Below are positions 1 through 34,573 of a stretch of 34,573 bases of DNA, in pieces (positions within the stretch are counted from its first letter, which is position 1; the number at the start of each line of letters is the position of its first letter). Source of the stretch: a virus; the IMG/VR virus record IMGVR_UViG_3300045988_140174, positions 1 through 34,573 of that record; one strand, given 5' to 3'. A model generated the notes under the pieces. The model searched no databases. It was not told where the DNA came from and saw nothing but the letters and a program-made list of their open reading frames with translations. The translations under genes were made by a program, and so were the position numbers.

Positions 1-3000
1 ATTCAGCATCAAATAAATGATTTTTAGTTAAAGTGCTTTCATCCTTGAAATAAGGATCGCTAGCAGTTTCAATCCACTTATCTGAAGTCTTATTTTTATT
101 ATTCGCAGCAACACGACCACGGATGCGGTTCGCACCACCACGTTGATAGTTACCTTCATTTAACCAAGAATCAATATACTCTAAACGGTTAGATAGGAAT
201 TGTTGACGAGATAGACTTCTATTTCCTTGTAAAGCATAGAAATAAGTACCATTAGTATCAACAGTATATACGCCAGTCGTATCACTACTAATATGTCCAG
301 TAGTACCATCTAAGTAAGAAGCATCATTAGTAATAGTAATATATTTATAATACTCATCTAAGTTAACCGCTACTAATGGACGAGTGCCCAAGTCAGCTAA
401 GTTATTTGTTGTATTATAATCAGTTAAATAATATGATTCAATACGATCAACAGTTTTTAAAGGTGGCTGTTTTAAATTAGAACCAAATACACTAGTAGTA
501 ATACCGCGTAAATGTCTGTATTTAGGAATAATTAAACCAGTTTTAAAATATTTATAGAAGTTATTCCATAAAACACTATCAGAAGTAGAATAGTTACCAT
601 CTTCAGTAGCATCAACATTGTATTCAAATGAAGGAATACCAGTATTATTAATACCTAATTGAGTATCAATATCATAGAAAATTGGATACCAAATATAGTC
701 TCCGCCTTTCTTTTGAGGACCCCAAGAAGCCATCATACAGTTTTTACCACGAGAGTCATAACATTCAAAAATTTCTGTCATAACGAAATATGTAGCCATA
801 TATTCTTTATCGAAGTGGTCACTTAATTCATAAGTAAATTTATCACCACGATACTCTTGTGTGTCATATTTATAAGAGCGATCACCATAAATAATAGTGG
901 TTCCAATATAATATTTATTTGGTTCATAAGTTTCAGCAGTCACATTAGCCTTAGTTACTGCTTTACCACATTTAGCGTTTCCATCATAATTATAATATGT
1001 TTTACTTGCATCAAATGCTTCATCTTTACATAAAACAACTAATCTATCAGCCTTTGTATCTAACTCTTCATCGCTATAAGATTCCAAAGTATAATAACGT
1101 TTATCGGGATTAAATATATCAGTGCTATAACAAGGAACATAGGTAATATTATTATTTTTATCAATTTCACCAGTATATAATTTAGTTTTAATAGCACTAA
1201 ATAATACTGTTCCAACATAAGCAACGATATATTCATGACTATTTTCTTGATTAGGATTATAGTCAGGATTCTTTTTATAATAAGTAGTGCCTTCTATATA
1301 TTCTTTAGCTAAGGTATAAATCTATTCAGAAGTTGATGGATTAGTTGTCATAATATAATGTTTATTACTATCAAATAATTCTTCACCAACATCACAGATT
1401 TTATAAGTACCATTTGATACAACTTTTTCAGTACAAGTACTCCAAACCCAAGCTACAGCGCGTTCCCAATTAGAATAATCTTTCAATAAATGCTGAGCGC
1501 GATTTTCTTGATTTAATGTAATATCATCCTTAGAAAATGTTAATGTTGGGTCTTTCTTACATTCTCCATCAGGAGCCATAATATAATCAAGAATATCTTC
1601 GTCATTATGATAACGATATTCAAATGAGTCTGCTACCACAGGGGCAGATTGAACTGCATTTAATACACGAGAACCATCAGCATTAAATACATCAAATTTC
1701 AAATCTTTGCGGTCTTGTGGGTCACGATATGAGCAGAAGGTACGGCTATTGTTTTCAAACTCCCAACATTCTGCTACTTTAGGCATACTCTTAGTACCAT
1801 CGCCTATAAATTTAGCTTTTGGATCTTTACCAGTAGTGCTGTCAAGTGCGAATCCATATACTTCATCAGAACCTTTATCTAAAAGCATATTGTATATACC
1901 AATAAATTGATAAATAGGCTCTGTGCTACCATCGACTGGTTTCTTTTTATGGAATGCAAGTACACGGAACCCTCGTACAGAAGTACGATAATCATCAGTA
2001 TTTTCAACCTTAAAATCGCTGTATCCAGGTTTCATAATATACCATTTATTATATTTAGGATTACTTGAATCAGCTACTTTTAATTTTGAATAAACAGTTG
2101 GATTTTCAGCCATTAATTTTTGATATAATGCGTATGGACCTAAATCAAAATCTTCTTTGCTGGTAATCACAATATTATCTTCTAAGACTTCATTACTTGC
2201 TGTTTTCGGATTACCCTTATGATTATAATAAGTATAAGTAGTTCCAGGAACATACTCAGTTGTTTCAGTCTCAACAGTTTTGTCAGGGTCTAAAACCTAA
2301 AATGCTTTTGCATTATTATAATCGTCTAATGGATGTTTAGAATAAGCATTTTTAACCATATTTGCAAATCCCATATTATAAGTTCCAGAAGATTCCATGT
2401 AGTCAATCTTCATAGTAAATTTATGAGTTCCGCAAGTATAATTATTAAAATACCAATATTTTTGACGAGTTTTTTCATTGCCACGTTTTACGTAAGCAGT
2501 ATTTTCAATATAAAAAGTATTAGGTTTATAAGGATTAGTTTCGCTAAATGTAACTTCCTTTTCACCATTTTCATCTTCATAATATTTAATTTTTAATTGG
2601 CCAGTAGCAGAATCAACTAGAGGACCTAATGTTGTACTTAAAATATAAGGCTTCTAAGTAGAACCTAATACATCAGCATTATACTATTCTCTAAATGGCC
2701 CACGGTTTAAGAAAATGTTAACACGCTTTTCGCCATCTACCGCATCGTTATTTTTAGTTTTAACTTTATAATTTCTACGAGGATAGAATTCAGATGAAGT
2801 TCCTTGAACGCTCATTGATGCGCTATCACTAATAAATGAAGGACAATGATATTTATAATAAGTTTCAACAGCTTTTTGTTTTTCAGCTGCTGTCGCACCA
2901 TCACCAAATAATTTATCAGCTTTAGCTAATTCTTCCAATTTACCTTTATTATAATACATTTCAAGTGGAGTATTAACAAATTCAACTCCAACATTTAATT

Positions 3001-5512
3001 TAACCTTTTTAGAATAAGGAAGTTTATTTTCACTATCTTCTAATTTAGTAGTATCAAAAATAATATAAGGCATTAATGGGGCATCAGGATGTTCATTATT
3101 ATACTTTATCATATTAGTATAGCTAAATTGGAATTCATCAATAGCAGTATTTTCTTCTGCTAATTTATTTTGATCGTAAATATTTACATTCTCAAAATCA
3201 GCAGCATAATTCATGACAATATCATTAACGTTTAAATCAGTGCGATATACTCGGACCTTATATAAATCAATATCACAGTAATCACTGTTAAATTCAATTT
3301 TATCATTTTCTACAACAAATCCATTTTCTTGAGTGTTTCTAACAACACTAGTTAGTACACCATTTAAATAAATATAAATTAAATTTTGAATTTTTTCTTT
3401 ACTATATTTACATACAACAGATAAAGTAATAATTTTATTTTCTACATAAGATACGTTTACGGTATCAGTACCATTAGAGAAAAACGCATCCTGTGGTCCT
3501 AAACATAAACCAGTAACGGCTTTAGTATTACCAGAAGAGTAACTACCTATAACATTACTTAAATTAATTTGCTTAGCAATATGACTAAATTCTAAATCAT
3601 CATATTCCATTCTACGTTTATTACCATTTTTATCGACAAATTCAACTTCATAAGTTTTTAAATACCAAGCTAAAAATGCATCATAGTTGGTGTATGTAGT
3701 ATTAAATTTGCCAGTTTCTTCATCATAAAATGCTTTATATAATTTTTCATCATTTTTATAACGAGTAATAGTACGAATTAAATTTGAATAATCCTAAACA
3801 TTACGAATTTTGAAAGTTAATTCAATACTATGAGACTGCTCAGTAGCTTGAGAGCCACTAGGATTTGAAAATACAGTGCGACCAATAGGAATAGATAATT
3901 TAGCACCATTACTAATACGTAAACAAGTTTTATTATCTTCATCCGTAGTCCAACCATTATTATACCAATTAAAATTAGTAAAAGTCGCCGCACAAGGTTC
4001 AGCCCCTAGAGCTGTAGAAGAATTTACTAAAGTAGTGCGTTTAGCCAACGTTTCAGAATTAGAACGTCCACTACCTACTGTGTTTAATAAATAAGTTAAG
4101 AAGCCTTGCTTCTAAATACCAAAGTCTGTTCTTGTTGGGTCATTTACAACACGAATTTCAATTTTACGGGTAGTCTCACGCGCTCCATCACCACAAGTAA
4201 TAGTGTAGTGATTAATTACATTTAATTCAGGATTAGCAATTTCAAAAATAGCAAATTTCTTAGAATCTGTAATTGTTTGAGGAGAATAAGAAAGTTCAAT
4301 ATTATTACGTTTAAAATGCACTACTGGGTTTTCAGCCTATGGGTCAAAAACACGGAAAGGAATTTGAATAGTGTCATAATTATAATATTCATCTTTATAG
4401 TCTCCCAACCAAATAATTGGAGGAGCTTGAGGGTCTAAACCATCATAAACAGCTACTTCAAAAATTAAAGGGTCAACTTCAATTCCTTTTTTGCCATTAA
4501 TTGATTGGAATAAACGAATCCAAACTTTATGATAACCATTAACTACAGGGATATATTGTGAAACATTAACAGTCTATAATGTAGCCGAATTAGCGGCTAA
4601 AGATACACTTAAAAATGGTTCATCTTCATTGTCAAAATAATATTCAACAATTTTATCCATAGCGCCATTAACATTACATTGTAATACTAATTTACTAGGC
4701 TCGAAATAACTTAAATTAGAAAAACTACTTGATTCTTGTAATTCTAACTTAGAAGTTTTAAATGTTACTAAACGAGTAACTGTGCTTGGATGATTGGTTT
4801 GACTAGCCACTAATACTAATCTTGAAGAAGCATCGTCTTTAGCCAATTTACCAAATTCAAAAGCATATTTCTCGCCATCAGGCACTTGGAATGTTCCTGA
4901 ATTATATTGGTTGTAATTGGTGCCATCATCAGTATATTCTAACTTCCAATTAATTGTTAGAATAGAGTCATAAGAATTACCCTTTTTATTTTTAGCTGAT
5001 GTGGCGACAAATGTTATTTCTTGAGAACGTCCATTAATTAAGTTAACAGTAGGTAATGAGTCTACAGTTAATTCAATATCAGAAGCTAATGAGCTAGGGT
5101 CATCTCCTCCCCCTCCACCAGCAACAGTTAAACGACGACATAGCACATTTTGAAATGCTCGCTGAACTTTTATTACACGATAAAAACAATTATCACCTAA
5201 ATTGATAATTAAATCATCTTCTTCGGGATACTCTCCGCCTTCAATAGCTCCGATTGGAATATTGATTTCATCTTCTAGTTTTTCAGCATCAGTCGGAGTA
5301 TAATTGGCATAATAAATACCAGAATTACTTCCTGAGCCACCACCACTACCGCTTCCTAAAAGCTTTCGTGATACCATTGTACCATCAGCTTGAGTATAGT
5401 CTATGAAAATTTTACCAGTATCAACTGCAAAATAAACATATCCATCATTAAAACCCATTAAATCTAATTTAGCTTCAGTACCACGAACAGGGATGAATCG
5501 TTTATTGCTCAT
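1..5512 (-). CDS. Tail-fibre / receptor-binding-like large structural protein, 5' portion only (more than 1837 codons; gene continues past the window start). Contains in-frame TAG codons.
   Basis: ATG at 5510-5512 sits 8 nt downstream of AAAGGAG (plus-strand revcomp 5519-5526). ORF-track fragments 4574..5512, 4112..4321, 3794..4048, 2684..3610 and 1322..2170 are all in one frame, and each is terminated by cta (TAG) at 4574, 4112, 3794, 2684, 1322, with a further one at 1295. I translated 1321 down to about 1170 by hand and found no TAA/TGA; 1..1170 was not checked. N-terminus MSNKRFIPVRGTEAKL..DGYVYFAVDTGKIFID carries the same fibre-anchor motif as the two upstream genes. Gly/Ser linkers present (GSGSGGGSGSNSG, GGGGGDD). 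Confidence 0.75.
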
Positions 5513-5562
5513 GCAAGTATCTCCTTTCTATCTTAAATTTTATATAAAACAAAATTATATAT

Positions 5563-5593
5563 AAAAAAAATGGGAGAGGAATTTTCCTCTCCC
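5563..5593 (-). terminator. Rho-independent terminator for the minus-strand fibre gene that ends at 5654.
   Basis: GC-rich inverted repeat GGGAGAGG / CCTCTCCC (5572-5593). On the plus strand it is preceded by an 8-A run (5563-5570), so on the minus strand the hairpin is followed by U8. Confidence 0.7.
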
Positions 5594-5653
5594 AAATTCC
5601 TTCGTTGATTTTTAAAAAAACCACGAATATAATTATTATAGATTGTCCTTAAA

Positions 5654-7297
5654 TTAGAAAGAACCCCAAACCAAATCAGCAGTAACAGTACTACCAGATG
5701 CAGTTAGTTTTAAAGTATCAGATTTTAATACCATCTTTGCATTTTTATCAGATACTAAACTAGTTCCAGCTTGTAAAGTATGTGCTACAGTAACAGTGTT
5801 AGTAGCATCATCACGAGTAGCACTATCTGGACCGGGCTTATATTCTAAAGTCTGGATAGTTTTAGTATTAATACCAGTGATATGACCATTATCATAAGTG
5901 ACAGAATCGATAACATCGAAAGTACCACCATTAGTTAATGATTTGCCATCAGTAGTTGATGTAGTATCATAAGTATCATGCTTGATAGTTACAGATAATT
6001 GATTTGGTGCTGAACCACCATTATCAGTAGAATCAATAACAATGCCATCACCTTCGGTAAAAGCAATTTTACCAACTACTCCACCACCATTACTAGAAGT
6101 AATGGTCATGCTATCGGTTGCACCTGCAGCTTTAAAAATATAAGTAGTATCAATCTATGCATCATCGCCAGAAGGAACATAAGTCCATTCGACATCACCA
6201 ATAGCTAAAACACCATTGGTTTCAGATTTTTTATCTTTGGCAGTTGCAATTAATAAATCGCCAATACCAGCAGTTTTACCAGTAGCATAAGTTAAATTGC
6301 CACCTTGAACTAAGAACATGTCGCCAATATGAATCTCAGCAGCAGTTCCACCCTTTAATACATTGAAACTTGCATCCATAGTAAAGGTAGTGCCACTAGT
6401 GCCAATAGTGCCACGATAAGTCATACCGTCAAGTTTATTAATTAACGCATCGACTTGGTCTTTAGAGTAAACAGGAAGGTCTACTTGTTTAGTATCGCTA
6501 CCAATACCATAATAACTACCATCAACGAAATAACCTAACTTTTGTGTCTTTAAAAGACCAGTAGTTCCAGCAGTATCAGAAGCTCCTACTTGTAATTCAC
6601 CATCATTGTTTAGACCTAAAATAATACCATTTAATTTAGTATCTTTAGATGCAATTTGAATACCATTACTTTTATCAATTTTAGTAACAGTTACATTGTC
6701 GCCGCCTTTGATGTGGACAGTGCTATCATCCTATAATGCGCTACCTAATACTAAATCAATATCATTAGTAGTATTAGCATCCTCTTGAACATTAAGAGTA
6801 TAGGTATCACCAGTAATTGTGAGTGCTTTATTATTAGCCATGGCTACTTGAGCACCCTTAGCTCCAGTAATAGTTACATCAGCTGCGGTAATAGTTTTAC
6901 CAGCATCACTATTAGTACCACCAGTAGTAATCTTAACACCCTTGTCAACTGAAGAAACAACTTGAGTTAGAGCAGTTAAAATAGTATCGTCATCAGGATT
7001 GATTTGCGCCCAAGCAGTACCATTATAATATGCTAAAACATTTTCAGTTACACAATAAGCGATATCGCCTTTAGTAGATACCGTTGTTTTTGCCTTTAAT
7101 GTACTTAAATTATCATAAATTTCAACACTTTTATTTAAAAGAGCCAGTTCATCAGCTTGACCAATATATAAACGACTACTATCAGAAGTTAAATAAAATG
7201 TACCTACTTCCCAGCCCTTTTGAGAATCTTTTAATGTATTTAAACTCGCTTGAGTACCAAGTTTAAATTTTACAGCATTACCAGTATAATCAGCCAT
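5654..7297 (-). CDS. Tail-fibre-like protein, 547 aa, with Thr/Ser/Gly-rich beta-rich shaft. Contains in-frame TAG codons.
   Basis: ATG 7295-7297 with AAAAAGGAG 8 nt upstream; TAA stop 5654-5656. Fragments 6731..7297, 6155..6424 and 5654..6109 share one frame and are separated by cta at 6731 and 6155. N-terminus MADYTGNAVKFKLGTQASLNTL...GTFYLTSDSSRLYIG carries the fibre-anchor motif. Confidence 0.8.
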
Positions 7298-7324
7298 AAT
7301 AAAATCTCCTTTTTATTTTAAAAA

Positions 7325-8263
7325 TTACTCTGAGAGTTCACCCCAAATAATACTCTCATAAACTTTATTAATTTCGTTGACAATATTAGTAGTATCTCCA
7401 GCCGCATAAGCTTTACCGAGGTCATTTAATGAGCCAACAGTAGAATTAAATACCTCAAGCGAAGTATATTCTTCAACAAGTTTCTTTTCAACAGCTTGTA
7501 ACTGAGAAACTTTTGCATATCCAGTTAAATCAGCATTACCAAATGTACCTAATTTTTCTGGTTTTGAGTTGATAAGCATATATTCATCATAAGAATTGTT
7601 ATCATCTCCACTACTATTAGGCACTAAGTAAACAACATTTTCTTTATTATTTTCCGCTGAAGTAATATCTTCTAAGCTGCCGACAGGTTTATAGGTTAAA
7701 TGATTCGCATTAGCGATTTCATTTTTAATAACAGTATTAAAATTATCAACTTGATTTTGTAGATTAACAATTTTAGTACTAATAGTATGAAAATCTTCTT
7801 CGGGCTTTTCCCACTCTAACTTACCAGCAGCTCCTTTTTTCAAATAAGAGCCACTTTCTGCAGTATCAAATCCAATGAGATTTAATTCAGGATTTGACCC
7901 TTCAACAGTTTTAAATTCAAATGTATTAGCATTAACATTAATCTCTAATTGACTAGCTATTAAACTAGCAACATCAGCCAATGATTTACTTTCCCATTTA
8001 CCGCTGTCATTTTTAACTAAAAACGCACCAGCATCAGTTACAGTTTCTAAAACATCACTAATATCAGATAACTTAGTAATATTAGTCTCCGAGCCAGAGC
8101 CACTAATTAATTTATCACCTAAATATAAATATCCATTTTTCTTATCTGCAGATTCATAAATAAAATATAAAGTATTAGGATCTATTAGTTTTCGCGCCTT
8201 TAATGAATTATAAGCAGTTATTGTACCGCGCTAAAACTTTACATAATTAACATTATTTGGCAT
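7325..8263 (-). CDS. Tail-fibre-like protein, 312 aa. Only one in-frame TAG, at 8231.
   Basis: ATG 8261-8263 preceded by GGAAAGGAGATTAAT; TAA stop 7325-7327. Hand translation gives MPNNVNYVKFxRGTITAYNSLKARKLIDPNTLYFIYESADKKNGYLYLGDKLISGSGSE... (x = TAG), continuous with ORF-track fragment 7325..7981. The motif V-K/Q-F-x-R-G-T ... TLYF ... LYLGD resembles the N-terminal anchor domain of prophage tail fibres / HylP-type proteins. Confidence 0.8.
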
Positions 8264-8330
8264 ATTAATCTCCTTTCCTTTAGAATCATTTATAATTATA
8301 AAAGAAATCTTTTCCCTTACTATTGGTATA

Positions 8331-8369
8331 TAAAAAAAGTTGGCCCATAATTAATCCTTATGGGCCAAC
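8331..8369 (-). terminator. Rho-independent terminator between the baseplate block and the fibre genes.
   Basis: Perfect 11-bp inverted repeat GTTGGCCCATA ... TATGGGCCAAC (about 8339-8369). On the plus strand it is preceded by AAAAAAA, which gives a U-run after the hairpin on the minus strand. Coordinates +/-1. Confidence 0.7.
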
Positions 8370-8373
8370 GTTA

Positions 8374-8766
8374 TTTATTCCTAAAAAATCGAAAGAATTT
8401 CTTCTGGTTTATAGTAAGAAATATTAATTACCTACTCACTATCTTCATAATAATTTTCTTTATCACTAGCACTAATTGCAATTTTTTTCCATAGCCCATC
8501 AATATTATGAGCATCTAATAAATACCCACTTTTATCTAATCTATAATATTCAGCATTTGGAATATATTCATCATTCGCTTGAACAACAATATACTATGGA
8601 GATTCAGTTTCATCTAAATAATAAACCATTAATCTCTAATCAGGGGTTAATGAATTAAAAACTGATTTTAATGTTGTAGTATCTTTAATAGAAGTTTCTA
8701 AAACATAATCAGTGCCATCTTTGAAATTATTATATTCAATTTCAGCAGCTTTTTTAGTGCTATAAA
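8374..8766 (-). CDS. About 130-codon coding segment in the +1 frame relative to the upstream 1082-aa gene, with no canonical start codon. Either a frameshift/reinitiation extension of that gene or a small gene with a non-ATG start.
   Basis: The frame is open from a TAA at about 8767 down to a TAA at about 8374, directly abutting the terminator hairpin, and contains 5 in-frame TAG and no TAA/TGA. First ATG is about 45 codons in, with no SD. Its upstream end overlaps the last 4 codons of the 1082-aa gene (...TAT AGG CAC TAA AAA AGC). Coordinates +/-2. Confidence 0.4.
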
Positions 8767-11700
8767 TTACACTAGGCCGATTCTAAATATAGGAAGGTGA
8801 ACCTGGATGATCTTGAGTCCAATTAGCTTGATATTTATCTCTACATTGCTGGAATTCTCTTAATAAACCCCATAGAGAATTTATATCACGATAATATTGT
8901 ACTCCTTCTTCAAAACCAGATGCTTTTTTATATAGTAAATATGCTGTATAATATGTCTTTTTATTATTAAATTTAGTAATATCTCCAGCATATACTTTAT
9001 CACCATTATCATTTTCAATATAATAGGCAGTATCAGGACTGGGGTCATTATCTAAATTTTCAACTTTTTCCCAAATGGGATAATTATCTTGGACAACATA
9101 TAATGGCCCAAAAGCTCCAGTATGTAGAGTTGAAAATGTTTTTTCAGTTTTAATATCCCATTGATTGTTAGGATTTCTTAAACCAAAGTCAATCTCACCA
9201 CGTTTACCATAATACACTACGTCTTTTGCCGGCTCGCCTGTTAAAATATTACCTTTTGAATCTACTATCGGATTACCATTTTGATCATATAAATCTGCCC
9301 AAACATATTCACTTTTTACTGGAATAAAATTATTAATGCTATATGAATCAGTGTATTTACCTAATAAATTTAATAATGCATTATACATACCCCAAATAGT
9401 TTCTTGTGAAGGTATATCATAATAATCATTATCTGTTTCTAATCCTAATAATTTATATAAATAACGAATTAATTCAGAAATAGTTTTAGGATATAGCGTT
9501 GAGTCATTAGGATCTCTATCGTTACCTATAAACAAATAACGCTTTTTATCTGTGGTATTTTTATCTGCTGGGATAAAAATACAATAAGCTTGACGGTATA
9601 GTTTGTCACTTTTACCAACTTGAATATACTATTCTGGATCCATAATATAATATACCTAATTTGAATCAAAATTATTCTAATTGGGTATATATTTATTATC
9701 TTTTTTAATATATAAAATTTCATCAATTTCATCGAAAGCATGCTAATCTAATTCAATTTTTACATAAGTAGTATTAGGATCGGGGTAATATAACTCACCA
9801 TTTAAATACTTTTTATCACTATAATCAACATAAGTATTAGTTTCACCATAATCTTGAGGATTATATATGACCCAAGTACCACGAGGATATACTAAATCCC
9901 ACATTAATGAAGCCATATTACCTAATTCTGGAAGATTAATATCAAATGTACGCTAGTCAATTTGTTTAGCATATTTTAATTCATTATTAACATAGAATCC
10001 TGAATCAGATAATTGAAGAGAAAATGGTTCATCTATGTTTGATAATGTTCCTTCATCAAGTTTATTGTTAATTAATTTATATCCTTTGGTATCCATATGG
10101 ACTGGATATAATTCACCAGAACTAGTTTTCTTTAAATAAATTTCATTTACTCTATCAGGAATATAATGCTATCTACGTTTATTAAATCCTTCAATATTAT
10201 AATGGAAATCTGTATTTGTATTAAATTTCCAATTACGAGGTAAATGTAATTTATAATCTAAATCAGTACTTCTAAAAGTATCTATATGAGGTCCATGATT
10301 ATGATGTACTCTAACTTTTTGAGCATACTATCTTCTCTATTGATTGTATTTTTTCTCATTATAAGAAATATTACCAGCATCATCTGTAATAATATATTCA
10401 TCAATAATAGCTTCTATTAATTTATTATTATCAAAATAATATAATTGCTAAGGGATTTTTACTAATCGTTTAAATAATTCAAATGAAATGTATCCAGGTT
10501 CTTCTAATTTTTTATGATAATATTTTAATGTAATACCATTATTTTCAGTAGCAGAATATTTTGACCCAACAGACAAAGCAGTATAATGAGGCGGGTCATT
10601 TACAATATAATCTGAACTATAATAAATATTACCAAGGGTTTCTAAATACATATCAAGAATTTCTTGACTTGTAATAATTTCAAGTTTTTTACCATTTACA
10701 TCTTTTTCTAATGGTTCATAAATAATTATATCGCTAGTAATTTTTTTATATTCAAATAAGGGACCACGATAAATATCTTTTATAGGTAATGCCTTATATT
10801 CTTCTTTACGAGCTTTTTTTAAATCAGCAATAGCTTGTTTCCAAATTTGAACTTTAGATGCATATTGAGATAACATATCATCTAAATTTGTAATTTTAGT
10901 GTTATAATATTCTTCAGAGACTTTATCTCCTGCATATTGAGCAAGAGCTTTTTCACGAACTAAATTTGCTCTATATTCACTATATCCACCAATTTTATCA
11001 GCATTCGCCTCATGATTAGTGTCAAATGTAAATAAACCTTTATATTCTTCAGAATTATTAATTTTTTCTTCATAATCAATAATTTCTTCTAAATTTTCTT
11101 TTACTGATTCTTCTAATTTTTTTACCTTAGGAGTGCTAGCATTCCATTTATCAACAATATAACTAATATCTAATTCTTTATATTTAGGAATAGTAAGAGC
11201 AGTTTCTCCTTCTCCTATAATTGTTTCGCCGTCTAATTGATAATAACTATTTAATGGAGACAACTAAACACGGCTATTATCTTCATATAAAAAACTAACT
11301 TTTTCATATTCATCATTATCATCAGGAGCGTCTACTATAGCTTCAAATTTAGGAGCTTTAGAATCTAAACTCGCAACCATAATATACTTTTCAGTAATTG
11401 TAGTATTATTACTAACTGAACACCAAATTTTTTGCCATACAGTATGGTCATAATTAGCTTGATAATGTTTTTTATCTATTTCTTTATTTATAGAATATTC
11501 ACAATTTTCATCAATTCCATCAGGTGTTAAATTATTTAATGGGTCTTGAGTAATACTATCTTTTAATAAATAATATCTCTAATTGGAATCATAAAAATCA
11601 GTTTTAGGGTCTACTTTAAAATAGTCTCCATAAGGACGCTATGAAGTAAGTTTTGGGTCCATATCACCAATAGTCTAAATACTACCTTGAATTTTATAAA

Positions 11701-12001
11701 CCCACAACACTGGACAATTAGCCGTAAATTTTTCAACTTCATTGCCCTTTTCGTCATTAGCAGTTTGATGCCACTAAGCTTTTATTTCTGTTGATATATA
11801 AGGACTATATCGACGTTCGCCATAATTAATAAATACATAACGAGTGTTATACACTCCATCGCCATTAATATTCCCAGTAGAGGAGCCATCTGGAGCGCGT
11901 TTAGCTATGGCTTGTTCCATTTCATAACGATTGGTATAAGTTTTATCAAATGTTAAAGCAATTCGTGGATTAACTTTTAAATTACCATAAAATGAACTCA
12001 A
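8753..12001 (-). CDS. Phage minor structural / baseplate protein, about 1082 aa, TTG start. Contains in-frame TAG codons.
   Basis: TTG at 11999-12001 sits 8 nt after AAGGAGG and directly after the TAA of the preceding gene. Fragments 11774..12001, 10448..11263 and 8783..9535 are in one frame and end in cta. I translated 9536-10447 by hand: no TAA/TGA, 8 in-frame TAG (9629, 9656, 9677, 9743, 9953, 10169, 10328, 10337). True TAA stop is 10 codons below 8783. 11264-11773 was not hand-checked. Confidence 0.7.
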
Positions 12002-12343
12002 TTAACTCCCCTCCTTTTCGTATAAAATATCTATTAATAAATAAGCATCTTGATTTTCATCTATATTAGTTAATGACATTTCATCAAAATTAATAGATGT
12101 TACTACACCAGAGCCCTAAGTCATATCTAATTCATACAAACCAACTCCACCAATCATTATATAGTCTTGATTGGCATTAAGTCTAAATTTAGTACCTGGT
12201 AAACTTTGGATTCCTAATTTTATAATAGGAGTATAATCATCAAAAATTACTCCTGACATTAATTTAGCTTTAGTTATTGTTACTGGATAATTTTTTTCAT
12301 TTAATTCACCAAAATATCGAAACTAAACAACACTTTTAGCCAT
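12002..12343 (-). CDS. Small hypothetical structural-module protein, 113 aa, 2 in-frame TAG.
   Basis: ATG 12341-12343 with GAGAGGAGA 7 nt upstream; TAA stop 12002-12004. Hand translation: MAKSVVxFRYFGELNEKNYPVTITKAKLMSGVIFDDYTPIIKLGIQSLPGTKFRLNANQDYIMIGGVGLYELDMTxGSGVVTSINFDEMSLTNIDENQDAYLLIDILYEKEGS. Confidence 0.6.
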
Positions 12344-12359
12344 TACTCCGTCTCCTCTC

Positions 12360-15170
12360 TTATAGCAATCTTGGAGGGGCTTTTGTAGCCACTACAGTCA
12401 TCATACCATTATGATTTAACTAAATGGTAATTTTATTTAAAATATATTCTCCATGTATATCACTTTTATTATCATCAACTGTAATAATTGTATTTGGTTC
12501 TAAATAATAAACAGGGACAGATTTTAAATTTATTTTTTCATTCAAATAAGCATATTGATATAATAAATTATTCAATTCATCATATGTTGTTTTACCCTAA
12601 GATGAAATAACAAATTTATCTTCATACATTTTAGGTAATGGTATATAAGCATATCCATCCTATAATAAATTTTGTTTCTAATATAAGCTATATTTTTCAG
12701 GACTAATATAAATTATATTAGGAGTATCCCTATAAATAATAGATTTAATAGCATCATTATTAACAATTTTCGGCCTATCTCCAATAGCTTTCACAGAGTA
12801 CTTGCCTATCGTACATTCTGAATCTTCTATAAAATCCATCCAAAATTCTAATGTAGAAGGGTCAGTAATATATTTTCTATTCCATCCATAATACTCTTTT
12901 TCATTATCTGGTAATGGCATCTACTCCTCAGGTTTTTGTGGATTCGGCATGCCAACAAAATAATTTTTATAATCAGTTGTTGTAGGATTATATATTTTTC
13001 TCCAATATGCTAATAAATCAGCATAATAACTTTCATAACCAGTACATCCATTTTTAAATTCTGGATTATTTTGAGTTAATTTTACTGCATAATCATCATT
13101 ATGTCCATATTTCTCATAATCTAATGCCATTTGATAAATTAATTCACGCCAATTCTATTTTACATAATACTATGTATTTTTATCTTGGTCTGGCATTACT
13201 GGCTAATACACATAAGCCTTGCCGCCTTTTTGATATAAAGGATCAAACCAACTTGCCCAGGGATGCGTACACATAGAACCATGTCCAGTATATCCTATAC
13301 TACCATCTGACAATAAATCAAAAACATATAATTTTTTATTTTCCCAATCATTCCACTAACCATAACTTGAACTGCAGGAAGTGCCATAAAATTTTTTCAT
13401 TAACTCATCATTATGACATTCACCATAAAGAGAAGCAATATCTATATTTACTCCTCCATTTTTCCCATCATAATAGTCTCCCAGCTCTCTATCAGGATAC
13501 TATCCTAAATATAACTTATAAAGTTCAGCCCAGTCTTTAACATCCCACCATTGTTCATCAAGAGCAGTTCCCTATAAAGTATCTTTTGGATTAGGAGTTT
13601 TTACAAATTCTCCAGTTTTTAGTGGATCATAAGAACGATAAACTCTTCCATCAATTGTAGTATATTTTTTAGGTTTTTCATCAATAGCATATCGTAAATG
13701 AATGGGTACGCCTTCACTATTCGCAGTAGTTGGATTCTTTTTGCCCCAAATCATAAAATTATTTTTTATTTTAGAAAAATCAGGAGTATGCTAAAATGAA
13801 GAAATTAAAACATTATCTGAAAAATTATAAGAACTTTTTGAAGCTAACATTGCAACTTCTGCATAAATCTAATTATAAGTATACTAATTATCATGCTTTT
13901 CATAAATAGAATTTAATTTTTCATCTTCTTCAGGATTAACTGAATCTGTAGTTTTTATCATACTAGTCCAAGACTAATTTACATAAGTCCGCTTTTTCTA
14001 AAAAACAAATTGTCCATCAAGATTATAAAAATATTCATAATCTCCAAAAGTAGAACAAATTTTATCAAGCACTGAAGTGATTGTATCTCCTACATTAACT
14101 ACCAAACCATCTTCATCAGGCCAATATAAATCTACTGCTCGATATCCAGCCGTACCAGTACCACTAATTTTAGAAACATAATATCCTATTTTATCATTAG
14201 GACTATCTTTTACTTTAGTTTTAAAAGTATTTGAACCAATTTCAGTTAATTCACTATCTGTCAATTGATTTAATTGGACTTTTTTCCCAGTAGTAGTATA
14301 TTTTGTTAAAGTTGTATCAAAAGTAATATTGACATAAATACCATTATCATCTAAAAAAGCATAAAAATCACCATCAGTATATCGTAATAATTCTAAACCT
14401 TTATCATCAACATCTTTAATTAAAATATTATGAAAAGGCTCATTTCCATAAAAATGGATCATTTCACGAATAATATATGTGATAGGACGTCTTATTTTTT
14501 TATATTTTTTAATTTCTCCACTAATACTATCTTTAACTTCAACAATACCCAACATTAATTCATTATTTTGCTATTCGGTTAAATATGCTATACCTTCATC
14601 AGTTAAATATTGAGTTTCAGTATTTTTATCAATTCTCCAATGTAAATTTTTTATTAAATTATATTTTACAATTAATTCAGATACATTTAAATTTTCTTCA
14701 TCATATTCAACTAATTCTATTGCAAAATCAATTGGATTAGGAAAATTTCCTCCAATATCACCATTTAATAAACACATTTTATCTTTTCCTGAAATAGCAA
14801 TTTTACATCCAGTAGAAGTAAGTGTTGTATTAAAAGCAGTAATTAAAAACATACCTTGCGGGAACCAAATTAAATCATCATAATCAGAATCAATATTATT
14901 AATTAGGCCAATATAAAGATTAAATTTAGTTGTTAATCCCCAATATACATCAGTAATATTTACTCCTTCAGATACTAATTGTACTGAACAAGAACGACGA
15001 ACAGCGGAGGACCCATCAATATTGATGGATCCTCCAGAAGCTTTGCCTTCAATCGATTCAACAGGTTCTTCATCTTTATTTAAACTTACAATTTTAATAA
15101 AAACTTCTTTCTAGTTGTCTAAATCTAACTATTTCAAAAAATGAGTATCTAACAAAGGATTATTTTTCAT
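12360..15170 (-). CDS. Phage structural / baseplate protein, 936 aa. Contains in-frame TAG codons.
   Basis: ATG 15168-15170 overlaps the TGA of the upstream gene (ATGA); TAA stop 12360-12362. Fragments 14571..14852, 13998..14555, 13572..13754, 12921..13130 and 12678..12920 share one frame and each ends in cta. Full hand translation found no TAA/TGA and about 22 TAG. Confidence 0.75.
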
Positions 15171-18100
15171 TGATACATACCCGCCTCTATCTCTTTAGTA
15201 AACCCTCTATCGAGAGCTAATATAAATTTATTCCAAGCATCTTTTACTGCTTCAATTAATTCACGCATCTATTTATCTTTTGATACAGTATCATTAATAT
15301 CATAATAGTCATAAAATCGTGTTGATAGGAATCCTCTAAAAATAGTAAGATATTTTTCATATTCAATCTAATAATATTCAGCTTTTGTTTTATAATTTTC
15401 TTGTTTATTAGTGTAAATAGTAATTAAAAATTCTGCCTATTCAATCGCGTCTTTATAAGCATTTATATCTTTGTTTAAAACATTTTCAATATACCAATAA
15501 AAAATTCCCATACTTGTAATTGAAGAATAATTTTCATTAGGGTTAGATAATTTAGGTAAATTAGTAAATAATTCAATTAATAATGGATCAATTCTATATT
15601 CATTAAATAATTGAGTATTACACCAATAGCACAATTCTGAAATTTTTGCCAATCCTTTTAACATTAATAAATGCTGATATCTTACTTCATTAATAGTAGG
15701 ATTTGTTTTTGAAATATTTACCTTATATTCTGACAAATTATTTAAAGATTTTATTTTATCCTAAATAAAAATTTTATTGCCTAAAGATTTATAACTTCTT
15801 AATAGAGTGGTATATAATCCATCTAAATTAGAATTATATAACTCTAATACTGATTTTAATGTACCATAATCAGATAATGCATTATCTCCACCAGTATTAT
15901 TAGAAATAAAATTAGAACGTGTTTTATAAGTATAATTTATAATATTATCAATAATATTGCGTTCAGGATGTTTTTTAATATCTTCACTATCACTTTGATT
16001 TTCTTCACTTAAAACAGTAGAAATAAATTTATTATTAGAATATAAATTAAATGTTCCCTATTGTAAATTAGCAAGTTTAGTAGCAGTTAAATATGGTTCA
16101 ATAAAATTATAATTATTATTTTTCTAATCATTCGCTGATACTGCTAATTGATTAAAATAATCAATAAAACTTTTTATTAAATAATCTTTTTCATTCAAAT
16201 AATAATCTACATTTAAATCATAATTATTTAAAGTAGCTTGTTTATAAAAATTATTTTCTAAATAATAATATTTTCCCAGAGTTAAGAAAATATCATTTTT
16301 TTCAATTTTTCCTACTAATTTATAGGTTGAAGTATTTATGCCATTACTAACCAATAGCTATTGATAATTTGTAATAGTAGAATTATAATTAGTTATTATA
16401 GTATTAGCATCTAATAAACGAGAAAATCCAGTATTCATATAATTATTTGTAGCATTTGGAGTAATTAAATCAATAATAGCATCTAAAACATATTTATATC
16501 CATTTTCTTTTACTGGTAAACAGGTATTATCAATAATATATAATAGTTTATTAATTTTAGCTATACGAATATTAGTGGCTTCAAGATTATAAGTATTCTA
16601 ATCAAATTCAATACTATTAAAAATTGAATTATCTCCTTCATCTAAATTATTTCCTTCAATATCTAAAATAATATTACGATTAGAACTAGATCGAATAGTA
16701 CTTTGTATAGAAGACCCTAATTTAGTTATATAAGAATCTGAATATTTACGATTATTCTTCTCATAATAATAGAATGAATATAATAATCGATCTCTAAAAG
16801 CTAAACAATATAAAAGATCTCTTTTTCTATCATTCCACCAACCTGAGAATGTAATAGATTTCTATAAATAATAATTTAACTTAGATGATAAACTAGTACT
16901 ATCATTTATAATTAAATTAGGCCAATTTAATTCTTTTGCTGACTAACAAACATAATCTAATTTATCTGCCGCTAAAATAAATTTAATAATAGAAGAACTG
17001 TCTTCATCTTCCAAGCCATTCTATTCAGTACCGCCTTGTAATTTTAAATTTAAGGCAGTATAATCAGAAGCAATAGTATTTCCTATATCAATTAAACTAG
17101 ATACCTAAAATAAATCCTTTAGAGTATCCATATTGTCTAAATCAATTTTAGTATTTTTTAATTTCTCAATTAAATCAATACAAGCATCAAAAGGATATAA
17201 AAAATTATCATTATCATCAGTGCCAATAAAATTAATAAATGCTTTAGTATCAGAATCTAAATTATCAGTCTATCCTAATAATTTATTTAAATTTCTACGA
17301 GATTGTTTTAAACGTCCATAATACCATAAAATTTCATGTATGCCACCCAAAACTTTTTGATATAATAATTTATCTAAAGCATCATCGTCATCTTGGTCTT
17401 TTATAATAGCTAAATATCCTATTATAGTATCATATAATCCTTGAATAGAAGTCCAAGCATCAATATAATAATTCATTTGAATCCGGCGCGCCTCAGCTTC
17501 AGAAGTATTAGTGCTACCTAACCCTGCTGAAACTCTATTATAATGATTTTTTATATTAGTTAAAATCTCAGTAATATTAATTGAAGATTCAATTTGCTCA
17601 AGATTATCTTTTATTGAATTATAATTAGAAGAAGTAACATTTGTTAATTGATTAGCTATACTCTAATAAATTAAACAATATAACCACAATGCTGCTTTAT
17701 ATCTATAAACAATTGCATTATAACCATCATCAGTAAGAGTTTGACCATTTTTATCAGTGATTTCATAAATTTGATTTAATAAACCACCATAATCATTCGC
17801 AATTGAATTAGCATTTTCAATAGCAGAATTCTAATTATTATAAAGAGATTGTAATAAAGAATCTAATTTATTTAATTTAGAATTAATACCTTCTTTAGTC
17901 GGCTGCTAAATTAAATCTAATAAATCCTATTCTTCTTCATCCTATAATTTTAATTCAGTATACATACCTTTATTTATCTACATTCGCTTAATTGTTTTTA
18001 ATACTTCTTTTTTTATTTCAGCTTTCTTCTCTTCAGTAATATTATTTGACCATAAATCAACAATATTAAAATTCTTTAATGCTGCTGGTTTCATAGTATT

Positions 18101-21100
18101 TAAAATTTCATTAATAATATTGCGATCCTGCCAATTAATTATTCTCTCTAAACGAGATTGATGATCATTTAAATCTTCATAAGGAATATTATTTGATTCT
18201 GATAAACCATTTAATAAAGTATTATAACTGCGAGTTAAAGTTAAATATTTCTAAAAATTATTATCAGCTTCTGCTATTAATTCATAATTACGATATAAAG
18301 CTCTTAAAAATTCTGATTGCTATATATAATTATCTTTCGCGCGTCTTGTTTCACTATCATTTACTTCAGTATAATAATCTAAAATCTCTAACTAAAATGT
18401 TGCTTCCGCGATTAATCCTGTGCCAATTTTAATTATATCAGGAGATTTTAAATTAGAAAAATATCTATTATCATCATACTCTAACTCTACAGAATTATTA
18501 AAACGAATATAAAAATCTTTAATCTAATCTTGCTATACAATTGATTTAGCAATATTATTTTCATCTACAGTCCAATCAGTATGATAAAATTCAGGGACTG
18601 GATTATAGTCTTCTTTATTCAACCAACGAATAGCTGTTGATAAATAATCTTTTTCATGAATTAATTCATTATTATTTTTTATAGTTTTATAGAATGTAGC
18701 ATTTTTTAATAAATCTTCTAAAGATTTTATCTAAGCGTCATAAAAATCATTAATAGCTTTATGATCAAACATAATAGCAGTTTGTAATTTTTTTTCTCTT
18801 AAATCATTTAATGCTTTAATTTGATTATTAATATAATCTTGATATTTATCTGTAGCCCCTTTAGGAATAATATAAACATCCTTAACTAATTTATATTTTC
18901 CATCTTTTTCAACATACAACTCTAATTCATCATTTAAATATGTCTTTTTATTTTTAATTAAAACATAATATAATCCAACTTCTTCGTCATATTGAATGTC
19001 ATGTAATTTTTCATAACGATATTTTTCATTGATATAAAATGAAGTGTCAAAATCGTCAATCACTGATTTCCAATAACAGTCATAATATTGACCGGTCTTT
19101 ACTCCAAAAATATTAGTACGCTATGTTGGCATCCAAGAATCAAATTGAGGGAAATACTCGTACATCTAAAATACACAAAATTCATCATTTACATTAAAAT
19201 ATTCTCTTACTTTTGGAGTTAATTCATCTATTGGATAGGGCTATCCAAAAGGAGAAACAGAATATAATAAATACTGACTACCAAAATTTTCTTCATAATC
19301 ATATTTAGAATAACTACCATCTGCTTGAGGTAGACACACATGCGTTGCTTTCCCATCACTAATAGCCCAAGGCACTCCAGATGGATTAGCCGCAGTTATT
19401 TTTGCCCATCCTTCAGGAGTTACATATTCATAAGGGACCGCATAAATAGGTATTAATTCACGTACTTTTATATGTAATTGTTCTAAATTTAAAACTTTTA
19501 ATTTGTCTCTGGTGTAATTATGGAATTGAGTATTAATATAAGACATAATGTTGCCAGGCTCAAATCCTTTGGCAGCTAAAGTATCATAAATTTTTTCAAA
19601 TGCAGAATTTACATCTAATTTATTTAATACAATTCTCTCATTTAAAGAACTCAAAGCATTTCTAAATTTATTAATATCTGACTCAGTTAAAGACTAATCT
19701 TTCTATTTAGTAACTAAAGTATCTAATTCAGTTAATACTGGATTAACTCCCACAAACTAATGGCTTAAAATCGTCTTTAATTTTACTTCAGTAATTGCAT
19801 CAAAATTTCCGTATCGTACTCCTTGATATTGGCACTCTAAAATACCTACTGGATGAGTGTATTCATCATTAGGTATTCTAATACGACTTATTTTTCGGCT
19901 TGAATTATTATAAGTATATGAGCCAGTAATTCCAATTAAAATTTCATCTTCTGTCTTTTCTGATATATCTCCGTAAGTTAAGAAAATACTAGATCCAGGC
20001 AATAAATCTTGAACAGAAAATTGACTAATATTATTAGATTCAAAATCTATAATAATATCCATGCCAGGCTCATATTCATTTAAATAATAACTGCGCCATA
20101 ATGAAACATATTTACTAACAATATCAGATTTTATAAATCCGTATTTTAATAAATTTTCATAAGTTAAATCCGCTATTTCAACACATTGTCCGGTAAAAGA
20201 ATGAAGCATGCGCCCTAGTGTATCTACTGGAGACATAGAAACATTCATAATACGAATGATAAAATTCCCTTCTGGCCCAGACCGGAATAATTTAGGCTAT
20301 CCATTATTTAACCAATCTAAGACTTCCATTTTAAAATTGCGCTCTTTATGAATATTATTTTCAATTAAATCACAAGGATTTTCTAATATTTTTTCCATGC
20401 GATTAAAAAATTCTGTACTGTTTTTAATATCAGCATGGTCAGTACAAGTTCTAATATAGTCTTGAATTTCTCTATCATAAAATAAAATTTCATCATCCAT
20501 TTGGTAAGAAATTAATCCACTAATAGGAAATTCTTTATAAGCAACTTTTCCATTTCTGAAAATAAAGGGAAATTTATTGCCAATTGTATTTGTTTTTTGT
20601 TCGAGTATTGTAGTTTTAAATGAAGATACTTTAGGATTGAATTTTACTTTTAAAACTCTATCTCCATCATATAAAAAGATATCTTCAAAATCAACTGAAA
20701 CAGGTTCACTTTCAATGCGAGAAGAATAAATACCAAACAAATTATATTGAATTATACCATAAATATATTTAACACCTTGTTTAACGGTATAATCATTATA
20801 ATCTATTAATGATGGTTTCATATTTTCAAGTTTAAATCGTTTTAATTCTAACCAAGAACGATATTCATCTTCTTCGCTGGCCCTCACTAAAATGTATTGA
20901 CCAAAATAAGTATCTTCTTGTTTATCTACTTGGTATTCAATATTAGAATCATATCCTAAAATATGTAAATATTCTTTAGCTAATTCAGTAGATAAACCAG
21001 CTGTAGTAATAATATTTTGACATAAGTTAATTAAACTCTAATCTGTAACAATCTGGTCTAACTCTGTTTCATCAACATTTATAGAATCCTATAAATAATT

Positions 21101-22435
21101 TAAATAAGAATTTACTCTATTCTATAAAATAATATTTAAATTTTTATATCCTTCAAATGAAGTAGCAATATATACTGTAGTATTCCATAAAAATTTACTA
21201 AATAAATTATAATAATTTATTTCTTCTTTTTCTTTACCAATATTTTCTATAACAGAACCTAAATATTCTCCTAAATATAAATCAAATTCTTTTGATTCCA
21301 TAATTAAAGACTCTAAAATACCAGTAGAAATACCACACATATCATTTAATAATGAAACATTATCTCGTAAATATATTCTATACTTTTCTAAAATATTGAC
21401 AACAAATCCTGACTCCTAAATTTGATCAACCCATTCTTTAATTTGCGGGTTATCTGAACTATTTGTTCCTTGATAGAATCGTTTTAATTTTGTCATTAAA
21501 TTTTTAGAATAATTATAATAAGTATTAATACGAGTCATTTCCTTAATAACATTTTCTTGACGAACTACTCGTTCAATACCATGAAAATTAACATTAATAC
21601 ATCCACTATTTGGGTGAGGTTCTGTTGTGATTGAAATACTTTTACTAGGGGCTAATAAAGTTTCTGCTGTTACTCTATACATTGGGCTTGATGCCACATA
21701 TCCATTTAAAGTTGTAACAGTATAAACTAATTTATAAACTTCACTAGTTTTAATGAAACTACTTAAAACGGCTGAATCAGTAGATATTCCATATTCAATA
21801 TCATTAGAATTATTATGTAATAATTCACCAGTAGTATAATATAATTCCCCTTCTTCTGTATAAAATGAAAAATTATAAGAATATACTTTTTCACTCTAAT
21901 CAAAATCAGAAGATAATTCATACAAACCGAATAAATTATTATTAAATAAATTAATACTATCAATTGAATATCCTTTAACTGAAATTTTAGGCTCCTGAAT
22001 ACATTTAATAATACCAATAGTAGAATAGTATCCTGTTAACTTTTTAATAACATCAACTGTAACAGTTTCTTTCGTGTCAGGGTCTTCTTTTGTTTCAGTC
22101 TATGTATATTGTGAAATATAAGCTAATTGTACTTTGTAATACTAGCCTTCATTTAATAAGGCTCCCTAAGAAGGAGGTATAGTAAATGTAACAGTAGAAT
22201 TAGCAGTATTAAAATCCATTGATTCAATTGGATTAAATAAATAAGTATTTGTTGAAGCAGTTTTTAATCGCAAAACAAATCCAACAAATTCTTTATCATT
22301 AACTGCGGCACTCGCAGTAAAAGGAATTGTAATCTAAATATCCTTTAATACTTTCGTGTCGCCTGTTTCAATATAACTCTTACAAAAAGCAGGTAAAGTA
22401 CCTGCTATTACAGGAGGATATAATCTTTCAGGCAT
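15167..22435 (-). CDS. Giant tail-tip / baseplate protein, 2422 aa, in the position usually held by the tail-associated lysin / hub (Tal). Contains in-frame TAG codons.
   Basis: ATG 22433-22435 preceded by AAAGGAGAA; TGA stop 15167-15169. Twelve ORF-track fragments (15437..15736 through 21416..21697) are all in one frame, and the stops checked are cta. Full hand translation found about 41 in-frame TAG and no TAA/TGA before 15167. N-terminus MPERLYPPVIAGTLPAFCKSYIETGDTKVLKDI... Confidence 0.75.
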
Positions 22436-22461
22436 AGTCATTCTCCTTTACCACATAATTA

Positions 22462-25362
22462 TTATTTATTTTCTAATGCTTGGATACGTTTTATTAAATT
22501 TGGAATCGTTGTTTGCTATAATGTAGTGAAACTTGTTTCCAAAGTTTTAACGCGTGATTCTAATGTAGCACATCTATCAATTAAAGTTTTAATAGCAGAA
22601 TTTGAAGATAGATTGCATTGGACAGGGACTCCATTTAAAAAATATACTGGATTTTCAGAACTTCCAACATTTAATAAAGCTTCATGCTCAGCATCCACCA
22701 AATTCTAAGCATTCTAAGCTGAAGTCGCAGTTTTTATCCAAGCTTCTCCCTAATCATTTATTTTAAATATATTCTTTTTATCATCAAAAGCGTATAAACC
22801 ATATTCTTCTAAATTATTATTATTTTTAAATGTACCCATTAGTACACCTTTAGTCTAATTACTATTTAATTGTCCTACTGTAGTAGAAATTAATTGTAAA
22901 GTTTCGTCATTAAAATCAATAACTGCCCCTTGTAAATCATTCCACATTGCAATAGGATAATTATTTTTAATCACTACAATAGGCTATATCCATACTATTT
23001 TGTCTGTTTTATTCTATGCCTATACATAGAGACAAGTTGAATTATTATCTTGAGAGGAAAATACAGTAGGCGGAATAATTATATTATTTTCAAATTTCCA
23101 CTATGTTAAAATTTTGTTCTCATCATTTTTAATATTATTCTGCAAGCTCCAATTTAAATTTTCAGATACAGTTTCAAACCCATCCATTTCAGTTGTATAT
23201 TTAAAAATTTGATAATTAGTTTTTTCATATACCGGTTTTTTACCAGTAATATCATAAGTTATTATAGAGCATCCATCAGCACAAACATATTCTGGATTAA
23301 ATGTAGTAGGAATACTAATATATCCCTCTAAATTATTATTATTATAAGTTCCTTTTACTTTAACAACTAATTTTGATAAAAGATTAATATCAGATTCTGT
23401 TAATGCTTCATGAATTTTAATAATATTATCCACTAATGAAATCTTATCAGAATTTAAAGAATTATAATACCATTCATAAGTTAATTCAATATCAGAACGT
23501 CCTTGCCAAGTATAATCATATAAATTAGCAACTATTCGATACTCCTTATCTTGAGAAATAGGACAAATAACTTTACAATCTTTATACTAATCTTTAATTT
23601 TTTCTTGTAATGATAATTGAAGCACACAATTAGCCCCAGAAGAGCCGCTATTACCAAATAATAATTCAATTGAACTGGTGTATATCTAATTATTAATTTC
23701 AATTTCACATTTAATTGTATTATTTCTAAAAAGTGGATTATATAAAGAGTTAATTCTAAAAGGTATATAATATATTTTAGTTGTAGGATTTAAATAGTCA
23801 TACATAGGAGCAGTATTTTTATCAGTATTTAATATATGCTCAAACTCATACTCATCATGCTTATTTATCTTTCCATTTTCCACTGGAATAATCATTGTTT
23901 TTTTAGAAGGTAGCATATATCGTAATCGAACACCGTTTGTCAATGTTGTAGTCTTACTAGTATCTTTGCTATTAAATTCTACCGCAATATAATGGATTTT
24001 TTCTCCATTAGAACGAGCTAATAATTGGTTATCTTGTCCATATATATAAAATGTATTATTGTTATTATTCGTAAATAAATTTAAACCAGCTAATAAACCA
24101 ATATCTGGATTATATAATGTATTTGTATAAGAACATGACTAAGAATATCCTAAAACTTCTCTTGTTCCTATTTTACCTTTAAAATAAATCCTATATGGTT
24201 GAGTAAAAATCTAATCTCCTAAACGAAGAGAGGTAGAAATTGTATTACCCGCAAGAATAGGAATCTCATCATAGCTGCCATCTGCTCTTACACCTAAGCG
24301 CCACCAACCTTGACCAAATACCGAACTGTTTTCAGTTACATCTTTATCATAAGAATATAACCATATTTCTGCCCCAGTAAATGTAGCCAAAGTCCCCGAA
24401 GTCATATCTATAACTCTAAACCCCATTGTAACCTTACGCTTTTCTTCATCTTGAGAGGGAGTGAACTAATATCTATTGCTACCTCTTGGATATAAATAAA
24501 CGCCAATATTACTATCAGTTGTAATATCTGAAAAATTACTTTTATAATATCCTAAATATAAATTTATATTTTTAAAAACAATTGAAAAAGAATCTGAACT
24601 ATCAATTTTATTATTATCACTATCGTAAAAATTGCCATTTTCCCATAATTCAATTTGGATATCATTAATAATTAAATTAGTAACATCTATATCAAAATAT
24701 TGAGAAGTATAACCTCCTGTTTTATATGCACTTAAAAATAACATATCTTTATTAGAGGATATTGTTGTGGTCTGTCGAGTAAATGTTTTTAATTCTTTTG
24801 TGGTCTAATCTTTTCCACTTAATATAATACGAATACCATAAGTACCTTTATTTAAAGTTTTTGTGCCATTATATAAATCAGCCATTAAATTATAAGAAAT
24901 ACGTAAAGTTGTATATCCTACTAATTCATTATTATTTATATAACTTTGAGGGCCCATAATAGTTTTACTAGATTCTCGACCCTCAGAAGTAGGAATTACT
25001 GTAATTTCTTTACTCTAATTAAAAAGCTAATTAGCTGCATAAAAAGTTTTAGAATCATCTTTACCGATTACTTCATAATCACTAATTACACGTCCAGTAA
25101 TCAATTTCTTACCAGAAAAATCACCTTGTGGGATTAATACATAAACTTCTTCATTAAGAGCATAAGATTTATCTTTTTCATTAACAAAAACTGTTAATTT
25201 AGCTCCTTTATAATTTACAATATATTTCTATGCTCCTTCAATACTTTCAGGAACACTTTCTATTACTCCAACTATTGTCTAGTCAAATGGTAAATTCTAT
25301 AATCGAGCAGATACAATTGTGTCTACTGATCGGAATATTTTTTCATTTAATTCATTAGACAT
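22462..25362 (-). CDS. Tail/baseplate structural protein, 966 aa, in the distal-tail-protein (Dit) position directly after the TMP. Contains in-frame TAG codons.
   Basis: ATG 25360-25362 preceded by AAAAGGAGAA, with an in-frame TGA 7 codons upstream; TAA stop 22462-22464. Fragments 24466..24744, 24211..24426, 23686..23943, 23101..23433 and 22516..22701 are in one frame. Full hand translation reproduced each fragment's peptide and found about 20 TAG. C-terminal coiled-coil-like tail ATLESRVKTLETSFTTLxQTTIPNLIKRIQALENK. Confidence 0.75.
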
Positions 25363-25436
25363 AATTCGTTCTCCTTTTTCTCATATTCTAATAAATTTTG
25401 AGAAAAAATCTTATTTTATTATTTATATTTGACCAA

Positions 25437-25469
25437 TAAAAAAATGGCGAGGTAATTAAACCTCGCCAT
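25437..25469 (-). terminator. Rho-independent terminator immediately after the TMP stop codon.
   Basis: Perfect 10-bp inverted repeat ATGGCGAGGT (25444-25453) / ACCTCGCCAT (25460-25469) with a 6-nt loop. On the plus strand it is preceded by A7, which gives a U-run after the hairpin on the minus strand. It lies 6 nt below the TAA at 25475-25477. Confidence 0.7.
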
Positions 25470-25474
25470 TTAAA

Positions 25475-28400
25475 TTAAATAGTCTTTCGACTAGCATATT
25501 GACTTGCTTCATTCTCCATCATTTCAAATGCTTCCATAATTTCATTACTATCAGTCACATTCGGGAAATCAGCATTAATAGAAACTTGTTGCATAAATTC
25601 TTGTGCAATTCTATCAACACCAAGAGAAGAAGGAATAAGATTAGATAAATAACTTACAATAGTCTAAACGTTTAATCCTATATTTTGTAATATAGTAGAA
25701 ATATCTAAACTATCCGTTAAAGCAGTATCAATGTTTAATTCATTATTACTCATCCAATTTTCAATTTGTTTATTCATATCTAATTGATCTAACATATCTA
25801 AATAAGAAAGTTGAGAAATATACTCTGGAACTTCTGCTGTTTTATTAAAACTCTCAGAATTACGCTAAGTACTAATTATATTATTTGCTGTTGCAGTTGA
25901 ACGAGAATCAATAGCATTTTCATATTTACCATAATCAATACTATTCATTCCAGATAAAGCTGCTACCATTTCATTCATAGTTTTTACTAAAGCTTCATTC
26001 CGCTTAATTGCACTATCAATTTTAGAAACATAAATAGATTCCCAATCACTCGCTGCTTTAATAACACCATTAAATGATTCTGTAGCATTTTTAACAATTT
26101 TTTCCATATCTGCTACAGCTTTATCTGATTCACCAGTAATTTTAATTGACCATCCAGAAGCCGTATCAGCAAAACTTCCTTCAATACCTGCTGTACTATT
26201 AATTTCTTTAATTTTATTTAAATAATCATCAAGCAATTTATTAGAATCAGCAACATAATTATCATGGCTTTTCCAAAATGCATTAAACATTTCATCTAAT
26301 GTAGAATATCCTGTTTTTAATGCCAAAGTAGTCTAATTAAAATTTTCAACTAATGCACCAGAACTATCTTTATAATATGTTACAAATTTTTCATTAGCAT
26401 CTTTACTATTTTTAAATACTTCTTCATATTGCTAATGAATCTATTGCATACGTTCATCATAATATTTTTCTAAATCAGCAGCCTATTTCTCGTATTCAGC
26501 TTGAGAAATTTCTCCTTGAGTAAATGATAGCTTTATTGCTGTTAACTTTTCTTGATAGTCAGATTGTAATTGAAGAATATTATTTTCTAATGTTTTTAAA
26601 TATTCTTCATTAGCTTTTTGATAAGCATTTAATTTATCTTCATATTCTTGTTCAGCTTCAGCTATTTTGTCTTCATTAGCACTATATACATATCCCCAAT
26701 TACCATTATTATCACGAGTCAAACGAACAGTTTCATTAGAATTTTGAACATCTTCCAATTTCTATCGTGCTAGCTCTAATTCATATTTAGATTGTAAAAT
26801 CTTTAAATCATATTCACTAATTTTAGAACCATCTTTTAATTTTTTATTTAACTCGTCTTGTAATTTATTTAATGCTTGTTTATGAGGAATAATATCAGTA
26901 TCATCAATAGAACCTTCAATTTGACGTCTTAATTTATTTAATTCATAAGTTTTATCAGCATCACTTAAGTACTAATTATTTAATTCATTGGCCCTAGTAA
27001 TAGCATCTTGCAAAGCTTCAATAGAACCATAAATTGGAGATATACCGTCTTCAAATTCTTTGACAATATTATCCATTTCTTCTTCAAAGATATCGCGTGC
27101 TCTTTCTAAAGCTTCTTGCCAAGTATCTAAGAAATTTTCTTCAGCACTATGGACTTGCTCATCAATTTCTTTTAAACTATCACTCCATTGTTTAATTCCA
27201 ATTGAATCTCCATTAGCAACAGCTTTATCATACTATTCTTGAGCATTAGCACGCATTTCTTTTAATGCCTCTACTTGCTATTTAGCTCCAGCAAGATTAT
27301 TAATACTGTTGTTCATTAATGAACGATTTAAATTACGCAATACTAATTTTGATTGCTCATTTAATTGAGCTCCTAATAATGAAGTAATATCTTTAACACC
27401 TTCAAGAATATTCTAATAATGTTCAAATAAATCAATTTGGTCTTGAACATCCTCACTAAATTGATTAAAACTATCAAGGACTTTTTCTTGAATGGTTGCT
27501 CTCATTTCAAGCAATTCCTAATTGGCTTCTAAAATACTAGAACGCCATTCTCGAATTTGATCAATTTCATCTTCAGTGAAATTCTTAGCTTTTAAATCAT
27601 CAACTGTTAATTTATCAAGTTCTTCAATAGAATTAATGCCATGATTATTTAATAACTCTAGTAAACCGTCAGAATAAGTTTTAGTTTTTTCTAAAGCATT
27701 TTCTGCTTTTTCCCCAATTAAAGCAATAGCCTCAGCAGCAGAATAAGCATCATCTTCAATTTTACTTAATAAATAATCAAGATACTCTAACTCATCATCT
27801 TTAACAGCAATCTTAATTTCAATTTTATACTAAGTCTTTTCAAAAATTATATCAGCTAATTCAGTTTGTAAATCATATAATTTTTCCAATTCATCTTGGC
27901 GTAAATTATTAGTTTCTTCATACTGTTCTAAAGCTTCAATAAAATCATCATAAGCTTCTTCAGCCGCCTCATCAGCATCTTCATTTTTACCAATAGACGA
28001 GTTGTATTTATCAATCTGGCGCTTCATAATTTCATCATAATTAGTAATAACACCAGTTTCATCAAATTCGGCGCCATAAGATGCTATTAAAGCTTTATCT
28101 TCATCCCAATATTTATTAATTTCATCAAGATATTGATTCTATAAATCAATCATTTCATCATATTTTTCAATTTCTTGATCCATTAATTCTAATTTAGAAG
28201 TACCAAACGCCCGCTCTTTAGCTTTGGCTAAATGCTCCATTACTTCTTCTAAATCTTCAATTTTTTGTTTAATTACATGATAACGCTCAATTTCATCTTT
28301 ATATTCTTTTGAAGGAGGAGGGGTATAACTGCTTCCACCACCTCCGCCACTATTGTTAGTGGCAGTGGGATTAGTAGTTAAATCAGTTGTTTTCCCACCA

Positions 28401-31400
28401 TACTCTTTACCCGACCAATCAAGAGTTTTAACTGTTGGCACATTAACCATAGTCGTAGTATCAATAGGAACAACAGATGGAGGATCTAAATGATGTCCAT
28501 GTTCATCAATATTACTAGTATAAACAACTGCTTCTTCGTGTGAAGTAACAGGAGTTGGTTCACTTTCAATTTCTGCATCAAATCCCATACTAGCAACAAA
28601 AGCTTGAGCTTGTTCTGCAGTAAAACCAAAGGCTGAAATCAATGTATTTAAAGAAGCAATTGCTTCAGTTGTATCAAATTTTGGATCAAGCTATAATCCA
28701 TTCGCAGCCTCTTGTATCTAAGTAAAACAAGTATTAATTTCTGACTAAACGCTACTTAAAGAATCTCCAAAAGCTGCTTTTAAATCATCTCTACCACTAT
28801 TAGCTATATTTTGTAAAACTTGATTTACCTATTCCCCAGTTGTATAAAATGAACGCTAAGTTGCAATATTTAATTCCGCTAATGCTTTTTGATTACCTTT
28901 TGCTACATCGGGCATTAATTTAGCAACTTTACGAGCATATCTTTTATCTTCTTTATATAATTTTTCAAATGTATCTTTAGATACTCCAGCTAAATCTGAT
29001 AAAGCGTCAGAATTCTATGCAACAAATTCATCAAAAGCTGCTTCATTTTCTGCATTATATTTTTTAGTAAGACTGGTAGAATCATTCATCCAATCTGAAA
29101 ATGCTTTTACTTTATCATTACATTTATCCCAAGAGCCAGCTAATTCATCAACTAGTTCTTGTCCATGAGTGCCTAATGAGCCCATTTCATCTCGTAATTC
29201 ATTAATCGCTCCAGAATCGCCTTCAACAGCCTGTTGTAATTTTCCAAAATTCTCTGTTAAATTATTAGCATCTCCAGCCCAAGCCTTAAAATCATCTTCA
29301 GACATACCGAACATATCAGCGAATGATTCAGAATTACTCGTCAAAAATTCTTGTAATTTTCCAATTTCAGAGGGTAAAGCACTGCCCTATCCCATATTTT
29401 CTAAAGCAGAAGCTTGTTCCTGAATTTTATCTTTATCAAAATTCTATTCATCCCAAGAAGGCTTTAATCGGCTAGCAGCATCAAAAGCTTTTTGGCTATA
29501 AATTTGCTCATCAAAATAATTATCTTGCTAACTCAATCCCCATTGACGAGACTACTCTGCCGCAAAATTCTTCAATATAGTATCATAATCAAAAGTAACT
29601 TCAGAGTTTTCAACAGTTCCGCCATTTTCATCAGTCAATTTTACTGGTATTGTTGTATTACCGCTAGTAAAATCTTGTAACCAATTATCTCTTAATTCAC
29701 TTACTGAGTATCCTTGCTATGATAATAGATTTAAAATTTCAGATTCAGTTAATTCATTACCACTATTACTACCACGTGATGCAATTATTTTATTTTCATA
29801 ATCTATAACATCTTGACTAATTAATTCTCCAATACCATTTCGATATTTTTCATCATATCTTGATAAATCTAGTCCTCGTGAAAGTAATTCATTTAAAACA
29901 TCATTCTAATAAGAATCAGCTAATCTACTTGTTTCAGCAGTTAATTTTTCTAATGCTTCTCTAGTTTCGTGATTTGAAGTAATTAATTTAGCTGTATTTT
30001 CATCTAAACCTGCTTTATTTATTAAGTCTTCTTTACTAAAATCAAAACTAGAATCTTTCATAGCAGCTTTAACTACTTTATTTATTTCTGATGTTGTTAA
30101 TGTATCAGTCGCATTAACAGTATGATAACGATATTCATTAGGTCTAAACTGATATTTTTCTCGCTTTGTTCCTACAACTATGTTTTCATTTTTCTTTGAA
30201 ATTTCTCTAATTTTTGCTTCCAGCTATACCTATTCATCTCTATTGCTCTAAGAATTAACAGCTGTTTGAGCTTTATTCTATTTATCAAGAGCCTGCTATT
30301 TAATCTTATTCTAACCAGATTCAGTTAAATGCTAAATATTATTAACATCATAATACCAATCTTCACCCTTTTTAAGTTGAGAATCAGCATCTGCCATTTT
30401 ATTATAATTATCAATTAAATCTTGAACTTCATTATTTACATCATATAAAGCTTCTCGCCATTCAGTAGTACCATATTTTAAATCTTTAAAAGCATCATAT
30501 TTACTTGATAAACCATCTAAAGATGAAGTTACTTTCTATACTTCAGAATTAACATTATCTAAATTACTTTGTAGTGTTTGTAAATCTTCATTAGATTGTT
30601 TAAGTTCAGTATTAAAAGATTGAGAACGTTTAACTAATGTATAAATAGCAAATCCAACAGCCGCAATTATTGCAGCAATTAATATAAATTTAGCAATTAA
30701 CGGTAATAAACTTACCTGAACCCCTTTTAAAGCAATATTTAATTCTTGAGTCGCTGCAGTTAATCCTTTAGTTGCTAAAGTATTAGTTATTTTAGCAGCT
30801 GTTTCTTTATTTAAACCTAACTCCATTAAATTAGTCTACAATGCATTTAAAGTTTTCTTTTTTGTTGAATCTGAAATTGTTTCATTATTTATTTTATTAG
30901 CAGTACTTTCTAAATAAGTAGCTGCTGTTTCTTTTAATTTAGCTATTTCTAATCCTTCTGTAATAGCTTTTTCAGTTAAAATGGAAGCATTATGCTAATC
31001 TCTAACCTGTTTTAAAAATTGAATTCCTGTGGCCAAACTGTCAATACCACTTTTAACCATAAAACTAAGACTACCAATAGAAGTAAGAATAGCAACAGCT
31101 TTTTCCCACCCAGACATATCAGGATCTTTAATACTACTGATTAAACTATTAATAGAAGAAATCGCCATTCCCGCCGATTGGGCAAATGAAGCCATTGACA
31201 TAAATGCTTCAATACCACCAACTAAATGTTTAGGTTTAAAGTTTTCAACTTGTTTATTTAACTCTTCTTGTTTTTGCTTAGCTTTTTCTTGAGCTTTTTG
31301 CATTTTTTCAAATGACTAAACAACTTTTTTAATTTCATCGTCTCCTACGCCCATGCCTCTTAAAGAAGCAACTAACTAATCTTGAGATAACTTACTACTT

Positions 31401-33820
31401 TGTATAATCTAAATATATTGACGCATTTTAGCCATACGTTTATCTGTACCAGTCTCATCCCAAGGTATTGATGCAATTTCTTTCTCTAAGCTTTGCAGTA
31501 TTCCTAAATCCTAAATATTTTTAGGTAAATTTTCACGGAATAAATTAAAATAAGTTTCAGCTTTAGTGGTTGCAATATCAAAATTATTTAATTCTGGACT
31601 AAATGTCCCCGCGGCATAAGCCTGCTATGCTGATTCATTAGTTAATTGTGTTAATTTATCTAGCTATGATGTAACTTCAGTCGTCATATCATTAAATAAA
31701 TTAGCCACAGGAGTAGTAGCATCCGCATTCAGCCAAGCCTATAAAAGATTATTTACAAGATTATCATTTAATGTATCGAGTTTATTATAATAAGGCTCTA
31801 TTTCATCATATAAATCTTCATATTTTTTTCCCAAACTAGCTTCTCCTTCATTCCCAGGATTATTATGCTAGCTAGCTGAACTCCAAATATCTTCCATCTA
31901 ATTATTATAAGCTTTTGAGATACCTTTTTTATCGCTTACCATTGTATCTTGAGCATCATTTATGATTTTTGTATAAGTATCAATTTCTTGACCTAATTTG
32001 ATAAGCTAATCTCCCTGCTACTGGATACCCTATTTTTCTGTCTCCCAAAATGATTTCTCAGCTGCCGTCATTCTTTCTGAAGCTATAGCTATTTTATCTT
32101 TCATTTCAGAAACACGTTTAGAATTTAATAAACTCTATTTAGATTCTTCATCTAAATTATCACCTTTTTTAGATAAATAATTAGAAGTCTATTCATTTAT
32201 TTGAGTATGAATTTTAGCATAAGCTTTATCAGCTCCACCAACCAATATTTGAATATTGCTAATAACATTTCGTAAAGCAGGCTCAATTTTTGAAGCTAAA
32301 CTCTATTCAACAATAGCTAATATTCCTATTAGTACTGGTTTAAGGCCTCCTATTTTATCAATAAATGAATCAACACCATCAACAGTATCGGCTAAAAAAT
32401 CAGTTAATTTAATAAAAAACTTATCATCAATTAAATCTTGATATAATCCCTAAAATGAAGCCTTCAAACGCTTATTAGCGGCTTCCCAAGACTCTTCATA
32501 AATTTTCTATTGCTCAGTTAATGTTCCAGTAGCATTACGAGCAGTTTCGAGATTTTCTTTCATGAAATCCCATTTATCCATCAATGCAATTAATTGAGTA
32601 TATTGGCGGACACCAGCAACAGTTTGAGCTAATGCCACTTTAGCATCTTTAGAAATTAATGGATTTCCTTCAGCATCAAATGAATTCCATTTTTCGCCTA
32701 AATCATCAAGGATATCATCCATCTCTCGCAATCCACCATCTGCTGTTTTAATAGAAACACCAACAGCTTCAAGAGCTTGAGAATATTTTCCTAATGTAGT
32801 ACCATCTTCAAGAGTTTTTCCCAATTCTAAATCTTGAATACGAGCAAATAATGTTTTAAATGCAGTACCAACCACATCAGCAGATTGACGAGTTGTAGCT
32901 GTTACAGTTGCTAAAGCAGAAGTAGCATATTCATAACTTAAACCTACTGTATTTGACACAGCCGCGAATTTTTCTAATCCAGCCGCAATTTCATCTGTAC
33001 TAGAAGCAGTAGCAGCACCCAACGCCGTCATAACATCAGCATAATATTCTAATGATTGTGATCCATCATAGAAATTATTCCAAACAGCAGTTAATTGCTA
33101 AGAAATTTTATCGGCGCTTTCACCAGCGGCATTAGCCATTTTAATTGTAACAGCAGTTCTATCTTCTACTTCTTTATCAGATAAACCCTGTTGATAGTAA
33201 ATTAAAGAAGCATCAGTATAATTTAATGTAGAAGTACTTAATGCCTTTGCCGCTTTATTTGCTTTATCAGCAAATTTATCCATATAATCAATATTATGAC
33301 CGGTAACAATTCGAATATCATTTAATGATCTGTTTAAATCCTAAGCATAACCATAAGCCCCTTGTAATGCTCCCATTACACTATGAATCATACTTGAAGA
33401 AATCTACCATTTAACTGTATTTTTAACAGTAGTTAAAAAATCCTATAAACGAGCATTTAAGCTAATCATTGGCTAATCAGCCGCAGCTATGGACTAAGCC
33501 AATTTTACAAATGCTTGCTATCCCGTTACTCCCGCATCTAATAAACTTTTAGATAATTTAGTTACATTTGTCTAAGATCTATTTAAACTTGCATTAAGTT
33601 TACTTAAATCATAATTACCAGTAGTTGTATTATAGGCTTCATTTAAATGAAATGCTAACTATCTGGCTGCTTCAGAAGCTTTTTGCATCTATTCTGGTTT
33701 AAGTCCTAAATCAGTACTATATGAAAGTTTAGTTAATAATTGTTGTAATTCTTGAATAGACTATTTTGCTTGAGTAGTATTTGCAGTAAAATCTAATGCA
33801 ACATTTAATTGTTTTGCCAT
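25475..33820 (-). CDS. Tail tape measure protein (TP901/phage-min-tail family), 2781 aa. Contains in-frame TAG codons.
   Basis: ATG 33818-33820 with AAAGGAG 8 nt upstream; TAA stop 25475-25477. All nine ORF-track fragments from 25865..26326 to 33098..33283 are in one frame and each ends in cta. Hand translation of the whole gene reproduced every fragment peptide and found about 75 TAG and no TAA/TGA. Hallmark TMP segment: ...ATSALATVTATTRQSADVVGTAFKTLFARIQDLELGKTLEDGTTLGKYSQALEAVGVSIKTADGGLREMDDILDDLGEKW... Also extensive coiled-coil sequence, a GGGGGSSYTPPP linker and a hydrophobic helix. Confidence 0.85.
30628..30709 (-). other. Predicted transmembrane/hydrophobic helix inside the TMP (SLLPLIAKFILIAAIIAAVGFAIYTLV).
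   Basis: An uninterrupted hydrophobic run of 27 residues inside fragment 30536..30826, flanked by KG..QV and KRSQS. Position calculated from the ORF-track fragment. Confidence 0.5.
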
Positions 33821-33851
33821 AAACGGGACTCCTTTCTCTCATAATATAAAC

Positions 33852-33888
33852 AAAAAAAATGGGTGTGAGAAATAATCTTCTCACACCC
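33852..33888 (-). terminator. Rho-independent terminator between the 174-aa gene and the TMP.
   Basis: Perfect 11-bp inverted repeat GGGTGTGAGAA (33861-33871) / TTCTCACACCC (33878-33888) with a 6-nt loop. On the plus strand it is preceded by A8 (33852-33859), which gives U8 after the hairpin on the minus strand. Confidence 0.7.
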
Positions 33889-33935
33889 ATACACTTGATT
33901 ATTCCTATTTAATTTTAAAAAATTAAATAGTTTAA

Positions 33936-34460
33936 TTATCCCAACTTGGTCAAAACATCTTTTAACAATCCTAATGTTTCAGGATTCTGAATATCATTAG
34001 TTAATTGTTCCATATCAAATGTTGTATCTTTATAATCAGTTGAAATAATATCTAAAATACCTGCCGCAGAATTTTTATACTCATAAATTGAATGAATAGT
34101 TTCTGCTACCCAACTTTTAATTTGAGCATATTCTCCTGGATTAATTTCTCCAAATACTTTAGCAGAAAAACCAGAGCCAACTACTAAATCATATAATTTC
34201 TTTGGGTCTTCTTTTTGCTTATCAGTAAAACTTACATTAGTATAAACCATAATCATTTTTAAAATAGTATGAAGATACACACGAGCAGGATTATAATAAC
34301 CATTCTTATCAATAGAATCATTAATAATCTCTGAAATAAGATTTAACTTATCTCCAATAGGAAGATAATCTTTAACTTCAATAATCTAATCTCCCCATTC
34401 AAAAGTTGATACTTCTGTATTTTTATTTAAATTTAACTTTGAAAATGCTACTTTTGCCAT
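33936..34460 (-). CDS. Hypothetical protein, 174 aa, immediately upstream of the TMP. Its position fits a tail-assembly-chaperone-like gene, but the sequence was not recognised. One in-frame TAG.
   Basis: ATG 34458-34460 with AAAGGAGG 8 nt upstream; TAA stop 33936-33938. One in-frame TAG at about 34382. Continuous with ORF-track fragment 33936..34280. N-terminus MAKVAFSKLNLNKNTEVSTFEWGDxIIEVKDYLPIGDKLNLISEIINDSIDKNGYYNPARVY... Confidence 0.75.
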
Positions 34461-34489
34461 TTCAAAATCCTCCTTTTACACTTATTTAT

Positions 34490-34518
34490 ATTATACTAAA
34501 AATTTAGTTTATTGTCAA
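34490..34518 (-). promoter_or_regulatory. Consensus sigma-70/sigma-A promoter (TTGACA - 17 nt - TATAAT) driving the 174-aa gene.
   Basis: Minus-strand reading TTGACAATAAACTAAATTTTTAGTATAAT. The -35 element is the plus-strand revcomp at 34513-34518 and the -10 at 34490-34495. The spacer is exactly 17 nt. The -10 ends about 30 nt upstream of the ATG. Confidence 0.6.
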
Positions 34519-34573
34519 ATTTTTTACACTATGTAAATTGGTTGTAATTAAATTAGTTATTATATCAACAGTA

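What the first reader, a model, noticed from the sequence alone, without database searches (positions are those of the whole stretch)
1..34573. Amber (TAG) codon is read as sense throughout a phage tail module (table-15-like stop-codon recoding)
Seen directly in the sequence:
- Every minus-strand ORF fragment whose stop I checked ends in cta (TAG), 40 of 40. Examples: 1322, 2684, 3794, 4112, 4574, 6155, 6731, 10448, 11774, 12678, 12921, 13572, 13998, 14571, 15437, 16124, 17270, 18731, 19241, 19757, 20297, 21122, 21416, 22516, 25865, 26483, 27830, 28139, 29015, 30536, 30995, 32507, 33098.
- Successive fragments keep the same frame for 2.9, 7.3 and 8.3 kb. Staying open to TAA/TGA by chance over 2700 codons of 30% GC DNA is effectively impossible.
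- Hand translation through the TAGs gives continuous proteins that reproduce each fragment's peptide and include a textbook TMP segment.
- Every true gene end is TAA (9 genes) or TGA (1 gene, overlapping the next ATG as ATGA), followed within 30 nt by AAAGGAG+ATG or by a terminator hairpin.
- Trp is encoded by TGG and TGA is never in frame, so this is not a Mollicutes-type code.

From established knowledge: amber reassignment (usually to Gln, translation table 15) is documented in crAss-like, Lak and other uncultivated gut phages, where recoded codons concentrate in late structural and lysis genes. Which amino acid TAG encodes here cannot be read from this window; Gln is a precedent-based guess. 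I count roughly 250 in-frame TAG, with density from about 0.3% (312-aa fibre gene) to about 2.7% of codons (TMP). This is high even for recoded phages.
Basis: partly seen in the sequence, partly recalled or inferred. Interest (0 to 1): 0.9.

Follow-up and report, generated by a model that had tools for sequence, protein, structure and literature searches.

The report
Amber codon read as glutamine

Summary
Reading TAG as sense merges 34 fragments into 10 co-directional genes of 113 to 2781 codons. These include a tape measure protein with a Pfam PF10145 domain. There are 177 in-frame TAGs, not about 250. They make up 1.57% of codons and 36% of all Gln codons. The nine gene ends in the window are 8 TAA and 1 TGA, and the four strongest terminators sit just after TAA stops.

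TAG means Gln. Against a 95%-identical relative, 7 of 8 changes at TAG sites are to Gln codons. At conserved columns, standard-code relatives carry Gln (g10 position 573: 24 of 24; NrdD: 4 of 5 sites). A public protein collection already holds the g5 orthologue with Q at all 19 TAG sites.

The phage is a large siphovirus of Bacillota. Its closest published relative is the code-15 phage Phass-1 (major capsid protein 50% identical).

I found no suppressor tRNA and no release factor in the window or in about 110 kb read from near-identical genomes. About one third of the genome could not be read.

Verdict: correct interpretation, and a new member of a known kind. Interest is moderate to low.

The parts
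34490..34518 (-). Sigma-70-type promoter TTGACA-N17-TATAAT upstream of g1
   Evidence: It is the only 12/12 consensus match in the window, and the sequence was read directly.
33936..34460 (-). g1: 174 aa, 1 in-frame TAG (codon 25), stop TAA. Small protein upstream of the tape measure gene.
   Evidence: ORF and AAAGGAGG ribosome-binding site. It matches phrog_30570 at E 8.7e-12. Orthologues 97-99% identical exist in 7 IMG/VR contigs.
33859..33890 (-). Intrinsic terminator after the g1 TAA stop
   Evidence: A 14-pair stem followed by T8. ViennaRNA fold of the gap gives -33.2 kcal/mol.
25475..33820 (-). g2: tape measure protein, 2781 aa, 64 in-frame TAG (2.30% of codons), stop TAA
   Evidence: Pfam PF10145 PhageMin_Tail at E 4.3e-22 over residues 188-383. 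TAG count. TAG supplies 36% of its Gln codons.
25442..25471 (-). Intrinsic terminator after the g2 TAA stop
   Evidence: A 12-pair stem followed by a T-run.
22462..25362 (-). g3: 966 aa tail protein, 20 in-frame TAG, stop TAA
   Evidence: Orthologues in L001 and L002 are 96% and 48% identical and are also TAG-containing.
15167..22441 (-). g4: 2424 aa tail protein, 41 in-frame TAG, stop TGA overlapping the g5 start as ATGA
12360..15170 (-). g5: 936 aa baseplate/tail protein, 19 in-frame TAG (56% of its Gln codons), stop TAA
   Evidence: It matches phrog_32343 (E 1e-32) and phrog_1887 'tail protein'. tblastn finds Phass-1 and Enterococcus EF1-like phages. Public protein P0001 is 95% identical and has Q at all 19 TAG sites.
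12002..12343 (-). g6: 113 aa, 2 in-frame TAG, stop TAA
8375..12001 (-). g7: 1208 aa tail protein, TTG start directly after the g6 stop, 19 in-frame TAG, stop TAA
   Evidence: AAGGAGG lies 8 nt upstream of the TTG. Counts.
8339..8369 (-). Intrinsic terminator after the g7 TAA stop
   Evidence: A 12-pair stem followed by T7.
7325..8263 (-). g8: 312 aa fibre-like protein, 1 in-frame TAG (codon 11), stop TAA
   Evidence: It aligns end to end with standard-code relatives across the TAG.
5654..7297 (-). g9: 547 aa fibre-like protein, 2 in-frame TAG, stop TAA
   Evidence: Its table-11 N-terminal fragment occurs in human gut metagenome assemblies.
5571..5594 (-). Intrinsic terminator after the g9 TAA stop
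   Evidence: A 10-pair stem followed by T8.
2..5512 (-). g10: N-terminal 1837 aa of a giant fibre protein, 8 in-frame TAG. It runs off the window. The nearest relative's copy sits in a 2725-codon open frame with 15 TAG.
   Evidence: One HSP of about 1955 aa spans all 8 TAGs against standard-code relatives. The TAG at codon 573 aligns with Q in 24 of 24 standard-code relatives.

Best explanation
The window is the tail module of a large, low-GC siphovirus from the human gut. Its relatives' genomes are about 130-200 kb, and its structural proteins relate it to phages of Bacillota. UAG is decoded as glutamine (translation table 15), and only UAA and UGA terminate.

Shown here:
- TAG is a sense codon in all ten genes.
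- It stands for Gln.
- It supplies 36% of Gln codons and outnumbers CAG six to one.
- Real gene ends are TAA or TGA, followed by ribosome-binding sites or terminators.

Shown in a 95%-identical relative:
- TAG use is strongly uneven across the genome. It is 1.28% of codons in the structural module and 0.25% in replication genes.
- It is zero in the major capsid, tail-tube-like, DnaE, DnaB and primase genes.
- It is essentially zero in a roughly 20 kb GC-rich block of small genes on the opposite strand. That block uses TAG neither as stop nor as sense.

Inferred from the published model for recoded phages:
- The TAG-free genes are translated first, under the host's standard code.
- A UAG-decoding activity then appears, most likely a phage suppressor tRNA-Gln(CUA) competing with host release factor 1. 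This opens translation of the TAG-rich late genes.
- That decoding component was not found in the parts of the genome I could read.
For: Open frames. Starts with Shine-Dalgarno sites. Terminators only after TAA stops, and a consensus promoter before g1.

TAG = Gln:
- Window versus the 95% relative: 78 TAG-TAG columns and 8 changes, of which 7 are Gln and 1 is Glu.
- Window versus the 65% relative: 29 TAG-TAG columns and 83 changes. Gln is the most frequent partner (23), and Gln is the best-fitting residue by more than 50 log-likelihood units.
- Standard-code relatives have Q in 24 of 24 at g10 codon 573.
- In the relative's terminase, portal, protease and NrdD genes and their neighbours, Q is the majority residue at 24 of 47 TAG sites. 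NrdD has 4 of 5 sites with invariant Q.
- A JGI protein, whose calling code I did not check, has Q at 3 of about 15 aligned g5 TAG sites against a 2.5% Q background.

Alignments span the TAGs. Independent assemblies carry the same TAGs. Uneven TAG use and the TAG-free GC-rich block.

Precedent comes from Borges et al. (10.1101/2021.08.26.457843), from Peters et al. (PMC9523058), who gave proteomic proof of TAG=Gln in crAss-like phages, and from Babkin et al. (PMC10607447).
Against: No tRNA was found in the window. None was found in 100.5 kb of the nearest relative or in several hundred related loci. That holds for ARAGORN. Rfam at its gathering scores also found nothing on 135 kb, the window included, and Rfam at E<=0.5 found nothing on about 121 kb of the relative. 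No release-factor GGQ motif occurs in any locus fetched up. The decoding machinery is therefore unidentified. The host, and hence its code, is unknown. Early versus late expression is inferred from gene content, not measured. Replication genes such as nrdD, recJ and a helicase also carry a few TAGs, so the switch is not a clean split between structural and other genes.
Confidence: 0.9

Rival explanations
1. UAG is read as Gln without any phage-encoded canonical suppressor tRNA. The decoder could be a host tRNA, or near-cognate reading by host tRNA-Gln after release factor 1 is inactivated or titrated. It could also be a non-canonical RNA that standard tRNA finders miss.
For: No tRNA gene was found in the window. 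None was found in 100.5 kb of the 168 kb nearest relative, in 10 kb more of 97-99% identical contigs, or in about 20 kb of a 64% relative. Positive controls worked: ARAGORN found the Phass-1 tRNA(cta) pair and a tRNA(tca) in a TGA-recoded relative. Published surveys find Sup-CTA tRNAs in only 40-52% of code-15 phages.
Against: About 38-58 kb of the genome could not be read. In Phass-1 the 32-tRNA array, which includes a Sup-CTA, lies next to the nicotinamidase and PRPP-synthetase genes. The syntenic stretch in this lineage is exactly the unread part. No candidate inhibitor of release factor 1 was identified.
Confidence: 0.2
2. The host itself uses a code in which UAG is sense. The phage then simply matches its host, as code-25 phages match Absconditabacteria, and there is no temporal switch.
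For: The host is unidentified. Replication genes also contain some TAGs. Phage contigs were binned with assorted low-GC MAGs, which says nothing about their code.
Against: Many genes avoid TAG completely: MCP, tail tube, DnaE (1317 aa), DnaB, primase, and 37 genes of the GC-rich block with 1 TAG in 4059 codons. Close relatives use the standard code or recode TGA instead, which is hard to reconcile with a host-imposed code. In phages that match a recoded host, about 90% of genes carry the recoded codon. From my own knowledge, no bacterium with UAG=Gln has been described.
Confidence: 0.05
3. TAG encodes an amino acid other than Gln, such as pyrrolysine, Tyr, Trp, Glu or Lys.
For: Many TAG sites lie in variable columns where relatives carry E, K, N, T and other residues. 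ARAGORN labels CUA tRNAs 'Pyl' by default.
Against: Gln is by far the best fit in every sufficiently close comparison. It is the invariant residue at conserved columns. The spread over E, K and R at variable sites is what Gln positions show generally. No pyl genes were seen.
Confidence: 0.03
4. The fragments are pseudogenes of a decaying prophage, or an assembly or sequencing artefact.
For: Under table 11 the region looks like a field of short fragments.
Against: Only one of the three stop codons interrupts the frames, and the frames never shift. The same TAGs are conserved in independently assembled contigs from many samples. Ribosome-binding sites, a promoter and terminators are intact.
Confidence: 0.01

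Closest known systems
Phage Phass-1 and the proposed Phassvirus group (Babkin et al. 2023, PMC10607447; GenBank OQ749652; NCBI 'Caudoviricetes code 15 clade')
   Same: It is a human-gut siphovirus-type genome of about 136 kb with TAG read as Gln in terminase, portal, tape measure (3149 aa) and fibre genes. Its proteins are homologous: MCP 50% and g5 28% identical. It shares nrdD/nrdG, thyX and NAD-salvage genes. It has the same standard-code relatives, the Enterococcus EF1-like phages.
   Different: There is no nucleotide-level similarity, and protein identity is far below genus level. Phass-1 has 36 tRNAs including three Sup-CTA, two of them next to nrdD. This lineage has none next to nrdD, and none anywhere in the roughly 110 kb read.
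[quoted passage not shown] 2021/2022; Peters et al. 2022, PMC9523058)
   Same: The same reassignment (UAG to Gln) with TAA and TGA kept as stops. Recoding is concentrated in structural and late genes, early genes are compatible with both codes, and the genomes are low in GC.
   Different: The virion genes are unrelated, and tblastn hits go to siphoviruses of Bacillota. Strong Shine-Dalgarno sites also point, in my judgement, to a Bacillota rather than a Bacteroidota host. No suppressor tRNA or RF2 gene was seen here.
Agate, Jade and Sapphire clades of Borges et al. (large gut phages with codes 11, 15 and 4 inside one clade)
   Same: Genome size is 120-200 kb. They occur in human and animal guts. 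Very close relatives differ in code: among contigs sharing this phage's fibre domain, 45 are TAG-recoded, 31 standard and at least 3 TGA-recoded. Structural genes are recoded, and replication genes variably so.
   Different: Membership could not be tested, because no sequences of those clades were available to me. It rests on resemblance to the description read.
Enterococcus phages EF1, EF5, H1 and VRE9, plus SPbeta-like and Bacillus Kirov-like large siphoviruses
   Same: They have a homologous major capsid protein (41% and about 23% identity) and a homologous N-terminal domain of g5 (38%). Genomes are 124-169 kb. A YorF-family gene occurs in a relative.
   Different: According to Babkin et al., EF1 shows no stop-codon recoding; I did not check the code of the others. 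They are cultured on known hosts.

Membership tests
Code-15 (UAG=Gln) recoded Caudoviricetes | In-frame TAG codons in otherwise intact phage genes; reading them as sense restores full-length ORFs and coding density | tested here: met
   The 34 fragments become 10 genes, and ORF content rises from 6327 to 11740 aa. There are 177 in-frame TAGs.
Code-15 (UAG=Gln) recoded Caudoviricetes | TAG columns align with glutamine in homologues | tested here: met
   Examples: 7 of 8 substitutions against the 95% relative are Gln; Q in 24 of 24 at g10 codon 573; NrdD has 4 of 5 sites with invariant Q.
Code-15 (UAG=Gln) recoded Caudoviricetes | TAA and TGA remain the only terminators | tested here: met
   The window has 8 TAA and 1 TGA gene ends, followed by ribosome-binding sites or terminators. 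In the relative's GC-rich block, a table-11 gene call gives 21 TAA, 16 TGA and no TAG stops.
Code-15 (UAG=Gln) recoded Caudoviricetes | Phage-encoded suppressor tRNA with anticodon CUA (present in about 40-52% of such genomes, so typical rather than obligatory) | tested here: inconclusive
   None in the window or in about 110 kb of near-identical genomes.
Code-15 (UAG=Gln) recoded Caudoviricetes | Recoded codons enriched in late structural and lysis genes, with a set of genes compatible with both codes | tested here: met
   In the 95% relative TAG is 1.28% of codons in structural genes and 0.25% in replication genes. It occurs once in 4059 codons in the GC-rich block.
Code-15 (UAG=Gln) recoded Caudoviricetes | Peptides with Gln at UAG positions | not testable with these tools
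   This needs virion proteomics.
Phassvirus genus (Phass-1, BK046881, BK025033) | Nucleotide identity of about 80% or more and collinear genomes | tested here: not met
   Megablast against INPHARED found no hit. Protein identity is 28% for g5 and 50% for MCP. The phage belongs to the wider related group, not to the genus.
Agate, Jade and Sapphire clades (Borges et al.) | Placement inside the clade on the large-terminase tree | not testable with these tools
   No reference sequences of those clades were available. Only descriptive features match.
Code 4 / Mollicutes-type (UGA=Trp) | In-frame TGA at Trp positions | tested here: not met
   There is one in-frame TGA, which is the g4 stop. There are 120 TGG codons, and making TGA sense lengthens no ORF.
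Pyrrolysine decoding of UAG | TAG at a few specific positions, with pylTSBCD genes | tested here: not met
   The 177 TAGs are spread through all genes and align with Gln. No tRNA or pyl gene was seen.

The most novel reading that the evidence does not exclude
This widespread gut lineage may decode UAG as Gln without any phage-encoded canonical suppressor tRNA or release factor. It also has a sharply two-part genome: a block of about 20 kb at 44-50% GC that is free of TAG both as stop and as sense, and an AT-rich remainder in which TAG has largely replaced CAG. If so, it would be a tractable case for the open question of how the roughly half of code-15 phages without a detectable Sup-CTA tRNA switch the code. 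Candidate routes are inactivation of RF1 with near-cognate reading by host tRNA-Gln, or a non-canonical decoder. A stand-alone YqeY (tRNA-Gln-binding-type) gene in a relative is a lead.
Probability: 0.15. Interest if true: 0.65.

Novelty: new member of a known kind. Interest (0 to 1): 0.33.

Why it matters
In practice, any table-11 annotation of this region yields dozens of meaningless fragments. Table 15 yields ten tail genes, among them three giant proteins of 2400 to 2800 residues. In biology, it adds a Bacillota-type large siphovirus lineage to the phages that read amber as glutamine. TAG use here is heavy (36% of Gln codons). Very close relatives use the standard code or recode TGA instead, which makes the group useful for studying how quickly codes change. 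The phenomenon itself is established, including by proteomics in other phages, so a specialist would not be surprised. The one open point of wider interest is that no decoding machinery was found.

Tried and rejected
- Pfam on g1, g3 and g5-g10 gave no hits. PHROGs gave only weak hits or hits of unknown function. g4 was not scanned.
- Megablast of 22.5 kb against INPHARED gave no match.
- Hunt for a suppressor tRNA. I walked along IMGVR_UViG_3300045988_120995 and its relatives with all 8 viral scans. I also used the metagenome scan, the genome scan, all 3 homology searches and 2 contig look-ups. ARAGORN found nothing. Rfam found nothing on the window at gathering scores, nor on the nearest relative's loci at gathering scores or at E<=0.5.
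- A regex for the release-factor GGQ motif in six-frame translations of the loci fetched up to then found nothing.
- The 1.8 kb GC-rich stretch upstream of the terminase genes (L106 1-2000) was considered as a possible large structured RNA. I rejected this. It contains small reverse-strand ORFs and repeated operator-like motifs, and it has no Rfam hit.
- MT835469 (176 kb) was fetched whole as a possible complete relative. It is only about 31% identical in g5, is not clearly TAG-recoded (possibly TGA in part) and has 4 ordinary tRNAs.
- Test for TAGs clustering at the 5' ends of genes: there is a trend only (Monte-Carlo p=0.055; KS p=0.41).
- MAG bin names (Mollicutes, Clostridia, Bacteroidales, Treponema and others) were rejected as host evidence, because they are mutually inconsistent.

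Full report
**Observation**

The window is 34,573 bp at 28.6% GC. No plus-strand ORF reaches 100 aa under table 11. The minus strand has 34 such ORFs, summing to 6327 aa. If TAG is read as sense, the minus strand has 13 open frames summing to 11,740 aa, the longest being 2788, 2427, 1846+, 1209, 973 and 945 codons. Making TGA sense changes nothing.

With start codons chosen behind Shine-Dalgarno sites (AAAGGAG and similar), this gives ten co-directional genes, g1 to g10. They hold 177 in-frame TAGs in 11,298 codons, or 1.57%.

In the other two frames of the same genes, TAA+TGA make up 3-18% of triplets. The chance that the coding frames stay open is therefore between 1e-4 (g1) and 1e-65 (g2). 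In-frame TGA occurs once, as the g4 stop, which overlaps the g5 ATG as ATGA. TAA occurs eight times, always as a gene end. Trp is TGG, 120 times.

The four gaps longer than 100 nt after TAA stops each contain a GC-rich hairpin of 10-14 pairs followed by a T-run. These are the four strongest minus-strand terminator matches in the window. The only perfect TTGACA-N17-TATAAT promoter lies upstream of g1.

There are 177 TAGs, not about 250. The maximum density is 2.30%, not 2.7%. There are nine complete gene ends, not ten.

**What TAG encodes**

Relatives were fetched from IMG/VR. The window is about 95% identical in nucleotides to contigs 3300045988_120995 (168 kb) and _125321. More distant relatives (65% and 35-50% protein identity in g5) are also broken only by TAG.

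- In codon-aware alignments against the 95% relative, there are 78 conserved TAG-TAG columns and 8 changes. Seven changes are to Gln codons and one to Glu.
- Against the 65% relative there are 29 TAG-TAG columns and 83 changes. Gln is the commonest partner (23), against a Gln background of about 2.5%.
- A likelihood comparison using substitution patterns from the same alignments puts Gln ahead of the next residue by more than 50 log units.
- Standard-code relatives exist. A single tblastn HSP of about 1955 residues spans all eight TAGs of g10 with no stop in the subject. The one TAG in a conserved column (codon 573) aligns with Q in 24 of 24.
- In the 95% relative, 47 TAG sites in the terminase, portal, protease, RecJ, helicase, NrdD and NrdG genes and their neighbours were compared with standard-code relatives. 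Q is the majority residue at 24 of them. Four of five NrdD sites are invariant Q.
- Pfam PF10145 matches the tape measure protein over residues 188-383, across a TAG.
- The public protein collection already contains the g5 orthologue (P0001, 95% identical) with Q at all 19 TAG sites. Automated code-15 gene calling has therefore already handled this lineage.

**Pattern of use**

TAG supplies 36.5% of Gln codons in the window (177 TAG, 279 CAA, 29 CAG), and 56% in g5. The fibre genes g8-g10 use it much less: 11 of 74 Gln codons, against 165 of 406 in g2-g7 (Fisher p = 1e-5). They are also richer in GC. In addition, g10 is 95% identical to a contig whose other tail genes are only 47-69% identical. 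Together this suggests a recent exchange of the fibre module.

I assembled 100,553 bp of contig 120995 from overlapping loci without any conflict.

| Region of the relative | TAG use |
|---|---|
| Structural module (terminase to distal fibres, more than 60 kb) | 24 of 28 genes; 1.28% of codons |
| Replication and nucleotide-metabolism genes | 0.25% of codons |
| MCP, tail-tube-like, DnaE (1317 aa), DnaB, primase | zero |
| GC-rich block, about 20 kb at 42-53% GC | 1 in-frame TAG in 4059 codons |

The GC-rich block lies next to the terminase genes and holds about 37 small genes on the opposite strand. Its stops are 21 TAA, 16 TGA and no TAG. Those genes read identically under either code.

**Mechanism**

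This pattern matches the published model. Genes compatible with both codes are expressed first. A later change in decoding then opens the TAG-containing late genes (Borges et al.; Peters et al.). I could not find the decoder.

- The window has no tRNA.
- I spent every collection scan walking the nearest relatives in both directions from the window. ARAGORN, through the tool and run locally, found no tRNA in contig 120995 positions 67,905-168,457.
- It also found none in the 10 kb beyond recJ in 97-99% identical ENA contigs. The same holds for about 20 kb further (ligase, gyrase, amidase, NAD salvage, RNA ligase) in a 64% relative.
- Rfam at its gathering scores found nothing on 135 kb that included the window. 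At E<=0.5 it found nothing tRNA-like on about 121 kb of the relative.
- Controls worked. The two Phass-1 tRNA(cta) genes and a tRNA(tca) in a TGA-recoded relative were detected.
- No release-factor GGQ motif occurs in any locus fetched up to that point.

In Phass-1, the closest published relative, two Sup-CTA genes sit beside nrdD. A third lies in a 32-tRNA array next to the nicotinamidase and PRPP-synthetase genes. In this lineage nothing sits beside nrdD, and the stretch syntenic to the array is the part I could not read. The absence is therefore unproven. Published surveys find Sup-CTA tRNAs in only 40-52% of code-15 phages.

**Identity**

The capsid protein of the relative matches Phass-1 at 50% and Enterococcus EF1-like phages at 41%. 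It matches SPbeta-like and Bacillus Kirov-like large siphoviruses at about 23%. g5 matches Phass-1 at 28% and the EF1 group at 38% over its N-terminal domain. Strong Shine-Dalgarno sites fit a Bacillota host.

Samples are human gut metagenomes, and more distant relatives occur in ruminant and other animal guts. MAG bin labels are mutually inconsistent and were not used as host evidence.

Among contigs sharing the g10 fibre domain, 45 are TAG-recoded, 31 use the standard code and at least 3 are TGA-recoded. The terminase-side and nrdD-side markers show a similar mix. This fits the description of the Agate, Jade and Sapphire clades, but I could not test membership.

**Verdict**

The phenomenon is well established, and pipelines already translate this lineage with table 15. 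It is therefore a new member of a known kind, of moderate to low interest. The unresolved decoder, the GC-rich code-neutral block and the mix of codes among close relatives are the parts worth following up.

Noticed in passing
L186 9000-20234 and L275 1-17517 (IMGVR_UViG_3300045988_120995, about 148-168.4 kb); outside the window: A block of about 20 kb at 42-53% GC sits inside a 28-31% GC phage. It holds about 37 small genes on the strand opposite the structural module and uses TAG neither as stop nor as sense. It is conserved in 6-7 related contigs. It may be an early, code-neutral module or an acquired element.
   Followed up: partly
L106 700-1440 (between the GC-rich block and the terminase genes of the relative): Several direct and inverted copies of a TGTTAAAAATTTAACAATCT-like motif lie in a non-coding stretch. 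They look like operators or iterons. A roughly 100 nt element at L106 1800-1915 is conserved at 73-79% in more distant relatives.
   Followed up: partly
window 2-8263 (g8, g9, g10): The fibre genes have a much lower TAG share (11-17% of Gln codons against 36-56% in g2-g7) and higher GC. g10 is 95% identical to a contig (L002) whose other tail genes are 47-69% identical. This points to recent exchange of the fibre module, possibly with standard-code phages.
   Followed up: partly
L044, L045, L047, L095, L096, L099, L262 (relatives): Some close relatives carrying the same fibre and nrdD markers are recoded at TGA instead of TAG. L262 carries a tRNA(tca) about 4 kb from nrdD. The code differs among close relatives.
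   Followed up: partly
L384 2302-2757 (Logan ERR4096535_518, a 64% relative): A stand-alone YqeY gene (PF09424) lies among NAD-salvage genes. From my own knowledge, this domain resembles the tRNA-Gln-binding C-terminal domain of GatB. An RNA ligase and Metallophos/AAA_33 genes that look like tRNA repair lie nearby. A link to charging or handling a Gln suppressor tRNA is conceivable.
   Followed up: no
L012 2468-3610 and 7692-8795 (relative; upstream of the window's g1): The major capsid protein (12 Gln) and the tail-tube-like protein (8 Gln) contain no TAG at all, although they sit among TAG-rich genes. This suggests that the most highly expressed virion proteins avoid the recoded codon.
   Followed up: partly
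window, first TAG of each gene: In 7 of 10 genes the first TAG lies within codons 7-36, for example g6 at 7, g8 at 11 and g5 at 14. That would abort translation early under the standard code. The trend is not significant (Monte-Carlo p=0.055).
   Followed up: yes
L021-L024 (MT835469, 176 kb, human faeces, Mexico): This unannotated GenBank phage is distantly related in g5 (31%). Its ORF coverage rises more with TGA as sense (0.78 to 0.86) than with TAG, mainly in its first 30 kb. It may be a partly TGA-recoded genome deposited without annotation.
   Followed up: partly
L186 17199-17966 (relative): A GIY-YIG-type endonuclease ORF in the otherwise TAG-free GC-rich block carries one in-frame TAG just after its YIG motif. 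This recalls the recoded homing endonuclease reported in Agate phages.
   Followed up: no

What the first reader, a model, noticed from the sequence alone, without database searches (positions are those of the whole stretch)
1..8263. Three tandem paralogous tail-fibre-like genes sharing an N-terminal anchor domain but with divergent bodies
The three N-termini align:
- MPNNVNYVKFxRGTITAYNSL..DPNTLYFIYE....GYLYLGDKL (312 aa)
- MADYTGNAVKFKLGTQASLNTL......GTFYLTSDSSRLYIGQAD (547 aa)
- MSNKRFIPVRGTEAKLDL...DGYVYFAVDTGKIFIDYT (>1837 aa)

The shared pattern is F-x-(R/L)-G-T-x-A-x-L ... (T/Y)-(L/F/V)-Y-F ... (L/I)-Y-(L/I)-(G/D), which resembles the conserved N-terminal attachment domain of prophage tail fibres and HylP-type proteins. 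Downstream the sequences are unrelated: a Thr/Ser/Gly beta-rich shaft in one, Gly-linkers plus large globular regions in the longest. This looks like a multi-receptor-binding-protein cassette. Each gene has its own SD, and terminators separate the block from the baseplate genes and separate the last two fibres.
Basis: partly seen in the sequence, partly recalled or inferred. Interest (0 to 1): 0.55.

Follow-up and report, generated by a model that had tools for sequence, protein, structure and literature searches.

The report
Three tail fibre genes sharing one N-terminal module
At the end of the tail-gene block of an abundant ~200-kb human-gut phage that reads the TAG stop codon as glutamine, three adjacent fibre-like genes begin with the same small ~45-residue module and then differ completely; this is a well-known design for phage host-recognition proteins, so it is real but ordinary in kind.

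Summary
The three genes (minus strand: 8263-7325, 7297-5654, 5512-<1) are intact only if TAG is a sense codon. All 11 in-frame stops are TAG, and TAG aligns with Gln in homologues.

The N-terminal similarity is real but linked through the middle gene. Profile-profile tests give g312~g547 E=1e-6 and g547~g1837 E=9e-7. g312~g1837 gives only E=8e-4, barely above the reversed-sequence controls. The bodies are unrelated.

The same trio, in the same order, occurs in every relative examined, down to 36% identity, so the triplication is old. The module is a widespread phage fibre element: 1,156 protein clusters, nearly always at residue 1. It corresponds to Pfam PF24243, which homologues match above threshold but the window's own protein does not. 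Mtd_N reaches only sub-threshold scores. Mtd and HylP did not match in the PDB searches.

The genes follow a 2,781-aa tape measure gene and the tail-tip genes. Both terminator hairpins and all three Shine-Dalgarno sites are confirmed.

New here: a sharp recombination boundary lies at the g547|g1837 spacer. Strains with a 96-99% identical long gene differ by 35-66% protein identity across a ~27-kb tail-tip block that includes g312 and g547.

The "baseplate anchor" role remains an inference. Verdict: a new member of a known kind.

The parts
7325..8263 (-). g312 (family A): 312-aa fibre-like protein with one in-frame TAG, at codon 11. Layout: N-terminal module, Ser/Gly linker, then mixed beta/coiled-coil body.
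   Evidence: ORF with TAG as sense. 582 homologues. AF2 model of a 96% proxy, pLDDT 73. BFVD fibre-protein hits. PHROG 24103/35541, unknown function.
8102..8263 (-). N-terminal module of g323-family gene g312 (aa 1-54): VKFQRGT...NTLYFIY...GYLYLGDKLIS.
   Evidence: hhalign A-B E=1e-6. Homologues match Pfam PF24243 at residues 8-33 with 26-28 bits against a cutoff of 23.7. g312 itself scores only 12.2 bits. Predicted E9-14, H15-23, E31-36, E44-48, E51-54.
5654..7297 (-). g547 (family B): 547-aa Thr/Ser/Gly-rich fibre-like protein with two in-frame TAG codons.
   Evidence: 618 homologues, including a 100% identical database protein, P0017. No Pfam or PHROG assignment.
7157..7297 (-). N-terminal module of g547 (aa 1-47): VKFKLGTQASL...GTFYLTSDSSRLYIGQ. 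This is the bridging member between the other two families.
   Evidence: hhalign B-A E=1e-6 and B-C E=9.4e-7. Its orthologues in L001/L002 hit Pfam Mtd_N at 20.6 bits, below the 26.3 cutoff. Homology with g312 extends to about aa 104 (window 6986-7297).
2..5512 (-). g1837 (family C): first 1,837 aa of a ~2,716-aa giant fibre/adhesin-like protein with eight in-frame TAG codons. The 3' end lies outside the window.
   Evidence: Full-length orthologues are 2,716/2,724 aa. PHROG 14959/24896, unknown function. The orthologue's C-terminus hits LRR_5 at 25.4 bits, below the 27.7 cutoff.
5357..5512 (-). N-terminal module of g1837 (aa 1-52): FIPVRGTEAKL...DGYVYFAVDTGKIFIDY.
   Evidence: hhalign C-B E=9.4e-7; C-A only E=8.3e-4. 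Predicted E7-11, H13-17, E25-29, E35-40, E46-52.
4745..5356 (-). g1837 aa 53-256: Gly/Ser linker (53-63), small beta domain (64-129), Gly5 linker (130-141), Ig-like beta-sandwich (142-256).
   Evidence: AF2 model: pLDDT below 50 in both linkers and 80-95 in the sandwich. Foldseek hits to FN3/Ig-like and bacterial adhesin repeat domains, E about 4e-4 to 5e-3.
1922..2419 (-). Variable patch inside g1837 (aa ~1032-1197).
   Evidence: 64-77% DNA identity in L006/L007/L008 where the flanks are 90-99%. 56% protein identity in that bin, and 38% in L001/L002.
5571..5594 (-). Terminator-like hairpin (10-bp stem, T8) between g547 and g1837.
   Evidence: The stem GGGAGAGG/CCTCTCCC is conserved in L001, L002 and L010, with an analogous hairpin in L011.
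5513..5682 (-). g547|g1837 spacer plus the last ~28 nt of g547: the recombination boundary, and the Shine-Dalgarno site of g1837.
   Evidence: Against L016, identity is 96.5% from window 5682 down to 1, and about 67% or unalignable above it. The sliding-identity step is at 5665. The 141-nt spacer is nearly identical in W, L009, L012 and L016.
8339..8369 (-). Terminator-like hairpin (12-bp stem, T7) between gG1181 and g312.
   Evidence: An equivalent hairpin is present in L012 and L016 but not in L001, L002 or L010.
8231..8233 (-). TAG codon 11 of g312, encoding the nearly invariant Gln of the KFQRG motif.
   Evidence: Q11 is nearly invariant in 96 homologues. It is TAG in 8 of 9 genomes, including ~50%-identity relatives, and CAA in L009.
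8375..33820 (-). Upstream tail module, given as context: gB2781 tape measure (25475-33820), gC966, gD2424, gE936 (tail protein), gF113, gG1181.
   Evidence: Gene map. Tape measure PHROGs, E=5.9e-44. gE936 hits phrog_1887 tail protein, E=2.5e-11.

Best explanation
These are three late structural genes of a TAG-to-Gln recoded, ~200-kb human-gut tailed phage. They encode three different tail fibre or adhesin proteins that act side by side at the tail tip.

Each begins with a copy of one ancient ~45-residue module (strand-helix-three strands; consensus [VI]xFxRGTxAx[LY]...[DG]x[LFV]YFxxDxxx[LI]Yx[GD]). A flexible Gly/Ser linker and an unrelated body follow: a short beta/coiled-coil fibre in g312, a Thr/Ser/Gly-rich beta fibre in g547, and a ~2,700-aa multidomain protein with Ig-like domains and a probable C-terminal leucine-rich-repeat region in g1837.

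The module most likely oligomerises the fibre and docks it onto the baseplate or onto a neighbouring fibre. The bodies contact the host surface.

g312 and g547 are co-transcribed behind one terminator. g1837 sits behind its own conserved terminator, probably as a separate unit.

Host-range variation arises by homologous recombination at conserved boundaries. The g547|g1837 spacer is one such boundary. g312 and g547 travel with the baseplate genes as one ~27-kb tail-tip block that exists in deeply divergent alleles, whereas g1837 is shared nearly unchanged between those alleles.

Shown: the recoding, the gene structure, the module homology (A-B and B-C), the conserved synteny, the tail-module context, the mosaic boundary, and the terminator-like hairpins and SD sites as sequence features. 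Inferred: presence in the virion, the docking role of the module, receptor binding by the bodies, and the transcription units.
For: Recoding and gene structure.

Context: tape measure gene E=5.9e-44; PHROG tail protein.

Module homology. Same predicted secondary-structure order in two independent models.

The module is widespread: 1,156 cluster representatives at E<=1e-3. In nearly all of the top 150 it lies at residues 1-~53, in proteins of 57-2,072 aa whose bodies are A-like (63), C-like (2) or unrelated (73).

Pfam PF24243 'Phage tail tip domain' matches the module above its cutoff in family A relatives.

The trio is syntenic in L001, L002 and L004-L016, and in the distant L010 and L011. 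L003 is syntenic too, although its middle gene is interrupted by an assembly gap.

Within families A and B the N-terminal 50-100 aa are the best-conserved part, and identity decays toward the C-terminus.

Fibre annotation of structural neighbours. Ig-like/adhesin-type domain in g1837. LRR_5 near-threshold hit in the full-length orthologue.

Mosaicism: window vs L016 is 98.7% for g1837 but 40%, 55%, 35% and 66% for g547, g312, gG and gE. Window vs L012 is 93-97% throughout. The terminator and spacer are conserved at the boundary.
Against: - There is no direct evidence that any of the three proteins is in the virion or on the tail.
- Some BFVD neighbours of g312 are annotated as head fibre or Dec-like proteins.
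- The direct g312-g1837 link is not significant (E=8e-4, score 21.4, against a best control of 19.8).
- The module's best PDB match is the distal C-terminal end of 80-alpha FibU, a fibre anchored through another domain.
- Some proteins carry two or three tandem copies or internal copies of the module. So it is not intrinsically a baseplate plug.
- The N-terminus of g1837 is 100% identical in two genomes whose baseplate genes differ by 35-66%. That is awkward if it docks on those proteins.
- PDB fold searches gave nothing specific for the module.
- g547 has no family assignment and was not modelled.
Confidence: 0.7

Rival explanations
1. The shared module is not a baseplate anchor. It is a generic small folding or oligomerisation element, or a distal 'tip' element that itself contacts the host or another fibre. 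It happens to sit at the N-terminus in these three proteins, and attachment is made by other parts.
For: Pfam calls PF24243 a 'Phage tail tip domain' (Phage_tail_C). The family A profile aligns to the last 25 residues of 80-alpha FibU (6v8i_BN 364-388, E=0.058). That fibre is anchored by its N-terminal Ig domain, and its C-terminal part is a distal knob (PMC7048315). P0257 has three and P0275 two tandem copies; P0280, P0318 and P0394 have internal copies. The second half of the module resembles an ordinary beta-propeller hairpin. g1837's module is identical across two divergent baseplate types.
Against: In nearly all of the 150 best hits among 1.84 billion proteins the module starts at residue 1-10. 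It is followed by flexible Gly/Ser linkers. It is the most conserved part of families A and B. These features are typical of proximal attachment parts of phage fibres (established knowledge of T7 gp17-type and tailspike N-terminal adaptors). The FibU match is weak.
Confidence: 0.25
2. The three N-termini resemble each other by chance or convergence. They would be short beta-hairpin-rich, compositionally similar segments in an AT-rich genome, and the genes would share no common module.
For: BLASTP finds nothing between g1837 and the other two. The direct A-C profile comparison is at control level. The DGxxYFxxDxGxxY half of the motif also hits designed beta-propellers through summed weak repeats and propeller Pfam families at sub-threshold scores.
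Against: The A-B and B-C profile scores (34.1 and 34.8) are far above six reversed-sequence controls (maximum 19.8). Intermediate sequences such as P0317, P0356 and P0275 bridge the types. A gap-free core alignment spans all three families. Two models predict the same order of elements. The same arrangement recurs in all relatives.
Confidence: 0.04
3. One or more of the three, most plausibly g312, is not a tail fibre but a head fibre or decoration protein, or another virion appendage that happens to be encoded next to the tail genes.
For: BFVD neighbours of the g312 model include 'Head fiber protein' and 'Dec protein' entries (E from 1e-6 to 3e-5). No experimental localisation exists.
Against: Those names come from automated annotation of metagenomic records. 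Tail fibre entries are equally frequent in the same list. The gene lies between baseplate-region genes and two further fibre-like genes, is co-inherited with the tail-tip block, and carries PF24243 in its homologues.
Confidence: 0.08

Closest known systems
Pfam PF24243 (Phage_tail_C, 'Phage tail tip domain')
   Same: It covers the first half of the module (VKFxRGTxxAYxxLxxKDxNTLYFI). Family A relatives at 33-40% identity to g312 match it end to end at residues 8-33, above the gathering score.
   Different: The window's g312 scores only 12.2 bits, and g547 and g1837 do not hit it. The model is 26 residues, whereas the module here is about 45. Here the module is N-terminal, while the Pfam name and the 80-alpha FibU match imply a C-terminal position.
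Pfam PF18454 (Mtd_N), the N-terminal domain of the Bordetella phage BPP-1 major tropism determinant
   Same: A short N-terminal xxFxRGTxAx...DT...G motif at the start of a receptor-binding protein. The g547 orthologues of L001/L002 align to profile positions 1-33 of 37 (E=4.2e-4).
   Different: The score is below the curated cutoff (20.6 against 26.3 bits). No window protein hits it. No Mtd chain was found with three domain profiles in the PDB. There is no C-type-lectin body and no diversity-generating template/variable repeat in the window.
Multi-fibre baseplates such as staphylococcal phage 80-alpha (RBP, FibL, FibU; PDB 6V8I, PMC7048315)
   Same: Three different fibre or receptor-binding proteins are encoded after the tape measure, Dit and Tal genes. 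Two of them share a homologous N-terminal domain used to build rings on the baseplate, and the bodies are unrelated.
   Different: In 80-alpha the shared N-terminal domain is a BppU-like Ig fold of about 120-170 residues, not this 45-residue module. The element resembling the present module sits at the other, distal end of FibU.
Conserved N-terminal adaptor with exchangeable C-terminal parts in phage tail fibres and tailspikes (T7 gp17-type and branched tailspike systems; named from my own knowledge, not tested here)
   Same: A conserved N-terminus tied to the particle, a variable distal part, and exchange by recombination between related phages.
   Different: Here the exchanged unit is a ~27-kb block including the tape measure gene's C-terminal part and the baseplate genes, not just the fibre C-termini. 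Only L009's g312 allele shows a within-gene switch.
Stop-codon-recoded (code 15) gut phage clades of about 150-210 kb (Borges et al., bioRxiv 10.1101/2021.08.26.457843)
   Same: TAG is recoded in late structural genes. The phage is of human-gut origin, with contigs of 198-201 kb.
   Different: Clade membership was not tested, because no marker-gene phylogeny was made. The phAss-1 group (PMC10607447) is different: 44% GC and 136 kb.

Membership tests
Pfam PF24243 Phage_tail_C | Score at or above the curated gathering cutoff (23.7 bits) for the protein itself | tested here: not met
   g312 scores 12.2 bits, E=0.12, covering profile positions 18-26 only. g547 and g1837 give no hit.
Pfam PF24243 Phage_tail_C | Homologues of the protein, aligned over the same residues, pass the cutoff (transitive membership) | tested here: met
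   P0180, P0184, P0187, P0239 and P0250 (29-48% identical to g312) score 25.7-28.1 bits at residues 8-33. P0257 scores 77.6 bits with its tandem copies. 14 of 69 sampled module-bearing proteins hit it. This holds for family A only.
Pfam PF18454 Mtd_N | Score at or above the gathering cutoff (26.3 bits) | tested here: not met
   The best score is 20.6 bits (E=4.2e-4), for the g547 orthologue of L001. Two of 17 N-termini hit at all, and no window protein does.
Pfam PF18454 Mtd_N | Detectable sequence relationship to BPP-1 Mtd itself | tested here: not met
   Profiles A5, A11 and A2 searched against all PDB chain sequences at E<=10 returned no Mtd chain. That Mtd structures are in the PDB is my own knowledge.
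   No HylP chain appeared in the same three PDB profile searches. One BFVD entry named 'Hyaluronidase' appeared only at E=0.063.
Phage tail fibre / receptor-binding protein (functional class) | Encoded in the tail module, downstream of the tape measure and baseplate genes | tested here: met
   gB2781 is a tape measure protein (E=5.9e-44). gE936 hits phrog_1887 tail protein. The order is conserved in all relatives.
Phage tail fibre / receptor-binding protein (functional class) | Structural resemblance to known fibre proteins | tested here: inconclusive
   The g312 model gives BFVD hits at E=2.7e-7 to 4e-5 named tail fibre, head fibre or Dec, with low TM-scores (0.14-0.24). The PDB gave nothing for it. 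g1837 residues 1-312 give generic Ig-like hits. g547 was not modelled.
Phage tail fibre / receptor-binding protein (functional class) | Presence in the virion at the tail tip and binding to a host receptor | not testable with these tools
   This needs proteomics, cryo-EM or adsorption assays. The host is unknown.
Genetic code 15 (TAG = Gln) phage | In-frame TAG only; ORFs restored by TAG read-through; TAG aligned with Gln in homologues | tested here: met
   The invariant Gln of KFQRG is encoded by TAG.
Genetic code 15 (TAG = Gln) phage | A suppressor tRNA(CUA) encoded by the phage | tested here: inconclusive
   There is no tRNA gene in the 34.6-kb window. The rest of the ~200-kb genome was not examined.
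Diversity-generating retroelement target (Mtd-like) | A template/variable repeat pair near the 3' end of the target gene | tested here: not met
   The only direct repeats in the window are 40-51 nt at about 70% identity in AT-rich sequence. The 3' end of g1837 and the rest of the genome lie outside the window.

The most novel reading that the evidence does not exclude
The fibre genes use TAG for only 15% of their Gln-type codons, against 40% in the neighbouring tail genes. They are also slightly richer in G+C, and the longest one is nearly identical in strains whose adjacent 27 kb have diverged to 35-66% protein identity. One reading is that fibre genes enter these recoded genomes repeatedly from less-recoded or standard-code phages, then acquire TAG codons slowly. 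TAG density would then act as a clock for horizontal acquisition in recoded phages. In the same reading, the amber codon kept at codon 11 of g312 in 8 of 9 genomes would be a selected gate that blocks fibre synthesis until the code switch. A second part of this reading is that the 45-residue module is a universal plug that lets imported fibres mount on any baseplate of the clade.
Probability: 0.15. Interest if true: 0.6.

Novelty: new member of a known kind. Interest (0 to 1): 0.35.

Why it matters
Clusters of several receptor-binding proteins with a common N-terminal part are a standard way for phages to widen or switch host range, so the principle is not new. The value here is practical.

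- It gives a correct gene model for the tail tip of an abundant, uncultured, TAG-recoded ~200-kb human-gut phage. Standard gene callers shatter these genes.
- It defines a 45-residue module, present in more than a thousand protein clusters, that marks the start of fibre genes and could be used to find them in metagenomes.
- It locates a precise recombination boundary at a conserved terminator-containing spacer. At that boundary a ~27-kb tail-tip block, including two of the three fibres, is exchanged as one unit while the giant third fibre stays constant.
- It makes predictions that can be tested once a host is found: which fibres set host range, and which parts must co-evolve with the baseplate.

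Tried and rejected
- Megablast of the whole window against 50,697 deposited phage genomes found no match (one search failed on a length limit).
- Pfam on the three full proteins gave nothing above threshold. PHROGs gave only families of unknown function.
- A profile search of the PDB with the mixed N-terminal alignment A5 found nothing.
- With A11 the top hits were designed 'Cake' beta-propellers. I rejected these as an artefact of many ~4-bit repeat matches adding up.
- A Foldseek PDB search with the g312-proxy model found nothing at E<=0.001. With g1837 residues 1-312 it found only generic Ig-like folds.
- phmmer of g1837 aa 880-1780 against the PDB found nothing. I had suspected a CotH-like domain from reading the sequence, but Pfam did not support it.
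- A DGR reading, prompted by the Mtd_N lead, was rejected because the window has no template/variable repeat.
- phAss-1 (PMC10607447) was considered as the phage group because L001's contig is 135.6 kb. It was rejected: 44% GC and different tail genes.
- A literature search for the Pfam accessions returned only mtDNA papers.
- Source names for NCBI-derived homologues were absent.
- My first ORF script had a bug, and its output should be ignored.
- The L003 middle gene is interrupted by an assembly gap and was left out of family B.


Full report
**1. What is in the sequence**

Under the bacterial code, the region 1-8263 holds only short minus-strand ORFs. The largest are 312, 308 and 282 aa. 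The claimed 547-aa and >1837-aa proteins appear only when stop codons are read through. Every in-frame stop in the three genes is TAG: 1, 2 and 8 of them, and the two complete genes end in TAA.

With TAG as a sense codon, the minus strand of the whole 34.6-kb window becomes ten consecutive genes, and the longest ORF grows from 440 to 2,787 codons. Reassigning TGA changes nothing on the coding strand, where the longest ORF stays at 440 codons. Reassigning TAA raises it only to 499 and opens 63 spurious ORFs on the opposite strand.

In alignments with homologues from other contigs, the residue opposite a TAG is Gln 16% of the time, a 6.6-fold enrichment. It is TAG itself 6.6% of the time, a 9-fold enrichment. 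No other residue exceeds 2.1-fold. The nearly invariant Gln of the KFQRG motif in g312 is encoded by TAG. So this phage uses code 15.

The gene map, all on the minus strand:

| Gene | Window coordinates | Note |
|---|---|---|
| gA174 | 33936-34460 | |
| gB2781 | 25475-33820 | tape measure protein |
| gC966 | 22462-25362 | |
| gD2424 | 15167-22441 | |
| gE936 | 12360-15170 | PHROG tail protein |
| gF113 | 12002-12343 | |
| gG1181 | 8375-11920 | |
| g312 | 7325-8263 | family A |
| g547 | 5654-7297 | family B |
| g1837 | 2-5512 | family C, cut by the window edge |

**2. Is the N-terminal similarity more than chance?**

Pairwise BLASTP gives E=5e-4 for g312 against g547, and nothing for g1837 against either. 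I then collected orthologues of each gene from related contigs and from the protein database, and compared family profiles.

- With thin profiles: A-B E=1.9e-5, B-C E=1.1e-5, A-C E=0.039.
- With deeper profiles (64, 8 and 12 non-redundant N-termini): A-B probability 91%, E=1e-6, score 34.1. B-C probability 91%, E=9.4e-7, score 34.8. A-C probability 24%, E=8.3e-4, score 21.4.
- Six controls with one profile reversed scored 9.5-19.8.

The middle gene therefore links the other two, and the direct A-C link is not significant alone.

Three further observations support one module:
- A gap-free core alignment spans all three families and includes 'intermediate' sequences from unrelated proteins (P0317, P0356 and P0275).
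- AlphaFold2 models of a 96%-identical proxy of g312 and of g1837 residues 1-312 give the same order of elements. These are E9-14, H15-23, E31-36, E44-48, E51-54 and E7-11, H13-17, E25-29, E35-40, E46-52, at pLDDT about 70-80, followed by a disordered Gly/Ser linker.
- The arrangement recurs in every relative examined.

Outside the N-terminus the three proteins show no similarity, pairwise (E>=0.075) or by profile. The A-B homology does run over about 90-100 residues.

**3. Context and relatives**

gB2781 matches tape measure PHROGs (E=5.9e-44), and the N-terminus of gE936 matches a tail-protein PHROG. The other upstream genes have no assignment. So the trio sits where long-tailed phages usually encode receptor-binding proteins.

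There is no match among deposited phage genomes, but the phage is common in metagenomes. g547 has 618 database homologues and g312 has 582. Contigs cluster at 198-201 kb, including a Hadza gut contig of 200,920 bp and a 197,566-bp contig in an NCBI metagenome assembly.

Gene maps rebuilt with TAG as sense show the same three genes in the same order:
- in relatives at about 50% identity (L001-L003; the middle gene of L003 is interrupted by an assembly gap);
- in near-identical genomes (L004-L009, L012-L019);
- in two distant relatives at 36-39% identity, one of them with 38% G+C (L010, L011).

The triplication is therefore old, and the window contains no DNA-level repeat of the module. Full-length family C proteins are 2,716-2,724 aa. 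Their C-terminus, outside the window, gives a near-threshold BspA-type leucine-rich-repeat hit (25.4 against 27.7 bits). Residues 142-256 are an Ig-like sandwich.

**4. What the module is**

A profile of the module was searched exhaustively against 1.84 billion cluster representatives. It found 1,156 proteins at E<=1e-3 and 65 at E<=1e-10. In nearly all of the best 150, the match lies at residues 1-~53, in proteins of 57-2,072 aa. Of 138 proteins not seen before, 63 have a g312-like body, 2 a g1837-like body and 73 neither; 26 of those 73 are 200 aa or longer.

Pfam PF24243 ('Phage tail tip domain', 26 positions) matches residues 8-33 of family A relatives above its cutoff, and tandem copies in P0257 reach 77.6 bits. 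The window's own g312 reaches only 12.2 bits.

Pfam Mtd_N reaches 20.6 bits (cutoff 26.3), and only for the g547 orthologues of L001/L002. Three PDB profile searches found neither Mtd nor HylP.

The best PDB match is the last 25 residues of the 80-alpha upper fibre FibU (VKIWTGTENEYNYIYQKDPNTLYLI; E=0.058). In that phage the fibre is anchored by an N-terminal Ig-like domain, and the C-terminal part is an unresolved distal knob (PMC7048315). Together with the tandem and internal copies elsewhere, this shows the module is not by nature a baseplate plug. I still favour a proximal docking or oligomerisation role here, for three reasons:
- its N-terminal position;
- the linkers that follow it;
- the fact that it is the most conserved part of families A and B.

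This is an inference, and I give the rival reading a probability of 0.25.

**5. Signals**

An AAGGAGA Shine-Dalgarno sequence precedes each ATG. Terminator-like hairpins lie at 8369-8339 and 5594-5571, and there is none in the 27-nt g312|g547 spacer. The second hairpin's stem (GGGAGAGG/CCTCTCCC) is conserved in L001, L002 and L010, and L011 has an analogous hairpin. That argues for function. Termination itself was not tested.

**6. Module exchange**

Sliding DNA identity between the window and six near-identical genomes shows a step at window ~5665. In L004, L005, L008 and L009, identity is 87-99% over almost all of g1837, but only about 50-60% (88% at most, in L009's g312) across g547, g312 and gG1181. 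L006 and L007 are mostly 84-99% identical to the window, apart from the variable patch described below.

Protein identities of the window against two other genomes:

| Gene | vs L016 | vs L012 |
|---|---|---|
| gE936 | 66% | 96% |
| gF113 | 88% | 100% |
| gG1181 | 35% | 95% |
| g312 | 55% | 97% |
| g547 | 40% | 93% |
| g1837 | 98.7% | 93% |

The window's long gene is thus closer to one lineage and its upstream block to another, which requires recombination at the g547|g1837 junction. BLASTN places the break within the last ~28 nt of g547, next to a 141-nt spacer that is nearly identical in all these genomes.

Against the L004-type genome, the divergence extends upstream through gD (68-71%) and gC (44% protein identity) and into gB. 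Identity is 81% at the 3' end of gB, there is no alignment for 28352-32211, and it returns to 90% at 32211-34526. The exchanged unit is therefore a ~27-kb tail-tip block that carries g312 and g547 with the baseplate genes. g1837 belongs to the conserved flank.

Within families A and B the alleles stay homologous along their whole length (25-68%), so this is allelic replacement, not substitution by unrelated bodies. Finer mosaics also exist:
- L009's g312 allele is 90-96% identical to the window over the first 100 residues and 41% at the C-terminus.
- g1837 has a variable patch at aa ~1032-1197.

**7. Comparison with what is known, and verdict**

Several fibres sharing a conserved N-terminal part, encoded after the baseplate genes and exchanged between strains, are a familiar design. 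80-alpha, with RBP, FibL and FibU, is the closest solved example, though it uses a different shared domain. Recoding of late genes in large gut phages is also described.

The finding is real and is now precisely described, but it is a new member of a known kind. Its more unusual side features are the block-wise exchange with a terminator-bearing boundary, the low TAG share in the fibre genes (15% against 40%, Fisher p=1.2e-5), and the amber codon kept at codon 11 of g312. These are leads rather than results. Interest: 0.35.

Noticed in passing
window 1-34573, minus strand: The whole window is readable only with TAG as a sense codon (Gln). The ten genes carry 1 to 64 in-frame TAG codons each. 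Standard gene calling splits them into 57 ORFs of at most 312 aa.
   Followed up: yes
window 2-8263 vs 8375-34460: TAG makes up 15% (11/74) of Gln-type codons in the three fibre genes but 40% (166/411) in the seven upstream tail genes (Fisher p=1.2e-5). The fibre genes are also slightly richer in G+C (31-35% against 25-30%). The same contrast appears in L012 and L016, and it is weaker in L001/L002.
   Followed up: partly
window 8231-8233 (codon 11 of g312): The nearly invariant Gln of the KFQRG motif is encoded by TAG in 8 of 9 genomes, including relatives at about 50% identity. Only L009 has CAA. In general only about 29% of Gln/TAG columns opposite a TAG are themselves TAG. It may be a conserved early amber 'gate'.
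   Followed up: partly
window 25475-33820: The tape measure gene encodes 2,781 aa (PHROG E=5.9e-44), which implies a very long tail. Its middle part (about 28352-32211) does not align at all with the L004-type genome, although both ends do.
   Followed up: partly
window 5513-5653; also L001 9874-10000, L002 9856-10000, L010 4922-4988: The hairpin stem GGGAGAGG/CCTCTCCC followed by a T-run, located between the second and third fibre genes, is conserved across relatives with only about 50% protein identity. The loop sequence differs between them.
   Followed up: partly
window 1922-2419 (g1837 aa ~1032-1197): A local patch has 64-77% DNA identity in L006-L008 within an otherwise 90-99% identical gene. 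It is also the least conserved bin against L001/L002 (38%). It may be a surface-exposed or receptor-contacting insert.
   Followed up: no
L009 2254-3189 (g312 allele): This allele is mosaic. It is 90-96% identical to the window protein over the first 100 residues, then falls to 41% at the C-terminus, while its flanking genes are about 50% identical.
   Followed up: partly
L012 11792-19942 (full-length orthologue of g1837), aa ~2557-2646: The part of the long protein beyond the window edge ends in a probable BspA-type leucine-rich-repeat region (Pfam LRR_5, 25.4 bits against a cutoff of 27.7).
   Followed up: partly
proteins P0257, P0275, P0280, P0318, P0394: The same module occurs as two or three tandem N-terminal copies, or as internal repeats, in other large fibre-like proteins. 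P0257 follows its three copies with Ig-like Big_13-type repeats.
   Followed up: partly
window 8375-12001 (gG1181) vs L012 4809-8918 and L013 4009-7563: The gene just upstream of the trio varies in length between otherwise close genomes (1,181, 1,184 and 1,369 aa). It is the most divergent gene between block alleles (35% identity to L016). It has no Pfam or PHROG assignment.
   Followed up: no
L010 (IMGVR_UViG_3300045988_168855), whole locus: A distant relative with the same trio has 38% G+C and uses TAG for only 0-12% of Gln-type codons in these genes. The degree of recoding therefore varies widely within the wider group.
   Followed up: no

What the first reader, a model, noticed from the sequence alone, without database searches (positions are those of the whole stretch)
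25475..33820. Exceptionally long tape measure protein (2781 aa) predicts an extremely long tail
The TMP spans 8346 nt as a single frame once TAG is read through. TMP length scales with tail length at roughly 0.15 nm per residue in characterised siphoviruses. This gene therefore predicts a tail of the order of 400 nm, near the upper end of what is known. It also carries a hydrophobic helix (30628-30709) and a Gly5-Ser-Ser-Tyr-Thr-Pro3 linker, and it is flanked on both sides by terminators.
Basis: partly seen in the sequence, partly recalled or inferred. Interest (0 to 1): 0.6.

Follow-up and report, generated by a model that had tools for sequence, protein, structure and literature searches.

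The report
Long recoded phage tape measure gene
This is a real 2781-residue tail tape measure gene of an uncultured gut phage that reads the TAG stop codon as glutamine; it predicts a tail of about 400 nm, which is ordinary for this phage group, where most relatives have longer versions.

Summary
On the minus strand (33820 to 25475) there is one frame of 2781 codons with 64 in-frame TAG and no TAA or TGA before the terminal TAA. The chance of this is about 1e-86. TAG means Gln: in four diverged relatives, TAG codons align with TAG or CAA/CAG far above background.

The product is a tape measure protein. It has PF10145, matches TMP PHROGs, and sits after an SPbeta-type tail tube gene. No sheath gene lies nearby.

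Ratios from cultured relatives (0.14-0.15 nm per residue) give a non-contractile tail of about 390-425 nm.

"Exceptional" is not supported. Published relatives have 3149-3209 aa (phAss-1 group), 3123 aa (Tsamsa, 440 nm) and 3280 aa (Lactococcus AM4). Among the 133 closest database representatives of at least 2000 aa, 79% are longer, up to 4092 aa. P74-26 has a tail of nearly 1 µm.

The hydrophobic helix, the Gly/Pro linker and both flanking terminator hairpins are real and conserved.

One new point: residues ~500-1850 form a recombining mosaic of deeply diverged alleles, in genomes whose upstream head-to-tail genes are 77-100% identical. Total length still stays at 2739-2811 aa, which fits a ruler.

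Verdict: new member of a known kind, of modest interest.

The parts
25475..33820 (-). Tape measure protein gene: 2781 codons plus TAA, with 64 in-frame TAG read as Gln
   Evidence: frame and stops. (PF10145, 80.6 bits against a cut-off of 33.2, aa 188-383). (phrog_4211 at 5.9e-44 and phrog_34405 at 2e-43, both 'tail length tape measure protein'). (identical to database protein P0122).
32323..33820 (-). Conserved N-terminal module (aa 1-~500). It contains the PhageMin_Tail domain and ends in a hydrophobic segment at aa 486-508.
   Evidence: Identity is 80-99% between relatives, and segment length is 499 ± 1.8 aa in 123 cluster representatives.
28271..32322 (-). Mosaic, hypervariable central spacer (aa ~500-1850). 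There are at least 10 alleles of block A (aa 500-1050) and at least 5 of block B (aa 1050-1850). Its length is constrained to 1309-1382 aa.
   Evidence: sliding identity of 10-45%. (segment lengths). (alleles and at least 13 combinations). (sharp nucleotide breakpoints). (alleles are colinear and 25-49% identical).
30629..30709 (-). Strongly hydrophobic, TM-like helix (aa 1038-1064: LLPLIAKFILIAAIIAAVGFAIYTLVK)
   Evidence: The Kyte-Doolittle mean is 2.68. An equivalent helix lies at aa 1025-1060 in every allele, even though the sequences differ.
28313..28348 (-). Gly5-Ser-Ser-Tyr-Thr-Pro3 linker (aa 1825-1836), at the junction between the variable spacer and the conserved C-terminal module
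   Evidence: motif conserved in five relatives. (identity jumps from about 30% to over 80% here). (the preceding ~90 residues are modelled as coil, at low confidence).
25478..28312 (-). Conserved C-terminal module (aa 1837-2781), predicted to be mostly long alpha-helices
   Evidence: length 932 ± 1.1 aa. (identity high to L007/L008 (93-100%), lower to L009/L010 (0.37-0.95 per 100-aa bin)). (phrog_339 TMP matches aa 2087-2582). (similar to the C-terminal parts of VRE9_3 and phAss-1). (AF2 single-sequence model, helical, pLDDT only 47.5).
33859..33890 (-). Terminator-like hairpin (14-bp stem, T8) between the upstream 174-aa gene and the TMP start. An AAAGGAG ribosome-binding site lies 8 nt before the ATG.
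   Evidence: Nearly invariant in five relatives.
25442..25471 (-). Terminator-like hairpin (12-bp stem, T-run) starting 3 nt after the TMP stop codon
   Evidence: In L010 the stem sequence differs but the same architecture is kept. SPbeta yomI also has annotated stem-loops on both sides.
33936..34460 (-). 174-aa gene directly upstream (phrog_30570). By position it is a candidate tail assembly chaperone.
   Evidence: phrog_30570, 9e-12. The same family lies upstream of the TMP in Enterococcus phage VRE9_3. There is no Pfam hit. The chaperone role is inferred from position only.
34490..34518 (-). Consensus sigma-70-type promoter (TTGACA-17-TATAAT, 12 of 12 matches) in front of the 174-aa gene
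   Evidence: It is conserved in five relatives, and homology begins exactly at the -35 hexamer.

Best explanation
This is the tail tape measure protein (TMP) of an uncultured siphovirus from animal and human gut. Its genome is about 198 kb and it translates TAG as glutamine (code 15). The virion module is of the SPbeta / Enterococcus-phage-VRE9 type.

How it most likely works:
- The protein, mostly alpha-helical, lies extended inside the tail tube.
- Tube subunits (YomU-family) polymerise around it until its end is reached, so its 2781 residues set the tail length.
- With ratios measured in cultured relatives (0.14-0.15 nm per residue), the tail would be a long, flexible, non-contractile tube of about 390-425 nm.
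- The conserved N-terminal 500 aa and C-terminal 930 aa presumably dock to conserved partners: the chaperone and terminator at one end, the tail-tip complex at the other.
- The central ~1350 aa would be a spacer whose length matters more than its sequence. It carries a conserved TM-like helix that probably takes part in membrane penetration during DNA ejection.
- The first TAG is codon 20, so no TMP can be made unless TAG is efficiently decoded. Tail assembly therefore depends on the code switch late in infection.

Shown: the frame, TAG = Gln, TMP family membership, synteny, length conservation and the mosaic structure.

Inferred: the ruler mechanism, the tail length, the docking roles and the membrane role.
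For: - Frame and chance.
- TAG = Gln: across five diverged TMPs, codons aligned with TAG are TAG (390), CAA/CAG (221), then Glu (110), Lys (94) and Asn (72). Background Gln is 4.0%. The substitution spectrum mirrors that of CAA/CAG. All nine complete ORFs in the window end in TAA or TGA.
- TMP identity: PF10145 scores 80.6 bits against a cut-off of 33.2. There are ten TMP PHROGs among the 12 families matched.
- Synteny: the upstream genes carry YonD_N, YonB, YomW, YomV and YomU_Tube. phrog_31155, 4051, 2729 and 30570 occur in the same order as in Enterococcus phage VRE9_3, whose 2673-aa gene is annotated as TMP. No sheath family was found within 10 kb upstream.
- Ruler: 123 cluster representatives at 52-100% identity span only 2739-2811 aa. 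The middle 1347 ± 15 aa exists as alleles that are 25-49% identical and are reshuffled in at least 13 combinations.
- Calibration: Tsamsa has 3123 aa and a 440 nm tail. 949-group tails are 480-500 nm and the AM4 TMP is 3280 aa.
- The hydrophobic helix keeps its position in all alleles.
- AF2 models of aa 1065-1836 and aa 1837-2781 are mostly helical.
Against: - There is no particle image and no proteomics, so the tail length is extrapolated.
- The nm-per-residue ratio is not universal. Basilisk (2186 aa, 420 nm) and PBC4 (2251 aa, 430 nm) give 0.19 nm/aa. The same paper reports tails of about 357 nm (Bak1, Bak6) and 200 nm (Bak10) for identical TMP gene lengths.
- Both AF2 models have low confidence (pLDDT 47.5 and 43.7, no alignment), so the helical content is only suggestive.
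- No suppressor tRNA was found in the window or in 10-kb flanks of five relatives. The rest of the ~198-kb genome could not be read.
- The conserved Gly/Pro linker, and the two TMP bands (280 and 100 kDa) seen in Tsamsa virions, leave open that the protein is processed. In that case not all residues would count towards length.
Confidence: 0.85

Rival explanations
1. Only part of the protein acts as the ruler. The protein is cut at or near the conserved Gly/Pro linker. The ~945-aa C-terminal module (about 108 kDa) then works as a separate tail-tip or ejection component. The tail would be shorter than the full-length estimate: about 275 nm if only aa 1-1825 measure.
For: - The linker motif is conserved in all five relatives and sits exactly at the boundary between the variable and conserved regions.
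- The ~90 residues before it are modelled as coil (low confidence).
- In Tsamsa virions the homologous-class TMP runs as 280-kDa and 100-kDa bands.
Against: - In Tsamsa the full 3123 aa already give 0.141 nm/aa for a 440 nm tail. AM4's 3280 aa set against 480-500 nm 949-group tails (phiL47, phi949) give about 0.15. Using only part of the protein would demand stretches longer than an alpha-helix allows.
- The C-terminal module is itself predicted as long helices. Its length is conserved to ± 1 aa, as expected of a measuring segment.
- None of the five cultured or published TMPs compared (VRE9_3, AM4, Sophrita, SPbeta YomI, phAss-1) has this Gly/Pro motif.
Confidence: 0.12
2. The long frame is not one protein. 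TAG still terminates, at least partly, and the region encodes many short products or is a decaying pseudogene.
For: - Under the standard code the region breaks into ORFs of at most 174 aa.
- No suppressor tRNA gene was found in the sequence available.
Against: - The frame has no TAA or TGA in 2781 codons (P about 1e-86).
- The same frame is intact in relatives down to 52% identity.
- TAG positions interchange with CAA/CAG.
- A single PF10145-plus-PHROG TMP match runs across many TAGs.
- Every long ORF examined in the window carries in-frame TAG, while all nine complete ORFs examined end in TAA or TGA.
- Related phages have documented tRNA-Sup(CTA) genes (PMC10607447).
Confidence: 0.02
3. The tail is contractile (a myovirus), so the TMP-to-length relation of siphoviruses would not apply directly.
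For: Genomes of about 200 kb are often myoviruses. Only 10 kb upstream of the TMP was inspected.
Against: - The gene before the tube gene is a 242-aa YomV-like protein, not a sheath. No sheath Pfam or PHROG hit appears in any of the upstream genes scanned.
- The tube is YomU family (SPbeta). The closest cultured TMP relatives include the siphoviruses Tsamsa and the Lactococcus 949 group.
Confidence: 0.03

Closest known systems
Tape measure proteins of phAss-1 and the proposed genus Phassvirus (human gut, TAG→Gln; PMC10607447)
   Same: - Uncultured gut phages that read TAG as Gln, with the TMP heavily loaded with TAG. I counted 110 in phAss-1.
- The TMP N-terminal domain is homologous (33% identity), and so is the C-terminal region (22% over ~1000 aa).
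- There is a TM-like helix near aa ~970.
- The authors predict a siphovirus.
   Different: - The phAss-1-group TMPs are longer, at 3149-3209 aa.
- The genome is 136 kb against about 198 kb here.
- Sequence identity is low, so this is not the same genus.
- phAss-1 lacks the Gly/Pro linker motif.
- tRNA-Sup(CTA) genes are documented there and were not found in the part of this genome I could read.
Enterococcus phages VRE9_1-4, EF1, EF5 and H1 (134-142 kb, standard code), TMP phrog_34405
   Same: - Best cultured match over the largest span: 25% identity over the N- and C-terminal parts, 43% of the query.
- The TMP is of similar size, at 2673 aa.
- The order of upstream families is the same: phrog_31155, 4051, 2729 and 30570.
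   Different: - No stop-codon recoding.
- No strongly hydrophobic helix and no Gly/Pro linker by my scan.
- Two extra genes lie between phrog_30570 and the TMP.
- I could not find a published tail length.
Bacillus phage SPbeta YomI and its virion module
   Same: - Upstream genes hit the Pfam families built on the SPbeta proteins YonD, YonB, YomW, YomV and YomU (tube).
- YomI is a 2285-aa TMP with the same N-terminal domain (22% identity).
- It has annotated stem-loops on both sides, like the hairpins here.
   Different: - YomI is annotated as a putative or lytic transglycosylase in several records. No enzymatic domain was detected here.
- SPbeta uses the standard code and has a 134-kb genome.
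Giant Bacillus and Lactococcus siphoviruses: Tsamsa/Sophrita and the 949 group (AM4, phiL47, phi949)
   Same: - Very long TMPs (3123, 3094 and 3280 aa) with measured tails of 440 nm (Tsamsa) and 480-500 nm (phiL47, phi949).
- These give the 0.14-0.15 nm/aa ratio used here.
- There is a TM-like helix near aa 1065-1110.
   Different: - Only the PhageMin_Tail region is detectably similar (21-26% identity), and it starts about 500 aa further into those proteins.
- Standard code.
Lambda gpH (the ruler archetype) and Thermus phage P74-26 (the longest known tail)
   Same: The mechanism assumed here, that length is set by an extended TMP inside the tube, was established for lambda (Katsura 1987, as cited). 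P74-26 shows the mechanism scales to nearly 1 µm.
   Different: Neither protein was compared with this one. The comparison is one of mechanism, not family membership.

Membership tests
Phage tail tape measure protein (PF10145 PhageMin_Tail / TP901-type) | PF10145 domain above Pfam's gathering score | tested here: met
   80.6 bits against a cut-off of 33.2, at aa 188-383. Ten of the 12 PHROG families matched are annotated TMP.
Phage tail tape measure protein (PF10145 PhageMin_Tail / TP901-type) | Gene lies between the tube and chaperone genes and the distal tail or tip genes | tested here: met
   The YomU_Tube gene lies three genes upstream, with a 349-aa gene and the phrog_30570 gene between it and the TMP. 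Large tail-type ORFs follow. The order matches Enterococcus phage VRE9_3.
Phage tail tape measure protein (PF10145 PhageMin_Tail / TP901-type) | Extended, mostly alpha-helical protein with hydrophobic or TM-like segments | tested here: inconclusive
   The hydrophobic segments are clear. The AF2 single-sequence models are mostly helical, but their pLDDT is only 47.5 and 43.7.
Phage tail tape measure protein (PF10145 PhageMin_Tail / TP901-type) | Protein length determines tail length | not testable with these tools
   Indirect support only: length is held at 2739-2811 aa across deeply diverged, recombining alleles. EM or genetics is needed.
Phage tail tape measure protein (PF10145 PhageMin_Tail / TP901-type) | Upstream chaperone pair made by programmed -1 frameshift (G/GT type) | not tested
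   The 174-aa upstream gene (phrog_30570) is a candidate by position. I did not search for a slippery site.
Phages using genetic code 15 (TAG→Gln) | In-frame TAG codons in conserved genes, aligned with Gln codons in homologues | tested here: met
   Among codons aligned with TAG, 390 are TAG and 221 are CAA/CAG, against a background Gln content of 4.0%. There are 64 TAG in this gene, which is 36% of its Gln codons.
Phages using genetic code 15 (TAG→Gln) | TAG not used as a terminator | tested here: met
   All nine complete ORFs in the window end in TAA or TGA.
Phages using genetic code 15 (TAG→Gln) | Phage-encoded suppressor tRNA with anticodon CTA (present in many such phages, but not all) | tested here: inconclusive
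   No tRNA was found in the 34.6-kb window or in five ~28-kb relative loci. About 160 kb of the genome could not be read.
Proposed genus Phassvirus (phAss-1, ctckW2, ct6IQ4) | High intergenomic similarity and shared synteny, with a genome of about 133-136 kb | tested here: not met
   The TMP N-terminal domain is only 33% identical. The contig carrying this exact protein is 197.7 kb. It is a related lineage, not this genus.
SPbeta-type siphovirus virion module | Structural genes matching the YonD_N, YonB, YomW, YomV and YomU_Tube families, with no sheath | tested here: met
   Precomputed Pfam hits are present on the upstream genes of five relatives. The YomV hit is marked weak. No sheath family appears.
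Jade, Sapphire or Agate clades of recoded gut phages (Borges et al., 10.1101/2021.08.26.457843) | Placement within the clade on the large terminase tree | not tested
   Only genome size (~198 kb) and TAG recoding resemble these clades. No terminase gene was available.

The most novel reading that the evidence does not exclude
The central ~1350 residues of this TMP, which hold the TM-like helix, may be a target of diversifying selection. The pressure could come from injection-blocking or superinfection-exclusion proteins of hosts and prophages. Deeply diverged alleles (25-49% identity) would then be swapped by recombination between phages whose upstream head-to-tail genes are 77-100% identical, under a strict constraint that total length stays within about ±1.3%. 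That would make this lineage a natural experiment that separates the 'length' function of a tape measure from its 'sequence' function.
Probability: 0.3. Interest if true: 0.55.

Novelty: new member of a known kind. Interest (0 to 1): 0.3.

Why it matters
As first stated, an exceptionally long TMP, the finding matters little. Longer TMPs are already published for recoded gut phages and for cultured Bacillus and Lactococcus phages, and this exact protein is already predicted in public databases.

Two things are useful.

First, it is a clean, checkable case of code-15 annotation. With the standard code the gene shatters into fragments, as happened in the deposited phAss-1 record.

Second, the population data give natural support for the ruler model. 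There are at least 10 × 5 deeply diverged alleles of the central spacer, reshuffled in at least 13 combinations, and total length is held to 2739-2811 aa. The data also single out a region that may be under host-driven diversification. Because the gene has 64 TAG codons starting at codon 20, TMP synthesis, and hence tail assembly, depends entirely on the late switch of the genetic code.

Tried and rejected
- Translating the + strand of the given coordinates gives junk. The gene is on the − strand.
- A sequence search of the TMP against all PDB chains gave no hit.
- Pfam on the 174-aa, 966-aa and 2422-aa neighbours gave no hit.
- PADLOC on the variable central region gave no hit.
- Tandem Repeats Finder found no meaningful repeat in the gene, so its length is not built from repeat expansion.
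- ARAGORN found no tRNA in the window or in five relative loci.
- AF2 without an alignment on aa 1837-2781 and aa 1065-1836 gave low-confidence models. I used them only for secondary-structure tendency and ran no fold search on them.
- My first impression was that the central alleles are unrelated sequences, at 10-11% identity in some bins of the global alignment. BLASTP corrected this: they are colinear, deep homologues at 25-49% identity.
- Literature searches for tail lengths of the Enterococcus relatives and for SPbeta virion structure papers found nothing usable. One search failed on term length.
- Host assignment remains unresolved. Relatives sit on contigs binned into MAGs of Ca. Limenecus, Acutalibacteraceae, Clostridia and Bacilli, which is not reliable for phage contigs.

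Full report
**1. The observation**

The + strand of 25475-33820 is full of stops. The gene lies on the minus strand. It starts with ATG at 33820, preceded by AAAGGAG 8 nt upstream, and ends with TAA at 25477-25475. It has 2781 sense codons, 64 in-frame TAG, and no TAA or TGA.

From the strand's base composition, the probability of 2781 codons free of TAA and TGA is about 1e-86. In 50 shuffles the longest such run averaged 142 codons, with a maximum of 232.

The whole window behaves the same way. All large ORFs are on the minus strand, all become long only when TAG is a sense codon, and all nine complete ones end in TAA or TGA.

**2. TAG is glutamine**

I fetched the DNA of four diverged relatives (58-84% protein identity to the window's TMP) plus one near-identical relative. 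All keep one frame with 59-69 TAG and no other stop.

In a codon alignment, positions that are TAG in one sequence are TAG (390) or CAA/CAG (221) in the others. Next come Glu (110), Lys (94) and Asn (72). Gln makes up only 4.0% of the other codons. CAA/CAG codons show the same substitution spectrum.

TAG supplies 36% of the Gln codons of this gene. The Q-substituted translation is identical to database protein P0122, found on a 197,733-bp contig, so public gene callers already read it this way.

No suppressor tRNA lies in the window or in 10-kb flanks of the relatives, and the rest of the genome was out of reach. The related phAss-1 group has three tRNA-Sup(CTA) genes (PMC10607447).

**3. What the protein is**

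Pfam PF10145 (PhageMin_Tail) matches aa 188-383 at 80.6 bits, against a cut-off of 33.2. PHROGs gives ten 'tail length tape measure protein' families among the 12 matched. The best are phrog_4211 and phrog_34405, whose profiles are themselves 2625 and 2675 positions long.

In the relatives, the 10 kb upstream carries the SPbeta-derived families YonD_N, YonB, YomW, YomV and YomU_Tube. It also carries phrog_31155, 4051, 2729 and 30570, in the same order as in Enterococcus phage VRE9_3, where a 2673-aa gene is annotated as TMP. No sheath family appears.

So this is the TMP of an SPbeta/VRE9-type siphovirus.

**4. Is it exceptional?**

No. Cultured or published relatives have these TMP lengths:

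| Phage | TMP length (aa) | Source |
|---|---|---|
| Lactococcus AM4 | 3280 | |
| phAss-1, ctckW2, ct6IQ4 | 3149, 3150, 3209 |; my count for phAss-1 is a 3155-codon ORF with 110 TAG, |
| Tsamsa | 3123 | |
| Sophrita | 3094 | |
| Enterococcus VRE9_3 | 2673 | |
| SPbeta YomI | 2285 | |

I also searched 1.84 billion cluster representatives with the N-terminal 519 aa. This gave 9588 hits. Among the best 150 (44-89% identity), the 133 of at least 2000 aa have a median length of 2971 aa. Of these, 79% are longer than 2781 aa, and the longest are 4092, 3866 and 3792 aa.

The longest known tail, that of P74-26, is nearly 1 µm.

The protein is long compared with typical TMPs. In a 2026 survey, median lengths ran from about 650 aa to 1868 aa depending on repeat content. 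But it is below the median of its own clade.

**5. Tail length**

| Calibration | Ratio (nm/aa) | Prediction for 2781 aa | Source |
|---|---|---|---|
| Tsamsa, 440 nm / 3123 aa | 0.141 | 392 nm | |
| 949 group, 480-500 nm against 3280 aa (tail and TMP from different members) | 0.146-0.152 | 407-424 nm | |
| Alpha-helix rise | 0.15 | 417 nm | — |
| Basilisk and PBC4 | 0.19 | about 530 nm | |

The Basilisk paper also reports inconsistent tail lengths for identical TMP genes, so the ratio is not exact. My estimate is 390-425 nm, with an outer bound of about 530 nm.

**6. Anatomy and population structure**

There are 123 cluster representatives at 52-100% identity. Their total length is 2739-2811 aa. 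By segment:

| Segment | Residues | Length in 123 representatives |
|---|---|---|
| N-terminal module | 1-500 | 499 ± 1.8 aa |
| Middle spacer | 500-1850 | 1347 ± 14.6 aa |
| C-terminal module | 1850-end | 932 ± 1.1 aa |

Neighbouring structural genes upstream are 77-100% identical between five phages, mostly over 90%. The TMP is only 59-84% identical.

The difference is concentrated in aa ~500-1850, where identity is 10-45% in a global alignment. Nucleotide breakpoints are sharp. In L007, for example, identity jumps from 0.63 to 0.94 at aa ~1050.

At a 50% identity threshold there are at least 10 alleles of block A (aa 500-1050) and at least 5 of block B (aa 1050-1850), found in at least 13 combinations. 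The alleles are colinear, deep homologues at 25-49% identity, with E-values from 1e-16 down to 0. There are no tandem repeats.

Every allele examined has a strongly hydrophobic helix at aa 1025-1060. All five relatives examined keep the motif G3-5..[SD]Y[TA]PPP(P), which sits exactly where the variable spacer meets the conserved C-terminal module.

AF2 single-sequence models of aa 1065-1836 and aa 1837-2781 are mostly helical. Their confidence is low, with pLDDT of 43.7 and 47.5.

**7. Flanks**

Both terminator-like hairpins are on the coding strand and are conserved. In L010 the downstream one has a different stem sequence but the same form. SPbeta yomI has annotated stem-loops in the equivalent places.

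A perfect TTGACA-17-TATAAT promoter precedes the upstream 174-aa gene. It is conserved, and homology begins exactly at the −35 hexamer.

My inference is that the upstream terminator lowers TMP transcription relative to the tube gene. This fits the stoichiometry of a few TMP copies against hundreds of tube subunits. Alternatively, it may be overridden by late antitermination. Neither was tested.

**8. Mechanism and rivals**

The best-supported reading is a classical ruler TMP (confidence 0.85).

- Processing rival (0.12): cleavage at the Gly/Pro linker, so that only part of the protein measures. The motif's conservation and Tsamsa's 280-kDa and 100-kDa TMP bands keep this alive. The Tsamsa ratio and the AM4-versus-949-group ratio both rest on full TMP length and argue against it.
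- 'TAG still stops' or pseudogene rival: the evidence in sections 1 and 2 argues strongly against it (0.02).
- Myovirus rival: disfavoured by gene content (0.03).

**9. Novelty**

This is a new member of a known kind. Its closest published relatives are the phAss-1 group, but it is not that genus: the N-terminal domain is 33% identical and the genome is 198 kb against 136 kb.

Genome size and recoding resemble the Jade, Sapphire or Agate clades, but I did not test membership. The host is unresolved, because relatives are binned with MAGs of several Bacillota lineages and Ca. Limenecus.

The one feature I did not come across in the papers I read or searched (I made no dedicated literature check for it) is the recombining central spacer that varies in sequence but not in length.

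Noticed in passing
window 28271-32322 (− strand; TMP aa ~500-1850); compared with L003, L007-L010 at 10001-~18400: The middle of the TMP is a mosaic of deeply diverged alleles (25-49% identity), with at least 10 × 5 allele classes in at least 13 combinations. The upstream head-to-tail genes of the same phages are 77-100% identical, mostly over 90%. Total length is nevertheless held at 2739-2811 aa.
   Followed up: yes
window 34490-34518 (− strand): There is a perfect sigma-70 consensus promoter (TTGACA, 17 nt, TATAAT) in front of the 174-aa gene upstream of the TMP. It is conserved in five relatives, and sequence homology starts exactly at the −35 hexamer.
   Followed up: partly
L003 8268-9317 (just beyond the window's right end); equivalent genes in L007-L010: The ~330-360-aa gene between the tube gene and the 174-aa gene is only 20-27% identical between phages whose flanking genes are 90-99% identical. 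It looks like a second swap-in cassette. It has no PHROG hit.
   Followed up: partly
window 15167-25362 (− strand): Two large genes directly downstream of the TMP (966 aa and 2422 aa) have no Pfam hit. The 966-aa one also has no PHROG hit; the 2422-aa one was not scanned against PHROGs. They vary together as a block: 98% identity between L003 and L008, and 40-55% to the other relatives. Their variation is independent of the TMP allele. They are probably distal tail or receptor-binding proteins.
   Followed up: partly
window 1-15194 (− strand): There are further very large ORFs under code 15: at least 1846 aa (running off the window start), 1209 aa and 936 aa. The 936-aa protein hits phrog_32343 and a 'tail protein' family, phrog_1887. 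The whole window therefore looks like one long tail and baseplate module.
   Followed up: partly
whole window; L003 953-9885: TAG use is uneven. It makes up 36-56% of Gln codons in ORFs between 8375 and 33820, but only 11-20% in ORFs 1-8263 and 33936-34460. In the relatives, four upstream genes (311 aa, YonB-like, a 195-aa gene and the YomU tube gene) have no TAG at all.
   Followed up: partly
window 33891-33930 (− strand): An AT-rich perfect hairpin (CTATTTAATTTTTTAAAATTAAATAG) sits just before the GC-rich terminator upstream of the TMP. It is conserved in all relatives. Its function is unknown.
   Followed up: no
L011-L016: TMPs with 48-55% identical N-terminal domains lie on contigs binned into MAGs of Ca. 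Limenecus, Acutalibacteraceae, Clostridia and Bacilli, from human-associated, rabbit and sheep gut samples. The family is widespread in animal guts, but binning does not fix the host.
   Followed up: no
L001 (phAss-1, OQ749652) 5246-14713: The deposited GenBank record annotates the phAss-1 TMP region as many small 'hypothetical protein' CDSs under the standard code. Read with code 15 it is one ORF of 3155 codons with 110 TAG.
   Followed up: yes

What the first reader, a model, noticed from the sequence alone, without database searches (positions are those of the whole stretch)
30224..30334. Cluster of seven in-frame TAG codons within 37 codons of the TMP
In-frame cta triplets at 30224, 30230, 30248, 30278, 30296, 30311 and 30332, all in the TMP frame. 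Minus-strand reading ...TCT GGT TAG AAT AAG ATT AAA TAG CAG GCT CTT GAT AAA TAG AAT AAA GCT CAA ACA GCT GTT AAT TCT TAG AGC AAT AGA GAT GAA TAG GTA TAG CTG GAA.... Seven consecutive suppression events within about 110 nt would act as a strong translational gate if suppressor tRNA is limiting. That matches the proposed role of recoding as a switch on late-gene expression. CAA and CAG are also used nearby, so the clustering is not simply compositional.
Basis: seen in the sequence. Interest (0 to 1): 0.5.

Follow-up and report, generated by a model that had tools for sequence, protein, structure and literature searches.

The report
Amber-coded glutamine patch in tape measure
The seven in-frame TAGs are real, but they are ordinary glutamine codons of a phage that reads TAG as glutamine, crowded because this stretch of the tail tape measure protein is glutamine-rich in all relatives, not because they form a special translational gate.

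Summary
Seven in-frame TAGs lie within 37 codons (30224-30334, minus strand) of a 2781-aa tape measure protein (TMP). The phage clearly reads TAG as Gln (code 15).

The clustering is borderline:
- A synonymous Gln-codon shuffle gives p=0.015, or about 0.05 after correcting for the choice of cluster size.
- A conservation-stratified shuffle gives 0.15.
- Overall inter-TAG spacing matches the null (23 short gaps against 24.9±3.9).

The crowding has a protein-level cause. The stretch 40-100 residues after a conserved GTxEW motif, about 100 aa past the transmembrane segment, is Gln-rich in all TMP relatives. That includes standard-code relatives, which write it with CAA/CAG.

TAG counts in the homologous stretch range from 1 to 9 among relatives. 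Individual TAGs swap with CAA, CAG, AAA, GAG and TGG.

The gate idea is weak. 31 TAGs precede the cluster in the same ORF, the first at codon 20. TAG contexts also favour read-through.

One residue remains. TAG share in the patch is somewhat high across lineages (0.60 against 0.42). Distant phage phAss-1 has 8 TAGs in 18 codons at the same site. A weak TAG-specific preference is therefore not excluded.

Verdict: a known phenomenon of low interest.

The parts
25475..33820 (-). Tape measure protein gene (2781 aa with TAG read as Gln). ATG at 33820-33818 follows AAAGGAG; TAA stop at 25475-25477. It holds 64 in-frame TAG, 100 CAA and 12 CAG.
   Evidence: No TAA or TGA occurs in 2787 codons at 29.5% GC (log10 P about -78).
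30224..30334 (-). The reported cluster: seven TAG (Gln) codons at 30332, 30311, 30296, 30278, 30248, 30230 and 30224, plus CAG at 30293 and CAA at 30266. These are TMP residues 1163-1199.
30173..30352 (-). Conserved Gln-rich patch of the TMP, 40-100 codons after the GTxEW motif. Gln density here is 0.15, against 0.061 in the rest of the protein.
   Evidence: The same patch has Gln density 0.10-0.18 in six standard-code relatives and 0.07-0.18 in eight other recoded representatives.
30458..30472 (-). GTTEW, the core of the conserved YGTxEW(R/K)xAL motif, used as the anchor for comparing TMPs.
   Evidence: G, T, E and W are invariant in 13 lineages.
30626..30736 (-). Hydrophobic (transmembrane-like) segment of the TMP, residues 1029-1065, about 100 residues upstream of the cluster.
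   Evidence: Kyte-Doolittle 19-residue mean up to 2.68. phAss-1 has the equivalent at 917-988.
33936..34460 (-). 174-aa gene immediately upstream of the TMP, in the position of a tail assembly chaperone. It has 1 in-frame TAG.
   Evidence: phrog_30570, unknown function. The role is inferred from position only.

Best explanation
The seven TAGs are ordinary glutamine codons of a code-15 (TAG=Gln) phage. The phage has a very long non-contractile tail and is a distant relative of gut phage phAss-1.

They sit close together for two reasons:
1. This part of the tape measure protein is a glutamine-rich polar segment. It lies 40-100 residues after the conserved GTxEW motif and about 100 residues after the hydrophobic segment. 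The richness is conserved at the protein level across the TMP family, whatever the genetic code.
2. In this phage 36-47% of Gln codons in such poorly conserved regions are TAG. Seven of nine being TAG is at the edge of chance.

On this view the cluster has no function of its own. Any dependence of TMP synthesis on amber suppression comes from all 64 TAGs, starting at codon 20.

Shown here: TMP identity, TAG=Gln, the conserved Gln-rich patch, the lack of TAG conservation, and the marginal statistics.
Inferred: that decoding is by a phage suppressor tRNA(CUA), as in relatives, and that the patch has no translational role.
For: - Recoding: ORFs of at least 150 codons cover 4801 codons under the standard code but 11255 when TAG is read through. 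All lie on the minus strand, and every ORF that ends within the window stops at TAA or TGA, never TAG.
- TAG=Gln: Gln is 6.75-fold enriched opposite TAG in eight aligned TMPs. TAG columns of the cluster align with Gln in standard-code relatives.
- TMP identity.
- Cluster statistics are marginal, and global spacing is random.
- Gln-rich patch: density is 0.10-0.18 in the patch against 0.053-0.069 elsewhere in six standard-code TMPs, with per-protein p from 3e-4 to 0.13. Recoded TMPs show 0.07-0.18 against 0.056-0.077.
- Pooled over seven other recoded lineages, the 60-codon window at this site has the highest Gln-codon count of 71 windows.
- TAG identity is labile. The homologous stretch holds 9, 7, 7, 6, 6, 5, 3 and 1 TAGs in different relatives, and another allele has 3. 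TAG alternates there with CAA, CAG, AAA, GAG, GAA and TGG.
- TAG share is higher in poorly conserved parts of the TMP (0.47 against 0.27, p=0.009), and the cluster lies in the least conserved part.
- 31 TAGs lie upstream of the cluster. In a per-codon read-through model, spacing does not affect yield.
- TAG is preferentially followed by A (44% against about 30%). From my own knowledge (Bossi 1983; Miller and Albertini 1983), this context favours amber suppression.
- No repeat, RNA structure (z=0.45) or promoter or terminator excess overlaps the cluster.
Against: - Within the patch, TAG share of Gln codons is 0.60 against 0.42 in flanks of 200-400 codons, across eight recoded lineages. The CMH test gives p=0.003-0.012, or 0.03-0.07 without the discovery lineage. 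The lineages are not independent.
- phAss-1, about 25% identical here, has 8 TAGs in 18 codons at the homologous site. This is significant under a synonymous shuffle (p about 0.002; locus-wide corrected 0.005).
- One close relative (L093) writes all nine Gln codons of the stretch as TAG.
- An ancestral CAG tract does not explain the excess.
Confidence: 0.8

Rival explanations
1. The TAG-rich patch is a selected translational element. Slow or competitive decoding of a run of amber codons about 100 codons after the hydrophobic segment creates a pause or checkpoint. This could give time for chaperone binding to the emerged hydrophobic segment, or tie TMP completion to suppressor tRNA level.
For: - TAG share is 0.60 in the patch against 0.42 in the flanks across eight recoded lineages.
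- phAss-1 has 8 TAGs in 18 codons at the homologous site, p about 0.002.
- L093 writes 9 of 9 Gln codons as TAG and L097 7 of 8.
- The position relative to the hydrophobic segment is similar in both deep lineages.
Against: - The TAG count in the patch is 1 of 6 in L007, 3 of 7 in L262 and 4 of 10 in L282.
- Contigs whose NrdD is 99% identical to that of phAss-1 carry a different allele with 3 TAGs.
- Single TAGs are freely replaced among close relatives.
- 31 upstream TAGs make it redundant as a gate.
- The +4 A bias suggests selection for efficient decoding.
- The statistics weaken to p=0.03-0.07 without the discovery lineage, and the lineages are related.
Confidence: 0.1
2. Mutational history only. 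TAG codons mark evolutionarily young or labile glutamines, and the patch accumulates them because it evolves fast and exchanges Gln with Glu and Lys. Examples of such origins are AAG or GAG to TAG under A+T-biased mutation, and CAG to TAG.
For: - TAG share is higher in poorly conserved regions.
- Homologous columns show GAG, AAG, AAA and GAA opposite TAG.
- CAG is almost absent from TAG-rich genes but preferred in TAG-free genes.
Against: - Standard-code relatives show no CAG enrichment in the patch (7 of 54 against about 20% elsewhere).
- TAG-CAA differences, which need two changes, are as common as any between 91%-identical TMPs.
- The mutation spectrum was not measured.
Confidence: 0.07
3. 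The TAGs are true stops. The region would then be a pseudogene, or a set of short genes, or a site producing a truncated TMP of about 1160 aa.
For: None beyond the presence of TAG. No suppressor tRNA lies in the window.
Against: - There are 2787 codons without TAA or TGA at 29.5% GC (log10 P about -78).
- Homology to TMPs runs across the TAGs over the whole length.
- TAG aligns with Gln.
- All ten ORFs in the window behave the same way.
- Relatives carry tRNA(CUA).
Confidence: 0.01

Closest known systems
TAG-to-Gln (genetic code 15) recoding in gut phages (Borges et al., bioRxiv 10.1101/2021.08.26.457843; proteomic validation PMC9523058)
   Same: In-frame TAG occurs in structural genes and aligns with Gln. 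The genome is low in GC, and relatives carry suppressor tRNA(CUA). TAG use is uneven between genes.
   Different: That work analysed gene-level TAG preference, which was highest in lysis genes. No role for within-gene clusters was proposed. Here the TMP is not preferentially recoded, and the most abundant virion protein genes of relatives carry almost no TAG.
Phage phAss-1 / proposed Phassvirus group (OQ749652; PMC10607447)
   Same: It is a code-15 Caudoviricetes phage from the human gut. A head protein is 50% identical. Its giant TMP has the same hydrophobic segment, GTxEW motif and Gln-rich patch layout, with an even denser TAG run at the homologous site. It carries tRNA-Sup-CTA genes.
   Different: It is only a distant relative, about 25% identical in the patch region, and no DNA-level similarity was found. 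The window's clade comprises 7 IMG/VR contigs of 100-200 kb and several human-gut metagenome contigs, and has no GenBank representative.
Large Enterococcus phages with a homologous ~2.7-kaa tape measure (EF1, EF5, H1, VRE9 series) and other standard-code relatives in IMG/VR
   Same: The head protein is homologous (41%) and the TMP is a giant of 2.0-2.8 kaa. The standard-code IMG/VR relatives share the GTxEW motif and the Gln-rich patch.
   Different: They use the standard code and write the patch with CAA/CAG. The central TMP region of EF1 itself is not alignable and lacks the motif.
Rare-codon clusters or tandem in-frame stops used as translational pauses or leak-proof gates
   Same: Several codons that depend on one scarce decoder are placed close together.
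   Different: The defining properties are absent or unproven here. Codon identity is not conserved, the excess over a synonymous null is marginal, and the same codon occurs 31 times upstream.

Membership tests
Code-15 (TAG=Gln) recoded phage | Long conserved ORFs interrupted only by TAG, never by TAA or TGA | tested here: met
   ORFs of at least 150 codons cover 4801 codons under the standard code and 11255 with TAG read through. The TMP has 64 TAGs in 2787 codons.
Code-15 (TAG=Gln) recoded phage | TAG positions align with glutamine in homologues, including standard-code ones | tested here: met
   (Gln 6.75-fold enriched opposite TAG). (Gln columns shared with standard-code TMPs).
Code-15 (TAG=Gln) recoded phage | TAG not used as a terminator | tested here: met
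   The nine ORFs that end inside the window stop at TAA (8) or TGA (1).
Code-15 (TAG=Gln) recoded phage | Phage-encoded suppressor tRNA with anticodon CUA | tested here: inconclusive
   None was found in the window, in L001-L007, or within 10 kb either side of the head gene in 60 related loci. It is present in phAss-1 and in the sister clade whose head protein is 75% identical. The rest of the window's genome could not be fetched.
Tail tape measure protein | Match to curated TMP profiles | tested here: met
   Pfam PF10145 at 80.6 bits (cut-off 33.2). Ten PHROG TMP families, best 5.9e-44.
Tail tape measure protein | Gene order: major tail protein, chaperone, TMP, distal tail and baseplate genes | tested here: met
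   In L003 a 367-aa virion structural protein and small ORFs precede the TMP. In the window, large tail proteins follow it (phrog_1887 tail protein in the ORF at 12360-15170).
Selected translational gate or pause made of clustered special codons | Codon identity (TAG rather than CAA/CAG) conserved at the site among relatives | tested here: not met
   There are 1 to 9 TAGs in the homologous stretch. TAG is replaced by CAA, CAG, AAA, GAG and TGG.
Selected translational gate or pause made of clustered special codons | Clustering beyond a synonymous-codon null | tested here: inconclusive
   Window: p about 0.05, or 0.15 stratified. phAss-1 site: p about 0.002. Across lineages p=0.003-0.07 with non-independent lineages.
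Selected translational gate or pause made of clustered special codons | The cluster is the limiting step, not preceded by the same obstacle | tested here: not met
   There are 31 in-frame TAGs upstream, the first at codon 20.
Selected translational gate or pause made of clustered special codons | Measured pause or drop-off dependent on suppressor tRNA level | not testable with these tools
   This needs ribosome profiling or reporters.

The most novel reading that the evidence does not exclude
In code-15 phages of this family, the glutamine-rich patch about 100 codons after the hydrophobic segment of the tape measure protein is preferentially written with TAG. On this reading it acts as a suppression-dependent pause or checkpoint during synthesis of a very long, aggregation-prone protein. 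That would be a codon-level regulatory device that recurs at the same site in lineages as far apart as this phage and phAss-1.
Probability: 0.1. Interest if true: 0.6.

Novelty: already known. Interest (0 to 1): 0.2.

Why it matters
If the gate reading were true, it would be the first case of within-gene placement of recoded stop codons acting as a regulatory device, beyond the known gene-level bias.

The evidence points to something more ordinary. A reassigned stop codon behaves as a normal sense codon, and its local density follows the amino-acid composition of the protein.

Three practical points follow:
- Clusters of in-frame stops in recoded phages should first be tested against the Gln (or Trp) density of homologues, including standard-code ones.
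- Public annotations of these giant TMPs are unreliable. In the copies held here, one is fragmented and another is named a metal-resistance protein.
- This phage clade has no GenBank representative.

Tried and rejected
- DNA-level searches of GenBank phages with the TMP: no match by megablast, and one 184-bp hit by blastn.
- Repeats, tandem repeats, RNA folding (z=0.45) and promoter or terminator scans of the cluster: nothing beyond background.
- Internal duplication as the origin of the TAGs: rejected, since no repeat family covers them.
- Ancestral CAG-tract origin: rejected.
- Search for the suppressor tRNA of the window's own clade:
  - no tRNA in the window, in L001-L007 (TMP loci with up to 10 kb each side), or within 10 kb either side of the head gene in 60 related loci;
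  - the NrdD-synteny search reached only close phAss-1 relatives;
  - tRNA patterns and an array-linked ATPase found the tRNA in the sister clade whose head protein is 75% identical, but not in the 7 closest contigs;
  - The look-up of encoding contigs returned only a 1.2-kb contig.
- Comparison with the Enterococcus phage EF1 TMP: its central region is not alignable and lacks the motif, so it says nothing about the patch.
- Structure prediction was not attempted. Alignments containing locus-derived sequences are not accepted, and the answer would not change the verdict.

Full report
**1. What the window is**

All long ORFs lie on the minus strand. Under the standard code, ORFs of at least 150 codons cover 4801 codons. 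With TAG read through they cover 11255 codons in nine ORFs; reading TGA through changes nothing. At a 60-codon cut-off, ten main ORFs tile the strand. The nine that end inside the window stop at TAA (8) or TGA (1), and most are preceded by AAAGGAG-type Shine-Dalgarno sequences. GC content is about 29%.

The ORF at 25475-33820 (2781 aa) matches ten PHROG tape-measure families (best 5.9e-44). It also matches Pfam PF10145 at 80.6 bits against a cut-off of 33.2. Large tail proteins follow it. So the 'TMP' label is right, and TAG is a sense codon.

**2. The observation**

These are residues Q1163, 1170, 1175, 1181, 1191, 1197 and 1199. One CAG and one CAA lie between them.

**3. Is it more than chance?**

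The TMP has 64 TAG, 100 CAA and 12 CAG. The smallest span holding seven TAGs is 37 codons.

| Null model | p for seven TAGs | corrected over cluster sizes 2-10 |
|---|---|---|
| Uniform placement, TMP | 0.006 | 0.02 |
| Synonymous shuffle among Gln codons, TMP | 0.015 | 0.05 |
| Uniform, all ten ORFs of the window | 0.007 | 0.028 |
| Synonymous, all ten ORFs of the window | 0.014 | 0.050 |
| Synonymous, stratified by local conservation | 0.047 | 0.15 |

The number of short inter-TAG gaps (7 codons or fewer) is 23, against 24.9±3.9 expected. The overall spacing distribution is therefore what random synonymous placement gives.

TAG share of Gln codons is higher in poorly conserved parts of the TMP (0.47 against 0.27; Mann-Whitney p=0.009). 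The cluster lies in the least conserved central part. This is the basis for the stratified shuffle in the table.

Seven close relatives show no excess clustering. Of 47 related loci of about 20 kb or more, 4% reach corrected p<=0.05.

**4. TAG means Gln**

In eight aligned TMPs, Gln is 6.75-fold enriched opposite TAG, and CAA is the commonest partner codon. Several TAG columns of the cluster align with Gln in standard-code relatives.

**5. Relatives**

IMG/VR holds seven contigs (100-200 kb) with TMPs 57-91% identical, and all are TAG-recoded. Human-gut metagenomes add eight loci that carry the same allele of the central segment.

The homologous 37 codons hold these TAG counts:

| Relative | TAG count |
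|---|---|
| L093 | 9 |
| window, L092 | 7 |
| L003/L091, L097/L098 | 6 |
| L094 | 5 |
| L095 | 3 |
| L007/L096 | 1 |
| second allele (L001, L002, L004-L006), different sequence | 3 |

At the seven columns, TAG alternates with CAA, CAG, AAA, GAG, GAA, TGG and others. For example, 30311 is TGG in L003/L091, and Trp also occurs there in standard-code relatives. TAG identity is therefore not under visible constraint.

**6. Why the Gln codons are crowded**

A scan for TAG clusters in related loci flagged the TMP of phage phAss-1 (OQ749652; a 3156-codon read-through ORF with 110 TAGs). It has eight TAGs in 18 codons. BLASTP aligns that site with the window's cluster. In both proteins it lies about 100 residues after the hydrophobic segment and 40-60 residues after a conserved YGTxEW(R/K)xAL motif.

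Using the motif as an anchor, 28 further TMP loci were fetched. They include many that use the standard code, with 0-3 TAGs in about 2000-2800 codons.

- In six standard-code representatives, Gln density 40-100 codons after the motif is 0.10-0.18, against 0.053-0.069 elsewhere. Per-protein p ranges from 3e-4 to 0.13, and the patch is written with CAA/CAG.
- In nine recoded representatives it is 0.07-0.18, against 0.056-0.077.
- Pooled over the seven other recoded lineages, this 60-codon window has the highest Gln-codon count of 71 windows along the protein.

The crowding is therefore a conserved property of the protein, not of the code.

**7. What remains**

Inside the patch, TAG share of Gln codons is 0.60, against 0.42 in flanks of 200-400 codons. 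This is over eight recoded lineages, with Cochran-Mantel-Haenszel p=0.003-0.012. Without the discovery lineage p is 0.03-0.07, and the lineages are related, so these values are optimistic.

The phAss-1 run is significant under a synonymous shuffle (p about 0.002). Against this, three lineages show no excess:
- L007: 1 of 6.
- L262: 3 of 7. Its contig has an NrdD 99% identical to that of phAss-1.
- L282: 4 of 10.

An ancestral CAG tract does not explain the excess. Standard-code relatives have 7 of 54 CAG in the patch, against about 20% elsewhere. I treat this as an unexplained, weak signal.

**8. The gate idea**

- Thirty-one TAGs precede the cluster in the same ORF, the first at codon 20. With per-codon read-through e, the chance of reaching the cluster is e^31 and of finishing is e^64. 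At e=0.95 only 3.7% of ribosomes finish, so decoding must be near-complete late in infection. At e=0.99 the seven TAGs would cost about 7%.
- In this independent-events model spacing is irrelevant. A cluster effect would need local tRNA depletion or ribosome queuing, for which there is no evidence.
- TAG is followed by A in 44% of 815 cases, against about 30% for CAG, CAA and other NAG codons. From my own knowledge of classical amber-suppression context effects, this favours suppression.
- The TMP's TAG share (0.36) is below that of the five genes downstream (0.38-0.56).
- In the nearest relative, the genes in the positions of scaffold, head proteins and the probable major tail protein have 0-1 TAG. 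The head and tail genes among them prefer CAG. TAG use therefore does not simply mark 'late' genes.

**9. Suppressor tRNA**

No tRNA was found in the window, in L001-L007, or within 10 kb either side of the head gene in 60 related loci. tRNA(CUA) genes are present in phAss-1. They also occur in tRNA arrays of the sister clade whose head protein is 75% identical. For the window's own clade this remains open.

**10. Other checks**

No repeats, tandem repeats, stable RNA structure (z=0.45), or excess of promoter-like or terminator-like sites overlap the cluster.

**11. Comparison with the literature**

Code-15 recoding in gut phages, its enrichment in structural and lysis genes, and the 'late switch' hypothesis are published (10.1101/2021.08.26.457843, sections read; PMC9523058). 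phAss-1 and its three annotated suppressor tRNAs are described in PMC10607447. I found no statement in these papers about within-gene clusters of recoded codons.

**Verdict**

The cluster is a code-15 spelling of a conserved Gln-rich segment of the tape measure protein. A weak site-specific preference for TAG cannot be excluded, and I put its probability at about 0.1.

Noticed in passing
L003 1-10000 (flank of the closest relative); window 1-8350 against 8375-33838: In L003, the genes in the positions of scaffold, two head proteins and the probable major tail protein have 0-1 TAG. The head and tail genes among these prefer CAG (6-10 CAG against 2-4 CAA), while neighbouring low-copy genes have 8 or more TAGs and almost no CAG. 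In the window, the three distal ORFs (1-8350) have a TAG share of 0.11-0.18, against 0.36-0.56 upstream (chi-square across genes p=0.006).
   Followed up: partly
All in-frame TAGs of the window and of L001, L002, L004, L007: The base after TAG is A in 44% of 815 cases. This compares with 29% after CAG, 28% after CAA and 31% after other NAG codons (chi-square p=5e-8). It is a context bias consistent with selection for efficient amber read-through.
   Followed up: partly
Window 29300-31100 (TMP codons about 900-1500): The central third of the TMP is mosaic. The window, L003 and L007 share one allele, while L001, L002 and L004-L006 carry a different one (10-40% identity here against 55-64% overall).
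   Followed up: partly
L099 5246-14713 (phAss-1, OQ749652): In the record held here, the phAss-1 TMP is a single 3156-codon TAG-read-through ORF (110 TAGs) but is annotated as many short hypothetical proteins. It has a second TAG run at codons 1621-1645 with i+4 spacing (qKSGqGFDqLKqqVDDq).
   Followed up: partly
L254 28795-36822 (Enterococcus phage EF1, MF001358): The 2675-aa tape measure homologue is annotated as 'cobalt-zinc-cadmium resistance protein CzcA', which is a misannotation.
   Followed up: no
L138 7726-7805 (IMGVR_UViG_3300045988_110853): The tRNA array of a TAG-recoded relative holds tRNA(CTA) and also a tRNA with anticodon TCA, which ARAGORN calls 'SeC'. It may be an opal suppressor.
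   Followed up: no
Window 30311-30313: The TAG here is TGG (Trp) in L003 and L091. Two standard-code relatives (L276, L278) also have Trp at this column, so Gln and Trp alternate naturally at this site.
   Followed up: yes
Window 30660-30676 (minus strand) and 30769-30801 (plus strand): Two terminator-like hairpins lie inside the TMP gene (2 found against 0.3 expected in 1.5 kb), one of them within the stretch coding for the hydrophobic segment. They are probably a by-product of the sequence that encodes the hydrophobic segment.
   Followed up: no
Window 12360-12397 and 15167-15194: Neighbouring tail ORFs overlap in their stop-to-stop frames by 38 and 28 nt. ORF 8375-12001 follows the stop of the preceding gene directly and probably starts at a non-ATG codon. 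Start sites are not resolved.
   Followed up: no
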